From positions 203,119 through 267,118 of IMG/VR virus record IMGVR_UViG_3300030329_006583: a stretch of DNA of 64,000 nt. One strand, written 5' to 3'. A program made the translations under genes and the position numbers. The first letter of the stretch is position 1; each line of letters starts with the position of its first letter. The notes below the pieces were generated by a model. It ran no database searches. It had not been told where the DNA came from and was given only the letters and a program-made list of their open reading frames with translations. Positions 1-64,000 of this stretch are shown piece by piece.

Positions 1-436
1 TTTTGCCTGACTCAGCACCGGTACGCATACCCAATGATTCATCCTCTTTATCATCATATCCCTGGTGGCCTTCTTCCATATCGTCCTCTGCCAGGTTTTC
101 TTCAACCAATTGGCGAATTCGTTGGCGTAAAGCGGCCTGCTTATTTAATTTCGCTTTTTCTTCTTTTACTATTTGGCGCAGCTGCCTCCTACCCAAGGCT
201 CGGCCTCGGCGGCGACGAGACTCATGTTTTTCTCTTTCATGTTCCAGCTCTTCTTCGTGAGCGCGCTCCATCTCTTCCCGATCATCCTTAATGTCTTTCT
301 CAAGATTATCAATATGATCCTTGTCATCATCAATGTTTTTACGAAGATTATCCAGCTCATCACTGATGCTATCCTCGGCAAGGCGCCGAACTTCTTCCTT
401 TACGATTTTTCTCAATTGTCTCTTTGTGATTCTCAT
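1..436 (-). CDS. Tagged acidic/coiled-coil protein, 3'-truncated by the window edge (MRITKRQLRKIVKEE...)
   Basis: Hand-translated from ATG at 436, open to base 1; three tag-like helices (RQLRKIVKEE, RQLRQIVKEE, LRQRIRQLVEE); not in the ORF track. Confidence 0.8.
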   Translation of the reverse strand, partial: MRITKRQLRKIVKEEVRRLAEDSISDELDNLRKNIDDDKDHIDNLEKDIKDDREEMERAHEEELEHEREKHESRRRRGRALGRRQLRQIVKEEKAKLNKQAALRQRIRQLVEENLAEDDMEEGHQGYDDKEDESLGMRTGAESGK

Positions 437-726
437 CCTCTCATTCTCCTTGCCATTCCCAGCTGTTGTCCCACATTTTGCGCATCAACAGTATCCCCTT
501 GATCCAAATCCTGTTGGCGCTGTTGTGTTAATTTCTTAACTTGATCCGCCGAGGCTTGTTCCTCGTCGACATCATCTCCACTTAATGAAGTATCCATTCC
601 CATGTCACCCACGGCAAGAAAACCTTCATCATCATCACTTTTCTCCTGGGGGGCTGTATAACCCACAACCTGTTCCCGCAGAATCTCCCTTATTACATTT
701 CGCAATCTGTACTCTGTAACTCTCAT
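433..726 (-). CDS. Small tagged hypothetical protein
   Basis: N-term MRVTEYRLRNVIREILRE; ATGA overlaps with neighbours. Confidence 0.75.
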   Translation of the reverse strand: MRVTEYRLRNVIREILREQVVGYTAPQEKSDDDEGFLAVGDMGMDTSLSGDDVDEEQASADQVKKLTQQRQQDLDQGDTVDAQNVGQQLGMARRMRG

Positions 727-1034
727 GCAGTTGTCACCCTACCTATTAACATCATACTGTCACCCTCCGTATCGCCACCTATAATTACGGAGCGTATCTT
801 TTGGCACAATCCCTTTACCCATTCTTTCAAACCCAATCGTTTTGTGGGTACCGGAATTTGCATACATTGTTTGGTATAGGCTTTCATAATAAAACGGGCG
901 GCCAAACGAGAACCATATTTTTTAGCAATTACATGAACAATTTGTTGGGTTTTTGGGTTTAACTCAACAAACATCTCACGTAATTCTGACCTGGTTGGCA
1001 ATTGCCTGTTTTTCATTTTATTCACCGTAATCAC
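723..1034 (-). CDS. Hypothetical protein
   Basis: ORF tiles between neighbours; probable start at MKNRQ. Confidence 0.6.
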   Translation of the reverse strand: MITVNKMKNRQLPTRSELREMFVELNPKTQQIVHVIAKKYGSRLAARFIMKAYTKQCMQIPVPTKRLGLKEWVKGLCQKIRSVIIGGDTEGDSMMLIGRVTTA

Positions 1035-1269
1035 TTATCAACTCGCTGGCATTTTGTTTGCGGGCCCTATCTGCTGCGGCTTGTAAAAAATCAGCCATAG
1101 TAATACCAGCTAACGCCGGTGCTTGTTCCACCGAGATGTCATCGCGTACTAGTCGAATGGCCTCATCTAAATACATGTGGAAAATATCGGTAACATGATC
1201 CCGAGCTGCCTCAGTGTTAAATTGTTCATGAATTATTTTTTGAAGTTGTTTACGAGTAATTTTCATCAT
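1018..1269 (-). CDS. Small tagged hypothetical protein
   Basis: N-term MKITRKQLQKIIHE; GAGG RBS upstream. Confidence 0.75.
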   Translation of the reverse strand: MMKITRKQLQKIIHEQFNTEAARDHVTDIFHMYLDEAIRLVRDDISVEQAPALAGITMADFLQAAADRARKQNASELISDYGE

Positions 1270-1436
1270 TTTAACCTCAGTTTTTCACGCTACATGTGAC
1301 CGGCTAAAACGATATTCAGGTATGCCAGTCTCATTTTATTTTAACGTGGGCGCAGACTCACTATCCCACCGGTTTAATACCACCAATTTAAATATAACAA
1401 AAGGTGACATTAATGCCACCCTTTATTCAATAAAAA

Positions 1437-1544
1437 TTATTGCCCTGTAATCTTCTTAAGCTGGGCCATACACCATTTTAGGCCAACCCATGCAAAAGGG
1501 GCCACCACGGAACCCACAAGGGCACCCCACATAAACTCTGTCAT
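1437..1544 (-). CDS. 35-aa single-TM membrane peptide (MTEFMWGALVGSVVAPFAWVGLKWCMAQLKKITGQ)
   Basis: Hand-translated; GGAGG RBS upstream; below the ORF-track cutoff. Confidence 0.6.
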   Translation of the reverse strand: MTEFMWGALVGSVVAPFAWVGLKWCMAQLKKITGQ

Positions 1545-1610
1545 AATACACCTCCTACCTAATATTACAAATAATATTTAAAACATAAATATCAAAATTA
1601 CAATTCTTTA

Positions 1611-2441
1611 TTACGCCGGCTTACCAAACCCATCTTCACTTGCATTAACAATGTGGTGATTGAGTTCATAGGCATGATTTAATATTTCATCCGCATATCT
1701 CTCTATGCGGTTCACCAAAGATACGGGAACACCGCGTTCAAATAATCCGGTTTTCCCCAATCTCTCTACCACCGCATCTGTTACATCATTGACCCGACGT
1801 GAATGTAACATATCGGATTCTAAATTTTCCTTTAATAAACCCTTTATGACACTTCGCAATAAGGATTCATTTTGACTATCTTCTACAACCTCCAATATAG
1901 CCCTCCAGTGACTTGGGCTAATACCGGAAGGTATTCCACCACTTGCAGATTGTAAAGCCATGAGTGCATCCCCGTATTTCTTTATTTGCCGTGGACTGGG
2001 ATTGCTGAGAAGGTTGTGCAACATATCTGCCAATTTTACCTTTAGCGATGCCGAATCTCCCAATAAGGACAATACATAATCCTGATACGGCACATTCTTT
2101 TCATGGGTCAATTGACGTACCACACGTAATGCCTCCCGCCCGGATTGCACATCCCCGAATGAAGCGGTGATCATTGAGCTCAGATCCTCTGAGGATTTTA
2201 TATTCCCTAATTCAATTGCATCTTCGAGGGTATCATGTAAAAGAGCAATTGCGCATAGTGTTTGATCCTCTGGGTAGTATTTTTCTATTATCTTAGCAAC
2301 GGCCATGGGATGCTCAATATAGGGTTCCCCACTGCGCCTAGTTTGTCCTAGGTGTGCTAGCTGTGCCGTTGCCATGGCATCATCAACATCGGCGCTAGCC
2401 ATACCACAAATTTCACTAATATATTGGCGCAATAGTTTCAT
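1611..2441 (-). CDS. HD-domain (p)ppGpp hydrolase-like protein (RelA/SpoT small alarmone hydrolase, Mesh1-like) with tag
   Basis: AHLGQTRRSGEPYIEHP, ALLHDTLED, VKLADMLHN; tag at N-term and after the domain. Confidence 0.85.
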   Translation of the reverse strand: MKLLRQYISEICGMASADVDDAMATAQLAHLGQTRRSGEPYIEHPMAVAKIIEKYYPEDQTLCAIALLHDTLEDAIELGNIKSSEDLSSMITASFGDVQSGREALRVVRQLTHEKNVPYQDYVLSLLGDSASLKVKLADMLHNLLSNPSPRQIKKYGDALMALQSASGGIPSGISPSHWRAILEVVEDSQNESLLRSVIKGLLKENLESDMLHSRRVNDVTDAVVERLGKTGLFERGVPVSLVNRIERYADEILNHAYELNHHIVNASEDGFGKPA

Positions 2442-3463
2442 CCTTCAATCTCCGGTATACCTGTTATCCTGTGACCGGGTCGGACCCCATTCCTTTTAAA
2501 CCAACCGCGGTTCATCTCCAATGCGCATCGGGCAGGGCCATTCGAATAAGTATGTTCCTCCGTGAAGGGTTCCATGTCCTCAATGTTTAAAATATACCCA
2601 TCATCATCCGTATACGCAATAGACAAGGGGAGAGGTGTGTTCCTCATCCAGAAAGATCTTTGATTAGAATCTGGAAAAACAAACAGCATCCCGCTATCTT
2701 CCCCCATCCCGCGACGGAACATTAGGCCCTGTTGACGAGTGGCAGGGGTTGAAGCAATCTCAGTATCGACCTGTATGCCATTTACCATCACCCCCTCAGA
2801 CAATGTTGTAGTTGTTTTGGTTGCGTACCTGACCTCACCCTCATAGATGAACTCATCAACCTGATTAAACCCCAACCCCTGCGCTTCTCCCAATATCTCA
2901 ACTTCAGCCATGCACTCATTTCGAGCACCACCCACCAAATCAGCGCCATTCCACTTTGGTAATTCATCTTCTAAATCGGGAACCCAAAAACCATAGTCTT
3001 CAAGCTCGTCAAACAGAAGCTCGCTAACACCAATCGCTTCTACGTCTTCTTCTTCCAGCTCCTGGATATCTCGGATGTCTTTATCAATCATGTACTTAAC
3101 AATCTCTACAATCGATGATCGATCAAAACACACACTTGAATCCATCACGTCTCGAAAGAAACCGTAGCCCTTATCGAAGAAAGTTGATTTTGATAGCAAT
3201 TCATCGTATGTCTCTTCATCCCAATCCAACTTTTCAAAGTAAAAGTCTTTCAAGGCAGACTCTGATATCATACCGAGCGTGTCTTCACCGTTATAAAGAA
3301 ATAGCACACGGGAATAATTCTCTGCTGCCTCACGAAGCATATCACCGATATCAAAAGGAGTGTTGCTTTCGTACTCAGGCTGGATATCTACTACGACAAG
3401 ACTGCCTTTCGATCCCTGCTCTTGCTCTAGCAATACCCTTATGTATTCGCGGAGTAGTTTCAT
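2438..3463 (-). CDS. Tagged fusion: isochorismatase/cysteine-hydrolase-like domain plus C-terminal DUF192
   Basis: LVVVDIQPEY...VGGARNEC; EIASTPATRQQGLMFR...GMLFVF...FWMRNTPLPLSIAY...ALEMN. Confidence 0.7.
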   Translation of the reverse strand: MKLLREYIRVLLEQEQGSKGSLVVVDIQPEYESNTPFDIGDMLREAAENYSRVLFLYNGEDTLGMISESALKDFYFEKLDWDEETYDELLSKSTFFDKGYGFFRDVMDSSVCFDRSSIVEIVKYMIDKDIRDIQELEEEDVEAIGVSELLFDELEDYGFWVPDLEDELPKWNGADLVGGARNECMAEVEILGEAQGLGFNQVDEFIYEGEVRYATKTTTTLSEGVMVNGIQVDTEIASTPATRQQGLMFRRGMGEDSGMLFVFPDSNQRSFWMRNTPLPLSIAYTDDDGYILNIEDMEPFTEEHTYSNGPARCALEMNRGWFKRNGVRPGHRITGIPEIEG

Positions 3464-3903
3464 TTTTCTGGAACCCCCAATAGCTTTTCACATTCATCAG
3501 CCAAAATACTCAATTTTAGGGCGGTCAACCTGACATGTTCAATGAAACCCCTTTGGTGAAATGTTTTCCATGCCTGGTGATTATCTGATTTCATGCGGTC
3601 AAAAATCTTATCGATACCAAGGGCATTACACAAAGAAAAGGAAAACTGAAATGCTGCCTCGCTGTAATCTTCATCCCTAAGTGCCAACAGACCTTTCTCT
3701 GCCGATCTTTTTACTTCACCATATAAAAGTGATACACATTCTGGATTATTTTTAATTTCGCAGGTAAGATTAGGCGAACATGCCCTGTACTCTAGTTCTC
3801 CAAAATACTCGATGGTTACCTGCGTATTGCCTTCCAGGTAATTAGTTTTGGGAGTGCAGGAACAAAAAAGTAGCAACAGCGTTATTAGTAAAGCCCTTAT
3901 CAT
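3460..3903 (-). CDS. Putative lipoprotein
   Basis: Hydrophobic N-term followed by LFCSC lipobox-like sequence. Confidence 0.55.
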   Translation of the reverse strand: MIRALLITLLLLFCSCTPKTNYLEGNTQVTIEYFGELEYRACSPNLTCEIKNNPECVSLLYGEVKRSAEKGLLALRDEDYSEAAFQFSFSLCNALGIDKIFDRMKSDNHQAWKTFHQRGFIEHVRLTALKLSILADECEKLLGVPEK

Positions 3904-3930
3904 CTATTAATCCTCCCTGCCAGTGGGTTT

Positions 3931-4284
3931 TCACCATGGCCCGTGTTGACCCGTCTTCAAACAGTTAACCACCGTTTCCTCGGCAGTATATTCCCGTCGG
4001 ATTTCGGGCTGGAACATGTCATAATAAATATCACGTGGAATTCCTTCTGGCTTGGTATAACTTGACTGCCAGTCAAACACAGTGTCACCTTTCTCCACCC
4101 ACGCATGATCCACAGTTTCCCCAGAGAACTTATCAGTGACCTGCCCATGCACCACCTTAAACTTGGAAAGATCGCTGAATTCTTCATCTGTGGTACCCTG
4201 GGCCATCTTTATTGCGTGTGGATAGCATTGGCCGATTGCTTTTTCCACTAGTAAGGCTCTTATGTACTCACGCAATAGATTCAC
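3931..4284 (-). CDS. Tagged protein, possible transglutaminase/papain-like Cys-His-Glu fold
   Basis: GQCYPHA...VVHG...HAWVE; N-term MNLLREYIRALLVE. Confidence 0.55.
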   Translation of the reverse strand: MNLLREYIRALLVEKAIGQCYPHAIKMAQGTTDEEFSDLSKFKVVHGQVTDKFSGETVDHAWVEKGDTVFDWQSSYTKPEGIPRDIYYDMFQPEIRREYTAEETVVNCLKTGQHGPW

Positions 4285-4889
4285 TTTATCACCCCGGCCG
4301 AAGCAAAATCTACAATGTTAATCCCCAGCCCTTCGGTTTCTTCAGACACAACAGACATCAAGTTATCCGGAACCATTATCTCCTTAATTGACCAATTGTC
4401 AACCAAGGCTTCGTTAGCAGAACCAGGAATAAAATCTTTGGAATCAAGAACAAGAAAACCGGGTGACAACAACTCATCCATGTCATGATAGGTACCTTTG
4501 TTTACCCCAGAAGACTGTGCCCTATGTTCTCCTCCTACCCTAGCCGCCGTGGACCCATATCCCGTATTTAGATCCTCATTTGATAATAGGGTTATCCTTC
4601 CATCGATAACCAACCCGACCATAGAAAGCTCATAGCTTTCTGGGTTTATCTGCCCTGGCAAATAAGCTCGAACACTCAATTCATTTCTGGAACCTACGTT
4701 AATTGTTTGCATTAATTTTTGTGGCCTAACCCAATGAACTGTTACTAGCGAGTCAAGAAACTGTTGGTCAGCATTCTTTGCGTAATACTGCTTTATTTCC
4801 CGACCGGTTTTTAGAGCTAACAAATCACGCTCATCTGCTTCGGCAGTTTCGACCAACAATTCCCTTATATATTCACGTAGTAATTTCAT
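4281..4889 (-). CDS. Tagged hypothetical protein
   Basis: N-term MKLLREYIRELLVE. Confidence 0.75.
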   Translation of the reverse strand: MKLLREYIRELLVETAEADERDLLALKTGREIKQYYAKNADQQFLDSLVTVHWVRPQKLMQTINVGSRNELSVRAYLPGQINPESYELSMVGLVIDGRITLLSNEDLNTGYGSTAARVGGEHRAQSSGVNKGTYHDMDELLSPGFLVLDSKDFIPGSANEALVDNWSIKEIMVPDNLMSVVSEETEGLGINIVDFASAGVIK

Positions 4890-5173
4890 TTCTTGCCCCT
4901 GATCTTAACCCATGTGCCCCACATTAACGGAACAGCTAACCAATGCAAGCATAATAACCATGCTGCAGGAGCACCGGCATAAAAAGATGGATGAACTGTC
5001 TTTCCCAAGAATATGAAGAGAGCGGGAAACCCAACGTCTTCAATAATTTCCCACAACAAGAATATGACAACGAATGCCAGACCGTTCTCTTTGAGAAAGC
5101 CTTTTAATTTCTCAATAGAAAAATGCTCAAATTTATGAACTAGGCGATCTTTTGTCCACTGAAATAACTTCAT
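4886..5173 (-). CDS. Small membrane protein
   Basis: Two hydrophobic segments. Confidence 0.65.
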   Translation of the reverse strand: MKLFQWTKDRLVHKFEHFSIEKLKGFLKENGLAFVVIFLLWEIIEDVGFPALFIFLGKTVHPSFYAGAPAAWLLCLHWLAVPLMWGTWVKIRGKK

Positions 5174-6021
5174 TAATAATATTTTGCCCCCATAACATTA
5201 ACATCAGGATACTGCTTTTCCATCTTTTCTTTCAGATGGCCTATCGCGGGGGTCATCATCTTCCCAAAGTCAATAATGCTAGCAGGCTTTGCATACATGC
5301 TGAAAAACTTGTCAACAAGCCGGGTCGCTACTTTTTGGCCACCTTTATCTCCCCGGGTTTTCATATAATCAATATACCAGTAATCCGGCCCTCGTTGGTG
5401 ATAATCTAAAAACCCGATGATGCAAACGTCGCTCACCCCTGGGATTATCTCATCTAGCACTGGTTTTTTAAGTTTTCTTCTGCCACCCTTTGTACGTTTT
5501 CGCCACCTTTCAATTTCTGCGAAATAGTGATCATGAGGCCTCGGGGGATCTGTGACAGAAGAATCACATAAGGCCAAACGTTTCACATTGCCAGAACTGT
5601 GATATTGGAGCGGAGAATCAACTTCACGGAACTCAATTCCCTCTGTCAAAATTCCCCTGACAACTTGACGTACAGACTCTTTCGCATGGGGTGTATCGTT
5701 AATCGTTTTAAGCTTGGCCATGTCAACACCAGAAATGCCGGTCAGATCAGCAATCAGATCATCTATGGTATAACCATCACCTCGCTCAAACCGAACCACC
5801 AGATCGGCCATCTGCTTTCCTTCAGGTGCAGGACGAAGCGAAGCATCCTGGCGCACCGTTATCACATCCGGCAGTCCCCGAATCTTTGTGAGAATGTGTT
5901 CCATGGTAGGCTTATCAGGAGAATCAATGCTGACTCGCACTGTTACGGAGAGATCATCTAACACTGGTTCAGCAGCCGTTTGTTCCAATAAGCCCCTTAT
6001 GTACTCGCGTAGTAGTTTCAT
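5173..6021 (-). CDS. Tagged two-domain protein: ACT-like domain plus GNAT acetyltransferase-like domain
   Basis: ILTKIRGLPDVITVR; WYIDYMKTRGDKGGQKVATRLV (acetyl-CoA motif A-like); tag at N-term and between domains. Confidence 0.6.
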   Translation of the reverse strand: MKLLREYIRGLLEQTAAEPVLDDLSVTVRVSIDSPDKPTMEHILTKIRGLPDVITVRQDASLRPAPEGKQMADLVVRFERGDGYTIDDLIADLTGISGVDMAKLKTINDTPHAKESVRQVVRGILTEGIEFREVDSPLQYHSSGNVKRLALCDSSVTDPPRPHDHYFAEIERWRKRTKGGRRKLKKPVLDEIIPGVSDVCIIGFLDYHQRGPDYWYIDYMKTRGDKGGQKVATRLVDKFFSMYAKPASIIDFGKMMTPAIGHLKEKMEKQYPDVNVMGAKYY

Positions 6022-7100
6022 TACCATTCCCCCGCTTGTTTGGCCCTGGTACGCATGTGTTCCGGAGTCAATGTGTTAGGAAATGTCTTAACTACATCGA
6101 CTGCACCCTTCGATAAAAAGATCGCCTGCTGTGGTTCATTTTTGTGAATCAAGCCGGTACTGCGATCATAAAAGGCGTCCATACCGATCCCTCTCAATAT
6201 GGCGTTCCACTTTCCAATAGGGGCAGCTGCCTTATCACCGGCACCTGGACTCCCACCTGCTATCATCTTTGTCAATAGCCATATGAGATCAATAGGCCTC
6301 TTTCGGGCTTTCTTTTGTGCCTCTTCATATATGGCAGAATTTCTCATGATCGCCGTTATGGGATTAATTCCTTGGGCCACAGCCTCCTCTACCTTCTGCA
6401 CCTCATCTTCAAATGAGGTACCTGATAAACCAAATCTCTCCACGGTTTCCTGTGTATACAATTGTTTCATCGCATCATATTGCTCTGAAAGTGTGAACTC
6501 AGGTGACGTCACCAAATTTGCTCCTGCGCTGGTTTTTAATATTGAAATGAAAGGTTGTTGTGTAGCAAAAGGCAATCGTTCAGAACCTTTAGGCGAAGTA
6601 AGTTGTTGAACTGTTTTGGGAAAGAGGGGGTAAGCATAAATTCCGGCGGGTGTGTTATAATCAGAGCCGGGGTTGACACCCACCTTATTAATGGCTGTGA
6701 AAGTAATATAATATTCCGGCTTTTCCGATGAATTCCCATCGGCATATGATTGCAATTCATTTTCAAGGGTAGGAAGTTCCACACCTTCTTTATCGGCACG
6801 ACGGGCCTCAGCCAATGTCATTTGTATATACTTGCGCAAGAGCTTCTCATTCATCTTTCCTGTCATCCTCTCCAACATGTCCATGGCCTCTTCCCTGGTT
6901 ACAAAGTAATCACCCTCAATGGTGTAGGGTTTCTCTGAGCCATCAGGTAGAATATAACCTGTACCCACATAAAACCCGTTGGAATTTTGCATCACCTGTA
7001 ATTCTGTGGGACCAAATCCTGGCCGGTGCGGCTTGGGCGACCCTGCCTTTTGAAGTAAAGAATTTCTAAACCACTTAATTTGAAAACCCTTTGGCCACAT
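6021..7100 (-). CDS. Two-part hypothetical protein with internal tag (MNEKLLRKYIQMTLAE)
   Basis: Long ORF; C-terminal part has YNTPAGIYAYPL and GLIHKNEPQQA motifs. Confidence 0.7.
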   Translation of the reverse strand: MWPKGFQIKWFRNSLLQKAGSPKPHRPGFGPTELQVMQNSNGFYVGTGYILPDGSEKPYTIEGDYFVTREEAMDMLERMTGKMNEKLLRKYIQMTLAEARRADKEGVELPTLENELQSYADGNSSEKPEYYITFTAINKVGVNPGSDYNTPAGIYAYPLFPKTVQQLTSPKGSERLPFATQQPFISILKTSAGANLVTSPEFTLSEQYDAMKQLYTQETVERFGLSGTSFEDEVQKVEEAVAQGINPITAIMRNSAIYEEAQKKARKRPIDLIWLLTKMIAGGSPGAGDKAAAPIGKWNAILRGIGMDAFYDRSTGLIHKNEPQQAIFLSKGAVDVVKTFPNTLTPEHMRTRAKQAGEW

Positions 7101-7113
7101 AACCTATCCTTCC

Positions 7114-7449
7114 TTACGCAGAAAAAGACGTTCCACACCCACATGTGGAAGTAGCATTGGGGTTACTAAATTCAAACCCGCTTCCGTTCAGCCCACCTGA
7201 CCAATCCAGAACGGTGCCAATCAAAAATAAGTAGCTCTTTTTGTCTACATATAACTTAATTCCGCTCTCAGACGTGTATACCTTATCACCTTCTTGAATC
7301 TCAGTTTCCAATTCCAAGTTATAAGACAAACCTGCACAACCCCCACCTTGTACACCCACCCTTATTCCGTTAGCAGTAGAATTTTCACGTTCCATGATCT
7401 TACGAATCTGTGTTTCTGCATCCGGTGTTATCTCAATGGTTGGTTTCAT
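7114..7449 (-). CDS. iscA: A-type Fe-S carrier protein (IscA/HesB)
   Basis: GVQGGGCAGLSY...NPNATSTCGCGTSF. Confidence 0.95.
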   Translation of the reverse strand: MKPTIEITPDAETQIRKIMERENSTANGIRVGVQGGGCAGLSYNLELETEIQEGDKVYTSESGIKLYVDKKSYLFLIGTVLDWSGGLNGSGFEFSNPNATSTCGCGTSFSA

Positions 7450-7822
7450 TCTTTTCTCTCCAATCTTTGATTGCAGCCTTGATGGCATCCTCCGCCAACA
7501 CGGAACAATGAATCTTGATGGGTGGCAAATTCAATTCCTCGACAATCTCCACGTTTCTTATCTTTTCGGCATTGTCAACTGTCATTCCCTTTACCCACTC
7601 GGTCGCCAGTGAACTAGCGGCAATCGCACTCCCACAACCAAAAGTCTTGAATTTGGCATCTTCAACAATGCCTTCATCATTTACCTTGATTTGCAATTTC
7701 ATAACATCACCACATTCAGGAGCACCGACCAAACCGGTGCCCACTGTAGTGTCTGTTTTATCCATTGATCCAACGTTCCTGGGATTTTTGTAATGTTCAA
7801 GCACTTTATCTGAGTATGCCAT
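7433..7822 (-). CDS. iscU: Fe-S scaffold protein IscU
   Basis: YSDKVLEHYKNPRNVG, GAPECGD, FKTFGCGSAIA, LPPIKIHCS. Confidence 0.97.
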   Translation of the reverse strand: MAYSDKVLEHYKNPRNVGSMDKTDTTVGTGLVGAPECGDVMKLQIKVNDEGIVEDAKFKTFGCGSAIAASSLATEWVKGMTVDNAEKIRNVEIVEELNLPPIKIHCSVLAEDAIKAAIKDWREKNETNH

Positions 7823-7824
7823 TT

Positions 7825-8184
7825 TTAGCTCTTGAGTTTTCTACCTGGTCTTGTTGCATGCTCATGTGTTTTTGATGCTGCCGCTTCAACCATTCTGGCG
7901 GGCACGTTCTTGAGCGTTTTCTTGCCGAACACAATATCATAATGGCCAATGGCACCGTTCCTGTCAAGACTATGCCACACAATTTTACCCACCCTTTTAG
8001 CCGGGATCCCATATGCCTCCTGCAAAGCTGAAGACTTCAGCTTACCATGTGTCAGTCACGTGTGCCCGATCAATTCTTCCTCTTCGGGATCCAACTCCGC
8101 TTGTTCCATACCTGACCCGAATGGTGCAGCTTTCTTCAATTCTTCTTTAATAATTTGCCTAAGTTGTCTCTTCGTAATTTTCAT
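7825..8184 (-). CDS. Tagged 119-aa His-rich protein with in-frame UGA at codon 43; candidate selenoprotein
   Basis: MKITKRQLRQIIKEE...LIGHT-TGA-LTHGKLKSSALQEAYG... is in frame with the track ORF 7825..8025; hairpin follows the UGA. Confidence 0.7.
8025..8043 (-). promoter_or_regulatory. SECIS-like stem-loop AAGCUGAA-GUC-UUCAGCUU, 12 nt after the UGA (8056-8058)
   Basis: Perfect 8-bp inverted repeat; apical GU at +24/+25 counting the U of UGA as +1. Confidence 0.6.
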
Positions 8185-8525
8185 AACTTATATTTTCTCC
8201 ATGCATATGCAGGGCGATATTTTAAATAATGTTCATCATATTGGTTGGTGTATGCCTCTCGTTCAAATCTTATGGATTTATATGCATCAATAAAATTTTT
8301 ATATTTCCATAGTGATATTATAAAATCAAAAAGATATATCAAATAAAAACCAACGATGGCAGTCTCAAATTGTTGACGAATATGGATCATTTCATGTCGT
8401 AATATTGTTTTATTACCTTCCCCTCTCACAAAGATAAATGGAAAAAGTGCAATTGCTTCGACATTAAATGCCCAACTAAATAGGCGCGGAATGCGACTGT
8501 GTTTAAAAATAAATGGTATCACCAT
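8181..8525 (-). CDS. Small zinc-metallopeptidase-like protein
   Basis: ILRHEMIHIRQQ (HExxH) and FEREAY. Confidence 0.7.
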   Translation of the reverse strand: MVIPFIFKHSRIPRLFSWAFNVEAIALFPFIFVRGEGNKTILRHEMIHIRQQFETAIVGFYLIYLFDFIISLWKYKNFIDAYKSIRFEREAYTNQYDEHYLKYRPAYAWRKYKL

Positions 8526-8586
8526 TTTTCTCCCATACCAAATCTATAGATTTAATTATGGTTGTAATGGTAATCTATATCAGAAA

Positions 8587-9624
8587 TCACTTAGAATAAT
8601 TAATGTGAGTAGAACTTTCAATTGCACCATTAGGTGTCTGGCGAATGAATTGGGCCCGGGCATGAAGATGTGAAATGGAATTAGCACCGGTATAAGAAAG
8701 ACCTGAACGAATACCCACGGAAATTGTTTGTACAATATCGGCCAAAGGACCTTTCATTGGGATTATTGTGGCTACCCCTTCAATAGAATTAGCGCGTCCC
8801 CGCCAATCATATTGTGCCTCGACAGACGCCATACCCCGATAGGCTTTATATGCAGTGCGCACCGAATGACCATCCACTACCTCAGATTTCTCAATAACAG
8901 CGCCCGGAGATTCAGGGGTACCGGCCAACATAGAGCCTAACATCACACAATCAGCTCCGGCAGCCAAGGCCTTCACAATATCGCCACTATTCCTAATACC
9001 TCCGTCAGCAATAAGCAGGACATTAGCATCAGCGCTAGCACAATCCATAACTGATTGCAAAGTTGGCATGCCGTGACCGGTTTGAATACGAGTGCTACAT
9101 ATCGATCCTCCGCCAATGCCAATCCTGACGCTATCTGCACCCCAATCGGCCAAATCCTCTACCGCTGTGCGGCTAGCCACATTTCCTGCCATGATGTGCA
9201 CCTTAGATCCTAAAACCTCCCTCAATTTAAGGAGGGCACGTTTCATGCGCACATGATGACCGTGAGCAACATCAACACAAATCACCTTAGCACCATAGCT
9301 AACGAGAGCCCCAGCACGAGAAACATAATCTCCTGTTACCCCTACCGCAGCCCCACATATTGCCCCACTAGCCACAATTTTTTTCACCATATCAAATTGT
9401 GTTTGTGGGCTATTATATCGATGTACAATACCGAGTCCCCCCAACCTACTGATTTCGACTGCCGTATCCACACCTGTTACAGTGTCCATGGGGCTTGAAA
9501 TAATAGGTAATTTCAAAACGCCAACCTTGGGAATTTCTACACTAAGATCCACCTCTGTCCGGCTCTCAATAGCTGAATACTGGGGGGCTAAAAGAACATC
9601 GTCAAAACAAACTGTTTCCCTCAT
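8587..9624 (-). CDS. guaB: IMP dehydrogenase/GMP reductase family protein without CBS domains
   Basis: [43 protein letters not shown]. Confidence 0.85.
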
Positions 9625-9640
9625 TATATAACCTCATGTT

Positions 9641-9718
9641 TGGTGGGCCCTCTGGGATTCGAACCCAGAACTGACGGTTTATGAGACCGGCGCTCTAACC
9701 TGATTGAGCTAAGGGCCC
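9641..9718 (-). tRNA. tRNA with CAU anticodon, most likely tRNA-Ile2 (lysidine substrate)
   Basis: GGGCCCTTAGCTCAATCAGGTTAGAGCG-CCGGT-CTCATAA-ACCG...GGTTCGAATCC...AGGGCCCACCA; C4:G69 and C5:G68 pairs; encoded CCA; adjacent to tilS. Confidence 0.9.
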
Positions 9719-9729
9719 GCATTACAAAT

Positions 9730-10359
9730 CTAAACAGCAACTGCCTCTTTTATAAAAAAAACAGAATTTTCTTCCATTATTTTTTTTGCCAATACCTTCC
9801 GCATACCCGGATTAACATGTAATGCGTGGGGCATCATATTGTGTCGAATAAAATTTCTCATGTATCGCGTATCATCATTGGACACATCTTCCACATAAGG
9901 AACCCCTTTACGATCACACCAAGCATGCAACACACTCTTCGGGGTGGTCAAAAAAGGGCGAATAACATTTTGATTAGAATAAGGGGTGAGTGCCGGTTTG
10001 CCATGAAGGGATGAAAACAACCACCATTCACACACATCATCCAGGTGATGGGCTGTTACCACAGGGGTTTTCAACCCATGCAAAAATGCATATCTTTCAT
10101 CCCGCCAATATTCTTCCCAGCTTTGCGATCCCACCTTCTTCATGGAAGTAGATCCTGTAATCAGCTTGAGGTTATGCGATTCACAATAATCTTGTACAAA
10201 ACTTTGGGCGTAGCCAGAATGGGGGGTATTATGATTAAAATAGGCCACTTCAATTTCACGGCCGCCGCGGCGGAGAAAATCCAGTGCCGCCATCGAATCC
10301 ACCCCGCCTGAACAGGCCATTACGATCTTTTTAGGTACCTGGTTTAACAGCCTAATCAT
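9730..10359 (-). CDS. tilS: tRNA(Ile)-lysidine synthase, catalytic domain only (209 aa)
   Basis: SGGVDS PP-loop, RY, TAHHLDD, IRPFL, DVSNDDTRYMRNFIRH. Confidence 0.9.
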   Translation of the reverse strand: MIRLLNQVPKKIVMACSGGVDSMAALDFLRRGGREIEVAYFNHNTPHSGYAQSFVQDYCESHNLKLITGSTSMKKVGSQSWEEYWRDERYAFLHGLKTPVVTAHHLDDVCEWWLFSSLHGKPALTPYSNQNVIRPFLTTPKSVLHAWCDRKGVPYVEDVSNDDTRYMRNFIRHNMMPHALHVNPGMRKVLAKKIMEENSVFFIKEAVAV

Positions 10360-10368
10360 GACAAATCA

Positions 10369-10397
10369 ATTATATTCACATTTTTGATTGAGTACAA
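10369..10397 (-). promoter_or_regulatory. Sigma70-type promoter TTGTAC-N17-TATAAT; near-leaderless tilS transcript
   Basis: Exact 17-nt spacer; -10 box about 10 nt from the ATG. Confidence 0.55.
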
Positions 10398-10662
10398 CGA
10401 TTTAATAAAAATACTTATATGCATGGACCCAACGTTAATTATACTCACCTTCGGAAGCATTGTGGGATGTTTTTCCCTAGGGTTTAGTTTGGGAACCTAC
10501 CTCGAAAGAAAACGCATAATTTCTCAGTATGAATGGGATTTAAATATTATGGAACGCCTAAGCAGAATTGAGGATACAGTATCCGAATTTGAAGAATACG
10601 AAGAAAACGAATTAGATGGAATCAAATTAATTCGCATTCAATTTAATCGAACCGAAGATTAA
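10384..10662 (+). CDS. Small membrane-anchored protein (probable start MDPTL)
   Basis: One of the few plus-strand ORFs in otherwise intergenic space; N-terminal TM. Confidence 0.6.
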   Translation: MIEYNDLIKILICMDPTLIILTFGSIVGCFSLGFSLGTYLERKRIISQYEWDLNIMERLSRIEDTVSEFEEYEENELDGIKLIRIQFNRTED

Positions 10663-10668
10663 AAAATT

Positions 10669-10692
10669 AAGGCACCTCTAACCCCGTGCCTT
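10669..10692 (-). terminator. Probable intrinsic terminator between convergent genes
   Basis: AAGGCAC...GTGCCTT stem followed by AATTTTT on the minus strand. Confidence 0.45.
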
Positions 10693-10708
10693 CCTGCGGT
10701 TATATCAC

Positions 10709-11071
10709 CTATTCAGAATCAACAGCGGGTGTAGTCTCACTGTTCTTGTTCTCAATAGCCTTAATAGTACTGTCATCACCAGTAACGTCACTAGTACCAG
10801 GTGTGCCTTCTTTGATGGTATTAACCTGAGGCGTGGTGGTGCCCGTTGTAGGTGTAGTCTCACCAGTAACCTGGGGTGTTGTAGTGGTGGGGGGTGTCGT
10901 TGGTGTAGTCGTTGTTGTCTCCGTTACCGTATCCGTGGTGGTTGTAGCCGCCGCAGAAGGTTCAGGGGCTTTGTTCACCAAACCGTCAAAAGCACCAAAA
11001 AAATACAAAGCAACCAAAGACGCCCCAATTAAAATAAGCGTCAATTTATTTTCTTTAATAAAGTTTTTCAT
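10709..11071 (-). CDS. Membrane-anchored Thr/Pro-rich protein
   Basis: N-term TM followed by TTTTPTTPPTTTTP tract. Confidence 0.75.
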   Translation of the reverse strand: MKNFIKENKLTLILIGASLVALYFFGAFDGLVNKAPEPSAAATTTTDTVTETTTTTPTTPPTTTTPQVTGETTPTTGTTTPQVNTIKEGTPGTSDVTGDDSTIKAIENKNSETTPAVDSE

Positions 11072-11431
11072 TTATTCTTCCTCCTCTTCTTCATCAGATT
11101 CATCTCCATCCTCAGAAGCTTCATTTTCGTCAATATCGCCGGATTCCTGATCGTCACCTGCTGCATCAACTGCCTCTTCTTCCTCGGTTGATTCCTCGGA
11201 ATCAACTTCCTCTTCAGCAGATTCCTCCGCAACGTCTCCTTCCGTTTCCATCACATCTCCGGAATCATCCGCCACGTCACCGGTGGCATCTTCATCCTCA
11301 ACTTGTGGGGTGATAGATTCCTCAACAGAAACAGTCTCCTCATCACACTCACAACCAATAGTCGTGAATACAAGACCAAGCGCAAATACGCTAATTAACA
11401 TGCACATTAGTGCGAATAAACGATTCATCAA
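11072..11431 (-). CDS. Secreted/membrane-anchored highly acidic protein
   Basis: Signal-like N-term, IGCEC, then D/E-rich tail. Confidence 0.7.
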   Translation of the reverse strand: MMNRLFALMCMLISVFALGLVFTTIGCECDEETVSVEESITPQVEDEDATGDVADDSGDVMETEGDVAEESAEEEVDSEESTEEEEAVDAAGDDQESGDIDENEASEDGDESDEEEEEE

Positions 11432-11488
11432 AAACCTCCTTACAGATTCTATTGTATTTTTGAATCTAGAGATTATATATCACATCCC

Positions 11489-12103
11489 TTATTTGTTTAA
11501 ATCCAATTCCATACCTTCGGAAGCCAATTGGTGTGAATGAAACGTAAGGATTGTTTCTTCCCGGGTTTTAAATTCCTCTATGCGATTAATCGCCTCTTTT
11601 GCGCGGGTTTTTTCAGCTTTTATCTTATTACGTAATTCTTCTACAAATTGTGAATTATAAGAGTGCAACAAGATTATATCACCATATGCACAAAATTTAA
11701 CTTGAAGGGATGATTTATGATAAGAGGCATTGAGTGATGGGAAAAGAAAGAGTTCACCTAACTGTTTGGCTTCTGGTGTGCTGTTAGCATATACATAACC
11801 CAACCTTAAATACCCCCAACTAACCGTTATTTCATATATCCCCTCCCCTCCGTTCCGTACCAAATTGGTAACCGGTTCCTCCAACCGCCCCCACAAGCGC
11901 GTTAAGCGCCGGGTCAGTGTGGCTTTACGTCGGCCAAGAGAATACCGGGATTTCCCATCAAAAAAACGATGCAAAAGATAAGATTGAACCTGAATCTCTG
12001 AATGGAGATTTAAACCAAAGAGGGTTTTGGCATCATACTCATGACGCGGCGCCTTCCGAAGAAGATCATCAACTATTCGATCTCGCTCTTTATCCCTCAG
12101 CAT
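11489..12103 (-). CDS. Hypothetical protein
   Basis: 204-aa ORF in the operon. Confidence 0.7.
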   Translation of the reverse strand: MLRDKERDRIVDDLLRKAPRHEYDAKTLFGLNLHSEIQVQSYLLHRFFDGKSRYSLGRRKATLTRRLTRLWGRLEEPVTNLVRNGGEGIYEITVSWGYLRLGYVYANSTPEAKQLGELFLFPSLNASYHKSSLQVKFCAYGDIILLHSYNSQFVEELRNKIKAEKTRAKEAINRIEEFKTREETILTFHSHQLASEGMELDLNK

Positions 12104-12114
12104 TCATTTGCACG

Positions 12115-12954
12115 CTACCTTCTCTTGCGAATGTCCTTAACATTCACCTCTTCCACATCTCCATTTACCAACAGATCTTGCACCACTGCGCCGTTCTTTT
12201 CATTCACACGTGGTTCCGAAACCACAATGGCAGCTGGACGATTACCTGCCCAAATATTCCTGTAACGCATAGAACCGACTGGATGTTTTCCGTCTGTAAG
12301 TTCTCGCAAAGGCCCCTTGGCACCCTCCAAGACCTTGTTGCAAGACCATTCATCAATTCGCGGCTCATCAGGCAACGGATAATCAGATGGGTTTGGTGCA
12401 CCCGCTTCAGCCATCACCAATTGATGTGCCTCATTACGAACACTCCATTCCAGCCATGTCGATACAGTTCGTAGAGCCTTTGCCGTTCCCCCACGGTGAG
12501 CAAAATAATAGGCCCCCTTGTGAGAAAGAATAGAAGCTGCGGCTTGAAGAAGCGGGATATCCGACGGGCGGAACTTACCATTCTGCCTGATATGTTCCGC
12601 CTCCTTCAGCATCGCATCGAGAAAGTCCTTTTGTTTCCCTGAAAGTTCATTGCCACGAACAACATTCCCTGCAAAATCTTGGAGAACTGAAACTCGATGT
12701 TGCATACCATCCAGGGCAGCTGCATCTTGAATTTCCTTAAGGAGTTTAGGATCACCTTGCGGTTGAGGGGCCCCGTCTTCGATGAGGTTATCCAGCCAGT
12801 TGCGCTGTTTCTTGCTAAGGCCTTTGCCTCTTTCAAGGCGAGAAATCATATCACGGACAAAGCGCATACGATAATCATTAGCCAATCCAACACTAGAACA
12901 TGCCTCTAAAAGCTGAACTGATTGTGAAAGCCTAAGTTCTCTAGATTTCCTCAT
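12115..12954 (-). CDS. Hypothetical protein with repeated 'LSxKQ' helical module
   Basis: GKGLSKKQRNWL and GNELSGKQKDFL; GGAGG RBS. Confidence 0.75.
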   Translation of the reverse strand: MRKSRELRLSQSVQLLEACSSVGLANDYRMRFVRDMISRLERGKGLSKKQRNWLDNLIEDGAPQPQGDPKLLKEIQDAAALDGMQHRVSVLQDFAGNVVRGNELSGKQKDFLDAMLKEAEHIRQNGKFRPSDIPLLQAAASILSHKGAYYFAHRGGTAKALRTVSTWLEWSVRNEAHQLVMAEAGAPNPSDYPLPDEPRIDEWSCNKVLEGAKGPLRELTDGKHPVGSMRYRNIWAGNRPAAIVVSEPRVNEKNGAVVQDLLVNGDVEEVNVKDIRKRR

Positions 12955-12986
12955 AGAATCGCCTCCTTTTCCTTCCTGACAATTCT

Positions 12987-13016
12987 ATTATAACTATATC
13001 TCGAACTTTTTGCACG
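12987..13016 (-). promoter_or_regulatory. Promoter CGTGCAA-N17-TATAAT
   Basis: Member of the recurrent motif. Confidence 0.65.
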
Positions 13017-13027
13017 CCATCAAGCGT

Positions 13028-13255
13028 TTATTTTGTTTTTTGTTTGAGCTTTTTTTTATTCTTTTTTGATGGTTTTGGGTTAGTCGGGGGTTTGCGAACC
13101 TTGATATTGAAATCACCGTCGGCGGTTTTTTTCACCTTCACTTCCCACGTTGGGTTTTGCTCTATTAATGAATTACGAGCAGCATCAGCCTTGGCATAAT
13201 TTGTGAATGTTTTTACAACGTCCCATGGTTTTCCATGAATCATATTTTCACTCAT
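13028..13255 (-). CDS. Small basic hypothetical protein
   Basis: ORF with GGAG RBS. Confidence 0.65.
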   Translation of the reverse strand: MSENMIHGKPWDVVKTFTNYAKADAARNSLIEQNPTWEVKVKKTADGDFNIKVRKPPTNPKPSKKNKKKLKQKTK

Positions 13256-13257
13256 TA

Positions 13258-13428
13258 CTATCTCCTCCCTTGACCACGTCGTTTTTTACGATAAGTCCCC
13301 GAAGGACGTGATCCACCAGGGCCACCACCCTTGTGACCATGTTTACTAAATTTTCCGTTACCAATACGGGTTTTTTTAGGACCATTACTATTAAGCTTGT
13401 TTTTATTGGATGATACTTTTCTTGCCAC
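13258..13428 (-). CDS. 56-aa very basic Gly/Lys/Arg-rich peptide ending YRKKRRGQGRR
   Basis: Hand-translated from GTG at 13428; fills the gap exactly; not in the track. Confidence 0.6.
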   Translation of the reverse strand: MARKVSSNKNKLNSNGPKKTRIGNGKFSKHGHKGGGPGGSRPSGTYRKKRRGQGRR

Positions 13429-13429
13429 C

Positions 13430-13672
13430 TTATTCCTCCATGGTGGGTGTTAGTAAGGGTGATTCACTTACCAGGTTTCTCAAAAATTTGTTCTCATTCA
13501 TCAATTCTTCATTACGTTGATAAAGACTCTTTATTCGTATTTTGTATTCTATTTCATCTCGCACAATTTCTGTCAATTCACGTGTACGTTCATCCATCAA
13601 CGTTTTTAATCTTTCATTTTCACGAATTAATGCCTCAAGTTTTTCTTCCATCTTTTCAAAGGGCGCTGACAT
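13430..13672 (-). CDS. Coiled-coil protein
   Basis: Heptad pattern; GGAGG RBS. Confidence 0.65.
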   Translation of the reverse strand: MSAPFEKMEEKLEALIRENERLKTLMDERTRELTEIVRDEIEYKIRIKSLYQRNEELMNENKFLRNLVSESPLLTPTMEE

Positions 13673-13686
13673 ATAAACCTCCTACA

Positions 13687-14721
13687 TTATACACTTTGTT
13701 GATACAACCGTAAAGCCTCAATTTGACGTTCATTTAAATTTTGAGGAATAACAATTTCCACCTTTGTTAAGTGATCGCCTCGCCTTCCTTTGTGATCCTC
13801 TATCCCTTTACCTTTCATTCTCAAAATGGAATTAGGTTGAGTGCCGGCCGGAACATTAATATCCGTCAGGCCATGTACTGTCTTCACCTTAGTCATTCCC
13901 CCTAGGGTTGCAGTAACCATATCTACATGTAATACATTAAGCACATTAAGACCATCCCTACCATAATACGGTGATTGTTGAATTCTGACGTATACGTTCA
14001 AATCACCAGGTGGCATTACGGATTGGGTGCTTTCGCCTTTTCCTTTAATTTGAACCACATCACCATCATCAATCCCCTTCGGAATTTGAATCTCAATGCC
14101 TTCCTTATTTACAACCTTCCCTTTACCGGTACAACTTTGGCACTTTTCTTTTATTGTTTTCCCATGCCCGCCACAAGATGGACATGTGGTAGTAACACTA
14201 AAAAACCCTTGCTGCCCAATCACCTGCCCTCGGCCTCCGCATGTAATGCATGTTTGCGGCAATGTACCAGGTTTACAGCCGGAACCAGAACAAGTAACAC
14301 AATTAACATAACGTTCAAGTTCTAGAGTGCGTACACAACCTTTAACCGCCTCATCAAAAGACAACGGAATTTCTACGTCAATATTGCGATTGCGCTGGAC
14401 GCGATGAGTTTGTCTTCCAAAGAAATCACCGAAAATACTACCAAATTGATCAAAGATATCCCCAAATCCCGCAGAGGTGGCCCCAAATCCATCAAAATTA
14501 AACGCATCATGTCCACCAGCGTCATATTGTGCACGTTTCTCCGGATCACTTAATACCGCATATGCTTCACTAATTTCCTTAAACTTTTCTTCTGCCTTAA
14601 TATTATCTGGGTTTTTATCTGGATGATATGTAACGGCAAGTTTACGATAAGCTTTTTTGATTTCTGCCCCGGTGGCATTTTCACTTACCCCTAACAAGGT
14701 GTAATAATCTTTTTTTGACAT
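13687..14721 (-). CDS. dnaJ: Class A DnaJ chaperone
   Basis: J domain with HPD, G/F region, four CxxCxGxG repeats. Confidence 0.95.
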
Positions 14722-14724
14722 GGA

Positions 14725-16194
14725 TTATTCCGATCTTCTCTTAAACTCTTTCATTAATTTTTCCGCCTGCTCCTCATATTCTGCGAGATTTGCCCAAGAT
14801 TTATCAGGGGAAAGCATACTTTCATCAATTCCATTAAATTTTACCGGAATTTTCAAACCTGTATAAGGATGAAGTTGATAATCTGCTTTTTTTAATGTTC
14901 CATCATGAATACCGGCTATTATCTTTCGAGTTACATCGATGGGCATACGATGGCCTATCCCATACCCGCCACCGGTCCACCCTGTATTAACAAGCCAACA
15001 ATCTACTTTATGCTTCTCAATTTTTCCCTTTAATAAGTGTGCATATTCCTGAGGAAACCGGGGCATAAATGGTGCGCCGTAACAATAGGAAAAAGTTGCC
15101 TCCGGTTCTTTCACCCCTGCCTCGGTGCCAGCCACCTTGGCCGTATACCCCAGAAGAAAGTGTTGTACAGCTTCCTCGGGAGTAAGCTTGGAAACCGGGG
15201 GTAGAATCCCAAAGGCATCACATGTTAACATTACAACATTGGCTGGATGTCCAGCGGCACCAGTTTTACTGGAATTACTAATATATTCAATTGGGTAAGA
15301 TGCACGTGTGTTCTCTGTGAGTGTTGCATCATTAAAATCTGGGGTTCTATCATCATGAAGGATAACGTTCTCTAGAATGGCACCGTGCCTTTGGCAGGCA
15401 TTCCAGATTTGTGGTTCAGCTTTCGCGTCAAGCCGAATCACCTTGGCATAACAACCGCCTTCAAAATTATAAAGACCTGTGTCCGACCAAGAGTGTTCAT
15501 CATCCCCAATCAATACCCGATCTTCCTCCGACGAAAGTGTTGTCTTACCTGTCCCAGACAGTCCAAAAAATATTGCCGGAGCCCCTCCATCCTCTGCGGT
15601 GTTCACAGAACAATGCATGGGCAGAATTCCTTTTGCCGGCAGAAGAAAATTCAGAACAGTGAATACGCTTTTCTTAATTTCCCCGGCATAATAAGTACCG
15701 CTAATCAATATTTCTTGTTCTTGAAATGAAATGAGAACCATAGGATCTGAGGTAAAGGTCGGTGCGGCATAAATCGTCCATTCATCTTCTTGCCCTGTTA
15801 ACATGTGTTCAATCAATTCGGGCCTAACAAACATATTCCTTGCAAATATACTGTGCCACAATAATGTTGTATTGACTTTAAGCCTCAAAGTGTTTGCAGG
15901 ATCACGATTGGCGTAAAGCGTTTGTGTATATATTCCGGTTTCCCCCGCTTTTGCAAGGTGCTCTTTCATCCTATCACGGGTATACAGAAATTCGTGATGG
16001 GTAATACTTTGATTGGCATCCCAATTAATTTTTCCTTGCGTAATGGAATCACACACAATAGATTTTGCCTTAGGTGAACGACCCGTGCAATCGCCGGTAG
16101 CGGTGACCAAGGCACCACCCCCAGATTCATTAGCTTCCCCCAATTGGAGGGACATCCGTGTTAATTCTTTTAATGAAAATTCATCTAATAACAT
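14725..16194 (-). CDS. pckA: ATP-dependent PEP carboxykinase
   Basis: TGRSPK, YAGEIKK, MHCS, FFGLSGTGKTTLS, IGDDEH, NFEGGCYAK. Confidence 0.95.
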   Translation of the reverse strand: MLLDEFSLKELTRMSLQLGEANESGGGALVTATGDCTGRSPKAKSIVCDSITQGKINWDANQSITHHEFLYTRDRMKEHLAKAGETGIYTQTLYANRDPANTLRLKVNTTLLWHSIFARNMFVRPELIEHMLTGQEDEWTIYAAPTFTSDPMVLISFQEQEILISGTYYAGEIKKSVFTVLNFLLPAKGILPMHCSVNTAEDGGAPAIFFGLSGTGKTTLSSEEDRVLIGDDEHSWSDTGLYNFEGGCYAKVIRLDAKAEPQIWNACQRHGAILENVILHDDRTPDFNDATLTENTRASYPIEYISNSSKTGAAGHPANVVMLTCDAFGILPPVSKLTPEEAVQHFLLGYTAKVAGTEAGVKEPEATFSYCYGAPFMPRFPQEYAHLLKGKIEKHKVDCWLVNTGWTGGGYGIGHRMPIDVTRKIIAGIHDGTLKKADYQLHPYTGLKIPVKFNGIDESMLSPDKSWANLAEYEEQAEKLMKEFKRRSE

Positions 16195-16205
16195 TTATAC
16201 TTCCT

Positions 16206-17129
16206 TTAAGCGGCGGCAATTAAGTGTTTAAAATCTTCAAGGTATTTAAACAACGCCTGTTCTTTGGCTTTACATTCTAACACCACATCCAAATCTAACC
16301 CCAAATCTTGAAAAGGTTCATAATAATATGTAGAATGTGTACATGCAGGAACTTTGGGATCCTCGTATTTTTTCTTGGAATTAGAATGATGACATGTAGG
16401 TGTCACATCCCCCCAAGTTGAAGCCGCCATATGAAGAGCCTCAGAATAAGACTGATCTTGTGGACCTAATTGAAAGTGGTGTGAATCAAATACAATAGGA
16501 ATGCCGACTCGGCGGTATACGCCATCATATAATTGTTTAGTAGAAAACATGTTTCGTTTGTCATCATTCTCAACGGTTAACCTCCTTTGAGTTGTGGGTT
16601 GTAGCAATTCAAAATTTTTGCAAAAGCGAGCCAAAGCAGAGGCACGATCTCCATAGGCACCACCAACATGAATGTTAATCTTGGAATTATGATCAGCAGG
16701 CATGCCTAACATGTCCATAATAATAGCATGATTGTCTAATTCCCTAAGGGCATTATCTACCACGTGTTTTTTAGGGCTGGCGAGGACACAAAATTGACCG
16801 GGGTGAAAAGACAATCGCTGACCACTATGATGAGCCATGCGGCCGGTGGATGCCAACACTTTACGGATCTCCGATATATCCGGTAAATCATCGAAGCGAT
16901 ATTCTGACATCCACGGAAAGAGGCACGAACTAATGCGAAATACGCCTACGTTGTGTTCATTATTCCATTCCACAATTCGCTGAAGTGATTTTACATTGCT
17001 TAATGCAATTTCACTAGCGTAAGGCAAACCCTTGGCCAACCATGTCCTTTTAATCATTCCGCGGTTGGCGCTAATCTTTTCTTTTTTTTGTAGGGTCATA
17101 TTAATACAGGCATATCCGAATCGGGTCAT
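16206..17129 (-). CDS. uvsE: UV damage endonuclease
   Basis: GYACIN, FRISS, SFHPGQF, VENDD, VFDSHH, ECKAKEQA. Confidence 0.93.
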   Translation of the reverse strand: MTRFGYACINMTLQKKEKISANRGMIKRTWLAKGLPYASEIALSNVKSLQRIVEWNNEHNVGVFRISSCLFPWMSEYRFDDLPDISEIRKVLASTGRMAHHSGQRLSFHPGQFCVLASPKKHVVDNALRELDNHAIIMDMLGMPADHNSKINIHVGGAYGDRASALARFCKNFELLQPTTQRRLTVENDDKRNMFSTKQLYDGVYRRVGIPIVFDSHHFQLGPQDQSYSEALHMAASTWGDVTPTCHHSNSKKKYEDPKVPACTHSTYYYEPFQDLGLDLDVVLECKAKEQALFKYLEDFKHLIAAA

Positions 17130-17153
17130 ACATCACTCCTAAAGTTTTGTATA

Positions 17154-17184
17154 ATTCTATAATAGAAATGCCAAAATTTACACG
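17154..17184 (-). promoter_or_regulatory. Promoter CGTGTAA-N18-TAGAAT
   Basis: Recurrent motif upstream of uvsE. Confidence 0.55.
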
Positions 17185-17202
17185 CAAATTATGAAATTAA
17201 TT

Positions 17203-17679
17203 TTAACCCAGGCCCTGGAATCCATTGGAACCTGTGAGCATCTGCCGTATGGGATTTGACGGAACGGTTGTTAAACCCGCTATAACGTGAATCGTCGCCG
17301 CACCACCATAACCTCCGTCACGGAAAAAAACCCCGCTGGCCTTTACCTCATACGGGCCGGCATAGGTACCTCCCTCAAACACCTTTATGTAATTACGATT
17401 AGAACCGGTGAGATTGTAGCCTGGGTTGGGGGTTGTGACCCCGGCGGTGGCACTTGAACCATGTGTACCATTTGCGGTAAAACCCATCAAAATAGGCGCA
17501 GTTCCACCAACTCCATGCTGTGCCACGTAGATCCATCGCGATACAAAAGGGAAGTGAAAATGGATGAAAGGATTAGAACCATCGAGCTCACCAGTAAGCG
17601 AGGAACTCACGTATGGAATCCCGGATAACTGGTACTCTTGCACGTTGTTGTGATCATTTGCAGGCCAATTTAAACTCAT
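17203..17679 (-). CDS. Beta-rich hypothetical protein, paralog of 17684..18124
   Basis: MSLNW..NHN..YQ.SGIP.V.SS...FPFV.RWI...LTGSNGFQG.G shared. Confidence 0.8.
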   Translation of the reverse strand: MSLNWPANDHNNVQEYQLSGIPYVSSSLTGELDGSNPFIHFHFPFVSRWIYVAQHGVGGTAPILMGFTANGTHGSSATAGVTTPNPGYNLTGSNRNYIKVFEGGTYAGPYEVKASGVFFRDGGYGGAATIHVIAGLTTVPSNPIRQMLTGSNGFQGLG

Positions 17680-17683
17680 TTAA

Positions 17684-18124
17684 TCACCCAATTCCCTGGA
17701 AACCGTTTGAGCCCGTAAGCAATCGCCTCAAAGGATCGGCTGGAACATTTGTTAAGCCCGCTATTACCTGAACGGTGCTGGCGCCGCCTTCACCTTGGAA
17801 ATAAAGATCTGTGCAACGTACCTCTATGGGTCCCAAGGATTTCCCGGCATCGACCACCGCGTAATTCATGTTTGAACCCGTGGGACTGTAAGCGCCTAGG
17901 TTTGCAGCCAGAATACCGTTTGCGGTAAACGACATTTTAAACCCATTACCTTGTTCAGTACATACCACTTGAATCCAGCGTGTAACAAATGGGAATCTTA
18001 TATGAACCAAATCACCGGCACCGGCAGTCACCTCATTATCTAGCGATGAGGTAACAAACGGAATTCCTGACTGTTGATATGCTGGCACATAATTATGATT
18101 GTTTCCAGCCCAATTTAAACTCAT
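17684..18124 (-). CDS. Beta-rich hypothetical protein, paralog of 17203..17679
   Basis: Same conserved blocks. Confidence 0.8.
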   Translation of the reverse strand: MSLNWAGNNHNYVPAYQQSGIPFVTSSLDNEVTAGAGDLVHIRFPFVTRWIQVVCTEQGNGFKMSFTANGILAANLGAYSPTGSNMNYAVVDAGKSLGPIEVRCTDLYFQGEGGASTVQVIAGLTNVPADPLRRLLTGSNGFQGIG

Positions 18125-18174
18125 CTTTATCTCTCCATGGAAGCATTATCAGGTTATAATTAGTACCCTACTTA

Positions 18175-18378
18175 TTATTTTATCATTCCTAACTTTCGTA
18201 AATAGTCTCTTATTTTATTACGATACTTTTCTTCCATTCCGGGTTGGTCTAACATGAGATTATTTTCATCAGCCTGTTCATAAGGGGAACTTAATTCATG
18301 ACGTACCGATTCCCTGACAAAACGGCGTAAATGTTTCATTTTTAATCGTATTTTTTTATTCGGCACAGGCATTCTCAT
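18175..18378 (-). CDS. Small tagged protein
   Basis: LKMKHLRRFVRESV. Confidence 0.6.
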   Translation of the reverse strand: MRMPVPNKKIRLKMKHLRRFVRESVRHELSSPYEQADENNLMLDQPGMEEKYRNKIRDYLRKLGMIK

Positions 18379-20497
18379 CCAAAATTTCTAGAAGATTTTC
18401 ATACATGGTGGCCGCAGATTGTGTTAATTCATACCACTTACCACCAAACTGTGTTAAAGGTTCCCACCCTGTCAATTCACCATTCCACTTTTGGGCATTT
18501 TTTAATGTTTCCGGAGTGAAGGTATAAATTTTAAGATCAACTGTACCCTGAATGGTTTGCAGTATCTCTGATTGAGTTAACCCATATCCCATGTTAACAC
18601 CGCCCAAATCCTTGTACAAATAACTTTGTCCCTCTTCGTCTGTAAAAACAATAACTACCCTTTTTGCATCATCTCGCCAATTAATGATAAATTGATCAAG
18701 CGGAGGCTGAGAATCCACGGTTTGCATGGTGCTGTTCCATGTCAAAGACGATAAAGGCCACGGTAATGAAGCAGCGGAACACAAATTATGAATTGCTAAG
18801 TAAACAGCATCATACAACATTTCCACACCACCGTTCAAAGAATTGGGATCAAGCACCGACAATTGTGCCATAAATTGTGAAAATTCTGTAAGTGGACTGA
18901 TCAACTGAAGATATTCAATTGGGCTCCACGCGCCTTGTTGCGGTGGCACCGTTGGCCCAACCACTAACCCCCATTTAATTACTTCTTCATCGCTATAATT
19001 TGTAGCAAACATGTTTAGTGCGGTCATGACAGCTTCAATCTCAATATTCATTGAACCAGACCAATCGATAATAAAAAGAATATCGGTATCCTCCATTTCC
19101 TTTCCATCATCTATAATGCCGTCACAATTATCATCAGTGCCATTACATGCATCCTGATCTGCCGGCACAACCTCATCTAAACAGAGGTTTGGTACAAAAA
19201 GTTCCTCCCCCGCCTCAGTCGTATAATTATTGCCCCACTCACCTTGATGACATATGAGATGACCCGGTTCACATATTCCCACAAACAATGTCTCAGGAGG
19301 ACCGGTATAACAGGCTTCTATAAGATCTTCATCAACCAATTGATTGCAATTATCGTCGTGATTATTGCACATTTCATCTTCAACAAACCCCTTAAACGGA
19401 TCACAATTTGGGGCCGGGGGTTTTTCCCAATAACATTGGGCGTAACACTGGGTCTGTATTATTTCCACACAATCTTCATCTACACATTCACATGTTTTAT
19501 ACCCACCCCCGCATTCTAAGGGTGATTCAAAACACGGAAAAAGAACGCCAACAAGATCAATCGTACATAAACAATCCAAGCCTTCATCAATCAATCCATC
19601 ACAATTATCATCAAACCCATTGCAAATTTCTTCAAAAGGTTGTTTGGCGGAACACCCAATCCAGTTACCATTGACACAAAATTCCAGACCATCCCCACAT
19701 ACAGTGGAACAAGGTTGTATGAGATCTTCATCAATCAGCCCATCGCAGTCATCATCAAATCCATTACAAACATCTTCTGGCACCGGACCACATTGACCAC
19801 ATACGTTAAGTTGATCTTCATCCACTAAACCGTCGCAGTCGTTGTCTTTGTAATCACAAATTTCCTCTTCCGGATCAGGCCCTATGCAGATTTCCATGCC
19901 ATCAACACAAATCAAGTCACCTAACCCACACGGAGTTTCACAAGGAACAATTAAAATATCTTCATCAATTTCCCCATCACAATCATTGTCTAGGTTGTCA
20001 CATATTTCATCAAAACATGGATTACAATCTGAATATTTCCAAACCCCTTTTTCACACCACTTCTGCTGGCTCCCTTGTTGATCATCCACCAAACACTCAA
20101 TAATTTCCACAGTATCATTTGAAGGATCACATTCTAATTTTTCCTCGCAAGGACCTAACTCAATAATTTGAGGAGGATCCTTACAAATATCTGTAACCAA
20201 TTTAAATTGCCATACTGCGTCTAAAGGTGGGCAGAAATACCATTCCTCCTGATAACAATCTTGCATATATTGAAACTCTAAATTAGGTATAGTTGCAGAA
20301 TTAGCCAAGGGGGGTAAATCCTTTATCTTTTCAGCAATTTCTTCAAATGTATATACAGGAGTTTCATCACCAGTATCATTCACAAATTCACCATAACCGG
20401 GGGATTTATCTGAGCAGGCGACAAAAAATAAAAGAATCAGCAATAAGCATAATGTGCTAACAAGAAAGGTTATAATTGAATTGAAGATATGTTCCAT
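18356..20497 (-). CDS. Lipoprotein with Cys/Asp-rich MopE-like metal-binding repeats and C-terminal vWA domain
   Basis: FVAC lipobox; six ExCxxxDxxCDGxxDE repeats; DILFIIDWSGS MIDAS, VIVFTDE. Confidence 0.85.
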   Translation of the reverse strand: MEHIFNSIITFLVSTLCLLLILLFFVACSDKSPGYGEFVNDTGDETPVYTFEEIAEKIKDLPPLANSATIPNLEFQYMQDCYQEEWYFCPPLDAVWQFKLVTDICKDPPQIIELGPCEEKLECDPSNDTVEIIECLVDDQQGSQQKWCEKGVWKYSDCNPCFDEICDNLDNDCDGEIDEDILIVPCETPCGLGDLICVDGMEICIGPDPEEEICDYKDNDCDGLVDEDQLNVCGQCGPVPEDVCNGFDDDCDGLIDEDLIQPCSTVCGDGLEFCVNGNWIGCSAKQPFEEICNGFDDNCDGLIDEGLDCLCTIDLVGVLFPCFESPLECGGGYKTCECVDEDCVEIIQTQCYAQCYWEKPPAPNCDPFKGFVEDEMCNNHDDNCNQLVDEDLIEACYTGPPETLFVGICEPGHLICHQGEWGNNYTTEAGEELFVPNLCLDEVVPADQDACNGTDDNCDGIIDDGKEMEDTDILFIIDWSGSMNIEIEAVMTALNMFATNYSDEEVIKWGLVVGPTVPPQQGAWSPIEYLQLISPLTEFSQFMAQLSVLDPNSLNGGVEMLYDAVYLAIHNLCSAASLPWPLSSLTWNSTMQTVDSQPPLDQFIINWRDDAKRVVIVFTDEEGQSYLYKDLGGVNMGYGLTQSEILQTIQGTVDLKIYTFTPETLKNAQKWNGELTGWEPLTQFGGKWYELTQSAATMYENLLEILDENACAE
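19106..20008 (-). repeat. Six intragenic ExCN/DxxDD(D/N)CDGxIDE repeats
   Basis: EICDNLDNDCDGEIDE, EICDYKDNDCDGLVDE, DVCNGFDDDCDGLIDE, EICNGFDDNCDGLIDE, EMCNNHDDNCNQLVDE, DACNGTDDNCDGIIDD. Confidence 0.85.
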
Positions 20498-20531
20498 TTC
20501 CCCACATTAGATTGCTATGTTCATAAACATA

Positions 20532-20560
20532 ACTATAGCAGTTGCTGGGGTACTTTTCAA
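20532..20560 (-). promoter_or_regulatory. Canonical-like sigma70 promoter TTGAAA-N17-TATAGT with extended -10 TG
   Basis: Upstream of the vWA lipoprotein gene. Confidence 0.5.
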
Positions 20561-20581
20561 ATTTAATTTAGAACATTAAGA

Positions 20582-20833
20582 TTAATCGGTAATTATTTCT
20601 AGCTTGGAGCACTTGGCGGGACCAAAAAAACAACACTTTCCACAATTCACACAATAATTGCCTATCTCTTCCATGGTGTTAATTTGTAATTGTTCCTCCA
20701 TGGTGCGAAGGCGTTCTTTTTTAGTGTCAATAAAAATACAATCTACAAAAAGTTGATTGGCGCCATTCCACGGATATTGGCGGCATGTCTCCGGTCTTTC
20801 TTTGTAAATAGAACAAATAAATTTCATTAGCAA
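20582..20833 (-). CDS. Cys-rich YkgJ/CxxCxxCC-like protein with permuted motif order
   Basis: CSIYKERPETCRQYP at the N-term, YCVNCGKCC at the C-term. Confidence 0.7.
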   Translation of the reverse strand: MLMKFICSIYKERPETCRQYPWNGANQLFVDCIFIDTKKERLRTMEEQLQINTMEEIGNYCVNCGKCCFFGPAKCSKLEIITD

Positions 20834-21204
20834 AGTTTGGCTAGCTCTTCACGAATCAATTTCCTCAATTCTTTAGTGTTGAGCTTTTTATTCTCCATCA
20901 AACCAGGTGAACCTGGGCGAACTCCCATGGGATCCCACTCACCTTCTCGTTGATAAAGGTACTGATCCGTAATTCTATTTCTCTCGTTTTTCATCCAATA
21001 CGCGATCTTATTGGCTTGATCATAATCCAAATCATGCTCAATTACCAGATCCCCAAATGTCATTGTGTTTAAAATCTCGTATTCTTCCTTAGTTAAAGGT
21101 GCAGATGATAGTGACTTTTGGATTGCTGCAGCCAGCAATTCTTCGTCTGTCGCCTCTGTTAATATACGCTTGCTCATATTACGCTCCTGATAGTGACGTA
21201 CCAA
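20827..21204 (-). CDS. Hypothetical protein with C-terminal tag
   Basis: ENKKLNTKELRKLIREEL; probable start MSKRILTE. Confidence 0.7.
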   Translation of the reverse strand: MVRHYQERNMSKRILTEATDEELLAAAIQKSLSSAPLTKEEYEILNTMTFGDLVIEHDLDYDQANKIAYWMKNERNRITDQYLYQREGEWDPMGVRPGSPGLMENKKLNTKELRKLIREELAKLC

Positions 21205-21268
21205 TAAATATACATATGCCCCGCAATATTATATACCACGGGGCAACTCAACGTTAATTAAGCATTTA

Positions 21269-21571
21269 TTAATTGGTCAAATCCAACATATCATAAACCA
21301 ATTTAGCCCGATGTAGGTAATGAGAGTACCTCAGATCATCTTTTGATAAACCAACCCCGCACTGGCGACTCAGGTTTTCGAAAACCTCCGGGGAACTTGA
21401 GTGATAGCGCAATGCCTTTCTCCATAATTTTCGAAATTTACGACGAACTCGATTCAGGTCTTCCGGAGGTAAACTCTCAAATCCGGCGTCCAGAACATCA
21501 CGGGGCCAGCCGTAAGGAACGATTCCTTTCTCAATCATTTTTATCAAAATTAGAGTTTCATTGGTTCGCAA
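21269..21571 (-). CDS. Hypothetical protein
   Basis: ORF with GGAGGG RBS and a promoter upstream. Confidence 0.65.
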   Translation of the reverse strand: MRTNETLILIKMIEKGIVPYGWPRDVLDAGFESLPPEDLNRVRRKFRKLWRKALRYHSSSPEVFENLSRQCGVGLSKDDLRYSHYLHRAKLVYDMLDLTN

Positions 21572-21592
21572 TTTTCCCTCCCTGGAGTGTAT

Positions 21593-21623
21593 ATTATATT
21601 ATTCCTGTGATGGCTTTTGCACG
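21593..21623 (-). promoter_or_regulatory. Promoter CGTGCAA-N18-TATAAT
   Basis: Recurrent motif. Confidence 0.6.
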
Positions 21624-21647
21624 TATGATTATTGATAAAGCAAACAT

Positions 21648-21725
<78 letters not shown>

Positions 21726-21730
21726 GGACA

Positions 21731-22033
21731 TTATTGGGAAAATTTTAAAACACGATAACAAGTATCTAATTGATTTTTTAACTGGCGAGAATGATCCACA
21801 ACATGTTCACGATTAACTGCGCGGACATCATAGAAAATCCCTTTAGTAGGGGTAATATAATTCGGCAACAAATCCTCTACCGCCTCCTTGCTCTCTGCCA
21901 ACAAATACCGAATATGACTATGGTAACGACGGTTGTGAGGGTAAACAGCTGAATCTAATTTATAGATCTCATAAATGCCAACACCCTCATTTGTATCCGG
22001 ATTCATGAACGAAAAAGATAACTGTTGAGCCAT
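21731..22033 (-). CDS. Hypothetical protein
   Basis: ORF with GGAGG RBS. Confidence 0.65.
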   Translation of the reverse strand: MAQQLSFSFMNPDTNEGVGIYEIYKLDSAVYPHNRRYHSHIRYLLAESKEAVEDLLPNYITPTKGIFYDVRAVNREHVVDHSRQLKNQLDTCYRVLKFSQ

Positions 22034-22084
22034 GACGCCCTCCTTTACTTTAATTTATCCACCAAAATCATTAATTGTATAACC

Positions 22085-22843
22085 TCATTCTTCATCACCT
22101 AAATATTCCGCTAGAGTTTGATCAACTATATCCTGCGTAACACCTGCAATTTTTAAGGACAAAGCATGGGTCTTCAGTGCACTAGCCATTAATTCACGAT
22201 CACCTTTGGCGCGCCCCCATATCCATAACGTTGTGTGTTGTGCATTCATAATCTCCAACCGCAACTCCTCGGTGTTTTGTCTAATATAATCTATTACGCC
22301 TTGCGTCTCTGAAGCTTCAAACCTATTTAATTCAATGTCTAAATCTACCGCCATATCCAAAAGGGCGGCTGTATTTTTTTCTTTATAAAAAGATTTAGCG
22401 TCCACAAACCTTTGGGTTACCTCCTCTTCACTCAATGGGTGTTGCATTGAGCCGCTGGTGTATAACAGTTTATCCGGATGGGTTTTTACAGCGATATCGC
22501 GATAGAGTTGTTTCATCCATTTAGGGAATTCTTCCATAGAATCTGCAAGTTCTTTCTCTTCACTTTCGCTGGATTCTGTTTCTGCTTCATGGGTAGTGGG
22601 AGGACAATGTGGTTTTTCTTGTGATTCAGGTATACCTTCGTGCTCTTCGGGCGGAGATGATGATGTCGCCTCTTTACAACGGCGCAAAAGAATCTCTAGG
22701 GCACCTCGGATGTCATCATTATACATCTTTAAAAGATTGTATGAATCCTCCTTTTCATCCCTATAATATCTCCACGCCCTCAAAGAGCGGCGTAAATCTA
22801 TCTGTAATTCCAACTCTTCATTACGTGACATGCATGGCTCCAC
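22085..22843 (-). CDS. Protein with internal J-domain-like segment
   Basis: MKQLYRDIAVKTHPDK; directly downstream of dnaK. Confidence 0.65.
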   Translation of the reverse strand: MEPCMSRNEELELQIDLRRSLRAWRYYRDEKEDSYNLLKMYNDDIRGALEILLRRCKEATSSSPPEEHEGIPESQEKPHCPPTTHEAETESSESEEKELADSMEEFPKWMKQLYRDIAVKTHPDKLLYTSGSMQHPLSEEEVTQRFVDAKSFYKEKNTAALLDMAVDLDIELNRFEASETQGVIDYIRQNTEELRLEIMNAQHTTLWIWGRAKGDRELMASALKTHALSLKIAGVTQDIVDQTLAEYLGDEE

Positions 22844-22883
22844 CTTATGGTATATCTAAATAGGTGGTAAAGCCGAGAGTAGA

Positions 22884-22907
22884 TCGGCCGGCCCGAAGGC
22901 CGGCCGA
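22884..22907 (-). terminator. GC-rich 10-bp hairpin with C(UUCG)G tetraloop immediately after the dnaK stop
   Basis: TCGGCCGGCC-TTCG-GGCCGGCCGA; no U-tract, so it may be an mRNA-stabilising stem. Confidence 0.6.
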
Positions 22908-22911
22908 ATAA

Positions 22912-24807
22912 TTAAACATCAGTAATTTCTGGCTCAGGGGAACCCGGGTTTGGATCCGTGGGATTAACGTCTTCCGGACTGACGGGGGCTGATGCCGCCA
23001 TTTTTTCATAAGCAATTTTTGCCACATTCTGAACACATGCATTTAACGCATTATAAGCATCATCAACCTCTTGGCGTGTTTCAGATGTTAAAGCGCTTTT
23101 GGCACTTTCAGCGGCAGTTACCAACGCCTCAATATCAGCTTCATCCAAACTTTCCGCCATGTTTTCCTTCATTTTAAAAGCCTGGTGAACTAGGGAATCT
23201 AATTTATTTCTAGATTCAATCATCTCACGTTTTTTCTGATCTTCAGCTTCGTATTTGGTGGCCTCCTTGATTTTTTCTTCAATCTCCTCGGGGTTTAGGC
23301 CCGTAGAATCTGTAATAACAATACTTTGATCCTTACCGGTGGCCTTGTCGCTGGCAGACACTGTCAAAATACCATTAGCATCAATATCAAAGGTTACTTC
23401 AATTTGTGGTACACCTCTCGGTGCAGGTGGAATTCCATCCAATGTAAATTTGCCCAGTGTACGATTATCACCCGCCATCTGCCTTTCACCCTGAAGTACA
23501 TGTACCTCGACTGTTGATTGACCATCTGCTGCGGTAGAAAATATTTCCTGCTTTTTAGCCGGAATTGTAGTATTACGCTCAATGAGCCGAGTACACACAC
23601 CGCCCATCGTTTCAATCCCCAAAGATAAAGGGGTAACATCCAACAACAGGATGTCTTTTACATCCCCACTCAGCACGCCTCCCTGAACCGCGGCGCCCAA
23701 AGCAACTACCTCATCCGGATTAACACCTTGTGACGGAGACTTTCCAAAAAATTCCTCCACCTTTTTAACCACCAAGGGAATCCGTGTAGAACCACCAACC
23801 AACAAAATCTGATCAATATCTGTTGATTTCTTACCGGCGTCCTTAAGTGCCTGCTTACAAGATTTAAAAGTCTTATCAATCACGCCCTCAATCAATTGTT
23901 CGAATTTAGAACGCGTCAAATTCATCACCAAGTGTTTGGGCCCATTAGCGTCAGCAGTCAAAAATGGCAAATTAATATCAGCTGTCATAGCCGAGCTTAA
24001 TTCCACCTTTGCCTTTTCGGCAGTTTCACGAATACGTTGCAAAGCCATTTTATCCTCTGCAACATCTACCCCTGTTTCCTTCTTAAATTCCGCAATCATA
24101 TAATCAATGAGAGCCTCATCAACGTTATCACCGCCTAGGTATGTATCCCCTGAAGTTGACAGTACTTCCACGACATCTCCGGAAACATCCAAAACTGACA
24201 CATCAAAAGTACCACCACCAAAATCATAAACCACTACCACTTGTTCTGTATTGGTGCCGAGACCATAAGCCAAAGCAGCGGCAGTGGGTTCATTAATAAT
24301 TCTCTTGACATCTAGGCCCGCAATCGTACCTGCATCCTTGGTCGCCTGTCGTTGGGAATCATTAAAATAGGCAGGAACTGTAATTACGGCTTCTGTAATT
24401 TTCTCCCCCAGGTAATTCTCAGCAGATCGCTTTAATTTTTGTAGCACTTTGGCTGAAATTTCTGGTGGTGTGAACGCCTTGTCTCCCACGGTGATGTTAA
24501 CGCCACCCTTCTTACCTGCACTAACATTATACGCAACCTTGCCGGCAACGTCTGATACTTCATTGAATTTAGATCCAATGAATCTTTTCGCAGAATAAAT
24601 CGTCTGTTCCGGTTTGACAACAGCTTGTCGGCGTGCGGTGACACCAACCAAAATATCGTCATCATTAAAAGATACCACAGAAGGTGTTGTGCGAGAACCT
24701 TCCTCGTTCACCATCACAACAGGTTGTTCTCCTTCCATAACCGCCACGCAGCTGTTAGTAGTCCCCAAATCAATACCAATAATTTTACCCATGATCTCTT
24801 CCTCCAT
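22912..24807 (-). CDS. dnaK: Hsp70 chaperone
   Basis: [32 protein letters not shown]. Confidence 0.97.
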
Positions 24808-24888
24808 TCATTTCCACGGTAAAGTTTTTTCTTACAATGTCAATATAGTCATCGATGTGTCGTTGAACACCCTTGCAATGCATTTTTT

Positions 24889-25521
24889 TCATTTTTTTCT
24901 TTTTTTTCTTTTTTTCTTACGTTTACCCGGGCCATGTGTTAGGCGGGTATCCATTGGTTCTCGTTCAATTTTTGGCCTTGCGATCTTACGCAATGGCGGC
25001 CTTAATGTCCTATAAATTTTTTTCTTTAATTCTTGTCTGGCACGTTTTCCCAACCTATCAATGAACACATAACCATCTAGATGATCACACTCATGTTGTA
25101 AGGCACCGCTAAAAGGCCAACCCACCAACATTTCGTGTGAAGTGCCTCCCATGTCGCAATACCTTAATTTTACATGACTCTTACGACGGACTGTGCCACT
25201 ATACCTTGGTACTGATAGGCAGCTTTCTCGCCACATCATATCATCACCGTTCAGTTCCAATTCCGGATTAATCAACACAAAAATATTTTCATCTCTTTCA
25301 TAAGGTGATGGGTTGGCAAAAGAAAACGAAGAACAATTAAGAATTATTACGCGTTCTAGAACACCAATCTGTGGTGCTGCTAACCCAGCACCATTAACTA
25401 CGTTAAGGGTATCATACATGTCACCCACTAATTTCACCAAGGTTTCATCAAAACAAACCACCGGTTTGCTTTTCTCCTTAAGCCCGGGATGAGGCCATTG
25501 TAGTATTTTACGATATGCCAT
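24889..25521 (-). CDS. def: Peptide deformylase with basic C-terminal extension
   Basis: GAGLAAPQIG, ESCLS, QHECDHLDG. Confidence 0.93.
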   Translation of the reverse strand: MAYRKILQWPHPGLKEKSKPVVCFDETLVKLVGDMYDTLNVVNGAGLAAPQIGVLERVIILNCSSFSFANPSPYERDENIFVLINPELELNGDDMMWRESCLSVPRYSGTVRRKSHVKLRYCDMGGTSHEMLVGWPFSGALQHECDHLDGYVFIDRLGKRARQELKKKIYRTLRPPLRKIARPKIEREPMDTRLTHGPGKRKKKRKKRKK

Positions 25522-25530
25522 GAATGATTA

Positions 25531-25785
25531 TTAAGAAATTGTGATTTTAGCAGAAACTGCTTCAAACATTTGATCCAACTGGTATTCTGAATCACCTAAT
25601 TTGGATCTGATTTTAGCAATTTGAACAGCGGCCTTAAATGCCTTAATATCCAACCTCTCCTTATATTCATCAAATAAATTCTTCTTATCATCTTGAAGGG
25701 TTTTCATTTCATTCTCAAGAACAACGAGCCTCTCTATTAATTCTTTTACATTGTTATCCATCGTTTGTATTCCCTGTTTTTGCAA
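25531..25785 (-). CDS. GapR/DUF2312/T4 DsbA-like dsDNA-binding protein
   Basis: LIERLVVLENEMKTLQDDKKNLFDEYKERLDIKAFKAAV pattern. Confidence 0.6.
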   Translation of the reverse strand: MQKQGIQTMDNNVKELIERLVVLENEMKTLQDDKKNLFDEYKERLDIKAFKAAVQIAKIRSKLGDSEYQLDQMFEAVSAKITIS

Positions 25786-26152
25786 ATTGATCCTGCCATG
25801 CGAGTAAAAGATTGTCCTTTACCAAGACCGACCAACACTCCAATTCACGCACCTGGTCCACCCCTTGCCGTTCCACCAACACCCCACGTAATTCATCACC
25901 AACATTTACATATGGTGAATCATTAATAGAACTGGTTTTGACTTTCAGATATTTACCTGGAATTAGCTTTACTAAATTCCCTGCCACTGCATCATGATTT
26001 TGATTTTTCATTTTTCTTTGCAGCACTCTTTTTACGAGAAGATTTCTTTTTAGTTGCAACAGATTTCTTGGGCTTGGAACTGTCGCCCTTTGATTCCTGA
26101 ACCCCTGTGGAATTTGGAGCAACATTTTTTTTATCATCCGGAGACATGCCAA
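25754..26152 (-). CDS. Hypothetical protein (probable start MKNQNH)
   Basis: Tiles between neighbours. Confidence 0.5.
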   Translation of the reverse strand: MACLRMIKKMLLQIPQGFRNQRATVPSPRNLLQLKRNLLVKRVLQRKMKNQNHDAVAGNLVKLIPGKYLKVKTSSINDSPYVNVGDELRGVLVERQGVDQVRELECWSVLVKDNLLLAWQDQFAKTGNTNDG

Positions 26153-26336
26153 GCTTATTCAAGGCATCATTAAACTCATCTTCTGAAGGTGGGTTAACAC
26201 CCTTTATTTTCAAAAATTTTACAAAATTTTCAAATTCAAACATAGAATTTTTTAAAATAACCCGAGATAATGGCATTCCTATTCTACGCAACCATGATTG
26301 TAGATCCATCACTATCCTCCTTATGTGGTCCCGCAT
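25992..26336 (-). CDS. Hypothetical protein with Lys-rich tail
   Basis: ORF; basic C-terminus. Confidence 0.55.
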   Translation of the reverse strand: MRDHIRRIVMDLQSWLRRIGMPLSRVILKNSMFEFENFVKFLKIKGVNPPSEDEFNDALNKLGMSPDDKKNVAPNSTGVQESKGDSSKPKKSVATKKKSSRKKSAAKKNEKSKS

Positions 26337-26610
26337 TCATATCATTAAACATTTCAATCATACTTTCTTGAAACCTGGGATCACGTGCTGTTTTGTCTAT
26401 TTGATTAATATCGGTGACGCCATATAATTCACATAATGGACTTGCCAGTTTTTTCATAGCTCGCAGAAAAACATTTCTTGCAGTTGCATGATTCATTTTA
26501 TGACCGCGCTCTGTCATGATTTCTGCGATTGTACGGTAATCATTACCATCATACTCAGAAGAAACTGTGGCATAACCACCTTCACTCTTAAATCCTTTAG
26601 GCATGCTCAT
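26284..26610 (-). CDS. Putative HTH protein coupled to the sigma gene
   Basis: DYRTIAEIM...NHATARNV; overlaps the sigma stop. Confidence 0.55.
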   Translation of the reverse strand: MSMPKGFKSEGGYATVSSEYDGNDYRTIAEIMTERGHKMNHATARNVFLRAMKKLASPLCELYGVTDINQIDKTARDPRFQESMIEMFNDMNAGPHKEDSDGSTIMVA

Positions 26611-27389
26611 TGAATCATCTCCTTGGTTTGTTGATTTAATTTTAGAAAATCCTTTTCATTCACCACAAAATCCGAACGAGACTCAGGGGTTGAAATACCA
26701 AACCTTAAACGAATCACCTGTTCTTCCCTGTGACTCAAGCTTTTTAAGGCCTCCTTGAGCAATCGTGATACCTTTTCTCCGTCCAGCAAAGACTCAACGT
26801 TAGGCGTATCCAAATCTGGAATCACCTCCCGCAAAGTCCTGCTACCGGAATCACCGCTGTTTTTATAATTGATCGGTCGATCAAGGGAAACGGGGGATGT
26901 TGCACATGTAGAAATATTTTTAAGCATTTTCAATGTAACGCCAACCAAATCGGCAACTTCTTCTTGGGATGGTTGTACACCGAATTCCTTATAATATTCT
27001 TCCTGCGCTTGCTTTATTTTCCACAACAGATTACGCGTATATGAAGGTAGTTTTACAGAAGTCGATTGTGAAGTGACATGACGCCGAACAGCCTGCTTTA
27101 TCCACCAACAGGCATATGTTGAAAACTTAAAACCCCTTCGCCAATCGTAACGATCAACCGCTTTCATCAATCCAATGTTAGACTCCTGAATTAAATCTTC
27201 TAAATCACAACCTTTGTCTTGATATTTTTTAGCAATACTGATGGCCAATCGAATATTAGCCCTCACCATATGATCACGCGCCCGAGTATCCCCTTTTTCA
27301 ATGCGCTGAGATAATTCAATTTCTTGTTCACGGGTCAATAGGGATGTTTTTGACACATCTTTGAAAAAACTTTCCAAACTATTTTGCAT
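26607..27389 (-). CDS. Sigma70-family (RpoD/RpoS-like) sigma factor lacking region 1.1 and with a divergent region 4.2
   Basis: ANIRLAISIAKKY, DLIQESNIGLMKAVDRYD, FSTYACWWIKQAV, REEQVIRLRFGI. Confidence 0.92.
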   Translation of the reverse strand: MQNSLESFFKDVSKTSLLTREQEIELSQRIEKGDTRARDHMVRANIRLAISIAKKYQDKGCDLEDLIQESNIGLMKAVDRYDWRRGFKFSTYACWWIKQAVRRHVTSQSTSVKLPSYTRNLLWKIKQAQEEYYKEFGVQPSQEEVADLVGVTLKMLKNISTCATSPVSLDRPINYKNSGDSGSRTLREVIPDLDTPNVESLLDGEKVSRLLKEALKSLSHREEQVIRLRFGISTPESRSDFVVNEKDFLKLNQQTKEMIQ

Positions 27390-27428
27390 TTACTATCCTT
27401 TGATTAGTTGATTGATGTACCAAAAACG

Positions 27429-27626
27429 TTATCTTGCTCGCGACTGCCTCAATTGCCATTCACGTTGAAGATAACAATAATCCATCTCCAGAGCCTTATT
27501 TTCATTATTTTTCCGCCCACCTTCAACAATCTGAGTTTTATAACTCATCATAAGCTGTTTTACCTCTGAATCGCTCAAGGCATTAATTACATCACGAGAA
27601 AGACAACGATTATATGACTTAGACAT
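27429..27626 (-). CDS. Small hypothetical protein
   Basis: ORF with GGAG RBS. Confidence 0.6.
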   Translation of the reverse strand: MSKSYNRCLSRDVINALSDSEVKQLMMSYKTQIVEGGRKNNENKALEMDYCYLQREWQLRQSRAR

Positions 27627-27695
27627 TTAAACTCTCCTATTAAAGTATGATAATTGCCTTACAAAAATTATACACCCACTCAAAAAAGTACAAAA

Positions 27696-29306
27696 TTATG
27701 TTAAAATTTCTTCATCATCCACAATGGCACAACCCACAGAAAGTAACATCCTCGCAACTGATGATGCATTTTCCAAGGCTGTTCTCACAACCTTTACGGG
27801 ATCAATGATTCCTGTTTCAAACATATTTACCCACTCCCCGGTGGCCGCATTATATCCACTATTATAACTTGTTTTTATTGCCTTTTGCACGACAATTTCT
27901 GAACTTCCTCCAGAATTATCTACAATTTGTTTAAGCGGGGCGCAACATGCTTTGGAAACAATGTCAATGCCTACTTTAAAATCCTCTGATTCCTTAACAG
28001 ATTTGCGATTTTTTTTCAAACTGGATGATGCACGAACTAACGCCATACCACCCCCTGATACCACGCCTTCTTCGGAGGCAGCCTGGGTGGCGTGTAACGC
28101 ATCTTCTACGCGATCTTTTCTCTCCAGCAATTCTACCTCGGTAGGTGCACCCACACGAAGAACAGCAACCCCACCTGCCAAGCGTTGAATTCTTCTCGCC
28201 AAAGCCTCTCTTTCACCCGGGTCAAGGGTCATATCCTCTAAAATAGATTTTACCTCACACAATGCCTGTTTCCGAGATTCTTCACTGCCCCCTACGCCCA
28301 CAAACACAGTGCGATGTTTATAACACAAAACCTTCTTACATTTTCCTAAATCATTTAATTCGATTTTCTGTAATGACTCAGGATCAGCTGTCACCACTGG
28401 CTCACAATCCAACATTACCCCCATATCACGTATAGCAGCAACTCGAGATTCACCAAATTCCGGAGCTCGAATAGCACATACATTCAAAGTACCTTTCATT
28501 CGATTTAAAACCAGGCCTTGCAATGCCTCCCCATCCACATCATCTGCCACAATGAGTAGAGAACGCTGTTGGCGACTTACTTTTTCTAATATAGGCAGAA
28601 TCTCCTGTAAGGATGTAAGTTTCTTATTGATAAGCAAAACGGCGGGATTTTCCAAAACTGCTGCCATTTTATCCTGATCAGTCACAAAATAAGGGGAAAG
28701 AAAACCGCGATCTAATTCTAAACCCTCCACCACATCCAAGCTAGTTTGAAACCCCTTGGCTTCCTCCACAGTAATAATACCATCTTTCCCAACCTGTTTC
28801 ATGGCCGAAGCGATTAATTCACCAATGGAATCCTCTCCATTTGCTGAGATTGTACCTACCTGCGCAATTTCTTCCATGCTGGTAATGGGATTTGCCATTT
28901 CATGCAATTCACTAATAACATACTTTACCCCATATTCCATTCCCTTTTGAAGCTCTGCCGAAGAATAACCTGCAGCTAGCATCTTTAAACCTTCGGAAAA
29001 CATAGTCTGGGCAAGGACGGTAGCAGTTGTGGTACCATCCCCGGCAACATCCGCAGTGCGAGAAGAAGCTTCCTTCACCATCTGCACCCCTAAATTCCTA
29101 AACTTATCACGCAAATTAATGGATTTAGCAACTGTTACCCCATCCTTGGTCAAATGCGGCATCATTCCGGGGCGTTCAATAATAACATTCTGCCCTTTTG
29201 GCCCCATGGTAACCTTAACAGCATTGGCCAAAATATTGACCCCGTCAACCAATTCTGACCGGGCTGTTTCATCAAATTTTAAAGTTTTAAATTCTGTATC
29301 GTGCAT
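27696..29306 (-). CDS. groEL: Chaperonin GroEL (no GGM tail)
   Basis: TMGPKG, TKDGVTVAK, GDGTTTATVLA, GIIDPVKVVR. Confidence 0.95.
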   Translation of the reverse strand: MHDTEFKTLKFDETARSELVDGVNILANAVKVTMGPKGQNVIIERPGMMPHLTKDGVTVAKSINLRDKFRNLGVQMVKEASSRTADVAGDGTTTATVLAQTMFSEGLKMLAAGYSSAELQKGMEYGVKYVISELHEMANPITSMEEIAQVGTISANGEDSIGELIASAMKQVGKDGIITVEEAKGFQTSLDVVEGLELDRGFLSPYFVTDQDKMAAVLENPAVLLINKKLTSLQEILPILEKVSRQQRSLLIVADDVDGEALQGLVLNRMKGTLNVCAIRAPEFGESRVAAIRDMGVMLDCEPVVTADPESLQKIELNDLGKCKKVLCYKHRTVFVGVGGSEESRKQALCEVKSILEDMTLDPGEREALARRIQRLAGGVAVLRVGAPTEVELLERKDRVEDALHATQAASEEGVVSGGGMALVRASSSLKKNRKSVKESEDFKVGIDIVSKACCAPLKQIVDNSGGSSEIVVQKAIKTSYNSGYNAATGEWVNMFETGIIDPVKVVRTALENASSVARMLLSVGCAIVDDEEILT

Positions 29307-29491
29307 TATCCCTTCAACACCCTTTTATTTCCTTCGCTTAATAACCCACGAGTATCTAAAACCCTGCGTTCTTTTGTCACAACATTTTCAGCTACCACAA
29401 GATCACCCGATCTCAAAGCCACTTCATCCTGTTGCAACACACCCGCATTTCTCAATTTTATTAACTCATCACTAGTTAAAACATTTTCCAT
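29306..29491 (-). CDS. Small hypothetical protein
   Basis: Tiles between the exonuclease gene and groEL. Confidence 0.6.
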   Translation of the reverse strand: MENVLTSDELIKLRNAGVLQQDEVALRSGDLVVAENVVTKERRVLDTRGLLSEGNKRVLKG

Positions 29492-29492
29492 A

Positions 29493-30305
29493 TTAAACTC
29501 CCGCAGACTGTTCTAATCTTAGAAATGTCTGGTAAAATTTTACCCAAGATTTATCATTTGTAATTGAATCAAATCCAAAATCCTCAAATTTGCCCTTAAG
29601 AGATTCCCACTGCACCATAGGGGTTGAAACCTCAAATCCCCCCAACTCCTCACGCAAATCTGCAAAACCAATCAACGCCTGATTTCTCTCAAATATAAGG
29701 CGATTTTCGCCTTTTGCAAGTAGTTCCTGTAACTTTTCAGGCTCTTTCATCAATGCTTGGGCACGTTTATCACCAATCCCCTTAATCCCCTTGATGTTAT
29801 CGGCCCCGTCACCACGCAATGATTTCCATGTTACATAATCATACCCAGGATGATCTAATACCTTTTTTCGCACAGGATTGTAAATCTTGACATTGGCGTG
29901 AGTATTATATAGTTGTAGAAAATCTGTATCGCTAGAAACGACTATACAATTATCATTAGCATGTGTATATCTCACCAAATGACCCAAAACATCATCACAT
30001 TCATAATCGGGATGGCGTATTGTGGTAATTGGAAAATATTCTTCCATAAGGTTGATAATTGTTTTTTTCTGGCGTTGAAATGAATCGTCGTAAGTCCTGT
30101 CACGAGTGCCTTTATAATCGGGTGCCATTTCATATCTGTGTTTGGGATATCCTTCCAACACAAAATATGCTTTATCGGGATTAAATTTTTCAATCAAAGG
30201 CCGAAGGGAACGAAAAAAACCAAAGACAGTAGCATTATCCCCTTTCATAAACCCATAACGAGCACGATGAATGAGATTATACCCATCCAAAAACAAGACT
30301 TGCAT
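29493..30305 (-). CDS. 5'-3' exonuclease/flap endonuclease (PolI N-term, T4 RNase H-like)
   Basis: LDGYNL, YKGTR, ECDD, SSDTDFLQ, GDGADNIKGIKGIG. Confidence 0.92.
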   Translation of the reverse strand: MQVLFLDGYNLIHRARYGFMKGDNATVFGFFRSLRPLIEKFNPDKAYFVLEGYPKHRYEMAPDYKGTRDRTYDDSFQRQKKTIINLMEEYFPITTIRHPDYECDDVLGHLVRYTHANDNCIVVSSDTDFLQLYNTHANVKIYNPVRKKVLDHPGYDYVTWKSLRGDGADNIKGIKGIGDKRAQALMKEPEKLQELLAKGENRLIFERNQALIGFADLREELGGFEVSTPMVQWESLKGKFEDFGFDSITNDKSWVKFYQTFLRLEQSAGV

Positions 30306-30313
30306 TGACTCTC

Positions 30314-30772
30314 CTAATTCGTCACTTTTTTTTTATTTATAAAAACATTTTCACCAACTGAAACACCGTCCCCAATTTTAACATTTGCAACAGTGCCATC
30401 ATCCAATACAACTTTCACGGCTGTATCGTCACCTGATATTAACGGAGTTAGCTCTTCTGGGGTAGGGATGGGGTGTTCTGTTGGAAAATGTGTATGAGCC
30501 AACTCCACCGCTTGTTGGGTCATTTCGGTAATGGCGATATCGGCATTTTGGCGCAATTGTGCCTGAACTTCGTCAATAGTGGAATATATTTCGGAACCCA
30601 ATCTACCCAAATCTATAGATTCATCCCTTCCTGGAACATTTACCAGATATTGAATAGACTCACCATCAACAGATCTGCGAACAATTTGCTCTACTATTTT
30701 AACCGGTATGACGCGTTGTTTTTTAGTAAAAATAACGTAAACGACTTGCCCAACTTGATACATAAATCTCAC
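30314..30772 (-). CDS. Hypothetical protein
   Basis: ORF. Confidence 0.65.
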   Translation of the reverse strand: MRFMYQVGQVVYVIFTKKQRVIPVKIVEQIVRRSVDGESIQYLVNVPGRDESIDLGRLGSEIYSTIDEVQAQLRQNADIAITEMTQQAVELAHTHFPTEHPIPTPEELTPLISGDDTAVKVVLDDGTVANVKIGDGVSVGENVFINKKKVTN

Positions 30773-30819
30773 CTTCCTGGATAATATTATCTAGAAAGAC
30801 GAACATTTATAAAATAATA

Positions 30820-31152
30820 TTACATAAACCCGGGACCGGCAAAGCCTAATGTAGGTTGCCATTTTTTAGATGGGGTTTGGGTTGCCTGTGGCTGAGAGGG
30901 CCTCTGGAATCCAGGACCGGCAAAACCCATCGTGGTCGACAGATTGCCGTTAGCGAAACCGGTGTTAATTTGCTGCGCCTTTTGTTCGCGCAAATAAGCC
31001 GCTATTTCCTCCCGGATGATGCGCCGGATCTTCTCCTCAGCCAACAGGTCTTGAGTGGACTCAGTTACAACTTGCGGGGTGGATTCCACCATGACGTCAT
31101 TCTGAGATTTAATTCCTGACAAGACTTGCATACGTTCAACATTATATTTCAT
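30820..31152 (-). CDS. Tagged small protein with duplicated GFAGPGF motif
   Basis: ERMQVLSGI; EEKIRRIIREEI; MGFAGPGF and LGFAGPGF. Confidence 0.7.
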   Translation of the reverse strand: MKYNVERMQVLSGIKSQNDVMVESTPQVVTESTQDLLAEEKIRRIIREEIAAYLREQKAQQINTGFANGNLSTTMGFAGPGFQRPSQPQATQTPSKKWQPTLGFAGPGFM

Positions 31153-31188
31153 GTCGTTTCTCCTTACAAACCATATATATCACGTTCT

Positions 31189-31842
31189 TTAAGAAATTGA
31201 TTCCAATTCAAAACTATATTTTGTTGGAGAATGCACCCAATATTGGATACGTTCCCTGAGCTTTTGTTTTTGTTTCTCTGTTTTGGCATGTTGCAACTTA
31301 ATCCTTAGCTTATTCAGGTTAATATCATTGATATTAATTGCCTCCCCCACCAAAACACTGCATTTCTGCATACCCCTGTGCTTAGCCATGGCTACTTTCC
31401 CCCGGGAACCATTGGATACCTCCCGAAAATCCTCGGTTGTGAGATCCTTAAAATGAAGCACGGCAAACTTCATGAAATCTATGTCAGCAATAATATAAAG
31501 ATAATCCAGCGAACCTTTTTGATGAAGGGTTTGATAATCAGATTGAAAACTAATTGCCCCACCTTTATGACGACTAGTTAACTTACATTCCAATTCTTTA
31601 TCAATAGAAGGGATTACAATATCAGGTTGTCCGGTTCTCCCATCCTCATGTGCATCCGGATAGTGTTCCTTAAGAGCCTGGGCAAAGAATGCCTCCTGAG
31701 CCTGTGACATTACAATATTACGCCTGCCAAGATTATCCAAAAGATCCATGTTGTGACGTTCATATAACGACACCGCCTCTTGGTGAAAATTTTTCATTTT
31801 AGTCAAAGCTGATAGTGCCATTTCCCGTGTAACATAACCCAT
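31189..31842 (-). CDS. PD-(D/E)xK restriction-like nuclease
   Basis: GQPDIVIPSIDKELECKLT. Confidence 0.55.
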   Translation of the reverse strand: MGYVTREMALSALTKMKNFHQEAVSLYERHNMDLLDNLGRRNIVMSQAQEAFFAQALKEHYPDAHEDGRTGQPDIVIPSIDKELECKLTSRHKGGAISFQSDYQTLHQKGSLDYLYIIADIDFMKFAVLHFKDLTTEDFREVSNGSRGKVAMAKHRGMQKCSVLVGEAININDINLNKLRIKLQHAKTEKQKQKLRERIQYWVHSPTKYSFELESIS

Positions 31843-31867
31843 CTAGACCTCCGTTGTAGACCTAAAA

Positions 31868-31897
31868 ATTATACCACATATGGGGCATAATTACACG
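31868..31897 (-). promoter_or_regulatory. Promoter CGTGTAA-N17-TATAAT (TG extended -10)
   Basis: Recurrent motif. Confidence 0.65.
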
Positions 31898-31908
31898 GGA
31901 ATAACGAA

Positions 31909-32265
31909 TTATTTTTGAGGATTATAACCTAGCTTTTCTCGAACAGATTGGGTAATTTCTTTACCTTTTGCAGCTGCTTCAGCAAAGGGACCTAGGCCTA
32001 GAACCCACCGAACATTATCGTATTCTATCGGTGTCAGCCCCTTTTTTAAGGCATCCATATCACAATATTGATGCAAGGTAATTTCGGTGACAGGAAGATC
32101 TTCGCCTTGGGGGCCGGGTTCAATCTCACCTGTTTCCCTAGATTCAAAAACATATAAAACCTTTGGCATTTTCTCAGTATCAGGTACATTAATAAAAGGG
32201 ATCTTTGAAGTCAATCCCTCTTCCGACTCTTCATATAATATTTCCGGAACCCATTGTTCACTCAT
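31909..32265 (-). CDS. Hypothetical protein
   Basis: ORF with GGAGG RBS. Confidence 0.7.
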   Translation of the reverse strand: MSEQWVPEILYEESEEGLTSKIPFINVPDTEKMPKVLYVFESRETGEIEPGPQGEDLPVTEITLHQYCDMDALKKGLTPIEYDNVRWVLGLGPFAEAAAKGKEITQSVREKLGYNPQK

Positions 32266-32326
32266 AGATTAAATCCTCCTTACAACCTATTATTTTAAAA
32301 TTATCTTTTAATGTAAAAATTTTAAT

Positions 32327-32518
32327 TTAGTCGTGAAAATCTTCCGTATAAATGAAGGCAACCTTATTAATGACATAATGAATATCTCCCCGTGGGCCCC
32401 ACTTAAAAAATGGTATCATTCCACGTAACATCACACATATTCCGCTACCCATTAAAAACAGTCCCACCTTACAATGCAGTTTTAACTTTTTATAATATTC
32501 ATTCATGGGGATGCTCAT
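32327..32518 (-). CDS. Small hypothetical protein
   Basis: Overlaps the upstream stop. Confidence 0.5.
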   Translation of the reverse strand: MSIPMNEYYKKLKLHCKVGLFLMGSGICVMLRGMIPFFKWGPRGDIHYVINKVAFIYTEDFHD

Positions 32519-33738
32519 TTTTTCTTGAGATCATATGAATTTCTGAAATCATTTAAAACATCTAACAATGTTTTGCCTTGTGCTGTTTTGGCCAATGATC
32601 CCTCGTCAATCCCAAATTCTGCCTGTAAAGCCGCTAATTCTTCCTGTAACGATGATTGTAAATTCATCAGGGAATCCTGAAGTTGTTGACGCGTAGTATC
32701 TGTCGATTGTTGAAAGATTTTTTCAGCAGCGGATTTAAGTAATTCATCCTCATTAACATCGGGTAATGCCTCGTCGGGATTAAGTTTTTTACCTTCTTCT
32801 TGTGCTAGCGCCCTAATTAATTCATCTCGTTGTTCCGGATTACTTAAAAATTCCTTAGCGGATTTTTCCAGTGAAGAACGTAATGTATTTGGGTTTGCGC
32901 CCCCCAGATCCATGCCTGCCTTGGAAGCCTTTTGGAGCCCTTCTATATATTCATCCAGAGTTTTGCTATTCATCATTTCACCTATAAGTTGCCTTGAAGG
33001 CATATAAATTTCATCTAAATTTTCCAATGCATCCCTAAAACCCTCAAGGAGCTGATCAGAAGCATCCTTGAATTCGTCCAGGATACCCATTTCTTCCATC
33101 ACATCGATGATGTCAGATTGCGATATTGCACCCCCTTGTTCCAGCAAGAGATCGTTGGTTGGATAATAAGATTCTGCCACCCCAAAAAAGAACACTTTTT
33201 TTAGTGCATTAAATGCAGTTCCTATTAAACCGGTTGGATCCTTTATTTTATCTCCGCTCTCCGCGGATTCTTTTTCAGAAGGTTTACCAAATCCAGCCTC
33301 ACCAAAAAAATCTCTCACAGCATCTTTGGAATCCCAGCCTTGTTGAAGTGCCGACGCCGCCAAATACCCACCTGGATTCAATAAAAACGCTGCTAATTTA
33401 AGATCCTCTGTATCAGCGCCTAATTTTTGGCGCAAATCAGCATGTTCCTGTTTAAGGGTTTTCACCCTTTCCTTGTAATTGGTTCTTAATTCCTTTAATT
33501 TTTTAGGATCAATAGTAACCAAAACATCAAATAAAAATTTAGTGGAAGTTAGTACATCCTTAAACCCCAGCTTAGCTGCCTTGAATACATCGCTAAAAGG
33601 TTCAACAAAAATTTTACTAAATTCGCTGGTTGACATTGCAGCAAATTCATCTTCCCTCAACAGAACCTTGGCATCTGTTTCGTGTAAGATATTGCGAATA
33701 TATTTTCTTACCAACTTTTCCTGGGTAATTGCTTTCAT
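32515..33738 (-). CDS. Tagged alpha-helical protein, candidate internal virion protein
   Basis: QEKLVRKYIRNILHE...LLRE; internal LLLEQ. Confidence 0.75.
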   Translation of the reverse strand: MKAITQEKLVRKYIRNILHETDAKVLLREDEFAAMSTSEFSKIFVEPFSDVFKAAKLGFKDVLTSTKFLFDVLVTIDPKKLKELRTNYKERVKTLKQEHADLRQKLGADTEDLKLAAFLLNPGGYLAASALQQGWDSKDAVRDFFGEAGFGKPSEKESAESGDKIKDPTGLIGTAFNALKKVFFFGVAESYYPTNDLLLEQGGAISQSDIIDVMEEMGILDEFKDASDQLLEGFRDALENLDEIYMPSRQLIGEMMNSKTLDEYIEGLQKASKAGMDLGGANPNTLRSSLEKSAKEFLSNPEQRDELIRALAQEEGKKLNPDEALPDVNEDELLKSAAEKIFQQSTDTTRQQLQDSLMNLQSSLQEELAALQAEFGIDEGSLAKTAQGKTLLDVLNDFRNSYDLKKK

Positions 33739-33971
33739 TCAGGTAACCTCAATTTTTTCTTGGCTTCATTTTCATAATATTGTATCACCTCTCTTTCAAA
33801 CGCATTCAACACCTGCTTTTTTGTATAGGGATCGCGCGTTGAAAACAAGGTCCTCAATTTAGGTGACAATGATTTTAATAAATATTTCTTTACCATCATC
33901 CAATCATCAAAAAATAGTCGATGGGATATCATTATATCCAATTCTTTGATAACTTGTGATGGAATATCCAT
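33735..33971 (-). CDS. Hypothetical protein
   Basis: ORF. Confidence 0.6.
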   Translation of the reverse strand: MDIPSQVIKELDIMISHRLFFDDWMMVKKYLLKSLSPKLRTLFSTRDPYTKKQVLNAFEREVIQYYENEAKKKLRLPE

Positions 33972-34073
33972 AATAAATCCTTTCTCTAATAATATCTATG
34001 TTATAAGAAATTGAAAAACGTTTTTCAACGTTCATTTAAATAAGACGTAAATACACTTCTTAAAGGGGGAAAC

Positions 34074-34499
34074 ATGAGTGTAGGAGCAGTAGGAGCAGTA
34101 TCCAGTGGAGGCGGTGCAGCCGCAGCAGGGGCAGGACGCGTGTCTCATGGTGGTGGGGTTAGTAAAGCCGGGGCCAGTGCCGGGGTAACACCAGCAGGAA
34201 ATTCTGGTGGCAATAAATCCATATCAATGGGTGATGGAAACATGGTTGGGAATTCCCAAACACAAAACATTACCACACATAATCATTTCAACATGGGTTC
34301 TCAAGACTTTTGTGCCCTGCACAATATGTCCAATGGCAGTCAGGCCGGCGGTGTACAGGCCATGCAAGGTGGAGAGCAAATGTCAATGGAAGACATGATG
34401 AAGCTTATGATGATGATGATCATGATGAAGCTTATGGAAAAAATGATGGAAGCATTGGGCGGTGGCCAAGGCGGTGGAGCTGCAATGGCGGGTGGTTAG
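34074..34499 (+). CDS. Gly/Met-rich low-complexity protein
   Basis: Isolated plus-strand gene with purine-rich RBS; MMKLMMMMIMMKLMEKMM. Confidence 0.75.
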   Translation: MSVGAVGAVSSGGGAAAAGAGRVSHGGGVSKAGASAGVTPAGNSGGNKSISMGDGNMVGNSQTQNITTHNHFNMGSQDFCALHNMSNGSQAGGVQAMQGGEQMSMEDMMKLMMMMIMMKLMEKMMEALGGGQGGGAAMAGG

Positions 34500-34501
34500 A
34501 A

Positions 34502-35107
34502 TTAACCCATTATGATTTGCCGTACATAAGTTCTTAACATATTTTCTTGCATTCCGGGGCAAAGGATGTCACGCACATTCTTCACATCAACTCCGGCCGG
34601 CATTCCTTTCTGAAACGTATCTAGATCACAGATCTCTAAGGCATGGCGCATGGCAGTCCCCGAAATATCTGGGGTTCCCACCCCACGGGTGACGCTATCC
34701 GGATCGTCTTCTGCGACAAATATCACCTTGCCACTCTCATATAAATCTGGAAAATACCTTAGGCGATTAGAGGTAGGGTAGTTCAAGGCAGTGTCTTCCG
34801 GATCCGAATAGACCCTATAGACATCATCACCCAGGGCCTCGTTTGCCCTCTCTAGGGCACTGTAGACCTTTCGAACAGGGGAACCACCATACTCTATGGA
34901 AACATTACTCGGCATGATTGGCTCTAGCTCTTCTTTCCACACCTGTTCCATAGCGGAGCCTAGGATAGGAAGCTGGCCTTTGCGCTTACGATCTGAAATG
35001 GAAACGTATAGGATCACCTGATCATTTTCTTCTGCGGCCTTAACAACCAGCGCATGGTGACCGGCGTGATAGGGTTTCGCAGATACAGGAACCAATCCAA
35101 TTTTCAT
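34502..35107 (-). CDS. HIGH-motif nucleotidyltransferase (cytidylyltransferase/NMNAT-like) with C-terminal tag
   Basis: KPYHAGH, ISGTAMR; ends ENMLRTYVRQII. Confidence 0.8.
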   Translation of the reverse strand: MKIGLVPVSAKPYHAGHHALVVKAAEENDQVILYVSISDRKRKGQLPILGSAMEQVWKEELEPIMPSNVSIEYGGSPVRKVYSALERANEALGDDVYRVYSDPEDTALNYPTSNRLRYFPDLYESGKVIFVAEDDPDSVTRGVGTPDISGTAMRHALEICDLDTFQKGMPAGVDVKNVRDILCPGMQENMLRTYVRQIIMG

Positions 35108-35124
35108 TTAATTTTTCCTTTCAA

Positions 35125-35478
35125 TTAAAATGTATTCAATACCACATGCGCAAACAGGGTCTCAGTTTGAGGATCCCAATAAAATTGCTTAGGCCCACCG
35201 GGCATGCCGGGAGTCAATGATGAAAAGAAATGATCGGCTTGCTCTTGCGGCGGGAGACCTTTCTTAGACGACCACACCTCATGCTGATCCGGCTTATAAC
35301 TTGCCCGCGGGATATTCTGGGTCATTGCCCTAACCTCTTCCACTGTCCCAATCTTAACATCCATCTCTCTTCCGGATGGAGTTACAATCACAGTGGGGGC
35401 GCCCATGAGTTCTGCACTCTGCTCTCGCAAGAGTACTTCACCAATAATTTTCCTGAGTCGATTCTTTGTAATTTTCAC
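35125..35478 (-). CDS. Tagged hypothetical protein
   Basis: MKITKNRLRKIIGEVLLRE. Confidence 0.75.
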   Translation of the reverse strand: MKITKNRLRKIIGEVLLREQSAELMGAPTVIVTPSGREMDVKIGTVEEVRAMTQNIPRASYKPDQHEVWSSKKGLPPQEQADHFFSSLTPGMPGGPKQFYWDPQTETLFAHVVLNTF

Positions 35479-35481
35479 TTA

Positions 35482-36636
35482 TTACACCTTGATTCTATCA
35501 ATAATTTGGGGGGAGCTCATAGCGAGATCCTTGTATAATTTTTTCATGACAGCCTTGGAGATGTCTCCAATCTCTTGTTTGGTCGCCTTGTCCTTTAAGA
35601 TCTTCTTCACTTCATCCTGGATTGTCTTCACAAAGTTGGTACCCACCACCTTGTCAATCTCTTTTTTTGCTTGCTTACGGGCGATTTTCTCGATCTCTTT
35701 CTTATCGGTTTTGGTGAGCTCTTCAAATAATAAGGATTCACGTACTAATGCACCTATAATATCCTTAATCTCACTTATTTCAGGTGACGAAGTTGAAGAT
35801 AAAAATTGATACAAGCAAGCAAATGGATTGATCTTCCCAGCGCCCTCCATGGATTCCCCGGCCAAGGCTGAAAAAGAAGAATTAGGGGGATTAAAAGTTG
35901 TTATTTTTAATTCAGGTTGAATTTCATAAAACTGACTACGAGTCGAGACCCTGATCTTAAAATTTCCCGAACCAGCCACCATGGGAATGCTGGAATTTAA
36001 ACCACAGAATTCCAAGGCACCTTTAAGGCCCAAAGGATCTTGATCGCCAATTGTATAAAAATCATCCCCGGCCTGAAGATAGTGGGCAGCGGCCGCCTTA
36101 CCGATAAGATAATGCTGGGTTATAAGATTACCTACATCCACATTTTCTTCGTTAACAAAATAACGGCTCCCTCTTTCGTTAACGAAATTTCTCATCACCT
36201 CTAGAGGAACCGCCGCCGGATCCTTTAAGCCACCTTTGGTTGTGGGAATCTTGATAATGGTGTCCGGAGATACACCCATATATACCTTGAGGTCATCAAT
36301 AAATTGTGATGCAGTAGATGAATTATTCGCTAAATCCACAGCGGCATCTGCCACGGGTGATGTAGCATTAGAAGCCCAGGTCGAACCGTCATAATAAATT
36401 CGAGGATTGGCTAAGTTGTCTTTGTGGCCCATTTTAACTTCTACGTAAGTGGATCCCACTCCAGGAACCTCTACCAAAACATCCGGATATCTTACATCTC
36501 CGCCAGCTGCAGAAGCCTTAAATATTTCACGACCTGCATTATTAATTGCGCCGGCGACCTCGGCCTCAAAAGCATCAGAGGCTTTAGATTCCATTAATAG
36601 CACTTGAACCCATTTACGCAATAAACGATCATTCAT
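35482..36636 (-). CDS. Tagged PD-(D/E)xK nuclease-like protein with helical C-terminal domain
   Basis: FEAEVA...YPDVLV...YVEVKM; tag at N-term and before the tail. Confidence 0.6.
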   Translation of the reverse strand: MNDRLLRKWVQVLLMESKASDAFEAEVAGAINNAGREIFKASAAGGDVRYPDVLVEVPGVGSTYVEVKMGHKDNLANPRIYYDGSTWASNATSPVADAAVDLANNSSTASQFIDDLKVYMGVSPDTIIKIPTTKGGLKDPAAVPLEVMRNFVNERGSRYFVNEENVDVGNLITQHYLIGKAAAAHYLQAGDDFYTIGDQDPLGLKGALEFCGLNSSIPMVAGSGNFKIRVSTRSQFYEIQPELKITTFNPPNSSFSALAGESMEGAGKINPFACLYQFLSSTSSPEISEIKDIIGALVRESLLFEELTKTDKKEIEKIARKQAKKEIDKVVGTNFVKTIQDEVKKILKDKATKQEIGDISKAVMKKLYKDLAMSSPQIIDRIKV

Positions 36637-37922
36637 CCCATTCCACCCACAAATTCCCTTACATAATTACGGAGGAGCGACTCATTTTGACTCTTGGGAA
36701 TGCGCATTGCAGCACCGATGATCTGGTTGAGGGGTGCAAAGGCCCCTGTGAGCTTGTAAAGTGCCTTGCTTCCAGGAGGATGTTCGAACACGATCCCCTC
36801 CATGCTGGAAGTGATGTTCTCGGATGATCCCAATTTGCCCAACTGTTTCTCCAACATCTTGCGTCTATCATCAGCCTTGGCATCCCGCGCAGATGCAATC
36901 GCTTTCTTGGCGGATTCCAGCTCATCCTTAAGCCGATTCAATTCCTCGTCATGGCCACCGGTTAACGCCGAAGCCAATCCTGCCAACACCTCAACAGACA
37001 TATCATGAATAATTATCTCCACCGGAGACAAAATGGTACCCAAGGCTTTCATCGCATTGGCCTGAGTACCGAGGGCACTAATGCTTTTCTGCACGTCCTT
37101 CGGAAGATCTTTCTTGATATCAGCGATGGGAGGTAGGTCTTTGGATTCCATCCCTTGCCCAATCCCCATGATTCTCTTGATCAGCGTCTCTTGTTTGTGA
37201 ACCGGAATTGGCAGGTCTCCGACCAAACCCGTTCGTAGTTTTTCCTCAGCATAATCGCCCAGCGTCATGTTATCTGTAACGCCTAACCCATCAAGTCGAC
37301 TCGCAAGAGTATCATATAGCTCGGTACCGCTTAGGTCCTGCAGTTCTATCACCTGCGGACCAATCATCTTCCAGGTCTCATCATCCAGATCTACCTGGGA
37401 ATCATCAATGGCCTGCACAAGCTTACCGAACTCACCACCGTTCAATTGGACGTCAGCCAGTTTACCAGCTTCATCAAACTCCTGAAGGTTGTGCATGACG
37501 ATGTAGTCACCACCGTAATTGATGACATTGGGCTTACCCGTATAGATAATCTCAGCGTTGATGAAACGTTGACCGCCGGACTCAAAGATCTCTTCCAGCT
37601 CCATGGGACTCAGTCGACCCAATCCCCGTTCAATAGCTGCAAACCCATTCATAAAAGCGCCTTTTGCGGGATGACCTTCCCATTTGGCAGTGAACTCAGC
37701 GGGGTTCATCCCACCCTTGAGTAGATCACCCTTATTCCGAGCTGTTCGAATATTGCCTGTTTTGGGATCAATCTTAAACGCAAAGAAGATGTTTTGGCCA
37801 TCAACCTTTTCAACCACCGGCATATCACCCCTAATCACCTTTTGGAGCACACCTTTCAATTCCCCAAAGGTAATATCCAGGTTTTCTTGTAAATGATTTA
37901 GATGACCTGCTAGCGCTCCCAT
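36633..37922 (-). CDS. Ligase-like nucleotidyltransferase (KxDG, DUF6267-like) with C-terminal tag
   Basis: GHLNHL, VEKVDGQN, EGIVF...YKLTGAFAPLNQI; ends ESLLRNYVREFV. Confidence 0.7.
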   Translation of the reverse strand: MGALAGHLNHLQENLDITFGELKGVLQKVIRGDMPVVEKVDGQNIFFAFKIDPKTGNIRTARNKGDLLKGGMNPAEFTAKWEGHPAKGAFMNGFAAIERGLGRLSPMELEEIFESGGQRFINAEIIYTGKPNVINYGGDYIVMHNLQEFDEAGKLADVQLNGGEFGKLVQAIDDSQVDLDDETWKMIGPQVIELQDLSGTELYDTLASRLDGLGVTDNMTLGDYAEEKLRTGLVGDLPIPVHKQETLIKRIMGIGQGMESKDLPPIADIKKDLPKDVQKSISALGTQANAMKALGTILSPVEIIIHDMSVEVLAGLASALTGGHDEELNRLKDELESAKKAIASARDAKADDRRKMLEKQLGKLGSSENITSSMEGIVFEHPPGSKALYKLTGAFAPLNQIIGAAMRIPKSQNESLLRNYVREFVGGMG

Positions 37923-37945
37923 GTAACCTCCTATATTACATAGAT

Positions 37946-37974
37946 ATTATACCATATCTCATGTAATTTTGCAT
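37946..37974 (-). promoter_or_regulatory. Promoter ATGCAA-N17-TATAAT
   Basis: Variant of the recurrent motif. Confidence 0.55.
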
Positions 37975-38255
37975 TAAGGTTGTTCTATTTTTCTAGAAGC
38001 ACGTAATTGGCGCCGAAGGATTTTTAAAAGGCCATTATAATGTTCACGGGCGTCGGTCCTACCGGGGCAACAATCACGGTGGTGTTTGGCGTCTTCAATC
38101 CGGTGTTCCAAATCCAAGGTACATGCCTTAGTGCCAAAAGACACCATTTTGCCCGACATTGTAAGGTGTTTATCGGGGACCGCTAGTTTGGTAGGGGATT
38201 CCTGAAGAATTTGACGAATCATATGTCGCAATCTGATATTATCCATTATTTCCAT
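37974..38255 (-). CDS. Small tagged protein
   Basis: IRLRHMIRQILQE. Confidence 0.7.
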   Translation of the reverse strand: MEIMDNIRLRHMIRQILQESPTKLAVPDKHLTMSGKMVSFGTKACTLDLEHRIEDAKHHRDCCPGRTDAREHYNGLLKILRRQLRASRKIEQP

Positions 38256-38890
38256 AACTCCCGAATTTTCATACGAACCCCGGATTTATCTGCTGCTTCG
38301 CCCACCACGATGGGCATATCTTCGTCCCCTTCTTCTTCCTTTGTTTTTACAGTGGTTACCTTAATTTCCTCTGTCTCTTCTTCCCTTGAAGGTTTCTCGG
38401 TTGGTTTCATTTCAATGCCGGCCTTCCCGGGATCAAGGGCTAGTGTCCCAGGTTCACCATCTACCATCATATCTGCCAACCCGGCCAGGAAAACATATAG
38501 CGATTGTTTCTCGGCTGTCGTCAATTGCTCGATGTAGGTAGTAAGAGCCTTTTTCACCTTGGCATCCTTAACTGATTTACCTGAGCGCATTAGATTTAAC
38601 ATTTTAAAAATATCGCCGGTTTGAGGATCTGCAATTTTTTCCTGGCCCGGTTTTGCGACGTCTGTAGTGGTGATTGTCTCCTCAGAGGTTTCTTCCTCCG
38701 TTTCTTCTTCAGCTTCATCGACATTTTTTTTCTGCGAATTATCATCTTGCTCGGCTGTTTGCTGTGCCAATTGTTTTTGACGAAGGCGTTCCAATGTGCC
38801 GGTATCTTCCATTGCTGCGTCCACAGCCTCACGTACAATATTACCCAAAAAATGTTCTAGATCTTTCACATTATTAAATACCCTAGACAT
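38246..38890 (-). CDS. Acidic hypothetical protein
   Basis: Start MSRVF; LEHFLGNIVREAV. Confidence 0.7.
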   Translation of the reverse strand: MSRVFNNVKDLEHFLGNIVREAVDAAMEDTGTLERLRQKQLAQQTAEQDDNSQKKNVDEAEEETEEETSEETITTTDVAKPGQEKIADPQTGDIFKMLNLMRSGKSVKDAKVKKALTTYIEQLTTAEKQSLYVFLAGLADMMVDGEPGTLALDPGKAGIEMKPTEKPSREEETEEIKVTTVKTKEEEGDEDMPIVVGEAADKSGVRMKIRELWK

Positions 38891-39069
38891 TATTTGCCCC
38901 CTCGCAACCACTTAATCCTATTCTGCCACCGCTCTGCATAAAGGCGGCGGTACTTTCTTTGCGGGGATTCTGTTGGTTCATTGGGTTGACGTGTATTTTT
39001 ATGACGTGATTCATTCTCTTTTTGAAGAATAGAATCCATAAATTTATCAAACTGAGATTTTTTACTCAC
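38890..39069 (-). CDS. 59-aa hypothetical protein
   Basis: Hand-translated GTG..TAA with GGAG RBS; TAATG overlap with the next gene. Confidence 0.55.
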   Translation of the reverse strand: MSKKSQFDKFMDSILQKENESRHKNTRQPNEPTESPQRKYRRLYAERWQNRIKWLRGGK

Positions 39070-39087
39070 TTGCTTCTCCTATTAATA

Positions 39088-39534
39088 TTACTTATCAATT
39101 TCGTGAGGAATTATCACCGAAACTTCAGCACAATGATTTTCATCATCAAACGATATTGTATAACCTATATCTGTATCCACCTGGCGAGAATCAACAACAT
39201 CATCATAAATGGTTTTGCAAACATACCCAGTTAACTTACCCGCTGATATCATTTTAATTGCCTGATCATCAGAGGCAACAATTGTAATAATTTGTTCTTT
39301 TGAATCCTTAATTAAGCCTTTAAGTGCACCAGCAATGACAACATCCCCAAACGTAAAATGACAGGTAAAATTAGAAACACCCCATACGTCGGGATCTTCC
39401 GCTAAATCAAAATCCACCATTCCTTCAAGGGAATCGCTGATTATTAAATTATCAGGATTTGATAATACCCTATCAAATTCTTGATCAATATTCTGTGTAG
39501 TGTCCTTCGAATTCAAAATTTTGCTCCGTAACAA
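39088..39534 (-). CDS. Hypothetical protein
   Basis: ORF. Confidence 0.6.
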   Translation of the reverse strand: MLRSKILNSKDTTQNIDQEFDRVLSNPDNLIISDSLEGMVDFDLAEDPDVWGVSNFTCHFTFGDVVIAGALKGLIKDSKEQIITIVASDDQAIKMISAGKLTGYVCKTIYDDVVDSRQVDTDIGYTISFDDENHCAEVSVIIPHEIDK

Positions 39535-39910
39535 TATTTTTCTTTATAGCATCAGCAGTTTGTGCATATTCCTTATCCAGCTCAGTAATGTCATCCACCT
39601 CGTGTGTATAAACTTCAATAATTACATCGGGATAATTAATGGTTATTTTTGCATGATGATTAAACTCTTCCTGGAAATCTAGGATATCACCAACAAATAA
39701 AGCCAATTCGCGCTGTGAATCGAAAACATATGTTTTCATTAAACGCCTGGGTGATTCTACTACACGCCAAGTAGCCTTATGTGGAATAACAGGCGATTTG
39801 TGATCCATATTTTTTAACTGGGGTAAAAGATCCACTAAACATGAATCATCGGAACCTTTTTCTTCCACGTCAAAATATTCACACATTAATTTTCGCAAAT
39901 TGGATTCCAT
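39485..39910 (-). CDS. Pterin-4a-carbinolamine dehydratase-like protein
   Basis: W..VESPRRLMKTYVF, NHHAKI, VYTH...ITELD. Confidence 0.8.
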   Translation of the reverse strand: MESNLRKLMCEYFDVEEKGSDDSCLVDLLPQLKNMDHKSPVIPHKATWRVVESPRRLMKTYVFDSQRELALFVGDILDFQEEFNHHAKITINYPDVIIEVYTHEVDDITELDKEYAQTADAIKKNIVTEQNFEFEGHYTEY

Positions 39911-41146
39911 TTATTCTTTCCCAAATTCATCCTGATGGGTTGCGGTTGCCTGTAATGCTTGTGCCAACACCTTCTTTCTTTTACTAGCCCCTGCTTTATT
40001 CCAGGCATCGTAAGCAGTTGAAATTAAATCACCTTCAACCTTTGCTAAATTTGAAAGTTTAGAAAAAGCCTGCAAAGCATTTTTTACAGCTTTTTCAGTT
40101 TGATTAACATCCATTTTTTCTGAAGCTGCATCTTTCATAATCTTATTTTTTAATTTTTCCGGATTTTTTGGTGTATCCCCAAAAACCTGGTGGAGTAGGG
40201 TTTGTTTGCTTCTTTTGGGCAGGCCCAATTTTTCAATTTCACTCTCCACACGTTTGCGTGTCGTTCTCAAAATATTTTGATATGCGGGTAATAAAAATCC
40301 TCCCACCAAAAAAAACCTAAATGAATCCAAAGCCTCAACCTCACCAGGCGCAGCCAAGAGGTCTGCCATATCATTTTTATCAATATACCCCTCGCCTTCT
40401 AGCATTTCAACAAACTCACTAATCGCAGTCTGCTTAATTGCATCCAACTCTGACTCATCAACATTTTCCATGGTAAAATTCAATCGACCAAGGATTCTCT
40501 CCAGGCTTTGTCTAACTCCACTAGCGGCGCTATAACCAAATTTGGTAGCAAGATCCTCTAGGCCCATCCCCTCTATTTGTTCCACCTGATCCAGTGTTAA
40601 GGATTCTTCTTCCTCCTCTTCCGGATCGAAGGTTTGATACCCTTTGCGAAATTCTTCGTATTCATTTTCATCAAAATCAATATCCATTTGTTCCAGAAGA
40701 ATTTTAAGGCTTTTTCTTAATTTCTCAATCTTGTGACTTTCATTGGTTTCCAATTCAACTACCTCTGCGTCGGTGACATCATCTGCAATTTCGGGATTTT
40801 CATGTTTTTCCACCGCGGAATCCAGTAAATCCTGCAAACGATTATAAAAATATTCAACCTGATCATTAGGAACACGCTGCCCGAGAGCGTCTGCAGCCAA
40901 ACCTAATTCAACCGGATTTGCCGGTATATATGTATCATCATCTACAGGTGGGAGATTAGCCGATAATTGTACCGCCATTTGTTCAGAAGGCAACACCGGG
41001 GTTTCGGGCGGTGAAGGTATATCAGCGGGCTCAAATTGTGTACCGGCACGTGAATTATCCACGTCGGTATAAGTGTTATACACGTCTTCAAATAAAACCC
41101 TTTTGAGATAATTCTCCAAAACGGCCTTCGTAATCTTAATACTCAT
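39911..41146 (-). CDS. Tagged acidic helical protein
   Basis: MSIKITKAVLENYLKRVLFE; internal LRKSLKILLEQ. Confidence 0.75.
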   Translation of the reverse strand: MSIKITKAVLENYLKRVLFEDVYNTYTDVDNSRAGTQFEPADIPSPPETPVLPSEQMAVQLSANLPPVDDDTYIPANPVELGLAADALGQRVPNDQVEYFYNRLQDLLDSAVEKHENPEIADDVTDAEVVELETNESHKIEKLRKSLKILLEQMDIDFDENEYEEFRKGYQTFDPEEEEEESLTLDQVEQIEGMGLEDLATKFGYSAASGVRQSLERILGRLNFTMENVDESELDAIKQTAISEFVEMLEGEGYIDKNDMADLLAAPGEVEALDSFRFFLVGGFLLPAYQNILRTTRKRVESEIEKLGLPKRSKQTLLHQVFGDTPKNPEKLKNKIMKDAASEKMDVNQTEKAVKNALQAFSKLSNLAKVEGDLISTAYDAWNKAGASKRKKVLAQALQATATHQDEFGKE

Positions 41147-41154
41147 CTCAACTC

Positions 41155-41637
41155 CTAATCTGCAACCTGCCCCAAGGCATAACCCGTGGCTATGGTCACT
41201 ACTATCCCACCAATCAACCCAACAGAAAACCAAAATTCACCAGATTCATACCATGGTGTAGGTTGAAATTTACTCTCCAAAAAACCAATTTGATCTTCCT
41301 TGATTTCCAGGATTTGATCATGTTTAAACTTTAGGGCATCCAGCTCCGCAATTTTTAGATCTAATTGCAATTTATGCTGAATAGATAATACCTCTAAAGC
41401 CTTATCCTTTTCAATCTTGCACTGTTTGTCTTTGTTTTCTAATTCAACCGCAAGATTGGCGGCTGCCTCAGTACTGAAAAGTGTACCTGCAAATGGGGCT
41501 TTTGCACCCTTTTGAATTGTAATTATTTTTTCACCCGGGGAATCTGCAAAAGCGGAAATGGGATAAATACATACAAAACCAATGAAAAAAAGGTTAGTGA
41601 AAAATGCTATCCATTTTATCATGATTATCTTTAACAT
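41155..41637 (-). CDS. Membrane protein with signal peptide, coiled coil and C-terminal TM
   Basis: SAFA signal end; C-term GLIGGIVVTIATG. Confidence 0.65.
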   Translation of the reverse strand: MLKIIMIKWIAFFTNLFFIGFVCIYPISAFADSPGEKIITIQKGAKAPFAGTLFSTEAAANLAVELENKDKQCKIEKDKALEVLSIQHKLQLDLKIAELDALKFKHDQILEIKEDQIGFLESKFQPTPWYESGEFWFSVGLIGGIVVTIATGYALGQVAD

Positions 41638-42743
41638 TAGTCATTTAACCCTGCCAGCCTGTGCCACCTTTCCAAAACAAGATCGTCGCGATTTTCCCGA
41701 CTTTCCTTTTGGGGATTGCCCAAAGCGTTTCCAATAGACGTCAGCATCGGGATTAACTCGTCGGCATTGCCGTCCACAATATGAACATTGTCATGTGTTA
41801 ATCCACCGCCGGTCCCAATATAGGCGCCTGACCATCGATGGTGACCGTCTAAAATTTCCCCAGCAGAGGTCACGAATGCACCACCCATATCACTCAAATC
41901 AGTATTACCCGTCCCCTGCAGAAATGCAAATAGCAATGACTTGCCAGCAAGAATATTACTTTGGGTAGGAATCATGGCAGAATTTGCAAGGGAACCTCCC
42001 ACTTTAACATCAATATTATCGTCCCCTTGATCACCGTCATATTTTCCTTTTGTCAAAAACGCAAGAGCCTTCCCTACCGGATCTGCACCGCCGCCGGGCA
42101 TTGCATTCATTCCATGCCGAGGATATTTATCTTCTCTTACTAATCCCTCTTCTTTCGGCTCGGGTTGTTTTCCTGCTTCAAATTCCTTCTTTTTTTCATC
42201 AGAAAGGGTATCCAACCAAGCATCCAAACCTTCTTTGTCGGCGGCATAACTTGCCTCAATATCCACGTTGAATTTACCCCCGGGCGTCAATGCATCCTTC
42301 ACCGCAGCGGCATCCTCACCCTCCAGGGCTGGCATATCTTTTTTTGCAGGCGCAGTGTTGGGCAGGGCAGCACCAACTTTTTCTATCCTATTTGTCAATG
42401 ATTCCTTGCCTACTGACTCTGCCCATTTCTTAATGGCATCAGCGCCGCCGGCTTTTGCAATCGCGCCATTAGCCCAACCTGTTGCATTCATCATCGCTTG
42501 AATCAACGGGGCATTCTCGTCTCCCGACACCAATTGTTCATATGCATCTGCACCACCAAGATCGGCAATATTTGTCTTCGTGGTAACATCAATAAATGCG
42601 GCGTCGTCGGTGGTATCCCCTTGTTCAAACAACAAGGTCGCCAGGTTTGGTGAATTGGTAGTTTTTAAATCTTTGGTTTCTTGCAAAATTAAATATCGTA
42701 ATTGAGCCGGTGTTAACTTTTTCATTCTTTTCTTCTGCTCCAC
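41637..42743 (-). CDS. Tagged protein with ParB/Srx-like domain
   Basis: IPTQS...ILDGHHRW; N-term LTPAQLRYLILQE; C-term ERWHRLAGL. Confidence 0.7.
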   Translation of the reverse strand: MEQKKRMKKLTPAQLRYLILQETKDLKTTNSPNLATLLFEQGDTTDDAAFIDVTTKTNIADLGGADAYEQLVSGDENAPLIQAMMNATGWANGAIAKAGGADAIKKWAESVGKESLTNRIEKVGAALPNTAPAKKDMPALEGEDAAAVKDALTPGGKFNVDIEASYAADKEGLDAWLDTLSDEKKKEFEAGKQPEPKEEGLVREDKYPRHGMNAMPGGGADPVGKALAFLTKGKYDGDQGDDNIDVKVGGSLANSAMIPTQSNILAGKSLLFAFLQGTGNTDLSDMGGAFVTSAGEILDGHHRWSGAYIGTGGGLTHDNVHIVDGNADELIPMLTSIGNALGNPQKESRENRDDLVLERWHRLAGLND

Positions 42744-42754
42744 TTTGGGGAAAT

Positions 42755-43165
42755 TTATCCCTCTCCTGTATATATATCAAATCCGGTCAGTTCCGACAAT
42801 TTGTTTGTTATCTCATCTGGGTTGTCTAAATTTTTTTCTATTATTTTTTTGACTTCCTGCTTTTTCTTTTCGGACAATTGTTTTTCCAAATCATCGTATT
42901 TCTTTTCTATCGCTGCGATCGCTTCCTGGTATTTTCTCTCTGCTTCTTCTTTCTTTTGTATCTCCATACGGTGGGCTTCCTCTATTATCCCTATCTCTTT
43001 TTCATAATCTTTTTTAATTCTATCTGTGATTTCGGAATAGTTAAAGTCGCGTCGAGCCACCAACCAAATCATTACAGGTATGGCTATCCCTAGAAATAAT
43101 TTCCAGTTTCTTTTACACCACGCCCAACATTTTTTACCTAATGAACTCAACGCTACCCAGGTCAT
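42755..43165 (-). CDS. N-anchored coiled-coil membrane protein (spanin-like architecture)
   Basis: TM followed by long E/K coiled coil. Confidence 0.5.
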   Translation of the reverse strand: MTWVALSSLGKKCWAWCKRNWKLFLGIAIPVMIWLVARRDFNYSEITDRIKKDYEKEIGIIEEAHRMEIQKKEEAERKYQEAIAAIEKKYDDLEKQLSEKKKQEVKKIIEKNLDNPDEITNKLSELTGFDIYTGEG

Positions 43166-43167
43166 CC

Positions 43168-43353
43168 TTATGCTCCATGTTTCCAGGCCATCACAGCATC
43201 GATGACACTTTGGCCACCAATATATACCACTGCAATCATACCCCATGTCTCAGAATCTAGATTGGAATAAGCCATCAAACCGGTGGCTGTCAGGAAGACC
43301 AAAAGCTTCCTGGAGATTAATTTTGCTAGCACCTTATCTAAAGCTGCCCTCAT
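43168..43353 (-). CDS. Two-TM holin-like protein
   Basis: SRKLLVFL...VYIGGQSVID. Confidence 0.5.
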   Translation of the reverse strand: MRAALDKVLAKLISRKLLVFLTATGLMAYSNLDSETWGMIAVVYIGGQSVIDAVMAWKHGA

Positions 43354-43378
43354 ATCATTACTCCTTTAGTGAAAGCGA

Positions 43379-43624
43379 TTACGCCTTACCGGCTAACCCT
43401 CGGCTAAAAATGCCGTGAAGAACACCCAAAGCAACCAGGCCGACAAGGCCCTCGCTACCGAGCGACTTTGTCAGCGCCACGATGCCACCGACCACGTCTA
43501 CTGGGAAAAATGGAACCGCAGCCCCAAAAAGAATTTGCAAAACCACCGCGAGGGCCAAAAGGCACACGCTAAGTTCCGTAAATGCTTTAACGCCATTTGT
43601 TACTTTTTCTAATGCACTCATCAC
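43379..43624 (-). CDS. Small membrane protein
   Basis: Mostly hydrophobic, 2-3 TM. Confidence 0.65.
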   Translation of the reverse strand: MMSALEKVTNGVKAFTELSVCLLALAVVLQILFGAAVPFFPVDVVGGIVALTKSLGSEGLVGLVALGVLHGIFSRGLAGKA

Positions 43625-43701
43625 TTTTCTCCTATGTTAACCTCCCATAATGGGAAGCGCAACTTACGTTGCAAGCGATGTTTATAATTATTAGGCACAG
43701 A

Positions 43702-43956
43702 TTAGTTTGGCAAGTTCTCATCCGGATCATCGTCACCCCTTATAAAATAGTCGTAAGGATCCGGTTCGGTAAGGCTTTTTAACACCTTATAAATTTCTGA
43801 CATGTCTGTGGTAAGCTCTGCGTTAGTAATTGCAAGATATCCCAAAACTGTATTTACTTCCTCTAATTTCTTTTCCAACAGCTCTACGCGCCTACCTATT
43901 TTGGTATAATCATGACTAACTGATTGCGATAAATGTGTAATTGCCTTTTCCTTCAT
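43702..43956 (-). CDS. Coiled-coil hypothetical protein
   Basis: ORF. Confidence 0.6.
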   Translation of the reverse strand: MKEKAITHLSQSVSHDYTKIGRRVELLEKKLEEVNTVLGYLAITNAELTTDMSEIYKVLKSLTEPDPYDYFIRGDDDPDENLPN

Positions 43957-43998
43957 ATTTCAAATATAACCAATAAAATATTATTTTTTAAGTTTTAA

Positions 43999-44280
43999 TT
44001 ATTCACCTGTTATCGGATTGGAATCCTCAATTACGCGAAATATAGATTCAGCGTCCGTCTGGGAAAATTTACGACCTGCTTTGGTTCTCTTGCGAAGCTG
44101 CATTTCTTCCAATGTTTTTTGCATGTGAGAATCACCCTCCACTATTTGTCGTGCCAATTCCTCAAATATCTCTTGCATCGATAGACCATGCCGAAAAGCA
44201 GTTATCTTGATTTCTGTATGTGTTTCTTTGGTTAGATTTATGTGAAGTGATTTTTTGGTCTCGAAATCACGATATGACAT
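43999..44280 (-). CDS. Ribbon-helix-helix DNA-binding protein
   Basis: KSLHINLTKETHTEIKITAFRHGLSMQEIF. Confidence 0.65.
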   Translation of the reverse strand: MSYRDFETKKSLHINLTKETHTEIKITAFRHGLSMQEIFEELARQIVEGDSHMQKTLEEMQLRKRTKAGRKFSQTDAESIFRVIEDSNPITGE

Positions 44281-44288
44281 TTAGTGTC

Positions 44289-44897
44289 CTATATCCCGCC
44301 TTCAGCTGCGATTGGGCTAGCCCCTACACCCATCGGATCCACTAAATCCTGAGGGATGTCTAGACTAATATCGTACCTGAGATCTAAAATATCCAACATC
44401 GCGGCTGCCTGCTCGGGCCCGTATTTGTCGGTGATATAATCTTCTGCTTTTTTTACAATTAACGCCTTCATATCCAGAAGTGAATCATAATTCTTGGCTA
44501 ACCTTGCTACGTCACCTGCAAATGTTTCCATATCAATTACCGGAATTTCCTCCTGTTCGTAAAGCACACGAACTATTGAGTATTTGTTGGCCTCATTTTG
44601 TGCCTGACCTTTGGCGGCATTGATAGCATCTGTCTCAAAATCCACAAAAAGGGCATTAAGTTCATCATCAACTGATTTACCCAAAGGTTCCACTTCATCC
44701 ACCCCTGGTTCTATTTGGGCCTCTTCCGCCTCAGCTTCAACTTCCGCTTCTGGGCCTTCTTCATCACCAGGTGTTTCTTCCGCATCTTCCTCAGTGGCTT
44801 CTTCAGTATCAGCCATATCGGCTTCTTCTTCTTGTTCCACAAGGAGCCTGAACTCTTCGTTTATTAGCTTTTTTAAATACTTTTTTGTCAATTTCAT
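44289..44897 (-). CDS. Tagged acidic protein
   Basis: MKLTKKYLKKLINEEFRLLVEQ. Confidence 0.75.
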   Translation of the reverse strand: MKLTKKYLKKLINEEFRLLVEQEEEADMADTEEATEEDAEETPGDEEGPEAEVEAEAEEAQIEPGVDEVEPLGKSVDDELNALFVDFETDAINAAKGQAQNEANKYSIVRVLYEQEEIPVIDMETFAGDVARLAKNYDSLLDMKALIVKKAEDYITDKYGPEQAAAMLDILDLRYDISLDIPQDLVDPMGVGASPIAAEGGI

Positions 44898-45592
44898 TTG
44901 ATTGCCTTCCCGATTTTTTCAGCCTTTTTAACCCTTTTCTCAATTACATCCCAATCTAATTCTTTCATCATAGCAAAAACATACGTCTTTCTGTCATTCA
45001 AATAATCACGATAATAAGAATTTTCCGAACAATCTAAAACAACAATTGGAAACGATGCAAAAGGAACATTAATATTATGCAGATCTACACACACATTAAT
45101 ATAACGTTGAAGAAAGGTATTATAGACAGTGACTGCCCACCCATTTCTAGATGACATAGCGCATGCAATAAAATCCTTTTGCCACGCATCAAAAGAACCA
45201 AAATCCCTCTCCAACCTTATAAAAGTAAGAGAATCCATTACTAATTGACTTTTGAGATCACTAATATTTTCAAAAAACAAAGCATTCAAAAATGAAGCAT
45301 TAAGATTGTAGGTTTCATCAATCTTCAAAGAACGAAATTCTGAATTATTGGCATTTGCATCTTCACGATTAACAACATCCAATTCAATACTAATACGATT
45401 AAGGGTATCTATGTATCCTTCAAGCAATTCAAAATGAGCACGTTTATTTTTTTCACTTAAAAATTCTGTAGCTAAATTATATCGTTTGGCTTGGGTAACA
45501 TATGCCTCCTTAATGGTGGCGTGTCCTTCTTTTTCTTCCAACCCCAACGTTTCCCTGATCGTTCTTTTTATTTCATCATCAGATATGCTCAT
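44894..45592 (-). CDS. Fe/Mn superoxide dismutase-fold protein with degenerate metal ligands
   Basis: RDFGSFDAWQKDF, GWA, LDCSENSYY in place of DxWEHAYY. Confidence 0.75.
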   Translation of the reverse strand: MSISDDEIKRTIRETLGLEEKEGHATIKEAYVTQAKRYNLATEFLSEKNKRAHFELLEGYIDTLNRISIELDVVNREDANANNSEFRSLKIDETYNLNASFLNALFFENISDLKSQLVMDSLTFIRLERDFGSFDAWQKDFIACAMSSRNGWAVTVYNTFLQRYINVCVDLHNINVPFASFPIVVLDCSENSYYRDYLNDRKTYVFAMMKELDWDVIEKRVKKAEKIGKAIK

Positions 45593-45593
45593 T

Positions 45594-46019
45594 TTATTTA
45601 ACCTCATATTCTTTTTCAAATTCTTCTTGATCCACCACAAACACCTCTTCATCAGGATCATCGGGTATTAATTCTGTTTGTATTTTATCTAAATTAATTA
45701 ATTCATCTTCACCTAATATTGCCGCAATTTTTTTATCACTGATCAAAGTATCCTCTTGATCGGGTGGGGGATCAAAACGGGGTTCATCAGGCAATCTTAA
45801 AACAATGTCAATTTTACCGGTCTCCGGATCTTCCAAAACATCATCCACAGTGTATTCATATTGAGAATCTTTATGCCTCACCTTTAAATCACGCGTTATA
45901 AGAATATTACCGTCGTCATCTATCACGTCAGATTCCCAAAGGGCTTCGTTTAAACGATCCTCGTAATAATTACGCAATAAATCAATTATAACATTTTCTG
46001 ATAAAATTTTATTTTTCAT
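45594..46019 (-). CDS. Hypothetical protein
   Basis: LLRNYYEDRLNE tag-like N-term. Confidence 0.7.
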   Translation of the reverse strand: MKNKILSENVIIDLLRNYYEDRLNEALWESDVIDDDGNILITRDLKVRHKDSQYEYTVDDVLEDPETGKIDIVLRLPDEPRFDPPPDQEDTLISDKKIAAILGEDELINLDKIQTELIPDDPDEEVFVVDQEEFEKEYEVK

Positions 46020-47130
46020 CCTTTAGTCCCGCCATTTTTAACCAACGACTATGCATGGTGTTATTATTGGAAATTAATGATTCTCTTAACACCCCTTTAA
46101 TCTCTGTGTAAGTATAAAATACCCCTTCAGAAAATACTGGTTTTCCAATAATCTGATTTAGTGCCCCGCCTAGGGCGCGCGTTTGGCTCTTCTTTTTAGA
46201 TTTAGCCTGATCCATTGCACCTTTGATATCTTTAAGGTTTTGACGAGTTAATGATATGCCGTCTCCCCCTGGGGGCGCTTCGGTAGCACCAGGTGAAGTT
46301 TCTGTGGCAATGTCTTTCATTTCATTGTCCAAACCGGCATCAGTAACAATGGCATCAATTGCTTGTACTGGATCGTCGTCGCCAGGCTGCGCGGCGTCAT
46401 CTAAATCTGTGGCTGCACTTTTCAAAAATGAATCTAATTCATCAGGTGTTAAAGTAAGCATTTCCTCCACAAACTGTTGCTGTTGTAATCCAAAACCAAT
46501 ATCACGGGTGGAGCCCAATCCCAGGCTACCTAACATGTTGGAAAAACCTTGTCCCAACCCACCGAAGACCCCTTTCGGTGCTTTCAGTTGTGCAATAATA
46601 GCCTTTTCAAAATCAGTCCTACTAGGGATTCCTGCAATATCTGCCGAGTATAGATCCAATAAGCCACCCAATGTTTTGTCACGATCTTCTTCATTGGTTG
46701 CAATTTTGGCACCAAGATCCCCTAATGCGCCTTGCACAGTTTGAAAGGCATTCGCAATCGAACCCTGTAAAATCTGCACATTTGCAAATAACTTCGAAAG
46801 TTGCTTCATGGGATCACCCAACAGGTTGGAAAGACTTATCCCCGTCTTTAATCGGTTTGCCGCAACTTCTTTTTTGGCGTTATTAAGAGCATCACGAAGA
46901 TTACCCATTTTTTGGGGGACCTTACCTAATATATCATCGAGGCTCTTCGTGGCCTTATCTGCAGCTGCATTCAAATCTGACACCACTGCATCAGCCTGAT
47001 TTGTTTGTTCCCATAACAATCCGGTCAATCGATGATTCTTAAATGATTCTTCAATCAACGCCTCTTGATCTGTTTGGTATTTTTCACATTTTAGCCATGC
47101 GTTTTCAATTAATCTTAAATACATCACCAT
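46009..47130 (-). CDS. Helical protein ending in RWLKMAGL, candidate internal virion protein
   Basis: C-term motif shared with 41637..42743. Confidence 0.7.
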   Translation of the reverse strand: MVMYLRLIENAWLKCEKYQTDQEALIEESFKNHRLTGLLWEQTNQADAVVSDLNAAADKATKSLDDILGKVPQKMGNLRDALNNAKKEVAANRLKTGISLSNLLGDPMKQLSKLFANVQILQGSIANAFQTVQGALGDLGAKIATNEEDRDKTLGGLLDLYSADIAGIPSRTDFEKAIIAQLKAPKGVFGGLGQGFSNMLGSLGLGSTRDIGFGLQQQQFVEEMLTLTPDELDSFLKSAATDLDDAAQPGDDDPVQAIDAIVTDAGLDNEMKDIATETSPGATEAPPGGDGISLTRQNLKDIKGAMDQAKSKKKSQTRALGGALNQIIGKPVFSEGVFYTYTEIKGVLRESLISNNNTMHSRWLKMAGLKDEK

Positions 47131-47162
47131 TCCCTGGGTAGATCACTATAATACATATTACG

Positions 47163-47687
47163 CTAAAGAGGAAGGTGATCGGTCTTTATGCCGGAATTAA
47201 TTAACAACTCCACCCCCGCTGTATCGCGATATTCATTTGCATAATACACCTCATTAATGCCGGCATTTATCATTGCTTTGGCACACATACGACACGGAGA
47301 CAAAGTAACATACATTTTTTTCTTTTTGTGCGTATTATAATCCATTTTTAGTAATGCATTAATTTCGGCATGAATCATTCCGGAATGACCGGGCTCAGTT
47401 GACTCTACCTCGTTTGGCCCGCCGGCATAATTCCCATTATACCCCACCGCTAAAACCTGAGTATTGTCACCGGAAACTACAATGGCACCCACTTGATTTC
47501 TAGGATCGTAAGAACGTCGACTGATGGAATTTGCAAATTCCATCCAAATTTCATCCCACGGAGGCCGGTGTTTAGTGCGCCGAGATGGCATTACTTTTTC
47601 TACCCCTTCCTTTAATTGCGCAGTTACCTCTGCCCTTAATTCCTCCGGAACGTATTGTTCTATTATTTCAAATATCTTTCCCAACAT
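47163..47687 (-). CDS. dCMP deaminase
   Basis: GYNG, HAEINA, TLSPCRMC. Confidence 0.9.
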   Translation of the reverse strand: MLGKIFEIIEQYVPEELRAEVTAQLKEGVEKVMPSRRTKHRPPWDEIWMEFANSISRRSYDPRNQVGAIVVSGDNTQVLAVGYNGNYAGGPNEVESTEPGHSGMIHAEINALLKMDYNTHKKKKMYVTLSPCRMCAKAMINAGINEVYYANEYRDTAGVELLINSGIKTDHLPL

Positions 47688-48243
47688 TATCTTCCTTTTG
47701 ATTTATAAAGGGGTAATGTTCCCAACACCTAGGTTCATAATATTCAGCACCACCCACTGTAATCTCATCCAATCCCTTCACTTTGTGGTGAGTATAATAA
47801 GCATCGCGCCCAGTGCGAGGGCACACAGCGGGACAAATTTCAATTTTGGTAGCCCAAGGCATCATATCCCTCACCTCCTCAAAAACTTTCCCAGCAGCTG
47901 ATAATTGTAAAGATGACACAACAACTGTCACCCCGGTTTGAAAAATCTTCAAAAGTGCGATAGCTGAGCCATCAATCATGAACGCTTCATCCACCCCTAC
48001 CACATCAGGTTTGTATTCGGTGACCGCATCCCAGATTTCCTTCCCGTTAGAAACCAACGTGGCAGGAAACGTAGTACCTGAATGTGTGCTTATCTCTTTT
48101 TCAGTGTATCTATCGTCCATCCTTGGTTTAAATGCCATTACGCGTAAATTTTGATATGTAAATCTCTCAAGTGACGCCAACATTCGGGTGGTTTTAGAAC
48201 CAAACATAGGCCCTGTAAAAATAATAAAACTAGGATCTCTCAA
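47668..48243 (-). CDS. tdk: Thymidine kinase
   Basis: GPMFGSKT, VDEAF, VGGAEYYEPRC. Confidence 0.9.
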   Translation of the reverse strand: MRDPSFIIFTGPMFGSKTTRMLASLERFTYQNLRVMAFKPRMDDRYTEKEISTHSGTTFPATLVSNGKEIWDAVTEYKPDVVGVDEAFMIDGSAIALLKIFQTGVTVVVSSLQLSAAGKVFEEVRDMMPWATKIEICPAVCPRTGRDAYYTHHKVKGLDEITVGGAEYYEPRCWEHYPFINQKEDNVGKDI

Positions 48244-49254
48244 TTAATTCTCCTCCAATCCCCACCACGCAAATGTTTTTTCCAAGCCGGCGGCCAAATT
48301 TGTCTGGGGTGTGTATCCCAATTTTTCTTGTGCCAACGATGTATCAGCCAGGGTCTTCATTACATCACCTGGGCGCCAAGGGGCATGTTTAATTTTAATA
48401 TCATTGAACTTATTTTTAAAAATCTCCAGAATTTCATTATTTGAACATGATTCACCATACCCTACATTAAACACATTACCGCATACGTCATCTTTTGTAG
48501 TCGCGGCCAAAATATTTGCATTGACCACATCATCAACAAAAACCATATCCCTCACTTGAGTACCGTCACCATCACTACGAAGGGGGAGATTATTTTTTGT
48601 AGCATGACACCACGCGCCAATTGCAGTAGAATAAGGGCTGTCGCCGTATTGGTGTGGCCCATAAACATTGAAATACCTCAAAGACACAATTTTCATCCCA
48701 TAAAGTTTATGAAACAACTCAGCAAAATATTCTCCGCACAACTTTTGTAACGCATAAGGTGATTGAGGATCTTTCTCCATTGTTTCCGGCGTAGGAAAAA
48801 TCTGGGCATCTCCATATACCGATGATGAACTTGAAAATATTACACGCCGAGTATTGCCAACTGACACCTGAAATAAGGCTATGGTTTTAAATAAATTTGT
48901 TTCTGTGGTGGCCACTGGATCATCCACGGAATGTTCCACCCGGGGAAGGGCCGCCATATGAAAAACATAATCGTATATTCCTGATTTTACCCTATTTAAC
49001 ACATTATCATGCGCAAAATCGCCGGTTATAACCAAAACTTGTGTGGGGTTGATTTCGTGTTTATCTTCATGCTCTTCCTCATAAAGATGTAATAAATCTG
49101 CATGGACTGTGCGAGGTTTAACGCTGTCCAAAAAATCTAAATATCCGTTGGACATATCATCAACTACGTCCACAGACCAACCTTTTTTATGCAGCCCAAG
49201 AACTAAGTTGCTGCCAATAAAACCACACCCACCTGTCACCAAACATTTAACCAT
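48244..49254 (-). CDS. NAD-dependent NDP-sugar epimerase/dehydratase (GalE/WbpP-like)
   Basis: TGGCGFIGS, SSSSVYG, YALQK, LRYFNVYGP. Confidence 0.9.
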   Translation of the reverse strand: MVKCLVTGGCGFIGSNLVLGLHKKGWSVDVVDDMSNGYLDFLDSVKPRTVHADLLHLYEEEHEDKHEINPTQVLVITGDFAHDNVLNRVKSGIYDYVFHMAALPRVEHSVDDPVATTETNLFKTIALFQVSVGNTRRVIFSSSSSVYGDAQIFPTPETMEKDPQSPYALQKLCGEYFAELFHKLYGMKIVSLRYFNVYGPHQYGDSPYSTAIGAWCHATKNNLPLRSDGDGTQVRDMVFVDDVVNANILAATTKDDVCGNVFNVGYGESCSNNEILEIFKNKFNDIKIKHAPWRPGDVMKTLADTSLAQEKLGYTPQTNLAAGLEKTFAWWGLEEN

Positions 49255-49264
49255 AATTTTCCCC

Positions 49265-50257
49265 TTATTCCAAAATATGATATCCCACAAAATTGGTGGA
49301 ATTTTGAACCGCAATCGAATCTTTTTCCAAGCCTAATTTTTTAAGCCGATGAGATACCAAAATTTTCCCCCAATCTTTCCAATATGAAACATCATCAATC
49401 TCAAGGCCATCAATTTCCTCGATTAACGCATTAATTTCTTCAACGTCATTCAATAAACGTAGATGTTTTTCAAATAACATCATTTCCTTAATCGGCATAT
49501 CCTTTGATAATGCCGGCATTTCACCGCGAGCCAATTGAAGCATTTTTGATTGACCTACTTCCTCGGAACGTAAAATATTCTCAACCATTTCAAAATGCCT
49601 TTCATAAATGTGAAGTGAATTACTGATATGTGTATATGTCCCTAACTCCACACCTAGTTCCAAAGCCAACATTTCTTGAAACATGGTAAATGCAGGAATA
49701 TCATAGGCAATCCCAAGTATCAAATCTGATGATCTCATATTAGTAATCATATGCAATTTTTCATCCCTGATCAAAAATTGCAAGGTGAGAGTACAAGGCA
49801 CATCCAGCTTTGCACTAACAGAATCCCATGGGCTCCGAATGTGAATGACGGCCCTCCTAGAATCTGGATCTTTCTTCAATTCATCAATAATGTATTCCCA
49901 CTGAATCAAGGAAAAATTAGCAATCCTGCCATGTGGTTTAAATATCCTGGCACCATATGCCGAATTAGCTGTCTTACCATCATCACTAATATTATTCCAA
50001 AATGACGAATAATTTGCGATCCACTCTGTTGAGTCATCCCCGGAAAGATACCACAATAACTCCGCAATCATATAATGCATTGAAAATTTACGTGGCCGAA
50101 CATAAGGAATTCTATTCCTTGGGTTTTTCAGCACAAACTTCACTGCCAATTTCTCTTTCACTTTTTGGCCACGGGGACTGGAAATATAATCAGGGGAATT
50201 GTAGACGTCATTTAACAAACTTAAATAACAATCGGTAAAATTATCAAAATTACGCAT
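49265..50257 (-). CDS. Thymidylate-synthase-fold dCMP-modifying enzyme (hydroxymethylase-like)
   Basis: ELLWY, DSRRAV, VPCT, MRSSDLILGIAYD (Asp at the specificity position), SLHIYE. Confidence 0.8.
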   Translation of the reverse strand: MRNFDNFTDCYLSLLNDVYNSPDYISSPRGQKVKEKLAVKFVLKNPRNRIPYVRPRKFSMHYMIAELLWYLSGDDSTEWIANYSSFWNNISDDGKTANSAYGARIFKPHGRIANFSLIQWEYIIDELKKDPDSRRAVIHIRSPWDSVSAKLDVPCTLTLQFLIRDEKLHMITNMRSSDLILGIAYDIPAFTMFQEMLALELGVELGTYTHISNSLHIYERHFEMVENILRSEEVGQSKMLQLARGEMPALSKDMPIKEMMLFEKHLRLLNDVEEINALIEEIDGLEIDDVSYWKDWGKILVSHRLKKLGLEKDSIAVQNSTNFVGYHILE

Positions 50258-51580
50258 TTAATTGTCCTCCTTCACTGATTTTTCAACAGATAAAAGTCTC
50301 ATTTTACGCAAAGCCGCAGTGGTTGTACGCTCATAACTACACCTTTTTTGAACGGCATTTCGCAAACCCCATTCATCATTAAATGTCACGGTACCAATTT
50401 CATCCTCTGAAGTATAACAGTTTTTTTGAGCATTGTCAATCAAATTATCCAAAACATTCACCACATCACTCAAATCCGGATTGGCAACATATGGATAGTT
50501 CACTTCATCTGCAATTAATTTATATTCATAATTGTCTACCCAAAGTGGTAAACACCCCAATTCAATGCATTCACGAGCCGCAGTGCCACCATAGCTATCG
50601 ACGTTATAAAGACCCACGGCAATATGTGATTTGCGTGCTACGTATCGATATTCATTTCTGGTAAATGTATCATCAATCAAATGAAGATAAGGTTGGCAAT
50701 ATTGTTGTAATTCTTTATTTGAAAATTTCTGTGAAGGATTGCCTGCAATTACCACAAAATCCTGCCTTTTTTCATAAAGTTGATTACACAATTCAAATAA
50801 AAATTTACCACAATTTGTATAATCAGAGCTCCTACCCATTCCACCCACACGATTAGGTACAAAAATCACAGTTTTATCAGCAGGTATTTCAAACCTAAGT
50901 TCATTGACATCAACATTTTTTGTGATTTCTTCCTTAGAATAACCATCATCCCATGGGGAAGATTTCTCTGCGATTTGTGTAACTAATTTATCCTTATGTT
51001 CTACAGCCAATGAATCCAAGAAAATATTCAATGCAGATTCACATTGCCAAAAATTATAGTCTGCTTTGTCAGCAGCCTCAATTTGCCCGCGCCATAATGA
51101 ACCCTCCAACGGAAATTTAGGTGCCGCAGGATTATCAATAAAATGAGAATGCACTGCAAAAAAGGGTTGATATCCCCCTTCCAGAAAAAACAAGGTTTTA
51201 AAATTCCTCAGCAACATGGGATCATTAATATACACATGAGAATAACGTAGTGAATTTTGGGTTTTATGCCCTTTTAAATTAAGCAAGATTGCCAGCGCTT
51301 CAAAATCAAAATCATAACGTGTGGCAAGAGCATTAGGAATGATTTTGTGCCTGAGATAATTAACCCTTGGGTTTATATTAATATCCGGATATAACTGTTC
51401 AGGCTGGGTTATGACCTGTTCACGCAACGGGCACATAATATCAATATGCAAATCTGGTACCAGATCTAACATTACCCTCACCCTTCCCATCACCATCTGC
51501 CAGCCGGAATCTGCCTCTAGAATAAATTTTCCATTAGAATCATAATTTGACAATTGGGTTTGAATCAATAGTTTTTTCAT
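50258..51580 (-). CDS. Putative GT-B glycosyltransferase
   Basis: VIFVPNR, DSYGGTAARECIELGCLP (resembles the GT4 ExFG..xxE motif); gene context. Confidence 0.6.
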   Translation of the reverse strand: MKKLLIQTQLSNYDSNGKFILEADSGWQMVMGRVRVMLDLVPDLHIDIMCPLREQVITQPEQLYPDININPRVNYLRHKIIPNALATRYDFDFEALAILLNLKGHKTQNSLRYSHVYINDPMLLRNFKTLFFLEGGYQPFFAVHSHFIDNPAAPKFPLEGSLWRGQIEAADKADYNFWQCESALNIFLDSLAVEHKDKLVTQIAEKSSPWDDGYSKEEITKNVDVNELRFEIPADKTVIFVPNRVGGMGRSSDYTNCGKFLFELCNQLYEKRQDFVVIAGNPSQKFSNKELQQYCQPYLHLIDDTFTRNEYRYVARKSHIAVGLYNVDSYGGTAARECIELGCLPLWVDNYEYKLIADEVNYPYVANPDLSDVVNVLDNLIDNAQKNCYTSEDEIGTVTFNDEWGLRNAVQKRCSYERTTTAALRKMRLLSVEKSVKEDN

Positions 51581-52107
51581 TTTTTACCTTTTAAAAATGC
51601 TGTAATTTCATCAATCTCTTGTTCTAAATCTTCACTATCAACATTCAAATAATAAATGTCGCATTGTGTCCATTTACCAAATTCAAAATAAAGCTTTGAT
51701 AATTTATTTAAATTTTCCTCTGTTAATAAATCGGGGCGATCTTCATCATATAAACCAGAATAATCAGATCTGAAACATACAATGATTTTGGTACCCAATG
51801 ATGCAAAATGTCGATCAGAATTTCTCACCGCTGATAAATCTGTTTCTCGATGAAAAAATTGAGAATATACCCACTCACAAGGATAGGCACGATCCAATAT
51901 CAAAGAATAGCCGGTTTGGCTTAGTAAATCCAACATACGTGGATCTGCATATCTCATTTCATTAATAAAGTTTTTTTCATTTCTAAATTTTGATTTTTCA
52001 TCACAAGCCTTAAAGGTTGGAATACCTAATCGGGAGGATAATTCATGCGCAATTTCTGTTTTTCCTGTTTTATCCGGACCACAAAAAATTATAAGTTGCT
52101 GTTCCAT
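51577..52107 (-). CDS. dNMP kinase (thymidylate-kinase-like)
   Basis: GPDKTGKT, ILDR. Confidence 0.8.
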   Translation of the reverse strand: MEQQLIIFCGPDKTGKTEIAHELSSRLGIPTFKACDEKSKFRNEKNFINEMRYADPRMLDLLSQTGYSLILDRAYPCEWVYSQFFHRETDLSAVRNSDRHFASLGTKIIVCFRSDYSGLYDEDRPDLLTEENLNKLSKLYFEFGKWTQCDIYYLNVDSEDLEQEIDEITAFLKGKK

Positions 52108-52155
52108 TTTAAAATCACCAATTAAAGATTAATAACCAGGTTTAAATTATTTAAA

Positions 52156-55100
52156 TTAAGTTAACAGTTGTTTAAATTTACCAAAATTAGTAGACATTCC
52201 AAATTCATTTTGATTGATCTCAGCAACACAAATTGAATAAGCCGGAACATCTGTTTTGCCATCCCAACCCCACATAAACATTTTTGAAACTTTCCCTGAT
52301 GATCCTGTAATCTCAAGCAAAAGATAGGGTCGTTTGTTTTTTGTCAATTTAGAATGTGCAGCCTTTACAACAAACCAATATAAATCTTTGCCGTGATATT
52401 CATCAATTGCTGCAATTTCTTTTTCAGCAAATTTTTGTTTAATTTGTTCCGGAATTAAAAGACTGGCGTCAAAACTACCAAGCAAAGAAGTACTCATCTC
52501 AGCCCTTTCCTTGGCACCCCATTCATCACACCTTTCTTCTTCCAGTATGGCCTGACGATAATTGTTAATCCCACGTTCAGGATCACTTTTTGTTCGCTTT
52601 CTTAAATCATTATAGTGATCAATCAAAACATGATGCATATGCTTATAACTGGAAAATTCTTTGTTATCTCCTACCACATCCATGGATTCAAAAGCGCCAA
52701 TTTTAATTAAATTTTCCAATGCGCGTTTATTAAATTTTGAATGCCTCCAAATTCCTTCTTCATCCCACAACATTTCCCTTATGTTTCGATAAGGTCTTTT
52801 TTCAACAATTTCATCAATTGCAGAAGATCCCACGCCTTTACAAGAAAGAAATGAAGGCATAAACTTCTTGCCGTCAAGGATAGTCCAACTATCTGTGGCA
52901 TAATTAACGTCAATAGGGATAATATCATATCCCAACGCCCTAACCTCTGAAAATGCTTTGGCACGCTTATCAGCATTTGATGACATGGATTCCAGGTATG
53001 CACAAAGCCATTCCTCTTCATAATACGTCATCAGCCATGCACAAAAATATGAATCCATTGCATAAGAAACAGCGTGACTCATATTAAAACCATACCCGGC
53101 AAAATAAAGAATCTTTTCGTAAAGATCACTAGCAACTGAATTTGGTACCCCGTTTTTAACGGCGCCTTCAACAAAACTGCTTTTTAATTCATTAGCCTTT
53201 TTAATTGCCGCTGCACCACCGGAGATGCTGCGTTTCATGATAGCCTTTCTGACTTTATCGCATTCATCCTTGGGAAAACCTGCGACTACATTAGCTAATT
53301 TCATTACCTGTTCTTGAAAAATAATCATCCCATACGTAGGCTCTAAAACCTCCTTAATCAACGGATGTTGGTAATCAATATTCTCAGGTTCCAGCTTGTT
53401 TTTAATGTATAATTTATGAACATTGGCCGCCAGAGGCCCTGGGCGATAAATAGAGGTAAGAGTAGCAATATCAATTAAATTACGAGGCTTTGCCTTCATA
53501 AATAGTCGCTGGGCACCCCTATTTGTTAATTGAAAGATTCCGCCCCACCTACCGGAATGATATACATACTCATACACCTGTGGGTCATCAAAATCTATCA
53601 CACTTGGTGCCATGTTTTCTTCGTACCATTTTCTTACATCTGCAAATGCCGGTTTATCTACACCGCAGTGCCTCTGCAAAATCAATTCAATGGCACGTTC
53701 TACAATGCGAAGTGTTTCCAAACCCAGGAGATCAAATTTAATCCAACCAAATTCTTCCAGGTGTTTAAAATTTGTACCTTCCACCCACGGCGTTTGGGTT
53801 TCACCTTTGGCCAAAATAAGAGGCATTCTTTGGGGAACATTCTCTGAAACAATAACCCCGCCTGCATGACGACCTAGCGCCTTGTTTTGCTTAAACAATA
53901 CTCCCATGGGATTAGCCACTTCCGGGTATTTATCAATGAATTTTTTAAATGATTCACTGTGTTTAATTGCATCTTCGTATTTTAACACAAAAAGATTCTT
54001 GTCTTCACCGTGTTTGGTAACAGCTTTACGAACATCCTGTTCCACCGTCCGGGTGGCTGCATTGGCTTCATCAAAAGGAATCCCATAAAATCTCGATATA
54101 TCTTTCACCAACGTCTTTAATTTAAATGTGTTATAATTGGAAATTGGAACAATGTTCTCACCCCCAAAATTATCTTTAAGCAAATCAATAAGCAAATCCC
54201 GATTGGAAATATCTGTGTCAATATCAGGATATTCTAAACGATACTTGCTCAAAAAACGTTCAAAAAGAAGGTTGTATTTAATAGGATCGACGTCGGTGAT
54301 ATAAAGAACATAATTAACCAGTGAACCCGCACCGGAACCGCGGCCTGGACCGATTAACATCCGATCTCGAGCAACATCCAAAATTGCTTTCATCGTTAAA
54401 AAGTAGGCACTAAATTTGCGTTCTTTAATAACCGCCAGTTCCATTTTTAACCGATCGATATATTCTGGCTCATCAGCTAACCCACGTTTTATGAGTCCCT
54501 CTTTACACGCCTCCAATAATGCTTTATCGGCAGTCAAACCCTCGGGAATAACATAAGAAGGCAATTTAGGACTTTGATCGGGGTGAATGTCCCCAATTTC
54601 TTCATACACAATATCATGAGTACGTTCAATTGCCCCATGAATTATGTTATCATCATAAAAATCATACTGTTTAGTTGTGTCTTGATAGGATTCCCAAACC
54701 TGATTGGCGTTTTTGGGATAAAGTTCACACTTTAAATCCTCTTTGGACTGAGGGAGTTTGGAAGGATCAAAATCACGATAATTAAGCCAGCCCAATTTTT
54801 TATAAAGTTCCCGCTCCTTCCAATGTTCAGGACGGGCATAATGAGAATCTGTGGTTACAACGAGCTGTTCCTGCAAACCGGCATTGTCTGCAAATTTCAT
54901 AATGGCCCTATTGACCAGGTGCTGTGCCGGTAATTGGTTGAATTGAAGCTCTAGTTTAACATTCCCACGACCCACTGAATGTTCCAGTTGTTCATAAGCA
55001 TTCCCTACCCCCAATAATACCTTTTCAAACAAATTCTTATCATCCAACAAACTGGCATGTAAATTATCAAATTCTACTTCCTGTAGGTGTTTAAAAACCT

Positions 55101-55758
55101 CATAACATAAGGGACCGCCCAAACATGCGGTAGAGATCATCAGGTGACCTCCCTTCGCCGCTTCTTTTAGCATCTTATAATCAACTCGAGGAAACCGATA
55201 AAACCCCTCCATGTACCCACGAGACACCAGGTGAAACAAGCGTTGAAGACCTTCCGACGTTTTTGGAAGCACCACCAGGTGGTGGCGGCGCTTAATTGGA
55301 TCATAAAACTTACCTGATTTAGTTTCCTCCTCGTTTTCAATTGTTAGGCTAGCTGCATCTGTAGAAATATCAAGGGTTTCATCATCACCATCTAATTTAG
55401 CAGTGAGGGGGGTAACTAATTTTTCCCGTTGGGCACGCAATACAGCTAGTGCATCAGTGTCACCTTTCTTTGCCGCTTTTTGAATTTCGTAATCAAGCTT
55501 CCATGCCTCAAGATCCGGATGAACATACATTTCACAACCAGGTACAAACTTAAAATTAGCACCGGCTTTATTCAATTTTTCCGCATGCAAATAAGCATGT
55601 GCAAAACTATTCATATGGCCATGGTTCGTCAAACACCACGCATCCATTCCATTTCCCCTCACAAAATCAATGTGTTCCTGAGGGTAATCCAACCCATCAA
55701 AAGTGGAAAATCCATCATGGGCATGCAGGCTTACAAAACGATTCGGTTCTCTACTCAT
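52156..55758 (-). CDS. dnaE: DNA polymerase III alpha subunit (family C)
   Basis: PHP HAHDGFS/TNHG/DSHY; GPGRGSGAGSLV; PDIDTD; KFDLLGL; YGFNMSHA. Confidence 0.95.
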   Translation of the reverse strand: MSREPNRFVSLHAHDGFSTFDGLDYPQEHIDFVRGNGMDAWCLTNHGHMNSFAHAYLHAEKLNKAGANFKFVPGCEMYVHPDLEAWKLDYEIQKAAKKGDTDALAVLRAQREKLVTPLTAKLDGDDETLDISTDAASLTIENEEETKSGKFYDPIKRRHHLVVLPKTSEGLQRLFHLVSRGYMEGFYRFPRVDYKMLKEAAKGGHLMISTACLGGPLCYEVFKHLQEVEFDNLHASLLDDKNLFEKVLLGVGNAYEQLEHSVGRGNVKLELQFNQLPAQHLVNRAIMKFADNAGLQEQLVVTTDSHYARPEHWKERELYKKLGWLNYRDFDPSKLPQSKEDLKCELYPKNANQVWESYQDTTKQYDFYDDNIIHGAIERTHDIVYEEIGDIHPDQSPKLPSYVIPEGLTADKALLEACKEGLIKRGLADEPEYIDRLKMELAVIKERKFSAYFLTMKAILDVARDRMLIGPGRGSGAGSLVNYVLYITDVDPIKYNLLFERFLSKYRLEYPDIDTDISNRDLLIDLLKDNFGGENIVPISNYNTFKLKTLVKDISRFYGIPFDEANAATRTVEQDVRKAVTKHGEDKNLFVLKYEDAIKHSESFKKFIDKYPEVANPMGVLFKQNKALGRHAGGVIVSENVPQRMPLILAKGETQTPWVEGTNFKHLEEFGWIKFDLLGLETLRIVERAIELILQRHCGVDKPAFADVRKWYEENMAPSVIDFDDPQVYEYVYHSGRWGGIFQLTNRGAQRLFMKAKPRNLIDIATLTSIYRPGPLAANVHKLYIKNKLEPENIDYQHPLIKEVLEPTYGMIIFQEQVMKLANVVAGFPKDECDKVRKAIMKRSISGGAAAIKKANELKSSFVEGAVKNGVPNSVASDLYEKILYFAGYGFNMSHAVSYAMDSYFCAWLMTYYEEEWLCAYLESMSSNADKRAKAFSEVRALGYDIIPIDVNYATDSWTILDGKKFMPSFLSCKGVGSSAIDEIVEKRPYRNIREMLWDEEGIWRHSKFNKRALENLIKIGAFESMDVVGDNKEFSSYKHMHHVLIDHYNDLRKRTKSDPERGINNYRQAILEEERCDEWGAKERAEMSTSLLGSFDASLLIPEQIKQKFAEKEIAAIDEYHGKDLYWFVVKAAHSKLTKNKRPYLLLEITGSSGKVSKMFMWGWDGKTDVPAYSICVAEINQNEFGMSTNFGKFKQLLT

Positions 55759-55788
55759 TCAAACTTACCTCTTCCGGAAAATAAAAAA

Positions 55789-55818
55789 GCACTCAATTGT
55801 ATTGTAACAATTGAGTGC
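55789..55818 (-). terminator. 12-bp perfect hairpin with T-tract; its loop is the -10 box of the dnaE promoter
   Basis: GCACTCAATTGT-TACAAT-ACAATTGAGTGC-TTTTTT. Confidence 0.7.
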
Positions 55819-55830
55819 CAAATTTACACG
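55801..55830 (-). promoter_or_regulatory. Promoter CGTGTAA-N17-TACAAT upstream of dnaE
   Basis: Recurrent motif with TG extended -10. Confidence 0.65.
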
Positions 55831-55847
55831 AATATTGATAAATTAAT

Positions 55848-56243
55848 CTATTTTTTTGTAGAAGTCCCAACAATATATTGCGCAATCTCTTCTTTGATTA
55901 TTTGACTCATGCGTTCTGGACTAATGCCTTCGCCAATTTTCACGCCGGTTCCTTCGGAAGATGCTTTATCAAGCGCCTTAGTGCCCAATGTTTCAGCATA
56001 ATTAAGCATTTTTTGAAAAGCAGGCACATCGTGTTGTGCCATGGCGATCAGTACCTGAAGGATTATGGCCATTTCATCATTAAATTTTACAGGAATATTG
56101 GCCACTAAGTCAGCGGCATCTGTTTTAAGGGCCTTTGTAAATTCTGCGTTTGTCAAACGAGCCTGATCATCTTGTTCCAATAAAAAACGTAATGCCAACT
56201 CTTCTTTTATGATTTTTCGCAATAATCTATTGTTTAGGTGCAT
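55848..56243 (-). CDS. Protein tagged at both ends
   Basis: NRLLRKIIKEEL..LLEQ and ERMSQIIKEEI. Confidence 0.75.
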   Translation of the reverse strand: MHLNNRLLRKIIKEELALRFLLEQDDQARLTNAEFTKALKTDAADLVANIPVKFNDEMAIILQVLIAMAQHDVPAFQKMLNYAETLGTKALDKASSEGTGVKIGEGISPERMSQIIKEEIAQYIVGTSTKK

Positions 56244-56286
56244 CTATAATCTCCTGCTTGGTAATTTTAATTATCCAATTCATTAA

Positions 56287-56673
56287 TTAATAACCATTAT
56301 CAAGCCGAGAATGAATAATATTATCCTTGGTTTTATAGGCATTAAAAAGCTCCGAGGCATCCACACCCACCAATACTAACACAGATAGAAAATAATTGAA
56401 AGCATCCACCATTTCCTCAACAAACTCGTCCCTATTGAATTCACCGTTTTGTGTATCACGGTGGGGTTTCCAGTTCTTCAGGTGTTGCAATGCCTCAAAC
56501 ATCTCCTCCACCCCTCTTAATGCCATATCTCGCACATGTTGCTGTGACTTTTTATCACCAACATTAATAGGCCATTCGGGATACTCACCAGGCTTGATTT
56601 GTTGTAATCTCTTCATAAATGCCTGGCGTAGTTCAAACATTTCATGAAGTGAATCAGTTTGGTTCATCTTCAC
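56287..56673 (-). CDS. All-alpha NTP pyrophosphatase (dimeric dUTPase/dCTPase, MazG superfamily)
   Basis: EEMFEA..LKNWKPH...EEMVDAF. Confidence 0.8.
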   Translation of the reverse strand: MKMNQTDSLHEMFELRQAFMKRLQQIKPGEYPEWPINVGDKKSQQHVRDMALRGVEEMFEALQHLKNWKPHRDTQNGEFNRDEFVEEMVDAFNYFLSVLVLVGVDASELFNAYKTKDNIIHSRLDNGY

Positions 56674-56878
56674 CTATACCCTCCAACATTGCCTCAATAT
56701 TGTTTTCAAATTGAGATTTATATTCCTCGGCCAGATAAATGGTGTCATCAGCCACCGTTAACCTCGCCTGCCTAAAATGATCTACCACATCTGTTCCAGA
56801 AATGATTGCCATTTGCACCAATTTCGCAATTTGACCAATCACCTCATCGGAAAGTTTTAAATTTGTATTATCACTCAT
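56654..56878 (-). CDS. Small hypothetical protein
   Basis: GGAG RBS; LSDEVIGQIAKLVQ. Confidence 0.65.
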   Translation of the reverse strand: MSDNTNLKLSDEVIGQIAKLVQMAIISGTDVVDHFRQARLTVADDTIYLAEEYKSQFENNIEAMLEGIGEDEPN

Positions 56879-56886
56879 TTTTTCTC

Positions 56887-57690
56887 CTATATTTGAATGG
56901 CAGGACACCAGTGGGTAGTCCTACCGTCTGCAGTTTGCTCCCTAATTACTTCATTTCCATCAGGATCTGTTTTTTGATTATATACCAAAAATTTCCTAGC
57001 GTATTCACCTTCTGATCCATCAAAATTTTTATAAGTTTTAATGGTAGCCCCACCACTCTCAAAACTTTCTCGCATCACTAATTGAATAGAACGATTAAGT
57101 GAAATTAATTCCTGGTCTGACATATCAATTACTCGACGATAGGGGCTGATTTTTGACAACCAAAGAGAATCTGCCTTTATGTAATTTCCCACCCCTGCAA
57201 CCACAGATTGATCCATCAATGCCTTTGTAATTTCCCACTTATTCTTTTTCCGCAATCTACCAATGAACATTTCATTATCTACATCAGTGGCTAACATATC
57301 TGGGCCTAGTGAGGTTAATTTTTCAATCAAGTTAAATTTCCCTCTGACAAATTTAATTGTGCCAAAATTACGTTGATCATTAAAATATACCATACCATCA
57401 TTTAAATGAAAACGCAAACGAGGGTGTTTAGTGACGACTTCGCTCCATCCCCCAGTCATCCCAAGCGTACACCATATAGAATATTCGTCATCCAATAACC
57501 AATACATAAATTTTCCATGGCATCCCGCACCGACGACCCTGATTGGAAATCTAGGGGCAATTATTTCAATGCCACTTGGTGGTTTTTTTTGATAACGCCC
57601 ATCTAAAATTTCAACAGCTTTTAGCGTACGCCCAGATACACGTTCCGCCAGTTGTTGTGCAATCCTTCTAACCTCTGGACCTTCAGGCAC
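56887..57690 (-). CDS. mutM: Fpg/Nei DNA glycosylase with zincless finger
   Basis: MPEGPEV, HGK, LGMTG, LMDQSVVAGVGNY, GRTTHWCP without four Cys. Confidence 0.88.
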   Translation of the reverse strand: MPEGPEVRRIAQQLAERVSGRTLKAVEILDGRYQKKPPSGIEIIAPRFPIRVVGAGCHGKFMYWLLDDEYSIWCTLGMTGGWSEVVTKHPRLRFHLNDGMVYFNDQRNFGTIKFVRGKFNLIEKLTSLGPDMLATDVDNEMFIGRLRKKNKWEITKALMDQSVVAGVGNYIKADSLWLSKISPYRRVIDMSDQELISLNRSIQLVMRESFESGGATIKTYKNFDGSEGEYARKFLVYNQKTDPDGNEVIREQTADGRTTHWCPAIQI

Positions 57691-58123
57691 GACCAGCCTC
57701 CATCAACCAATTATGGTAATCATTTAAAGCATGATCAGTAGGTTGTACATGTTCCCAATCACCTTTGCAAAATATTCGCCATGCATCATCGGCATACTTG
57801 CCACACCCATAAAGATCGGAGGCTGTCTCCCAATCGCCTGTTAAAAAACCTTTTGAGAATTTTTTCAAAGTATTAATCCGACGATTGTACATACCTAAAG
57901 GCTTAAGAATTTCTCGCAATCCCAATTCATCAGCATCTAAAATTGCTTGTGCATTTGGGTATTTTTTAAAAAACTCATCAATCATAGGATCTACTTGTTT
58001 ACGTGAAGTTTGATTCAACAATAAACAACATACCAGGATCTTCCACTGATCAGGCCAGTAATCCTCTTGTAATAATGCATGCGGTGATCTCGGTGGTTGC
58101 CAGTGCATCACTACCTCCTTCAC
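57683..58123 (-). CDS. MBD4-like HhH mismatch DNA glycosylase
   Basis: LLQE...WKILVCCLLLNQT, LKPLG, LYGCGKYADDAWRIF, DHALNDYHNWL. Confidence 0.8.
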   Translation of the reverse strand: MKEVVMHWQPPRSPHALLQEDYWPDQWKILVCCLLLNQTSRKQVDPMIDEFFKKYPNAQAILDADELGLREILKPLGMYNRRINTLKKFSKGFLTGDWETASDLYGCGKYADDAWRIFCKGDWEHVQPTDHALNDYHNWLMEAGRA

Positions 58124-58154
58124 AATAATAAAAAGAATAAAAATGGTGTATAAA

Positions 58155-58979
58155 TTATCGGTCCTGAATTCCTACAATTTTAACCGGGGTGGCAATATAT
58201 TCATTCCACAAGCTGGTCCTTACGCTTCCATCGCAACTATCCAGTTCATAACATATATTGTTGAGATCTTTACCGGGATATTCTAGCCGATACATATTGC
58301 ATGCACGCCGACCATTATCTAGTGCCATTGATTTAATGTCACTGCGAAAACCTGCACGGACATTACCGATAAATGTCACTAACACCGTGGATTCAGGACG
58401 AAAAAATTCTCGTTCCATAACTGTAAAAGCAGAAATATCAAATTCAGGACCTGATTCCAGGGATTTCATTAATCTATCCAATCCTTCAGGGGAAGTATAG
58501 TGGGATAGGAACTTAAGGTTATACGTGGAACCGTAAAGCTGTGTTGTATATACATCATCAAGCATCACATAAGGTTCCATATCTCCGCGTGAATAAAAAA
58601 ATGCAAATCTTAATTCTCTAATATCTGGGAAATAGTGGCCGTATTCATTTTCAAATGCCCACAACCTATGATTCACAAAATCTTCAATGAAATCCAAAAC
58701 ATTCTTTTTTGTTAATAATTCCCACCTATCGACTTCATCGCTAAGTTGGTATCCAAAAAACTGAGATATAAGACCTAGAAAATTCTCAAAATCTTCTGCA
58801 CTGCAGGAAACAGGATGTTTACAACTTAATTTTCCACCCCGGGAATCAAAGCCTAATCCTTGAAGTTCCAGGAGATACAGCGCCATTTCTTCCCATTCAC
58901 CCAATGTATGAAAAGACGAAGCTGGTTTCATGTATCCCCTAACTTTTGTTGATTCTTTCATAGTACCAATAACTATCAT
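58155..58979 (-). CDS. Hypothetical protein
   Basis: 274-aa ORF. Confidence 0.7.
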   Translation of the reverse strand: MIVIGTMKESTKVRGYMKPASSFHTLGEWEEMALYLLELQGLGFDSRGGKLSCKHPVSCSAEDFENFLGLISQFFGYQLSDEVDRWELLTKKNVLDFIEDFVNHRLWAFENEYGHYFPDIRELRFAFFYSRGDMEPYVMLDDVYTTQLYGSTYNLKFLSHYTSPEGLDRLMKSLESGPEFDISAFTVMEREFFRPESTVLVTFIGNVRAGFRSDIKSMALDNGRRACNMYRLEYPGKDLNNICYELDSCDGSVRTSLWNEYIATPVKIVGIQDR

Positions 58980-59710
58980 TCATCAGTTAAAGATGACCTA
59001 AGTTCCCTATATGCACCTACCGTAATGGGGAATAAATTTTCCGCAATACCCAACACGGCAATTGCCACCTGTTGAATTTCCCACTGCGCGCCTTCATGAA
59101 TGCGAAGATCAACGAATTTAAGAATATTGTTCAGGTTTGCCGTCCCGTAGTATTCGGTATACATATTTTGTGGAAGGACACCGCGGGCTTGTTCACGACA
59201 AACACCGGACTCCAAAAGTCGATCCAGGAGTTTAAGTGAGTTAACATGGTGTTTTCGAACTAATTCACTAGCCTCCGTTTCAACCAAACTCGCCATCAAC
59301 GGATGATCGATCTTGATGCTGGGATTAATCAATTTGTTAACAGATGCCTGCCTGTTGGATTCGCTCTGTTTCCTAAAAGCTTTAGGCTCATAGAATTCTA
59401 TGTTAAAATCTGTGTACCTTCTGCTAATTTCATTATAGGACCATGTCCTATGGCGCATATGCTGTTTGGAAATAAACAGAGGCACCTTAAAACGAAAAGT
59501 AATAGAACAATGTTCTAAAGTGCTGGTATGTTTGTGTTTAATAAGGTAATTGATCAATCTTTTGTCTTTTTCGTCAATATCTTCTTTATGTTTACCAAAA
59601 GAAACACGAGCGCTATTGACCACGGAAAGATCGCTACCAAGGTGATCAACCAATTCCACAAATCCGATTCCATCATCGTATAATTCTGTCCGTTCTTTGG
59701 GAAGTGTCAT
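58976..59710 (-). CDS. thyX: Flavin-dependent thymidylate synthase
   Basis: SARVSF, HTSTLEH, RHRTWSYNEISRRY, AQWEI. Confidence 0.95.
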   Translation of the reverse strand: MTLPKERTELYDDGIGFVELVDHLGSDLSVVNSARVSFGKHKEDIDEKDKRLINYLIKHKHTSTLEHCSITFRFKVPLFISKQHMRHRTWSYNEISRRYTDFNIEFYEPKAFRKQSESNRQASVNKLINPSIKIDHPLMASLVETEASELVRKHHVNSLKLLDRLLESGVCREQARGVLPQNMYTEYYGTANLNNILKFVDLRIHEGAQWEIQQVAIAVLGIAENLFPITVGAYRELRSSLTDE

Positions 59711-59711
59711 T

Positions 59712-60602
59712 TTAACATCCTATTATAAATACATCGCTAAGATCTAAAGCATTATCGCCAATTTTACCATGAGGCCAAGATTTTCTATCTAACACCTCTA
59801 AATAAAGGTGACAAGGTATTTTTTTCTTAAATCTGTTGCGAAAAGTTTCCTTAATTTTTATATAAGGTTTATCCCATTTTCTCACCAAGATGTGCTGATC
59901 AATGATTGTCTTCCCTAAACATCCTTTCCATGCTAAATCAAACCAACTCCCATAACTAGCATCTGACCAAACCACTAGTTCGGGTTTTAATTTGCATATA
60001 TCCCCGGCACGACTTGCACTGGTGAGTGCAGAACCGCCGGCAGAATGGCCAACAAAAATCCAACGAATTTTTTCTATTTTTTTATTATGAACCTGAATAG
60101 ACCATTTTTCCAATCGTGCATGCACCGCATTTATATAATGTTGAAGAGAACCTGGTTTTTTCCACACCTGTTTTTGACGACCCCTGGGGGTTTGTGTATT
60201 AACTGACCAAGGCATTTCCGGAATTGCAATTGCAAAAGACCCGTTTTCTGACGCGGCTTTATTTAATTGGGGGATTATTCTTTTTTGAAACGTTTTATCA
60301 CTAAAACCCCCCAAACCATGAAACCAAACGATTACTGTAATATCTTCCGGTATTGATTCATTAGAAACCAATAAAACTGAATCCCTCCACCCATTACGAT
60401 GCTTAAAATCACGAGCGTCTTCAGAGGGATTTTGAAATAGCCATGTAGTAAAAGAAAACTCGGCTGACGGTAGTGCATTCAACCAACGCGTGACTGTTTG
60501 CGAATAAACGTTAGGTTCAATGAACACATCATCCGCAAATGTTTGAAGTGGCATAAACACAACCAGCACACATATGAGCCACTTAATCATTACGATAAAC
60601 AC
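59712..60602 (-). CDS. Secreted alpha/beta-hydrolase-fold protein
   Basis: Signal peptide; WFHG; GHSAGG. Confidence 0.65.
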   Translation of the reverse strand: MFIVMIKWLICVLVVFMPLQTFADDVFIEPNVYSQTVTRWLNALPSAEFSFTTWLFQNPSEDARDFKHRNGWRDSVLLVSNESIPEDITVIVWFHGLGGFSDKTFQKRIIPQLNKAASENGSFAIAIPEMPWSVNTQTPRGRQKQVWKKPGSLQHYINAVHARLEKWSIQVHNKKIEKIRWIFVGHSAGGSALTSASRAGDICKLKPELVVWSDASYGSWFDLAWKGCLGKTIIDQHILVRKWDKPYIKIKETFRNRFKKKIPCHLYLEVLDRKSWPHGKIGDNALDLSDVFIIGC

Positions 60603-61222
60603 ATTCCCAAATCGTCTTCTGTAATGAGGGTATAAGTAAATTTATTTCCATATACATCAGCAGAAAAATGACATGTTTCCATGAATTCATAGAAATCTTT
60701 GCTACTCTGAAAAACTTGGCATCCGGCGCTTACCCCACCGGTGTATTCTCTTTCGTCGGATCCCCAATGTCGATGAATGTTGATGCCATACATTCCTTCA
60801 TGAATCTTACCGGTATAATCGGGTTTACGATCACGGTTATCATCCCGCCAAATCTTCACCTTGCCCAAACGTTGACATAATGCCGTGTACTTTCTTTTGC
60901 CACCATGGGTATCTATCTTGTATACACCGCGATATTGGTTTGGTACCAAAATGGCTGTACCACCTTTCACAATGGGCCGGCGAAGGATGCGAGTCCCAGG
61001 CTCGGTGGTAATAATATAACTATCCACCACCCATTCCCCACTCACCCGATAAATAACGTTCATGAAATCATCAAATTTATCAGCATTACCTGAATGATTG
61101 CGAATACCAATAATATTGATATTGTAATCACCGTTCTCAAAAAACGCATACCCCTTTTTGTTCAAGGTATCCTTAAATTGACCAGCAATATTTCTTGCCT
61201 GTAAACCTGTAAAACGTGCCAT
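60590..61222 (-). CDS. YkuD/L,D-transpeptidase-like protein, possible endolysin
   Basis: GINIHR...SAGCQV. Confidence 0.6.
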   Translation of the reverse strand: MARFTGLQARNIAGQFKDTLNKKGYAFFENGDYNINIIGIRNHSGNADKFDDFMNVIYRVSGEWVVDSYIITTEPGTRILRRPIVKGGTAILVPNQYRGVYKIDTHGGKRKYTALCQRLGKVKIWRDDNRDRKPDYTGKIHEGMYGINIHRHWGSDEREYTGGVSAGCQVFQSSKDFYEFMETCHFSADVYGNKFTYTLITEDDLGMCLS

Positions 61223-61231
61223 TACATTCCT

Positions 61232-62476
61232 TTAAAATTGTTCCGCTTCCGTAGAATCTTCCAATGCCAATGTAGAACTCTCACCGGAAGATATCACCTG
61301 AGAAACTGCATCAAAATAACCGGTTCCAACCTCTCGTTGATGGCGATGTGCCGTGTACCCCAATTCCTCCGCAGCGAATTCAGCGTCCTGCAAATCAGCA
61401 TACGCAGACATATCCCTATCATTATAATCGAGTGCAAGCTGAAACATGTGATGATTAAGATTATGAAAACCGGCCAGCGTAATAAATTGAAATTTATAAC
61501 CCATTTTTCCCAATTCACTTTGAAACTTAGCGATTGTTTTGTTATCTAGATTTTTCCTCCAGTTGAAACTCGGGGAACAGTTATAGGCCAATAATTTACC
61601 TGGGAATTTTTTATGAATTGCATCAGCAAACCTCTGGGCTTCTTCCAGATCGGGGGTACTAGTTTCACACCATAAAAGATCTGCATAAGGTGCATATTGC
61701 AGCCCCCTAGAAATTGCCATGTCAATCCCACCGGTAATTCTATGAAAACCCTCAGGTGTTCGTTTAGAATCTGTGATAAATTCCTTATCTGTTTCATCAA
61801 TATCTGATGTTAATAATTTGGCACTATTGGCATCGGTTCTTGCAATTATAACGGTGTCTGTACCCATCACATCACTAGCTAGGCGTGCCGCAATAAGCTT
61901 TTTTACAAACTCAGATGCCGGTACCAAAACCTTTCCCCCTAAATGCCCGCATTTTTTGGCGGAAGAAAGTTGATCTTCAAAGTGTACACCGGCGGCACCA
62001 GCGCGGATCATTGATTTCATTAATTCAAACACATTTAATGAACCCCCAAATCCTGCCTCTGCATCTGCAACAATTGGGGCATACCAATCACGTGATGCCG
62101 TCCCTTTGTTTTCATTCCACTCAATCTGATCAGCCCGACGAAGAGAATTATTAATTTTTTGCACCAACATTGGAACGCTGTGTACTGCATACAGGCTTTG
62201 ATCGGGATACATTTCATGAGAATCATTTGCATCGGCAGCCACCTGCCAACCCGAACAATAGATGGCAGGGGTACCGGCTTTTACCATTTGCATCGCCTGA
62301 TTACCGGTGACTGCACCCATCGCATGCACATAATCCATTTCATTCATTAGCCGTCGCAACGTCGCCGCCGTTCTTTTAGCCAATGTGTGTTCCTCTGCAA
62401 GTGAACCCCTCAGGAGTTCAACATCACGTTCAGTGTAAGGTCTTTTAATATCATCAGTCAATTTACAGTTCCTCAT
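61232..62476 (-). CDS. aceA: Isocitrate lyase
   Basis: [47 protein letters not shown]. Confidence 0.97.
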
Positions 62477-63992
62477 AAAGTCTTGTTGTCAAGAAATCTT
62501 CCATTTTATCCTGAAAACAAAAGGACGATAGCAATTCCACTTCCTCTGGTTCCATATCGCTTAATAGTTCATCAATTATATCTTGAACTAGTTTTTTAGA
62601 AACAACTGTCCCATTAGATAATGTAACGTTGTATGTTAACCATTGCCAAATTTGTGCCCGTGATATCTCAGCCGTAGCTGCATCTTCCATTAGGTTGTTA
62701 ATGGGAACACAACCATTGCCTTCCAGCCAGGCGTTAAGATATTCAAACATTACTGCCAAATTTTTCTTCAATCCGCTCAAAGTGCATGTACCCTTTGGCA
62801 GGCACAACAAATCACGACCACCAATTGATGCATTGGTAATATGAGGGATATCAATTTGATTAGCATCCGGCATGTGTTCATCAAATATCTCTTTCGCAAG
62901 AGGTATCAACCCGGGATGGGCTACCCACGTACCATCATGACCACTCAAAACCTCGCGCAATTTATCGTTTTTAACCTTTTCCATGGCTTTGTGATTTGCC
63001 TGAGGTGCATTTTTAATGGGAATCTGTGCCGCCATCCCTCCCATTGCATGCACTCGACGACGATGGCATGTTTGAATCAACAATTGCGAATAACAACTCA
63101 TAAAATGTTGATTCATTCCCACCTGATCCCGATCAGGCATTATCATCTTAGGATTATTCCGAAATGTTTTAATAAAACTAAAAATATAATCCCATCTCCC
63201 ACAGTTCAGCCCAGCAGTATGGTTTCTGAGCTCATATATAATTTCATTCATTTGAAATACAGCGGGAAGTGTTTCAATTAAACATGTTACCTTTGTGGTT
63301 CCCACCTCGATACCTACGTATTCTTCAGAATATGTAATAATCTCGTTCCACAAACGAGCCTCTAAATAATGTTCCATTTTCGGAAGATAAAAATAAGGTG
63401 CGCTTGATCTATTTGCAAGTTCTTGTGCGTTATGAAAGAAATAAAGACCAAAATCAAACAACATGGCTGGAATGGGTTTTTTATTATATGTTACATTATT
63501 TTCTTTTAGGTGAAAACCCCGCGGGCGAACAAATAATATAGCTGGGTTCTCCCCTAGCTTGTAAAATTTACCTGTTTTGGGATTGGTATATGTAATTGTA
63601 CGCCTAACTGCATCATACAAATTCCTTTGACCATTCACACAATTCTTCCACGTTGGAGAATTAGAATCTTCAAAATCAGCCATAAATACATTGGCCCCAG
63701 AATTAAGGGCATTAATAATCATTTTTCTATCAACAGGTCCTGTGATTTCAACCCTGCGATCCTGAAGCTCTTGAGGAATAGGATCTGCAACCCAATCCCC
63801 TTCACGAACATCCAACGTAGTAGAAACAAAATCAGGCATATCACCTAAATCATATTTTCTTTGTGCCGTTTCTCTTTTCTTCAGTGCTGCCTCTATGCGA
63901 GGACCAAATTTCTCCACTAAGGATGATAAAAATTCCAATGCATCATATGAGAATATTAACGTATCACTTTTTACATCTTTTACTTCTAGCAA
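62463..63992 (-). CDS. aceB: Malate synthase A (start may lie just beyond the window)
   Basis: [46 protein letters not shown]. Confidence 0.95.
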
Positions 63993-64000
63993 TTTTATAC

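What the first reader, a model, noticed from the sequence alone, without database searches (positions are those of the whole stretch)
1..56243. A shared amphipathic 'address tag' on about 25 unrelated proteins: candidate capsid-packaging system for injected cargo
Seen: the motif (MK(I/L)T)xxxLRx(Y/I)(I/V)(R/K)Ex(L/I)xE starts ORFs at 436, 726, 1269, 2441, 3463, 4284, 4889, 6021, 8184, 18378, 33738, 35478, 36636, 38255, 41146, 42743, 44897, 45592 and 56243. It ends or interrupts 1611..2441, 6021..7100, 20827..21204, 30820..31152, 34502..35107, 36633..37922 and 55848..56243. It is absent from the housekeeping genes (dnaE, dnaK, groEL, pckA, aceAB, thyX). The attached domains are unrelated (HD hydrolase, GNAT, DUF192, nuclease, nucleotidyltransferases, ParB, SOD fold). 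Established: T4 internal proteins carry an N-terminal capsid-targeting sequence removed by gp21 at (I/L)-x-E. Inference: a modular tag that docks cargo on the prohead core for delivery at infection.
Basis: partly seen in the sequence, partly recalled or inferred. Interest (0 to 1): 0.85.

Follow-up and report, generated by a model that had tools for sequence, protein, structure and literature searches.

The report
Shared address peptide on phage proteins
A marine jumbo phage puts the same 14-15-residue helix (MKITKRQLRRIIKEE or MKLLREYIRELLxE) on many unrelated proteins; it most likely loads them into the T4-type capsid core, which would be the largest such cargo system known, but this is not yet shown by experiment.

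Summary
A model built only from other contigs finds 17 tags of at least 8 bits in the window, all in coding frames of the minus strand, against 0.05-1 in decoys. Selection acts on the protein, because synonymous codons vary freely. Conservation stops abruptly after a conserved Glu.

The tag is modular. One cargo domain occurs at about 80% identity with and without it. 525 tagged modules fall into 263 unrelated clusters. 6,478 protein clusters in public data carry the tag, and it is almost absent from 596 Gb of cellular genomes.

The window is the end of a 267-kb IMG/VR contig. Its relatives have a T4-type head module (Portal_T4, Peptidase_S77, scaffold, Gp23). In that module a conserved ~150-aa protein begins with the same motif (hhalign E 5e-6). 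The predicted capsid-protein maturation site, (V/L)LRE|A, matches the end of the tag. A second tag, the C-terminal RWxxLAG(L/I), is shared with the scaffold.

The T4-CTS-like reading is therefore the best explanation (about 0.5), but packaging, cleavage and injection are untested. The window's own head genes were not retrieved. The GNAT, ParB and nuclease labels were not confirmed.

Side finding: a conserved in-frame TGA followed by a covarying hairpin.

The parts
8140..8184 (-). N-terminal tag MKITKRQLRQIIKEE of a 42-codon ORF. The ORF ends at a conserved in-frame TGA.
   Evidence: 42.1 bits with the independent HMM; coordinates.
392..436 (-). N-terminal tag MRITKRQLRKIVKEE.
   Evidence: 32.0 bits.
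158..190 (-). Second, internal copy (RRQLRQIVKEE) in the same protein as the tag at 436.
   Evidence: 17.0 bits.
1222..1266 (-). N-terminal tag MKITRKQLQKIIHEQ.
   Evidence: 26.1 bits.
682..726 (-). N-terminal tag MRVTEYRLRNVIREI.
   Evidence: 15.2 bits.
2409..2441 (-). N-terminal tag MKLLRQYISEI on an HD-domain protein.
   Evidence: 8.5 bits; HD_4 spans residues 22-146.
3422..3463 (-). N-terminal tag MKLLREYIRVLLEQ on a protein with an isochorismatase-like domain and a DUF192 domain.
   Evidence: 13.1 bits. AF2 predicts helix 2-15, then a loop, then the domain. Tagless homologs exist.
4243..4284 (-). N-terminal tag (GTG start) NLLREYIRALLVE.
   Evidence: 9.7 bits.
4848..4889 (-). N-terminal tag MKLLREYIRELLVE.
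   Evidence: 18.2 bits.
5980..6021 (-). N-terminal tag MKLLREYIRGLLEQ.
   Evidence: 12.9 bits.
6807..6854 (-). Tag MNEKLLRKYIQMTLAE at an internal Met of ORF 7100..6021. This Met is probably the true start.
   Evidence: 9.8 bits. Closely resembles the PduD encapsulation peptide.
18304..18339 (-). Tag MKHLRRFVRESV. This Met is the probable true start of the small ORF listed as 18378.
   Evidence: 11.0 bits.
20830..20877 (-). C-terminal copy TKELRKLIREELAKLC followed by the stop.
   Evidence: 11.8 bits.
30991..31035 (-). Internal copy EKIRRIIREEIAAYL.
   Evidence: 9.1 bits.
35434..35478 (-). N-terminal tag (GTG start) KITKNRLRKIIGEV.
   Evidence: 20.5 bits.
44853..44897 (-). N-terminal tag MKLTKKYLKKLINEE, followed by a very acidic stretch.
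   Evidence: 16.5 bits.
56199..56243 (-). N-terminal tag MHLNNRLLRKIIKEE on the gene upstream of dnaE.
   Evidence: 17.7 bits. The tag is conserved in the L002 ortholog.
55869..55916 (-). Weak C-terminal copy ERMSQIIKEEIAQYIV in the same protein as the tag at 56243.
   Evidence: 5.5 bits. Conserved in the L002 ortholog.
33679..33738 (-). Weak variant MKAITQEKLVRKYIRNILHE.
   Evidence: 2.1 bits with the independent model. It was a seed of the window-trained model.
36589..36636 (-). Weak variant MNDRLLRKWVQVLLME.
   Evidence: Sequence; below 8 bits with the independent model.
38199..38255 (-). Weak variant MEIMDNIRLRHMIRQILQE.
   Evidence: 3.1 bits.
42678..42725 (-). Variant MKKLTPAQLRYLILQE.
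   Evidence: 3.5 bits, but nearly identical to the N-terminus of the ~90-aa head-module family, KLTPALLRKxVLEE.
41087..41146 (-). Weak variant MSIKITKAVLENYLKRVLFE.
   Evidence: Sequence only.
45533..45592 (-). Weak variant MSISDDEIKRTIRETLGLEE on a protein with a SOD C-terminal domain.
   Evidence: Sequence; Sod_Fe_C hit.
36636..36686 (-). C-terminal variant NESLLRNYVREFVGGMG followed by the stop.
   Evidence: 2-5 bits. The sub-motif is shared with 34549 and with L071, L076 and L204.
34505..34549 (-). C-terminal variant QENMLRTYVRQIIMG followed by the stop, on a nucleotidyltransferase-like protein.
   Evidence: weak Citrate_ly_lig hit.
1818..1871 (-). Weak internal copy NESLLRSVIKGLLKENLE in the HD protein.
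   Evidence: 3.9 bits.
41646..41669 (-). Second tag type: C-terminal RWHRLAGL, two residues before the stop. The same protein also has the N-terminal variant at 42725.
   Evidence: The regex is C-terminal in 91 of 92 occurrences and is shared with scaffolds. The protein family is encoded next to the capsid gene in relatives.
46024..46047 (-). Second tag type: C-terminal RWLKMAGL on an unrelated 373-aa protein.

Best explanation
The motif is a modular address peptide that works at the protein level. It is a 14-15-residue helix, usually at the very N-terminus and sometimes internal or C-terminal, joined to its cargo by a short unconserved linker.

I infer that it docks the cargo on the scaffolding core of a T4-type prohead, as the T4 capsid targeting sequence (CTS) does. 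In this reading it mimics the N-terminus of a conserved core protein encoded between the prohead protease and the scaffold. The S77 prohead protease would then cut after the conserved Glu of the [ILV][ILV][KR]E motif, leaving the cargo inside the capsid to leave with the DNA at infection. A second, rarer address, the C-terminal RWxxLAG(L/I), copies the C-terminus of the scaffold.

Shown here: the tag exists, is under protein-level selection, is modular, is specific to this lineage, and resembles the N-termini of head-module proteins.

Inferred, not shown: the destination, the cleavage and the delivery.
For: (1) Non-chance. The independent HMM gives 17 window hits of at least 8 bits against 0.05-1 in decoys.

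(2) Protein-level constraint. The anchor Leu uses all six codons, and Ile, Lys, Gln and Glu codons are mixed. Upstream DNA shows only a Shine-Dalgarno signal.

(3) Sharp boundary. I, I, K/R and E are 81-94% conserved, at positions that were not part of the retrieval pattern, and information content collapses after the Glu-Glu.

(4) Modularity.
- The VVVDIQPEYESNTPFDIG domain occurs at about 80% identity with the tag plus a linker, or starting directly at MKLVVVDIQ. A tagless copy has a tagged neighbour.
- AF2 predicts helix 2-15 at pLDDT about 70, then a loop, then a domain above 90.
- 525 tagged modules form 263 BLAST clusters.
- 6,478 clusters at 50% identity match the tag profile at E<=1e-3.

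(5) Lineage specificity. The DNA pattern gives 118 stretches in IMG/VR but only 11 in 596 Gb of bacterial and archaeal genomes, most of them marine MAG contigs; six of the eleven stretches, on three contigs, carry dense tag arrays.

(6) T4-type head in relatives. Peptidase_S77 scores 94 bits, with Portal_T4, Gp23 and Terminase_6N also present. The protease is 32% identical to T4 gp21. The gene order is conserved in dozens of loci.

(7) The tag profile aligns N-terminus to N-terminus with the invariant start of the ~150-aa head-module protein (RSxLKxIVKECLVEIL; hhalign E 4.7e-6, probability 86%). It aligns more weakly with the ~90-aa protein (KLTPALLRKxVLEE; P 0.005).

(8) The T4 gp23 cleavage site FLTE|AE lies after residue 65 (the 65-residue propeptide is stated in PMC5694885). 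It aligns with (V/L)LRE|AN in this lineage. That is the same [LIV][LIV][RK]E as IIKE, YIRE and LLRE in the tags.

(9) Tag arrays lie directly after the capsid gene (L139, L147) and after the tail tube gene (L028, L037, L066, L080).

(10) Precedent. The T4 CTS is MKTYQEFIAE, and any protein fused to it is packaged (PMC8442874). T-even internal proteins are diverse and share only the CTS (PMC3012670). The 10-20-residue propeptides of gp24 and the internal proteins count as CTSs (PMC5694885), and T4 gp24 starts MAKINELLRE.

(11) The C-terminal RWxxLAG(L/I) motif lies within 12 residues of the stop in 91 of 92 occurrences. It ends every scaffold and also ends unrelated proteins, two of them in the window.
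Against: - There is no virion proteome, cleavage datum or packaging assay.
- The head module of the window's own contig was not retrieved. On the DnaE tree the window lies outside the clade of contigs in which T4-type genes were seen.
- Similarity to the T4 CTS is qualitative: the tag HMM finds nothing significant in the T4 head region.
- Most members of the two head-module families score only 2-8 bits with the tag HMM.
- Cargo modules are mostly acidic (84% net negative), unlike the basic T4 IPII and IPIII, and would be awkward passengers next to packed DNA.
- Roughly 17-27 tagged proteins in 64 kb implies far more packaged species per virion than in any studied phage.
- Tags also occur internally and C-terminally, which the T4 CTS does not.
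- The hydrophobic moment is only moderately above shuffles (p about 0.06-0.08).
Confidence: 0.5

Rival explanations
1. The destination is the same but the fate differs. The small acidic tagged proteins are expendable parts of the scaffolding core, like T4 gp22, gp67 and gp68. They help build or size a very large prohead, and the protease degrades them and expels the fragments. They are not delivered to the host.
For: Cargo modules are short (median 89 aa), 84% net negative and poor in Cys, like acidic scaffold proteins. The tag is shared with conserved head-module proteins. Proteins with two to four tags about 100-130 aa apart look like multivalent core builders.
Against: Tags also sit on folded enzymes: HD, DUF192, an isochorismatase-like domain, a SOD C-terminal domain and a nucleotidyltransferase-like protein. 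These make little sense as filler. The extreme diversity (263 clusters among 525 modules) looks more like an arms-race repertoire than a structural set.
Confidence: 0.15
2. The tag is an address or interaction helix for something other than the capsid. Candidates are recruitment to a phage replication or assembly factory, hand-over to the phage's own DnaK/DnaJ/GroEL, a timed degron for a Clp or Lon protease, or simple coiled-coil oligomerisation.
For: The tag is a charged helix with an a/d-like spacing of hydrophobic residues. It is position-flexible. The phage encodes DnaK, DnaJ and GroEL in the same window. Many tagged genes in the window sit among metabolic and replication genes rather than structural ones.
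Against: This does not explain the in-register match to head-module proteins, the match to the predicted capsid maturation site, the arrays next to capsid and tail genes, or the use of the scaffold's C-terminal motif alongside the tag in the same protein.
Confidence: 0.25
3. The tag is a bacterial-microcompartment-type encapsulation peptide that sends phage proteins into a microcompartment of the host or of the phage.
For: There is a striking resemblance to the PduD tag: MEINEKLLRQIIEDVLRDMK (PMC5405515) against the window's MNEKLLRKYIQMTLAE at 6854. The architecture is also the same: an N- or C-terminal amphipathic helix plus a linker.
Against: No homolog of EutM, EutN or EutS shell proteins was found in about 2.3 Mb of loci from this lineage, including the window. 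The tag co-varies with a T4-type head module instead. Dozens of unrelated cargos per genome is unlike any microcompartment.
Confidence: 0.03
4. The motif has no address function. It is a leftover of duplication and recombination among tandem small genes, or an optimal translation-start sequence that hitch-hikes.
For: Tagged genes form tandem arrays. Internal tags are preceded by residues that read like a translated Shine-Dalgarno site (GESK, KESK), which suggests fused tandem genes. There is some codon bias (AGA, ACA, GAA-GAG).
Against: Synonymous sites vary freely while the residues stay 81-98% conserved across contigs whose DnaE proteins share only 50-74% identity with the window's. The tag is conserved in an ortholog whose middle part has diverged. 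It is fused to unrelated enzyme domains and is present or absent on the same domain. C-terminal copies cannot be explained by translation initiation.
Confidence: 0.07

Closest known systems
Capsid targeting sequence (CTS) of phage T4: internal proteins IPI-III, Alt and the gp24 propeptide
   Same: A short (10-20 aa) N-terminal peptide shared by otherwise unrelated proteins. It ends in a hydrophobic-x-Glu site for the S77 prohead protease. The phage builds a T4-type prohead around a scaffolding core. The cargo genes are hypervariable and share only the tag. The outline is similar: MKTYQEFIAE and MAKINELLRE against MKLLREYIRE.
   Different: The consensus is distinct (MKITKRQLRRIIKEE), with no statistically supported similarity to the T4 peptides. 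There are dozens of tagged genes per genome and thousands of cargo families, against about five in T4. Copies also occur internally, repeated two to four times, or at the C-terminus. The cargo is mostly acidic. The motif resembles a different core protein (the ~150-aa family) rather than the scaffold N-terminus, which in this lineage keeps a T4-like LYxEAIAEAK start and is not reused.
Propeptides of inner-body and ejection proteins of giant phages phiKZ, 201phi2-1 and SPN3US
   Same: These are jumbo phages with a gp21-type protease that cuts after Glu. Many head proteins are processed. Paralogs share conserved N-termini thought to act as targeting signals (PMC5694885).
   Different: Their propeptides are mostly longer than 100 residues and the motif is (A/S/G)-x-E. 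Eight to about twenty proteins are involved, not hundreds of families. The phage lineage is unrelated (nucleus-forming, with a virion RNA polymerase).
Encapsulation peptides of bacterial microcompartments (PduD, PduP, EutC)
   Same: A helix of about 18 residues at the N- or C-terminus, joined by a loose linker, sufficient in those systems to load foreign cargo into a protein shell. The sequence is very close to PduD.
   Different: The shell there is made of BMC-H/P/T proteins, and none was found here. No protease step is involved. There are only a few cargo enzymes per compartment.
C-terminal coat-binding segment of phage scaffolding proteins such as P22 gp8 and phi29 gp7 (from general knowledge, not tested here)
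   Same: The RWxxLAG(L/I) motif sits at the extreme C-terminus of every scaffold of this lineage. That is the position from which scaffolds of other phages contact the coat protein. It is reused on non-scaffold proteins.
   Different: No sequence or structural similarity to the P22 or phi29 segments was tested. Reuse of a scaffold C-terminus as a portable tag has not, to my knowledge, been described.

Membership tests
T4-type capsid targeting sequence | A short N-terminal peptide (10-20 aa) shared by otherwise unrelated proteins | tested here: met
   The conserved block is 14-15 residues with a sharp boundary. 525 modules fall into 263 clusters. The same domain occurs with and without the tag.
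T4-type capsid targeting sequence | The phage assembles a T4-type prohead: portal gp20, S77 protease gp21, scaffolding core and gp23 capsid protein | tested here: inconclusive
   Met in relatives that share the DnaE family and the tags: Peptidase_S77, Portal_T4, Gp23 and Terminase_6N, in a conserved order. Not retrieved for the window's own contig. The window does encode two paralogs of a gene family that normally follows the protease gene.
T4-type capsid targeting sequence | The peptide ends in the protease's hydrophobic-x-Glu site | tested here: met
   Glu is 91% conserved and preceded by I/V-I-K/R. The same [LIV][LIV][RK]E motif lies at the position that aligns with the T4 gp23 cleavage site.
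T4-type capsid targeting sequence | The peptide is removed by the prohead protease during maturation | not testable with these tools
   Needs N-terminal sequencing or semi-tryptic mass spectrometry of virions.
T4-type capsid targeting sequence | The tag is necessary and sufficient to package a protein into the capsid, and tagged proteins are present in virions | not testable with these tools
   Needs a packaging assay or a virion proteome. No cultured member of the jumbo clade was found.
T4-type capsid targeting sequence | Sequence homology to the T4 CTS peptides | tested here: not met
   The tag HMM has no hit above noise in the T4 head region (best 7.2 bits, in a non-coding frame). The resemblance to MKTYQEFIAE and MAKINELLRE is visual only.
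Bacterial microcompartment encapsulation peptide | A terminal amphipathic helix separated from the cargo by a linker | tested here: met
   AF2 predicts helix 2-15 followed by a loop. The hydrophobic moment is 0.45-0.55, similar to PduD at 0.53.
Bacterial microcompartment encapsulation peptide | Shell proteins (BMC-H, BMC-P or BMC-T) are encoded with the cargo | tested here: not met
   jackhmmer with EutM, EutN and EutS found nothing in about 2.3 Mb of lineage loci, including the window. Host genomes are unknown.
Scaffold-derived C-terminal capsid-binding tag (RWxxLAG[LI]) | The motif is shared between the scaffold C-terminus and non-scaffold proteins, always at the extreme C-terminus | tested here: met
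   91 of 92 occurrences lie within 12 residues of the stop. They include the scaffolds upstream of the capsid gene, the immuto phage scaffold, and unrelated proteins, two of them in the window.
Scaffold-derived C-terminal capsid-binding tag (RWxxLAG[LI]) | The motif binds the inner face of the capsid protein | not testable with these tools
   Needs co-folding or binding assays.

The most novel reading that the evidence does not exclude
A widespread lineage of marine T4-related jumbo phages uses a general two-part address code. The parts are an N-terminal (sometimes internal or C-terminal) MKITKRQLRRIIKEE-type helix and a C-terminal mimic of the scaffold, RWxxLAG(L/I). With this code each virion is loaded with dozens of different proteins, drawn from more than 6,000 cargo families. 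These include folded enzymes and many small acidic proteins. The prohead protease releases them inside the capsid and they are delivered with the DNA as a pre-made arsenal for host takeover and counter-defence.
Probability: 0.35. Interest if true: 0.9.

Novelty: new variant of a known kind. Interest (0 to 1): 0.75.

Why it matters
If the tag is a capsid address, it labels thousands of uncharacterised marine phage proteins as virion cargo in one step. That would give a ready list of candidate injected effectors and anti-defence proteins. It would also show that T4-style targeted packaging can scale from a handful of proteins to dozens per virion. And it would offer a new short peptide pair for loading foreign proteins into phage capsids.

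Even if the destination proves different, the result stands on its own. A 15-residue motif is conserved on more than 6,000 unrelated protein clusters and is almost absent from cellular genomes. It is a large feature of ocean viromes; I found none of six tag or scaffold-motif strings in the searched literature.

Tried and rejected
- A DNA-level repeat or promoter element is rejected. Synonymous sites vary freely, and the 80 nt upstream of 438 tagged starts show only a Shine-Dalgarno signal.
- The T4 late promoter TATAAATA occurs once on the coding strand of the window, upstream of an untagged gene. No shared element lies upstream of the capsid genes.
- PHROGs gave no meaningful hit for tagged proteins or for the head-module core proteins.
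- No motif string was found in the literature. The moraphage paper (PMC12619734) describes a different lineage, which uses PolB.
- No close cultured relative was found. megablast hit only a tRNA. tblastn of a tagged protein gave one weak hit. The best matches to the relatives' capsid protein are Flavobacterium phage immuto, Microcystis phage Mel-JY01 and Rhodothermus phage RM378, at 42-48%.
- Four attempts to fetch the head module of the window's own contig failed.
- Microcompartment shell proteins were not found.
- The scaffold's T4-like N-terminal motif and the NWAxLAF C-terminus of the ~150-aa protein are not reused on other proteins.
- The GNAT, ParB and nuclease labels were not confirmed by Pfam, even at E<=1.
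- Amphipathicity is only moderately above shuffled controls.

Full report
**What the window is.** All credible genes lie on the minus strand, and GC content is about 41%. The DnaE gene (55758..52156) matches IMGVR_UViG_3300030329_006583 at 100% identity. That contig is 267,118 bp, and the window is its last 64 kb. Relatives are marine IMG/VR contigs of up to about 290 kb whose DnaE is 50-74% identical. No cultured phage is close: megablast hits only a tRNA, and DnaE is about 29% identical to phage DnaEs. They are malate synthase, isocitrate lyase, ThyX, a ThyA-like enzyme, TK, dCMP deaminase, GroEL, DnaK, DnaJ, PEPCK, a sigma factor, Def, IMPDH/GMPR, IscU and FEN.

Direct translation shows two flavours of one motif at ORF starts: MK(I/L)TKRQLRxIIKEE and MKLLREYIRxLLxE. 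A simple regular expression hits only the minus strand. To avoid circularity I built an HMM from 519 tags found in other contigs and scanned the six-frame translation of the window.
- There are 17 hits of at least 8 bits and 13 of at least 10, all in minus-strand coding frames.
- Reversed decoys give 1 hit of at least 8 bits and shuffled decoys give a mean of 0.05. The highest decoy score is 10.2.
- Two coordinates need correction. The copy 'inside' 7100..6021 starts at an internal Met (6854), which is probably the true start. 18378 is probably 18339.
- Pfam confirms HD, DUF192, the SOD C-terminal domain and a weak nucleotidyltransferase hit on tagged proteins. GNAT is a weak hint only. ParB and nuclease domains were not found.

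**The constraint is on the protein, and the tag has a sharp end.** I collected 550 non-redundant tags from 2.3 Mb of related loci.
- Loci L020-L137 were fetched with a pattern for the first nine residues, so those positions are biased. The following positions were not in the pattern and are still highly conserved: I 81%, I 94%, K/R 86%, E 91%, E 54%.
- Information content then collapses.
- Synonymous codons are freely mixed, and the anchor Leu uses all six codons.
- The 80 nt upstream carry only a Shine-Dalgarno signal.
- The element is therefore a peptide of 14-15 residues, not a DNA repeat or a promoter.

**The tag is modular.** A search with the 341-aa protein 3463..2438 found 363 relatives.
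- Its first ~220 residues recur at about 80% identity with different C-terminal domains: DUF192, HD_4 and PAP2.
- That region occurs either with the tag plus a ~10-residue linker, or starting directly at the first strand of the domain (MKLVVVDIQ...). About 25 of the 120 listed hits are of the second kind.
- One tagless copy is followed by a gene that starts MNLLREYIRELL, so tagged and untagged versions coexist within the lineage.
- AlphaFold2 on this family gives a helix at residues 2-15 with pLDDT about 70, a loop, and a Rossmann-like domain above 90. A disordered linker and a DUF192 domain follow. The fold search matches the DUF192 structures 3pjy and 3m7a, and weakly matches isochorismatase-type hydrolases.
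- In the fetched loci, 525 tagged modules fall into 263 BLAST clusters, 180 of them singletons. The median cargo is 89 aa.
- A profile of 82 tags searched against 1.84 billion representative proteins finds 6,478 clusters at E<=1e-3 and 191 at E<=1e-10. The ten I looked up are unnamed or 'hypothetical' metagenomic proteins.
- The best scorers carry two to four tags, 100-130 residues apart. Internal tags are preceded by GESK- or KESK-like residues that read as a translated ribosome-binding site, so they look like fused tandem genes.
- A minority of copies are C-terminal.

**The tag is specific to this lineage.** The degenerate DNA pattern for MKITKRQLR gives 118 stretches in IMG/VR, often in arrays of up to ten per 10 kb. 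In 596 Gb of bacterial and archaeal genomes it gives 11 stretches. My own estimate from the information content of the pattern is about 3 by chance. Most of the 11 lie on marine MAG contigs, and six of them, on three contigs, carry dense tag arrays, which suggests mis-binned phage. One such contig is 305,838 bp, and one 8-kb piece of it holds 17 tags.

**Where the tag points.** Profile searches with T4 proteins found T4-type sheath and tube genes next to tag arrays. They also found a full head module in contigs that carry the same DnaE family.
- Pfam confirms Terminase_6N, Portal_T4, Peptidase_S77 (94 bits) and Gp23. The protease is 32% identical to T4 gp21 across the LGELxHP and SSRGxGS blocks.
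- The gene order is conserved in dozens of loci and in the cultured Flavobacterium phage immuto. It runs: terminase, portal, a ~285-aa protein, protease, sometimes an MSxNW...YQxSGIPYVTSS protein, a ~150-aa protein, a ~90-aa protein, a few others, the scaffold, and the capsid protein.
- The ~150-aa protein starts with an invariant RxxLKxIVKECLVEIL. The ~90-aa protein starts KLTPALLRKxVLEE.
- The tag profile aligns with the first family N-terminus to N-terminus (hhalign E 4.7e-6, probability 86%). It aligns with the second at P 0.005.
- Single members score only 2-13 bits with the tag HMM, so the link is real at the profile level but modest.
- The window's 42725 protein starts MKKLTPAQLRYLILQE, nearly the same as the ~90-aa family. 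It belongs to a family that in some relatives is encoded directly after the capsid gene.

**The end of the tag looks like the protease site.** T4 gp23 loses a 65-residue propeptide (PMC5694885), so the cut falls after FLTE. In an alignment of capsid N-termini this site lines up with (V/L)LRE|AN in the lineage. That is the same [LIV][LIV][RK]E found in IIKE, YIRE and LLRE of the tags. All gp21-type proteases cut after Glu (PMC5694885).

**A second address.** The scaffold of this lineage starts with a T4-like LYxEAIAEAK. Compare the T4 CTS MKTYQEFIAE (PMC8442874) and the T4 gp22 start MLKEQLIAEAQK. The scaffold ends with RWxxLAG(I/L). A regular expression for that ending finds 92 sites, and 91 lie within 12 residues of a stop. 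Most are scaffolds, but several are unrelated proteins. Two are in the window: 42743..41637, which also has the N-terminal variant, and 47130..46009. The scaffold's N-terminal motif and the NWAxLAF ending of the ~150-aa protein are not reused elsewhere.

**Mechanism proposed.** Shown: there is a modular, lineage-specific peptide under protein-level selection, which resembles the start of a conserved head-module protein and ends in a motif like the capsid maturation site. Inferred:
- The helix docks cargo on the scaffolding core, as the T4 CTS does (PMC8442874; PMC3012670; PMC5694885).
- The S77 protease trims it after the Glu.
- The cargo stays in the head and leaves with the DNA.

I put about 0.5 on this. 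I put 0.15 on the variant in which the small acidic proteins are scaffold-like filler that is degraded. The cargo is 84% net negative and poor in Cys.

**Limits.**
- There is no proteomic or biochemical evidence.
- The window's own head module was not retrieved in four attempts.
- On a DnaE tree the window lies outside the clade of contigs in which T4-type genes were seen. It does, however, share with them the tags, the RWxxLAG motif and two paralogs (18124..17684 and 17679..17203) of the gene that usually follows the protease.
- Similarity to the T4 CTS itself is visual only.
- The late-promoter test could not be done: TATAAATA occurs once in the window, and no shared upstream motif exists.

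**Other readings.**
- The tag closely resembles the PduD microcompartment peptide MEINEKLLRQIIEDVLRDMK (PMC5405515). However, no shell-protein homolog occurs in about 2.3 Mb of lineage DNA.
- An interaction helix for chaperones, proteases or a replication factory cannot be excluded (0.25). It would not explain the head-module links.
- A purely historical repeat is unlikely, given the codon data, the presence or absence of the tag on one domain, and the conservation of both copies in an ortholog.

**Novelty.** Targeted packaging by a short cleavable peptide is known from T4, and long propeptides are known from phiKZ-like phages. What is new here is a distinct consensus, flexibility of position, a companion C-terminal tag copied from the scaffold, and a scale of thousands of cargo families. 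I found no paper containing the motif strings.

**Side finding.** The 42-codon tagged ORF at 8184 ends in a TGA (8058..8056) that is conserved in five contigs. The in-frame codons after it are conserved at the protein level at 40-60% identity. Twelve nucleotides downstream lies an 8-bp hairpin (8043..8025). Four of its pairs show compensatory changes on both sides, and only one A-C mismatch occurs among the five sequences. Rfam has no match. TGA is otherwise a normal stop in this genome. This looks like a bacterial-type selenocysteine insertion element or a read-through signal. The full product would be a tagged protein of about 118 residues.

Noticed in passing
window 8184..7830 (-): TGA at 8058..8056, hairpin at 8043..8025; also L078, L129, L038, L107: A conserved in-frame TGA separates a tagged 42-codon ORF (...ELIGHT) from about 75 conserved downstream codons (LTHGKLKSSALQE...). 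An 8-bp hairpin begins 12 nt after the TGA and covaries: four pairs change on both sides across five contigs. Rfam has no match. It is a candidate selenocysteine insertion element or programmed read-through signal in a phage gene.
   Followed up: partly
window 41646..41669 and 46024..46047 (-); scaffolds in L139-L218; L219:15626-16867: The C-terminal motif RWxxLAG(L/I) ends every scaffold protein of this phage lineage, including that of the cultured Flavobacterium phage immuto. It also ends several unrelated proteins. 91 of 92 occurrences lie within 12 residues of the stop.
   Followed up: yes
window 18124..17684 and 17679..17203 (-): Two tandem paralogs of the MSxNW...YQxSGIPYVTSS...GSNGFxGxG family. 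In most related phages this gene sits directly after the prohead protease gene. Here, and in a few relatives, it lies elsewhere. Pfam and PHROGs have no match.
   Followed up: partly
P0001, P0014, P0015, P0033, P0068, P0088; L112, L099, L130: Many proteins carry two to four tags in one reading frame, 100-130 residues apart. Each internal tag is preceded by GESK- or KESK-like residues that look like a translated ribosome-binding site. They are apparently fused tandem genes, or polyproteins.
   Followed up: partly
window 3463..2438 (-) and P0158-P0270: The ~190-residue domain after the tag (VVVDIQPEYESNTPFDIG...) is about 80% identical across many marine metagenomic proteins and is fused to different C-terminal domains (DUF192, HD_4, PAP2). 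Its AF2 fold is Rossmann-like, with a weak match to isochorismatase-type cysteine hydrolases. Function is unknown.
   Followed up: partly
L265, L272, L274 (NHDW01000006.1, 305,838 bp); L267, L271 (PBIO01000025.1, 101,404 bp); L269: Contigs deposited as bacterial MAGs (Methylococcaceae TMED69, Halobacteriovorax SP2999, Peribacter UBA6535) hold dense tag arrays, up to 17 in 8 kb. They are probably mis-binned phage genomes of this lineage. PBIO01000025.1 has the same length as an IMG/VR contig.
   Followed up: no
window 63992..61232, 16194..14725, 59710..58976, 50257..49265 (-): The phage carries glyoxylate-shunt genes (malate synthase and isocitrate lyase) and PEPCK. It also carries both a ThyX and a ThyA-like thymidylate synthase, together with TK and dCMP deaminase.
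   Followed up: no
window 20497..18356 (-): A 713-aa protein with a hydrophobic N-terminus and MopE-type copper-binding repeats (PF11617), unusual in a phage.
   Followed up: no
window 9641-9718 and 21648-21725 (-): tRNA-Met(CAT) and tRNA-Arg(TCT). The tRNA-Arg is about 92-95% identical to tRNA-Arg genes of Klebsiella, Acinetobacter and Aeromonas phages, and it is the window's only megablast hit.
   Followed up: no

What the first reader, a model, noticed from the sequence alone, without database searches (positions are those of the whole stretch)
7825..8184. Hidden UGA-recoded gene with a SECIS-like hairpin: candidate phage-encoded, virion-tagged selenoprotein beside iscU/iscA
Seen: an ATG at 8184 opens MKITKRQLRQIIKEE...LIGHT and meets TGA (8058-8056) at codon 43. 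The same frame continues LTHGKLKSSALQEAYG...WHSL...HYDIVF...NVP...HEH to TAA at 7825, making a 119-aa protein. The downstream half has only a TTG start with no RBS. A perfect 8-bp stem (AAGCUGAA-GUC-UUCAGCUU) begins 12 nt after the UGA, with apical G/U at +24/+25. Established: the E. coli fdhF SECIS places its SelB-binding GU loop at +23/+24. Inference: UGA encodes Sec in an H-x-U-x-x-H site, completed by the WHS and HEH histidines as a metal/redox centre, using host SelB/tRNA-Sec. From memory, similar phage proteins have H-x-C-x-x-H here; this needs verification. TGA is an ordinary stop elsewhere in the window, so the recoding would be site-specific.
Basis: partly seen in the sequence, partly recalled or inferred. 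Interest (0 to 1): 0.92.

Follow-up and report, generated by a model that had tools for sequence, protein, structure and literature searches.

The report
Candidate selenoprotein family in marine phages
A small phage gene is interrupted by a UGA stop codon that is most likely read as selenocysteine, judged from more than 80 relatives, cysteine-containing homologues and a co-varying downstream RNA hairpin; I found no earlier report of a bacteriophage selenoprotein family.

Summary
On the minus strand, ATG 8184 opens a frame that meets TGA at 8058-8056 and continues to TAA 7825. A perfect 8-bp hairpin starts 12 nt after the UGA. An independent Tara Oceans assembly carries the identical 360 nt. 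In all 80 related viral loci analysed (of 86 detected), the codon at this position is TGA, always preceded by His-x. Both flanks evolve as coding sequence. Every database homologue that shows Trp here, where checked, is a table-4 miscall of TGA. Real homologues without TGA have Cys (TGT) in one unbroken ORF, including five cyanophage records, and the two whose DNA was folded lack the hairpin. The hairpin keeps its register across subfamilies with different stem sequences (94.6% paired, 5 of 8 pairs compensatory). It fits the published bacterial SECIS model. TGA is an ordinary stop elsewhere (23 of 82 window genes, and some family genes themselves). Best reading: a phage-encoded Sec/Cys protein family with an H-x-U/C motif on a small His-rich beta-barrel domain, decoded by host SelB and tRNA-Sec (confidence about 0.7). 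The host, its Sec machinery, actual selenium incorporation and the protein's function are all unproven. The link to iscU/iscA is not conserved.

The parts
8059..8184 (-). N-terminal coding piece of 42 codons. It carries the MKITKRQLRQIIKEE leader and the PFGSGMEQ...LIGHT segment that ends in the conserved His-x before the UGA.
   Evidence: Protein-level conservation with saturated synonymous change in relatives. ATGA overlap with the upstream gene's stop.
8056..8058 (-). In-frame UGA, the proposed Sec codon (position 43 of a 119-residue product).
   Evidence: TGA in 80 of 80 related viral loci and in L002, L003 and L110-L113. TGT (Cys) at the aligned position in L102-L104, and Cys in the translated cyanophage homologues.
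8044..8055 (-). 12-nt spacer (codons L-T-H-G) between the UGA and the hairpin. It is coding, and it includes the +3 His of H-x-U-x-x-H.
   Evidence: Spacer length is constant across the alignment of 56 sequences. Synonymous variation at the Thr and His codons.
8025..8043 (-). SECIS-like hairpin: 5' arm 8043-8036, loop GUC 8035-8033, 3' arm 8032-8025.
   Evidence: Covariation: 94.6% paired, 5 of 8 pairs with double changes, score 0.641 against 0.244 in shuffles. Synonymous sites are frozen here only (p = 7.8e-7). bSECIS constraints are met.
7828..8055 (-). C-terminal coding piece of 76 codons: a conserved His-rich small beta-barrel domain (WHSL, YDxxFG, NxP, HxH).
   Evidence: Profile search. 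AF2 model of a Cys homologue has pLDDT 84-96 over this domain. Weak PHROG hits phrog_22379 and phrog_11470.
7825..7827 (-). True stop codon (TAA) of the 119-residue read-through product.
8181..8525 (-). Upstream neighbour: a small HExxH protease-like gene whose TGA stop overlaps the start codon (ATGA). Context only, showing that TGA terminates translation 126 nt upstream of the recoded TGA.
   Evidence: phrog_15610 'protease', E = 5e-26. The gene recurs near family genes in eight other loci.

Best explanation
One gene (8184-7825, minus strand) encodes a 119-residue protein whose codon 43, UGA, is redefined as selenocysteine.

Inferred mechanism: when the ribosome places UGA in the A site, the hairpin that begins 12 nt downstream sits just outside the mRNA entrance. 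There it acts as a bacterial SECIS: it binds the host's SelB carrying Sec-tRNA(Sec), which outcompetes RF2.

The Sec lies in a conserved H-x-U-x-x-H/E motif at the start of a small His-rich beta-barrel domain (invariant WH and HxH histidines). This is probably a metal-binding or redox site. Relatives in phages of hosts that lack the Sec trait, such as cyanophages, carry Cys there instead.

Shown here: UGA conservation, coding on both sides, the Sec/Cys pairing, a co-varying hairpin in a fixed register, and normal stop use of UGA elsewhere.

Inferred: the role of SelB and tRNA-Sec, actual selenium incorporation, the metal or redox function, and any packaging role of the N-terminal leader.
For: 1. 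The codon is TGA in 80 of 80 related viral loci, with 56 distinct contexts, and is always preceded by a His codon plus one more codon. It is also TGA in L002, L003 and L110-L113.

2. Both flanks are coding in frame 0. Among six close relatives, 0 of 29 conserved degenerate codons away from the site are nucleotide-invariant. Next to the UGA and in the hairpin, 7 of 8 are invariant (Fisher p = 7.8e-7). In the subfamily whose N piece is only 11 codons, the Ser codon uses all four TCN forms.

3. Cys homologues exist as single ORFs. P0009, P0025, P0033 and P0049 read H-[SA]-C-A-[TN]-H. The codon is TGT in L102-L104, and the L102 and L103/L104 contexts show no hairpin at +12. Cys is also found in P-SSM7, MED4-213, WH25-B and two AG-345 viral records.

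4. No Trp, Arg or other sense codon is present. All 'W' database proteins that were checked are TGA in the DNA.

5. The hairpin sits in the same alignment columns in all subfamilies but has different stem sequences: AAGCUGAA/UUCAGCUU, AGCGGAA/UUCUGCU, GGAGGAA/UUCCUCC, CGUCUG/CAGACC, CUUGGGG/UCCUAAG and AAGAUUCA/UGAAUCUU. Overall 94.6% of cells pair and 93 cells carry double changes. The covariation score is 0.641, against 0.244 +/- 0.018 in shuffles (0 of 500 reach it) and at most 0.256 when the 3' partner is slid.

6. The window hairpin fits the published bSECIS constraints (PMC13188914): loop 3 nt starting G-U, 8-bp stem, 20 nt from UGA to loop, MFE -7.5 kcal/mol. Family-wide, 39 of 60 sites pass, against 41 of 600 random window TGAs. 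Under stricter geometry the figures are 32 of 60 against 3 of 600.

7. UGA is a normal stop. It ends 23 of 82 window genes, often in ATGA overlaps. Family genes in L002, L029, L059 and L095 themselves end in TGA.

8. UGA has persisted across a deep radiation, and the tree needs only one Sec/Cys switch. That argues the codon supplies something no sense codon can.

9. An independent assembly is identical.
Against: - The host is unknown, so the presence of selA, selB, selC and selD cannot be checked.
- No tRNA-Sec or suppressor tRNA was found in the window, in about 30 kb further upstream, or in the flanks of the roughly 110 loci scanned.
- No SelA, SelB or SelD domain was found among the window ORFs or the upstream genes.
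- No relative was found in 185,579 species-representative genomes, so there is no host link.
- Rfam SECIS models give no hit, although they cover bacterial SECIS poorly.
- The hairpins are modest. The window hairpin is exactly at the -7.5 kcal/mol limit. 21 of 60 family hairpins fail the energy or geometry criteria, and 15 of those 21 are in the AU-rich 'HK-UGA-MKEG' subfamily.
- There is no bulged U as in E. coli fdhF (my own knowledge).
- No second selenoprotein candidate occurs in these phage regions.
- Very abundant marine hosts appear to lack the trait. Pelagibacter lacks selC according to preprint 10.64898/2026.04.03.716425. For cyanobacteria, Peng et al. list only an orphan SelD in some Prochlorococcus; that the phylum mostly lacks the trait is my own knowledge.
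- There is no experimental evidence of any kind.
Confidence: 0.7

Rival explanations
1. SelB-independent programmed read-through. The hairpin, with or without the local context, promotes decoding of UGA by a near-cognate tRNA (Trp, or Cys). The result is mostly a 42-residue peptide plus a small, regulated amount of full-length protein. No selenium is involved.
For: The host Sec machinery is undemonstrated. No Sec genes or tRNA-Sec were found in about 94 kb of this phage. The window's UGA is followed by C, which from my own knowledge is a weak termination context in E. coli. The conserved hairpin could in principle stimulate read-through.
Against: The base after UGA is not conserved across subfamilies: C, A, U or G. 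A 12-nt spacer puts the hairpin outside the ribosome, like a SECIS. Stimulators of read-through and frameshifting usually sit about 5-9 nt downstream, at the entrance helicase (my own knowledge). If Trp or Cys were the product, a single change to TGG or TGY would be expected often over so deep a tree. There is no TGG at all, and one Sec/Cys switch explains all the data. The aligned Cys in a His-rich motif makes Trp an implausible functional residue.
Confidence: 0.15
2. Two separate polypeptides. Translation stops at UGA. The downstream domain is made on its own by re-initiation or coupling. In the largest subfamily an ATG follows the TGA directly. The hairpin would regulate this coupling or mRNA stability.
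For: In the 'HK-UGA-MKEG' subfamily the codon after TGA is usually ATG, and GTG in one case. Gene callers split the gene.
Against: In other subfamilies the next codon is CTG, CTA, CTT, GCG, TTY or ATA, none of which is a usual start. The window's only downstream start, TTG, is not conserved. The His two codons before the UGA is invariant, and the motif H-x-[U/C]-x-x-H spans the stop. Cys homologues are single continuous ORFs. Only TGA, never TAA or TAG, occupies the site in 80 of 80 loci. A plain stop-start junction would not require that.
Confidence: 0.08
3. Artefact or decay: a sequencing or assembly error, a pseudogene, or a genome that reads TGA as a sense codon throughout (table 4 or 25, or phage late-gene recoding with a suppressor tRNA).
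For: Some database entries translate the site as W. On its face that suggests table 4.
Against: An independent assembly has the identical sequence. More than 80 contigs from many metagenomes carry TGA at this position. TGA ends 23 of 82 window genes, and the window is 92% coding on one strand with table 11. No suppressor tRNA was found. Purifying selection acts on both flanks. The W entries fail to translate from their own DNA under table 11.
Confidence: 0.02

Closest known systems
Bacterial selenoprotein genes with an intragenic SECIS (archetype: E. coli fdhF; also Moorella fdhA)
   Same: An in-frame UGA is followed, after about 11-12 nt, by a short hairpin whose apical loop starts with G-U (window GUC; one subfamily GGUCU). 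The hairpin lies inside the coding sequence. Cys-containing homologues exist. UGA is otherwise a stop. The hairpin meets the four constraints of the consensus bSECIS model.
   Different: The gene is carried by phages, not cells. The protein family has no known function. There is no bulged U in the stem, and the loop is 3 nt rather than the GGUC tetraloop of fdhF (fdhF details from my own knowledge). The hairpins are weaker (about -7.5 kcal/mol). Dependence on SelB is untested.
Cyanophage 'T4-like GC 715' proteins annotated 'possible cytitidyltransferase' (P-SSM7 PSSM7_192, MED4-213 CPMG_00178, P-HM1, WH25-B; phrog_22379)
   Same: They share the C-terminal His-rich domain and the H-x-C motif at the aligned position. 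They are the best match in the viral structure library, E3SNV6 with E = 1.4e-3.
   Different: They have Cys, not UGA. There is no hairpin requirement. They are often parts of longer proteins. W of WHSL is replaced (MHDL/QHTL). Similarity is weak, 41-44% identity over about 40 residues. The 'cytidyltransferase' name was not reproduced: Pfam gave no hit on either piece of the window gene.
Selenoproteins of eukaryotic viruses (the glutathione-peroxidase homologues of molluscum contagiosum virus and fowlpox virus; from my own knowledge)
   Same: A virus carries a UGA-Sec gene and relies wholly on the host's Sec machinery.
   Different: Those are captured host GPx genes with a eukaryotic 3'-UTR SECIS. 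This is a phage-specific family with a bacterial-type intragenic hairpin.
Other stop-codon redefinition in phages: Q-beta A1 read-through of UGA, and genome-wide TAG/TGA reassignment in Lak and crAss-like phages (from my own knowledge)
   Same: A stop codon is decoded as sense in a phage gene.
   Different: Q-beta read-through needs no conserved hairpin and inserts Trp. Recoded phages show many in-frame stops and carry suppressor tRNAs. Here one site per about 64 kb is affected, it has a dedicated structure, and no suppressor tRNA is present.

Membership tests
Bacterial selenoprotein gene (Sec-UGA plus bSECIS) | The in-frame UGA is conserved among homologues, with protein-level conservation on both sides. 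| tested here: met
   80 of 80 viral loci, plus L002, L003 and L110-L113. Synonymous-site test.
Bacterial selenoprotein gene (Sec-UGA plus bSECIS) | Homologues carry Cys at the position aligned with the UGA. | tested here: met
   P0009, P0025, P0033 and P0049. TGT in L102-L104. Five cyanophage or viral records with H-x-C. No other residue was seen.
Bacterial selenoprotein gene (Sec-UGA plus bSECIS) | Consensus bSECIS geometry: 3-9 nt loop, 4-16 bp upper stem, G in the first two loop positions, 16-37 nt from UGA to loop, MFE <= -7.5 kcal/mol (PMC13188914). | tested here: met
   Window: loop GUC, 8 bp, 20 nt, -7.5 kcal/mol, which is borderline. Family: 39 of 60 pass against 41 of 600 random TGAs. 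The 21 failures include 15 from the AU-rich subfamily, on energy.
Bacterial selenoprotein gene (Sec-UGA plus bSECIS) | The RNA structure is conserved by compensatory change. | tested here: met
   94.6% paired, 5 of 8 pairs with changes on both sides, 0 of 500 shuffles reach the score, slid controls are much lower. Caveat: the number of independent events is far smaller than the number of cells.
Bacterial selenoprotein gene (Sec-UGA plus bSECIS) | Sec machinery (selA, selB, selC, selD) is available in the translating cell. | not testable with these tools
   The host is unknown. The machinery was not found in the window, in about 30 kb upstream, or in locus flanks. No relative occurs in cellular genomes.
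Bacterial selenoprotein gene (Sec-UGA plus bSECIS) | Selenium is actually incorporated at the UGA (75Se labelling or mass spectrometry). | not testable with these tools
   Experimental.
E. coli-type SECIS (fdhF/fdnG) | Bulged U in the upper stem, a GGUC loop with G23/U24, and an 11-nt spacer (my own knowledge). | tested here: not met
   The stem is perfect with no bulge. The loop is GUC with G24/U25. The spacer is 12 nt. One subfamily has the GGUCU loop. So this is SECIS-like but not the E. coli subtype.
Rfam SECIS families | A covariance-model hit. | tested here: not met
   No hit at gathering threshold in the window, and none at E <= 10 in five short loci. These models represent bacterial SECIS poorly.
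Genome-wide stop-codon reassignment (table 4/25, recoded phages) | TGA is not used as a stop, there are many in-frame TGAs, and a suppressor tRNA is present. | tested here: not met
   TGA ends 23 of 82 genes. There is one in-frame site per window. No suppressor tRNA was found.
Cyanophage GC 715 / phrog_22379 domain family | Shared C-terminal His-rich domain with an H-x-C/U motif. | tested here: met
   Support is weak but consistent: phrog_22379 E = 3.5e-4, tblastn E = 1e-4 to 7e-3, Foldseek top hit, motif alignment.
T4-type capsid-targeting leader cleaved by the prohead protease | An N-terminal leader ending in (L/I)-x-E, and presence of the mature protein in virions. | not tested
   The leader MKITKRQLRQIIKEE contains I-K-E, and similar leaders open at least 9 window ORFs. 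No proteomic or protease evidence is available, and some subfamilies lack the leader.

The most novel reading that the evidence does not exclude
The UGA-plus-hairpin module works without the selenocysteine machinery. It would be a conserved, phage-borne, hairpin-dependent signal that redefines UGA in hosts lacking selABCD, for example through a near-cognate tRNA or an unknown factor. That would be a new class of bacterial recoding element, used to set the dose of a His/Cys-site protein or to make its synthesis conditional.
Probability: 0.12. Interest if true: 0.9.

Novelty: new variant of a known kind. Interest (0 to 1): 0.82.

Why it matters
Selenocysteine recoding is known in cells and in a few animal poxviruses. 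My literature searches found no bacteriophage selenoprotein. A 2026 review of the prokaryotic selenoproteome does not mention phages or viruses at all.

If the reading is right, several things follow:
- A widespread, diverse family of marine phage genes has been systematically mis-annotated. It is split in two, or translated with Trp under table 4.
- Some phages make their proteome depend on host selenium status and the host's SelB.
- The Sec or Cys state of this gene becomes a marker of whether a phage's host can decode Sec, which is useful for host prediction.
- The different loop types would give a natural panel of SECIS variants matched to uncultured hosts.
- A new His-rich Sec/Cys domain is flagged, and its chemistry is worth solving.

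Tried and rejected
- Pfam on both pieces gave nothing. PHROGs gave only weak hits.
- tblastn of three other subfamilies against 50,697 GenBank phage records found no match. Cultured phages therefore carry only the distant Cys form.
- blastn of flanking DNA against phages was uninformative for host. The DnaE-like polymerase has only relatives at or below about 31% identity.
- Two scans of species-representative genomes found no relative, so they gave no host clue. A third attempt failed because the alignment was too diverse.
- Rfam gave no SECIS hit.
- Foldseek against PDB found nothing significant: best E = 0.48, SH3/Tudor-like small barrels. A PDB sequence profile search found nothing. The fold therefore gives no function.
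- I searched the supplements of the GOS selenoproteome paper for the family's motifs and found none. It does not appear to be one of their GOS_A-C families, though only the text held could be searched.
- I looked for a second selenoprotein gene in the window and in all fetched loci. There is none.
- I walked about 30 kb upstream of the window on identical Tara contigs. There was no Sec machinery and no tRNA-Sec. The remaining 170 kb or more was not examined.
- The iscU/iscA functional link is rejected: the neighbours differ in L023-L025.
- Trp homologues are rejected: all were TGA.
- T4 gene-60-type bypassing or frameshifting is rejected because codons directly after the UGA are conserved in frame 0.
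- The metagenome-contig scan was not used because the viral collection already gave enough relatives.
- The 3-D clustering of the His and Cys residues could not be measured because model coordinates are not exposed.

Full report
**1. The observation**

The minus strand reads ATG (8184), 42 codons, TGA (8058-8056), then 76 more codons in the same frame to TAA (7827-7825). The 19-nt perfect hairpin AAGCUGAA-GUC-UUCAGCUU occupies 8043-8025 and starts 12 nt after the UGA. It is present in the MFE and centroid folds. The 91-nt region is not unusually stable as a whole (z = 0.38).

The start codon overlaps the TGA stop of the upstream gene (ATGA). The only start codon in the downstream half is a TTG inside the hairpin's 3' arm.

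The window is the last 64 kb of a 267-kb IMG/VR contig. An independent Logan assembly of a Tara Oceans run carries the identical 360 nt, TGA included. This is therefore not a sequencing or assembly error.

**2. Close relatives**

A protein search with the downstream piece found two relatives. One of them (P0003) shows 'W' at the site. Its own DNA has TGA, and the entry does not translate under table 11.

An exact-match scan for the hairpin, followed by a profile-guided scan of viral contigs, brought in more. Eighty loci encode the downstream domain. In all 80 the in-frame stop just before it is TGA, never TAA or TAG. There are 56 distinct sequence contexts, always preceded by a His codon and one further codon. 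Three more 'W' proteins from a search of 1.84 billion representatives are likewise TGA in their DNA.

Among six close relatives, synonymous sites are saturated. None of 29 conserved degenerate codons away from the site is nucleotide-invariant. In contrast, 7 of 8 are invariant in the codon after the UGA and in the hairpin (p = 7.8e-7). So both flanks are translated in frame 0, and an RNA-level constraint sits on top of the coding constraint exactly at the UGA and hairpin.

**3. Cys homologues**

The same representative search returned full-length proteins with Cys at the aligned position: H-S-C-A-T-H, H-S-C-A-N-H and H-A-C-A-N-H. Their DNA shows TGT inside one continuous ORF on 68-98 kb viral contigs, with only 3 of 8 hairpin positions able to pair.

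Cultured cyanophages carry a more distant Cys form, H-D-C or H-S-C. These are P-SSM7, MED4-213 and WH25-B, plus two single-virus AG-345 records.

No homologue has any other residue. A maximum-likelihood tree of 73 domains needs only one Sec/Cys switch (support 89/86). The domain is short, so the tree is only a rough guide.

**4. The hairpin**

In a 56-sequence alignment the hairpin occupies the same columns in every subfamily, but the stems differ and so do the peptides they encode (KLKSSAL, KRKDSAL, KL-SSAL, TWGSPKRK). Overall 94.6% of cells pair. Five of eight pairs change on both sides, covering 93 cells. The covariation score is 0.641, against 0.244 +/- 0.018 in shuffles (0 of 500) and at most 0.256 when the 3' partner is slid. 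Further variants with the same 12-nt spacer appeared later: AAGAUUCA-GGA-UGAAUCUU and AGUGGAA-GUU-UUCCGCU.

The loop's first base is G in the subfamilies with 3-nt loops. It is the second base in the AGUU-loop subfamily. One subfamily has GGUCU, the loop type I remember from E. coli and Moorella formate dehydrogenase SECIS elements.

I applied the four constraints of the consensus bacterial SECIS model as quoted in a 2026 review. The window hairpin passes, with energy borderline at -7.5 kcal/mol. Across the family 39 of 60 distinct sites pass, against 41 of 600 random TGAs. With tighter geometry the figures are 32 of 60 against 3 of 600. Of the 21 failures, 15 are the weaker, AU-rich hairpins of one subfamily.

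**5. UGA elsewhere**

The window is 92% coding on the minus strand under table 11. TGA ends 23 of 82 genes, many in ATGA overlaps. Several family genes end in TGA themselves. Genome-wide reassignment is therefore excluded.

No tRNA-Sec or suppressor tRNA occurs in the window, in about 30 kb upstream, or in the flanks of the roughly 110 loci scanned. No SelA, SelB or SelD domain was found. The phage, as far as it was examined, must rely on its host.

**6. What it most likely is**

All the standard computational criteria for a bacterial selenoprotein gene are met:
- a conserved in-frame UGA;
- conservation on both sides;
- Cys homologues;
- a SECIS-like structure at the right distance.

The 12-nt spacer matches the roughly 11 nt needed in E. 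coli for the hairpin to present SelB at the ribosome's mRNA entrance (my own knowledge). It is longer than the spacing typical of read-through or frameshift stimulators.

UGA has persisted through a deep radiation without a single TGG. This argues that it encodes something a sense codon cannot supply. I put Sec insertion by host SelB and tRNA-Sec at about 0.7. SelB-independent read-through gets about 0.15, two separate polypeptides about 0.08, and artefact or reassignment about 0.02.

The main weakness is the unknown host. No relative was found in cellular genomes or in cultured phages, apart from the Cys forms. Pelagibacter is reported to lack selC.

**7. The protein**

Invariant or nearly invariant residues are:
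- the His two positions before U/C;
- His (or Glu in one subfamily) three positions after it;
- the His of WHSL;
- the H-x-H near the C-terminus.

An AlphaFold model of a Cys form is confident over this domain (pLDDT 84-96). It predicts a short helix followed by a small beta-barrel. No significant match exists in PDB. The best viral match is the cyanophage Cys form.

A metal-binding or redox site is a reasonable inference and no more. Some Cys forms carry a second Cys four residues before the WH histidine, which the Sec forms lack.

**8. Side claims**

IscU (7433-7822) and IscA (7114-7488) are real, but the adjacency is not conserved in the nearest relatives.

The N-terminal leader is real and recurs on at least nine window ORFs. 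Its I-x-E ending resembles T4 prohead-protease sites (my own knowledge). Packaging is untested, and two subfamilies lack the leader.

**9. Novelty**

Five full-text searches found no report of a phage-encoded selenoprotein. Three papers on bacterial or marine selenoproteomes were also checked for phage, virus or viral mentions: the 2008 GOS survey, a 2016 comparative-genomics paper and a 2026 review. None reports one. One paper notes predicted tRNA-Sec genes in huge phages without naming any target gene.

The mechanism would be the known bacterial one. The carrier (phages), the protein family, and its breadth of several deep subfamilies across ocean viromes are new.

Noticed in passing
window 726, 3463, 4284, 4889, 6021, 8184, 35478, 42725, 44897 (minus-strand start positions): At least nine ORFs open with the same amphipathic leader, either MKITKxQLRxIIxE or MKLLREYIRxLLxE. 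Four of them (MKLLREYIR type, starts 3463-6021) lie in a tandem run. The leader may be a shared targeting or processing signal such as a capsid-targeting sequence.
   Followed up: partly
window 9641-9718 (tRNA, anticodon CAT) next to 9730-10359 (PP-loop ATPase, TilS-like): A tRNA that ARAGORN calls Met (CAU) sits immediately beside a TilS-like lysidine-synthase gene. It may really be tRNA-Ile2, the TilS substrate. The same tRNA lies upstream of the family gene in L010 as well.
   Followed up: no
window 11000-64000, minus strand: The phage has an unusually rich set of host-like genes. They include isocitrate lyase (61232-62476) plus malate synthase (62463-63992), which together make a full glyoxylate shunt. 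Others are PEP carboxykinase (14725-16194), DnaK (22912-24807), DnaJ, GroEL (27696-29306), a sigma-70 factor, peptide deformylase, Fe/Mn superoxide dismutase, ThyX and ThyA together, thymidine kinase, dCMP deaminase, Fpg, UvdE and a DnaE-type polymerase (52156-55758).
   Followed up: partly
window 8181-8525 (minus): A small, hydrophobic HExxH protein (phrog_15610 'protease') lies directly upstream. Homologues lie within a few kb of the family gene in eight other loci, beside both Sec and Cys forms. This may be synteny or a functional pairing.
   Followed up: partly
database proteins P0003, P0004, P0005, P0017, P0018, P0068, P0098, P0101, P0103, P0107-P0109: Public protein collections hold this family with Trp at the UGA. 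The cause is metagenome gene callers choosing table 4 on short contigs. Every entry checked has TGA in its DNA. Elsewhere the gene is split, or only the downstream 66 residues are called.
   Followed up: yes
L064 2851-2935 (just upstream of the 11-codon N piece): An 85-nt stretch is 78-84% identical to intergenic or hypothetical regions of cyanophages P-TIM68, SynMITS9220M01 and S-SCSM2R. It may be a conserved promoter or RNA element.
   Followed up: no
L061, L063, L064, L069, L074, L078 (C-terminal extension of the family protein): In one subfamily the protein continues into a ...YPSAYANAWAAKQYKAAGGGW... module. At the DNA level this module also matches a hypothetical gene of Synechococcus phage S-BM3.
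   Followed up: no
window 18356-20497 (minus): A 713-residue protein carries repeated MopE-type putative copper-binding motifs (PF11617, E = 7.5e-13). No PHROG family matches it.
   Followed up: no
L119 18296-19207 (about 8 kb upstream of window position 1 on the same phage): A PALP-family (cysteine-synthase-like, PLP-dependent) gene lies about 8 kb beyond the window's start. About 10 kb further on are a GH25 lysozyme with a PG_binding_1 domain, an FKBP, and tRNA-Leu, tRNA-His and tRNA-Gln genes.
   Followed up: no
L023 646-1296: An AhpC/TSA-type peroxiredoxin gene lies about 1 kb upstream of the family gene's start in one close relative (its in-frame UGA is about 1.7 kb away). It is an intact ORF with no in-frame TGA.
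   Followed up: no

What the first reader, a model, noticed from the sequence alone, without database searches (positions are those of the whole stretch)
34502..37922. All-tagged operon: ligase-like nucleotidyltransferase, PD-(D/E)xK nuclease, small protein, HIGH nucleotidyltransferase
Seen: four consecutive tagged genes behind one promoter. The two enzymes whose folds start at residue 1 carry the tag at the C-terminus. Inference: a co-packaged nucleotide-transfer/repair module (RNA or NAD repair, anti-defence) acting at injection.
Basis: partly seen in the sequence, partly recalled or inferred. Interest (0 to 1): 0.6.

Follow-up and report, generated by a model that had tools for sequence, protein, structure and literature searches.

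The report
Capsid-targeted enzyme cargo operon, jumbo phage
Four neighbouring genes of an uncultured marine T4-like jumbo phage each carry a short peptide that closely resembles phage T4's capsid-targeting signal, so their enzymes are probably packed into the phage head and injected with the DNA; only two of the four (an RNA-ligase-like enzyme and a nucleotidyltransferase) are a conserved working pair.

Summary
Window 34502-37922 (minus strand) carries four tightly packed genes behind one copy of a promoter motif that recurs in this genome. All four bear a terminal peptide of the type LLRxY(I/V)Rx(L/I)L. It is N-terminal on the nuclease and the small protein, and C-terminal on the ligase-like enzyme and the HIGH nucleotidyltransferase (NTase).

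The window lies in a 267-kb viral contig that encodes a T4 gp23-type capsid protein and a T4 gp21-type prohead protease. The tag consensus MKLLREYIRE matches the T4 capsid targeting sequence MKTYQEFIAE at positions 1, 2, 6, 8 and 10, with F/Y at 7. Every N-terminal copy contains a hydrophobic-x-Glu motif. Packaging into the head is therefore the best reading, but it is inferred, not shown.

Folds:
- RNA-ligase-family nucleotidyltransferase with KxDG (Z about 10 to Rnl1, REL1 and NgrRnl).
- HhaI-like PD-(D/E)xK endonuclease (Z 10.4).
- NMNAT/PPAT-like HIGH NTase.

The four genes are not a conserved module. In 80 related viral loci the NTase is fused to the ligase-like gene in 47 and nearby in 17. 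The nuclease is present in 2 and the small protein in none. No kinase/phosphatase or Nampt partner was found, so the RNA-repair and NAD-repair readings remain open. This is a new variant of the T4 internal-protein system.

The parts
37946..37973 (-). Promoter: TGCAAA (37968-37973), 16-nt spacer including the TG, extended -10 TGgTATAAT (37946-37954). Shine-Dalgarno AGGAGG about 37927-37932.
   Evidence: Sequence read. The motif class has 20 copies on the minus strand, 3 on the plus strand and about 1 in shuffles.
36633..37922 (-). RNA-ligase-family covalent nucleotidyltransferase-like protein (429 aa). Motif I EKVDGQN (K39), motif III E124, motif IV EGIV (E375/G376), motif V K390. A helical insert of about 180 aa (res 195-370) sits between motifs IIIa and IV.
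   Evidence: Invariant residues in 32 homologues. AF2 model pLDDT 88. Foldseek top hits are all RNA ligases. VIA Z is 10.2-9.5 to REL1, T4 Rnl1, NgrRnl, Trl1 and Rnl2, against 6-7 for DNA ligases.
36636..36683 (-). C-terminal tag of the ligase-like protein (NESLLRNYVREFVGGMG), preceded by a Glu.
   Evidence: The tag core lies in the last 24 aa of 95 of 106 standalone homologues, 94 of them with a Glu just before it. None has it at the N-terminus. Internal 24-aa windows carry it at 0.6%.
35482..36636 (-). Composite protein (384 aa): N-terminal tag (res 1-16), HhaI-like PD-(D/E)xK endonuclease core (res about 17-280; E24, D52, E66-V-K68), internal tag IIGALVRESLLFEE (res 293-306, nt 35719-35760), and a helical C-terminal module (res 307-384, nt 35485-35718) shared with otherwise unrelated proteins.
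   Evidence: Invariant residues. Model pLDDT 86. R.HhaI 6uke Z 10.4 over 177 aa, then Hjc, HinP1I and MspI. The C-terminal module is shared with P0169-P0185 and with the gene after the ligase in L006, L008 and L010.
35125..35478 (-). Small tagged protein (117 aa, GTG start, tag KITKNRLRKIIGEVLLRE). Function unknown.
   Evidence: Only 8 close homologues (64-70% identity). No family, fold or Atlas lead. Absent from all 80 related loci.
34502..35107 (-). HIGH-superfamily nucleotidyltransferase (201 aa): HxGH = HAGH (res 14-17), ISGTAMR (res 148-154), C-terminal tag ENMLRTYVRQIIMG (nt 34505-34546).
   Evidence: PDB profile hits: NMNAT 1f9a at 3e-7, NadR-type NMNAT 9x6f at 4e-7, PPATs at about 1e-4. 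PHROG cytidyltransferase/NMNAT. NCBIfam hits lie far below their cut-offs. 416 family representatives, many of them fusions.
37974..38255 (-). Upstream tagged 93-aa gene (N-terminal ...NIRLRHMIRQILQE). Conserved directly upstream of the ligase-like gene in relatives.
   Evidence: Fused to an NTase in P0297.
32515..33738 (-). Downstream tagged 407-aa gene (N-terminal ...KLVRKYIRNILHE). Conserved next to the NTase in relatives.
   Evidence: Homologues are fused to the NTase in P0202, P0225 and P0226.
34074..34499 (+). Convergent Gly/Ala/Met-rich ORF (141 aa) that abuts the NTase stop codon and closes the transcription unit.
   Evidence: Good Shine-Dalgarno sequence. A homologous ORF sits at the same place in L010.

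Best explanation
The four genes are one promoter-driven stretch of an island of cargo genes in a T4-like jumbo phage.

Each product carries a short amphipathic peptide that is the counterpart of the T4 capsid targeting sequence (CTS). The peptide docks the protein to the scaffolding core of the prohead. The gp21-type prohead protease then cuts after a Glu, either inside or just past N-terminal tags or just before C-terminal tags. The mature enzymes stay in the head and enter the cell with the DNA, as T4 IPI-III and Alt do. The tag sits at the C-terminus where the N-terminus belongs to the catalytic core.

Within the operon only two genes form a conserved functional pair. One is an RNA-ligase-fold enzyme whose Lys39 in KxDG probably takes a covalent NMP. 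The other is an NMNAT/PPAT-like HIGH nucleotidyltransferase. Most relatives fuse the two into one polypeptide, so they most likely act in one nucleotide-transfer pathway on a 5'-phosphate end or a phospho-metabolite, by sealing, capping or making a cofactor.

The slot after the ligase-like gene is variable. It holds a changeable effector domain, here an HhaI-like DNA endonuclease, joined through a second tag to a constant helical module. A lineage-specific small tagged protein follows; it could be a partner or inhibitor of the effector.

Shown: gene structure, tag statistics, folds and motifs, fusions and synteny, and the presence of gp21/gp23 homologues. Inferred: packaging, cleavage, injection, substrates and every biochemical activity.
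For: - The genome has T4 Gp23 (E 1e-64) and Peptidase_S77/gp21 (E 2e-27), plus portal, scaffold and small core-like genes around them. Two small proteins beside the protease start with tag-like N-termini.
- The T4 CTS is MKTYQEFIAE (PMC8442874). Residues 4 and 7 serve targeting and residues 8 and 10 serve processing. Alt and gp21 also lose C-terminal propeptides (PMC9026906). The window's consensus MKLLREYIRE shares M1, K2, E6, I8 and E10, with an aromatic residue at 7.
- 22 of 28 tag copies are N-terminal (3 of them just after an internal Met) and 3 are C-terminal. 22 of 22 N-terminal tags contain [LIVMF]-x-E, against 32% of background windows.
- C-terminal tags are conserved in homologues and almost always follow a Glu: 94 of 106 ligase-like proteins and 23 of 82 NTases.
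- Tags also occur at domain junctions: the nuclease/C-module junction here, P0107 and P0175.
- Other tagged genes encode enzymes: HD_4 and DUF192.
- Ligase-NTase coupling: 47 fusions, 17 neighbours and 16 without an NTase in 80 loci. 46 of the 47 fusion junctions lack a tag, so these are true bifunctional proteins. The reverse domain order occurs in Microcystis phage Mel-JY01.
- Folds.
Against: - There is no virion proteomics and no RNA data; no RNA run holds the region.
- The operon's promoter class (TGCAAA...TATAAT) is not seen in front of the head genes, and its timing is unknown. Cargo must be present when proheads assemble.
- The [LIVMF]-x-E statistic is partly built into the motif that defines the tag.
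- P3 of the Glu before the C-terminal tags is not always hydrophobic (QNE in the ligase-like protein).
- Motif V of the ligase-like protein has only one Lys (K390; T392 replaces the second). No Pfam ligase family is matched by sequence.
- The complex prediction for ligase-like plus NTase gave no verdict.
- An active DNA endonuclease inside a DNA-filled head would need its own DNA to be protected or the enzyme to be kept inactive.
Confidence: 0.6

Rival explanations
1. The tag is not a packaging signal. It is a handle for the phage's own chaperones (the genome encodes DnaK, DnaJ and GroEL homologues) or for another assembly or compartment in the infected cell. The tagged enzymes would then act inside the producing cell.
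For: The tag is a Leu/Ile/Tyr core flanked by Arg/Lys, which resembles the known DnaK-binding pattern (general knowledge). DnaK-, DnaJ- and GroEL-like ORFs lie in the window. The T4 gp23 N-terminus targets fusions to GroEL (PMC3012670). The operon promoter differs from those of the head genes.
Against: The match to the T4 CTS is position-specific and includes the processing residues I8 and E10. A hydrophobic-x-Glu motif is always present. A gp21-type protease is in the genome. Tag-like N-termini occur on small proteins in the head module. Tags occur at domain junctions, as expected of cleavage sites.
Confidence: 0.12
2. The operon is a dedicated RNA healing-and-sealing system, like T4 Pnkp plus Rnl1. 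It would be pre-packed so that tRNAs cut by host anticodon nucleases can be rejoined before any phage protein is made.
For: The ligase-like fold is closest to RNA ligases: T4 Rnl1, Trl1, Rnl2, REL1 and NgrRnl at Z about 10. Delivery that does not depend on translation would make sense against tRNA-cutting defences. RNA ligases in jumbo phages commonly travel with an NTase partner, RlaP (PMC7824862).
Against: No polynucleotide kinase/phosphatase was found: AAA_33 gave only sub-threshold hits elsewhere and none in the operon. The partner NTase is of the HIGH type, not a Pol-beta-type end-filling enzyme. The PD-(D/E)xK nuclease is not needed for repair and is not conserved with the pair. PF09414 RNA_ligase does not match.
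Confidence: 0.15
3. The NTase is an NMN adenylyltransferase, and the pair restores or uses NAD+ against NAD-depleting defences. For example, an NAD-using ligase-fold enzyme could have its NMN recycled by the fused NMNAT.
For: The best PDB and NCBIfam matches of the NTase are archaeal and NadR-type NMNATs, and a PHROG NMNAT family matches. A Nudix-box ORF lies beside the NTase in L050. NMNAT-Nudix and NMNAT-kinase pairs are known in jumbo phages (PMC7824862).
Against: The matches cover mostly the generic HxGH strand-helix (first 45 residues or so) and lie far below the family cut-offs: 24 bits against 341. PPAT, PanC and citrate-lyase-ligase models score similarly. No Nampt/NAPRTase was found in the genome. 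NAD-dependent ligases have a distinct Ia domain, which was not detected here.
Confidence: 0.13

Closest known systems
Phage T4 internal proteins IPI-III and Alt with their capsid targeting sequence, processed by prohead protease gp21
   Same: A short terminal propeptide of the same pattern (MK..xE[F/Y]IxE). The genome also has a gp21-family protease and a gp23-family capsid protein. Unrelated mature proteins share only the tag. T4 offers precedents for an enzyme cargo (Alt) and for C-terminal propeptides (Alt, gp21).
   Different: There are about 30 tagged genes rather than a handful. Many are enzymes: a ligase-like protein, a HIGH NTase, a REase-like nuclease, HD_4 and DUF192. The tag is longer (LL.E extension), occurs in two sub-types (MKLLREYIR.. 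and MKITKRQLRKII.EE), is used at either terminus, and occurs between domains of composite proteins. Nothing has been shown experimentally.
Ejection (E) and inner-body proteins of phiKZ-like and SPN3US-like giant phages, cleaved after Glu by a gp21-related protease
   Same: A large set of head-internal proteins matured by cleavage after Glu. Multiple cleavage sites and polyprotein-like propeptides are known there (PMC9026906).
   Different: Those phages use S/A/G-x-E sites and long, non-conserved propeptides. Here a short conserved targeting peptide of the T4 type is used, and the capsid protein is gp23-like.
ATP-dependent RNA ligases (T4 Rnl1, Rnl2, REL1, NgrRnl, Trl1 ligase domain)
   Same: The nucleotidyltransferase fold and motifs I, III and IV, plus the first Lys of motif V.
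   Different: No sequence-level family match. A helical domain of about 180 aa is inserted between motifs IIIa and IV, instead of a C-terminal domain. The second Lys of motif V is replaced by Thr. The partner is a HIGH NTase, not a kinase/phosphatase.
Pfam DUF6267 (PF19782), often fused to CTP_transf_like, in phages
   Same: Atlas clusters with the same fold as the ligase-like model (TM 0.70-0.84 over about 400 aa) carry DUF6267 and/or CTP_transf_like and are all viral.
   Different: The DUF6267 HMM does not match this protein or this genome. The family is uncharacterised and no paper in the library mentions it.
Type II restriction endonuclease R.HhaI (also HinP1I and MspI)
   Same: The PD-(D/E)xK core with E...D...ExK, and a full-length structural match (Z 10.4, 177 residues).
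   Different: No methyltransferase partner lies next to it. It carries a capsid-type tag and a C-terminal helical module, and is encoded by a phage as putative cargo.
NMNAT (archaeal and NadR type) and PPAT
   Same: HxGH and ISxTxxR motifs and a size of about 180 aa.
   Different: Scores lie far below every family cut-off. The substrate pocket was not assessed.

Membership tests
T4-type capsid-targeting (CTS) / internal-protein system | Short terminal propeptide resembling MKTYQEFIAE, shared by otherwise unrelated proteins | tested here: met
   The consensus MKLLREYIRE shares positions 1, 2, 6, 8 and 10, with F/Y at 7. There are 28 copies and 25 are terminal.
T4-type capsid-targeting (CTS) / internal-protein system | gp21-family prohead protease and gp23-family capsid protein in the same genome | tested here: met
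   PF03420 at 93 bits (cut-off 27) and PF07068 at 215 bits (cut-off 24.4).
T4-type capsid-targeting (CTS) / internal-protein system | Cleavage after Glu in a hydrophobic-x-Glu context that removes the tag | tested here: inconclusive
   The motif is present in 22 of 22 N-terminal tags, and a Glu precedes the C-terminal tags in 94 of 106 ligase-like and 23 of 82 NTase homologues. Actual cleavage cannot be seen in sequence.
T4-type capsid-targeting (CTS) / internal-protein system | Protein present inside virions and ejected into the host | not testable with these tools
   Needs virion mass spectrometry or tagged-reporter packaging.
ATP-dependent RNA ligase (covalent nucleotidyltransferase superfamily) | Motif I KxDG with an invariant Lys; motif III and IV acidic residues | tested here: met
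   K39, D41, G42, E124, E375 and G376 are invariant in 32 sequences.
ATP-dependent RNA ligase (covalent nucleotidyltransferase superfamily) | Motif V with two Lys residues (KxK) | tested here: inconclusive
   Only K390 is invariant. The second position is an invariant Thr392.
ATP-dependent RNA ligase (covalent nucleotidyltransferase superfamily) | Nucleotidyltransferase fold closest to RNA ligases | tested here: met
   Foldseek probability 0.97-0.99 to Rnl3. VIA Z 10.2-9.5 to REL1, Rnl1, NgrRnl, Trl1 and Rnl2, against 6-7 for DNA ligases.
ATP-dependent RNA ligase (covalent nucleotidyltransferase superfamily) | Sequence match to a curated ligase family (e.g. PF09414) | tested here: not met
   No Pfam, PHROG, NCBIfam or PDB sequence hit. 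One relative (P0285) scores a sub-threshold E of 0.045.
ATP-dependent RNA ligase (covalent nucleotidyltransferase superfamily) | Self-adenylylation and strand joining | not testable with these tools
   Biochemistry is needed.
Pfam DUF6267 | Match to the PF19782 HMM above its cut-off | tested here: not met
   No hit in the protein or the genome. Structural neighbours include clusters in which 16-24% of members carry DUF6267. It is probably a divergent sister family.
PD-(D/E)xK nuclease, HhaI-like type II restriction endonuclease | Catalytic E...(P/S)D...ExK signature and restriction-endonuclease-like fold | tested here: met
   E24, D52, E66 and K68 are invariant. 6uke Z 10.4 over 177 aa, spanning nearly the whole 258-residue chain.
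PD-(D/E)xK nuclease, HhaI-like type II restriction endonuclease | Adjacent cognate methyltransferase (an R-M system) | tested here: not met
   The neighbours are the ligase-like gene and the small protein. No methyltransferase domain was found in the flanking genes scanned.
HIGH-superfamily nucleotidyltransferase (NMNAT / PPAT / cytidylyltransferase) | (H/T)xGH and ISxTxxR nucleotide-binding motifs | tested here: met
   HAGH at 14-17 and ISGTAMR at 148-154. H17, S149, G150, T151 and R154 are conserved in 56 sequences.
NMN adenylyltransferase (NadR, archaeal NadM) | Score above the equivalog cut-off; NAD-salvage partner (Nampt or RNK) | tested here: not met
   TIGR01526 scores 24 bits against a cut-off of 341. 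No PF04095 match in the genome.
T4 Pnkp-Rnl1 type RNA repair | 5'-kinase / 3'-phosphatase end-healing partner | tested here: not met
   PF13671 gave only sub-threshold hits elsewhere and none in the operon. The genome is 78% complete, so absence is not proven.

The most novel reading that the evidence does not exclude
The RNA-ligase-fold protein (a DUF6267-like family) and the HIGH NTase form a phage-specific two-step nucleotide-transfer machine. Hundreds of large phages would carry it in the virion and inject it. There it would install or repair a pyrophosphate-linked nucleotide on a nucleic-acid 5' end, for example App or NAD-type capping, or sealing of the entering genome or of host or phage RNA. 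That would be a translation-independent counter-defence chemistry not yet described.
Probability: 0.15. Interest if true: 0.85.

Novelty: new variant of a known kind. Interest (0 to 1): 0.62.

Why it matters
In T4 a ten-residue peptide is enough to load any protein into the head and deliver it into the host. Here the same kind of signal labels about thirty genes of an uncultured marine jumbo phage, many of them enzymes. The set of first-minute effectors can therefore be read directly from the sequence.

This gives a testable catalogue of injected counter-defence and take-over proteins. It also shows that the tag can work from either terminus and between domains. And it singles out an uncharacterised enzyme pair, found only in viral records here (RNA-ligase fold plus HIGH nucleotidyltransferase, mostly fused), as a priority for biochemistry. 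A cultured Microcystis phage carries a fused version and offers an experimental entry point.

Tried and rejected
- blastn of the region against cultured phages found no match.
- The NTase by tblastn against the phage collection found no match.
- The ligase-like profile against PDB sequences gave only coiled-coil noise.
- Pfam, PHROG and NCBIfam gave nothing for the ligase-like protein, the nuclease or the small protein.
- DUF6267 and RNA_ligase HMMs against the genome gave no hit.
- Complex prediction on ligase-like plus NTase scored 0.00. That is no verdict and is not evidence either way.
- hhalign of the roughly 450-aa insert found between the ligase and NTase domains in six 1100-aa fusions against the nuclease profile showed no relation (probability 1.4%). 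Pfam found nothing on that insert or on the variable effectors of L006, L008 and L010.
- The Atlas search for the small protein gave nothing usable.
- A T4-like late-promoter motif (TATATTTA or TATAAATA) is too rare to define a class, so the timing of the operon stays unknown.
- The sequencing-run search found only marine DNA metagenomes and no RNA holder.
- I first read the many fusions between neighbouring tagged genes as Rosetta-stone evidence for a four-gene pathway. I rejected this for all but ligase-NTase. Other fusions (ligase+nuclease in P0107, the nuclease+C-module of this window and of P0175) have tags at the junction; I did not inspect the junctions of nuclease+DUF192, NTase+407 aa or NTase+93 aa. 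These look like cargo polyproteins. In contrast, 46 of 47 ligase-NTase junctions have no tag.
- No alternative genetic code was used.

Full report
**Where the window lies.** The window is bases 203119-267118 of a 267,118-bp IMG/VR virus record that CheckV rates 78% complete. Nearly all genes run on the minus strand (328 of 367 ORFs). The genome encodes a T4 gp23-family major capsid protein (PF07068, 215 bits) and a T4 gp21-family prohead protease (PF03420, 93 bits). These sit in a head module with portal-, scaffold- and terminase-sized ORFs that I did not test by family search. Replication appears to use a DnaE-like polymerase, judged by eye from the 1200-aa ORF at 52156-55758. The phage is therefore a jumbo phage with a T4-type head, not a close T4 relative. 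It occurs in marine metagenomes.

**The observation.** Four ORFs occupy 34502-37922 on the minus strand, separated by -4, 3 and 17 nt. Directly upstream lies TGCAAA-N16-TGgTATAAT (37946-37973), followed by AGGAGG and the ATG. This is one copy of a promoter class with 20 copies on the coding strand, 3 on the other strand and about 1 in shuffles. The unit ends against a convergent plus-strand gene (34074-34499) that is conserved in the closest relative. The simple scan found no intrinsic terminator there.

All four products carry the tag. It is C-terminal on the 429-aa and 201-aa enzymes and N-terminal on the 384-aa and 117-aa proteins. A profile of the tag finds 28 copies in the genome (the small protein's own copy falls below the profile threshold and is called by eye). 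Nineteen are in the first 15 residues (P 1e-16), 3 follow an internal Met, 3 are C-terminal and 3 are internal. Four neighbouring genes encode the identical MKLLREYIR with different codons, so the peptide is what is conserved. The neighbours on both sides are tagged too: 93 aa and 221 aa upstream, 407 aa downstream. A second tagged island lies at window 1-7100.

**What the tag is.** The T4 capsid targeting sequence (CTS) is MKTYQEFIAE (PMC8442874). Mutational work located targeting at residues 4 and 7 and processing at residues 8 and 10. The internal proteins share only this propeptide. Alt and gp21 also lose C-terminal propeptides (PMC9026906; PMC3012670).

The consensus here, MKLLREYIRE, has the same M1, K2, E6, I8 and E10 and an aromatic residue at 7. 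It usually continues with LL.E. All 22 N-terminal tags contain a hydrophobic-x-Glu triplet, against 32% of random windows, although the triplet is partly part of the motif itself. C-terminal tags are nearly always preceded by a Glu in homologues: 94 of 106 ligase-like proteins and 23 of 82 NTases. No N-terminal tag occurs in those two families, and internal windows carry the motif at under 1%.

Tags also mark domain junctions. The 384-aa protein has an internal IIGALVRESLLFEE between its nuclease core and a C-terminal helical module. P0107 has two tags between its ligase and nuclease parts. Two small proteins next to the protease gene start with tag-like peptides. Together with the gp21/gp23 homologues, this makes a T4-type capsid-targeting and processing signal the best explanation. 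Packaging, cleavage and ejection are all inferred.

One caveat concerns timing. The operon's promoter class is not found in front of the head genes, and I could not define a late-promoter class.

**The four proteins.**

- *Ligase-like protein (429 aa).* It has no sequence-family match. Residues K39, D41, G42 (KxDG), E124, E375, G376 and K390 are invariant, as is H7 near the N-terminus. The model (pLDDT 88) matches only RNA ligases at the top of the Foldseek list. The Z-scores are about 10 (REL1, T4 Rnl1, NgrRnl, Trl1, Rnl2), against 6-7 for DNA ligases. It differs from them in a helical insert of about 180 aa between motifs IIIa and IV and in a Thr at the second motif V position. Structural neighbours in the ESM Atlas are all viral and partly carry Pfam DUF6267 and/or CTP_transf_like. 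The DUF6267 HMM itself does not match. No paper in the library mentions that family.
- *Nuclease (384 aa).* The core has invariant E24, D52, E66 and K68. Its best structural match is R.HhaI (Z 10.4 over 177 aa, spanning nearly the whole 258-residue chain), followed by Hjc, HinP1I and MspI.
- *NTase (201 aa).* It has HAGH and ISGTAMR motifs. Its profile hits archaeal and NadR-type NMNATs (3e-7, 4e-7) and then PPATs in the PDB. Every curated family is far below its cut-off.
- *Small protein (117 aa).* It has eight close homologues and no other lead.

**Is it a module?** The ligase-like family has more than 500 members, all from metagenomes or viral contigs, and some are fused to an NTase or a nuclease. 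The NTase family has 416 representatives, many of them fused.

In 80 IMG/VR loci that carry the ligase-like gene, the counts are as follows:

| Partner of the ligase-like gene | Loci (of 80) |
|---|---|
| NTase fused to it | 47 |
| NTase a separate neighbour, on either strand | 17 |
| No NTase in the available flank | 16 |
| Nuclease core present | 2 |
| Small protein present | 0 |

Only 1 of the 47 fusion junctions has a tag, so these are genuine bifunctional proteins. A cultured Microcystis phage has the reverse domain order.

In relatives at about 50-70% identity, the block 221 aa - 93 aa - ligase is conserved. The next gene always ends in the same C-terminal helical module but begins with a different, unrecognisable domain. 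In the closest relative, L010, a different small tagged protein follows it, and an NTase comes next, on the same strand in L010. The operon is therefore a conserved pair plus a variable effector slot.

**Function.** The pair most likely acts in one nucleotide-transfer pathway. Which one is open.
- A T4-like RNA healing-and-sealing pathway lacks its kinase/phosphatase.
- An NAD-salvage reading lacks Nampt and rests on weak, generic NTase similarity.
- The genome holds four further small cytidylyltransferase-like genes.
- The complex prediction gave no verdict.
- The nuclease is a plausible injected host-DNA endonuclease. A thymidylate-synthase-family gene lies next to a sugar epimerase/dehydratase, with a kinase-like gene nearby (48244-52107). 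This suggests that the phage DNA may be modified and thus protected. That is speculation.

**Verdict.** The packaging reading is well supported indirectly. The four-gene functional module is not supported; a two-gene core is. This is a new variant of the T4 internal-protein system, with an uncharacterised enzyme pair seen only in viral sequences as its most interesting content.

Noticed in passing
window 34074-34499 (+): A convergent ORF of 141 aa with a Gly/Ala-rich N-terminal half and a Met-rich C-terminal half, preceded by a strong Shine-Dalgarno sequence. A homologous ORF sits at the same place in L010 (12286-12687). It is a real gene of unknown role in an otherwise one-stranded genome.
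   Followed up: partly
window 34011-34028: A perfect 18-nt palindrome, TTGAAAAACGTTTTTCAA, between the convergent ORF and the 78-aa gene. It could be an operator or an AT-rich bidirectional terminator.
   Followed up: no
window 1-7100 (-): A second island of tagged genes. It includes an HD_4 (RelA/SpoT-type HD) protein at 1611-2441 and a DUF192 protein at 2438-3463, plus several unknowns that all start with MKLLREYIR. A nuclease homologue elsewhere (P0129) is fused to DUF192.
   Followed up: partly
whole genome (G000), e.g. window 13014, 21621, 27889, 37973: A promoter class (C)GTGCAAA-N15/16-(TGG)TATAAT with 20 copies on the coding strand. Many copies are followed by AAGGAAGG leaders and hairpins in the region G000 138-192 kb. 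A sigma-70-family gene lies at window 26607-27389.
   Followed up: partly
window 61232-63992, 14725-16194, 16206-17129: Auxiliary metabolic genes: isocitrate lyase plus malate synthase (the glyoxylate shunt), ATP-dependent PEP carboxykinase and the UV endonuclease UvdE. All have strong Pfam matches.
   Followed up: partly
window 47668-52107: A thymidylate-synthase-family gene (49265-50257) lies beside an NAD-dependent sugar epimerase/dehydratase, an unknown 440-aa gene, a small kinase-like gene and a thymidine-kinase-like ORF. This may be a DNA hypermodification cluster.
   Followed up: no
L020-L089 (fusion proteins): Other clades of ligase-NTase fusions end in different conserved C-terminal peptides: a polybasic ...PKVKRAKRQRRR or an amphipathic ...IDLSLIDEVxELIxxRGI. 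These may be alternative packaging signals in non-T4-type phages. Six fusions of about 1100 aa carry an unrecognised insert of about 450 aa between the two domains.
   Followed up: partly
L095 (Microcystis phage Mel-JY01, PP395634, CDS 11243-13162): A cultured cyanophage encodes the pair as one protein in the reverse order (NTase then ligase-like), annotated only as 'cytidylyltransferase like protein'. It lies 2.6 kb upstream of the large terminase gene.
   Followed up: partly
L050 11576-12031: An ORF with a Nudix box lies directly beside the NTase in a higher-GC relative that also has the nuclease after the ligase-like gene.
   Followed up: no
G000 115348-115626, 149887-150162, 168808-169083, 184088-184348: Four more small (130-160 aa) CTP_transf_like genes in the same genome, an unusual number for a phage.
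   Followed up: no
window 17203-18124: Two tandem paralogous genes of about 150 aa (both begin MSLNW..N.HN) with no family match. Three similar small paralogues follow the capsid gene at G000 36870-38407.
   Followed up: no
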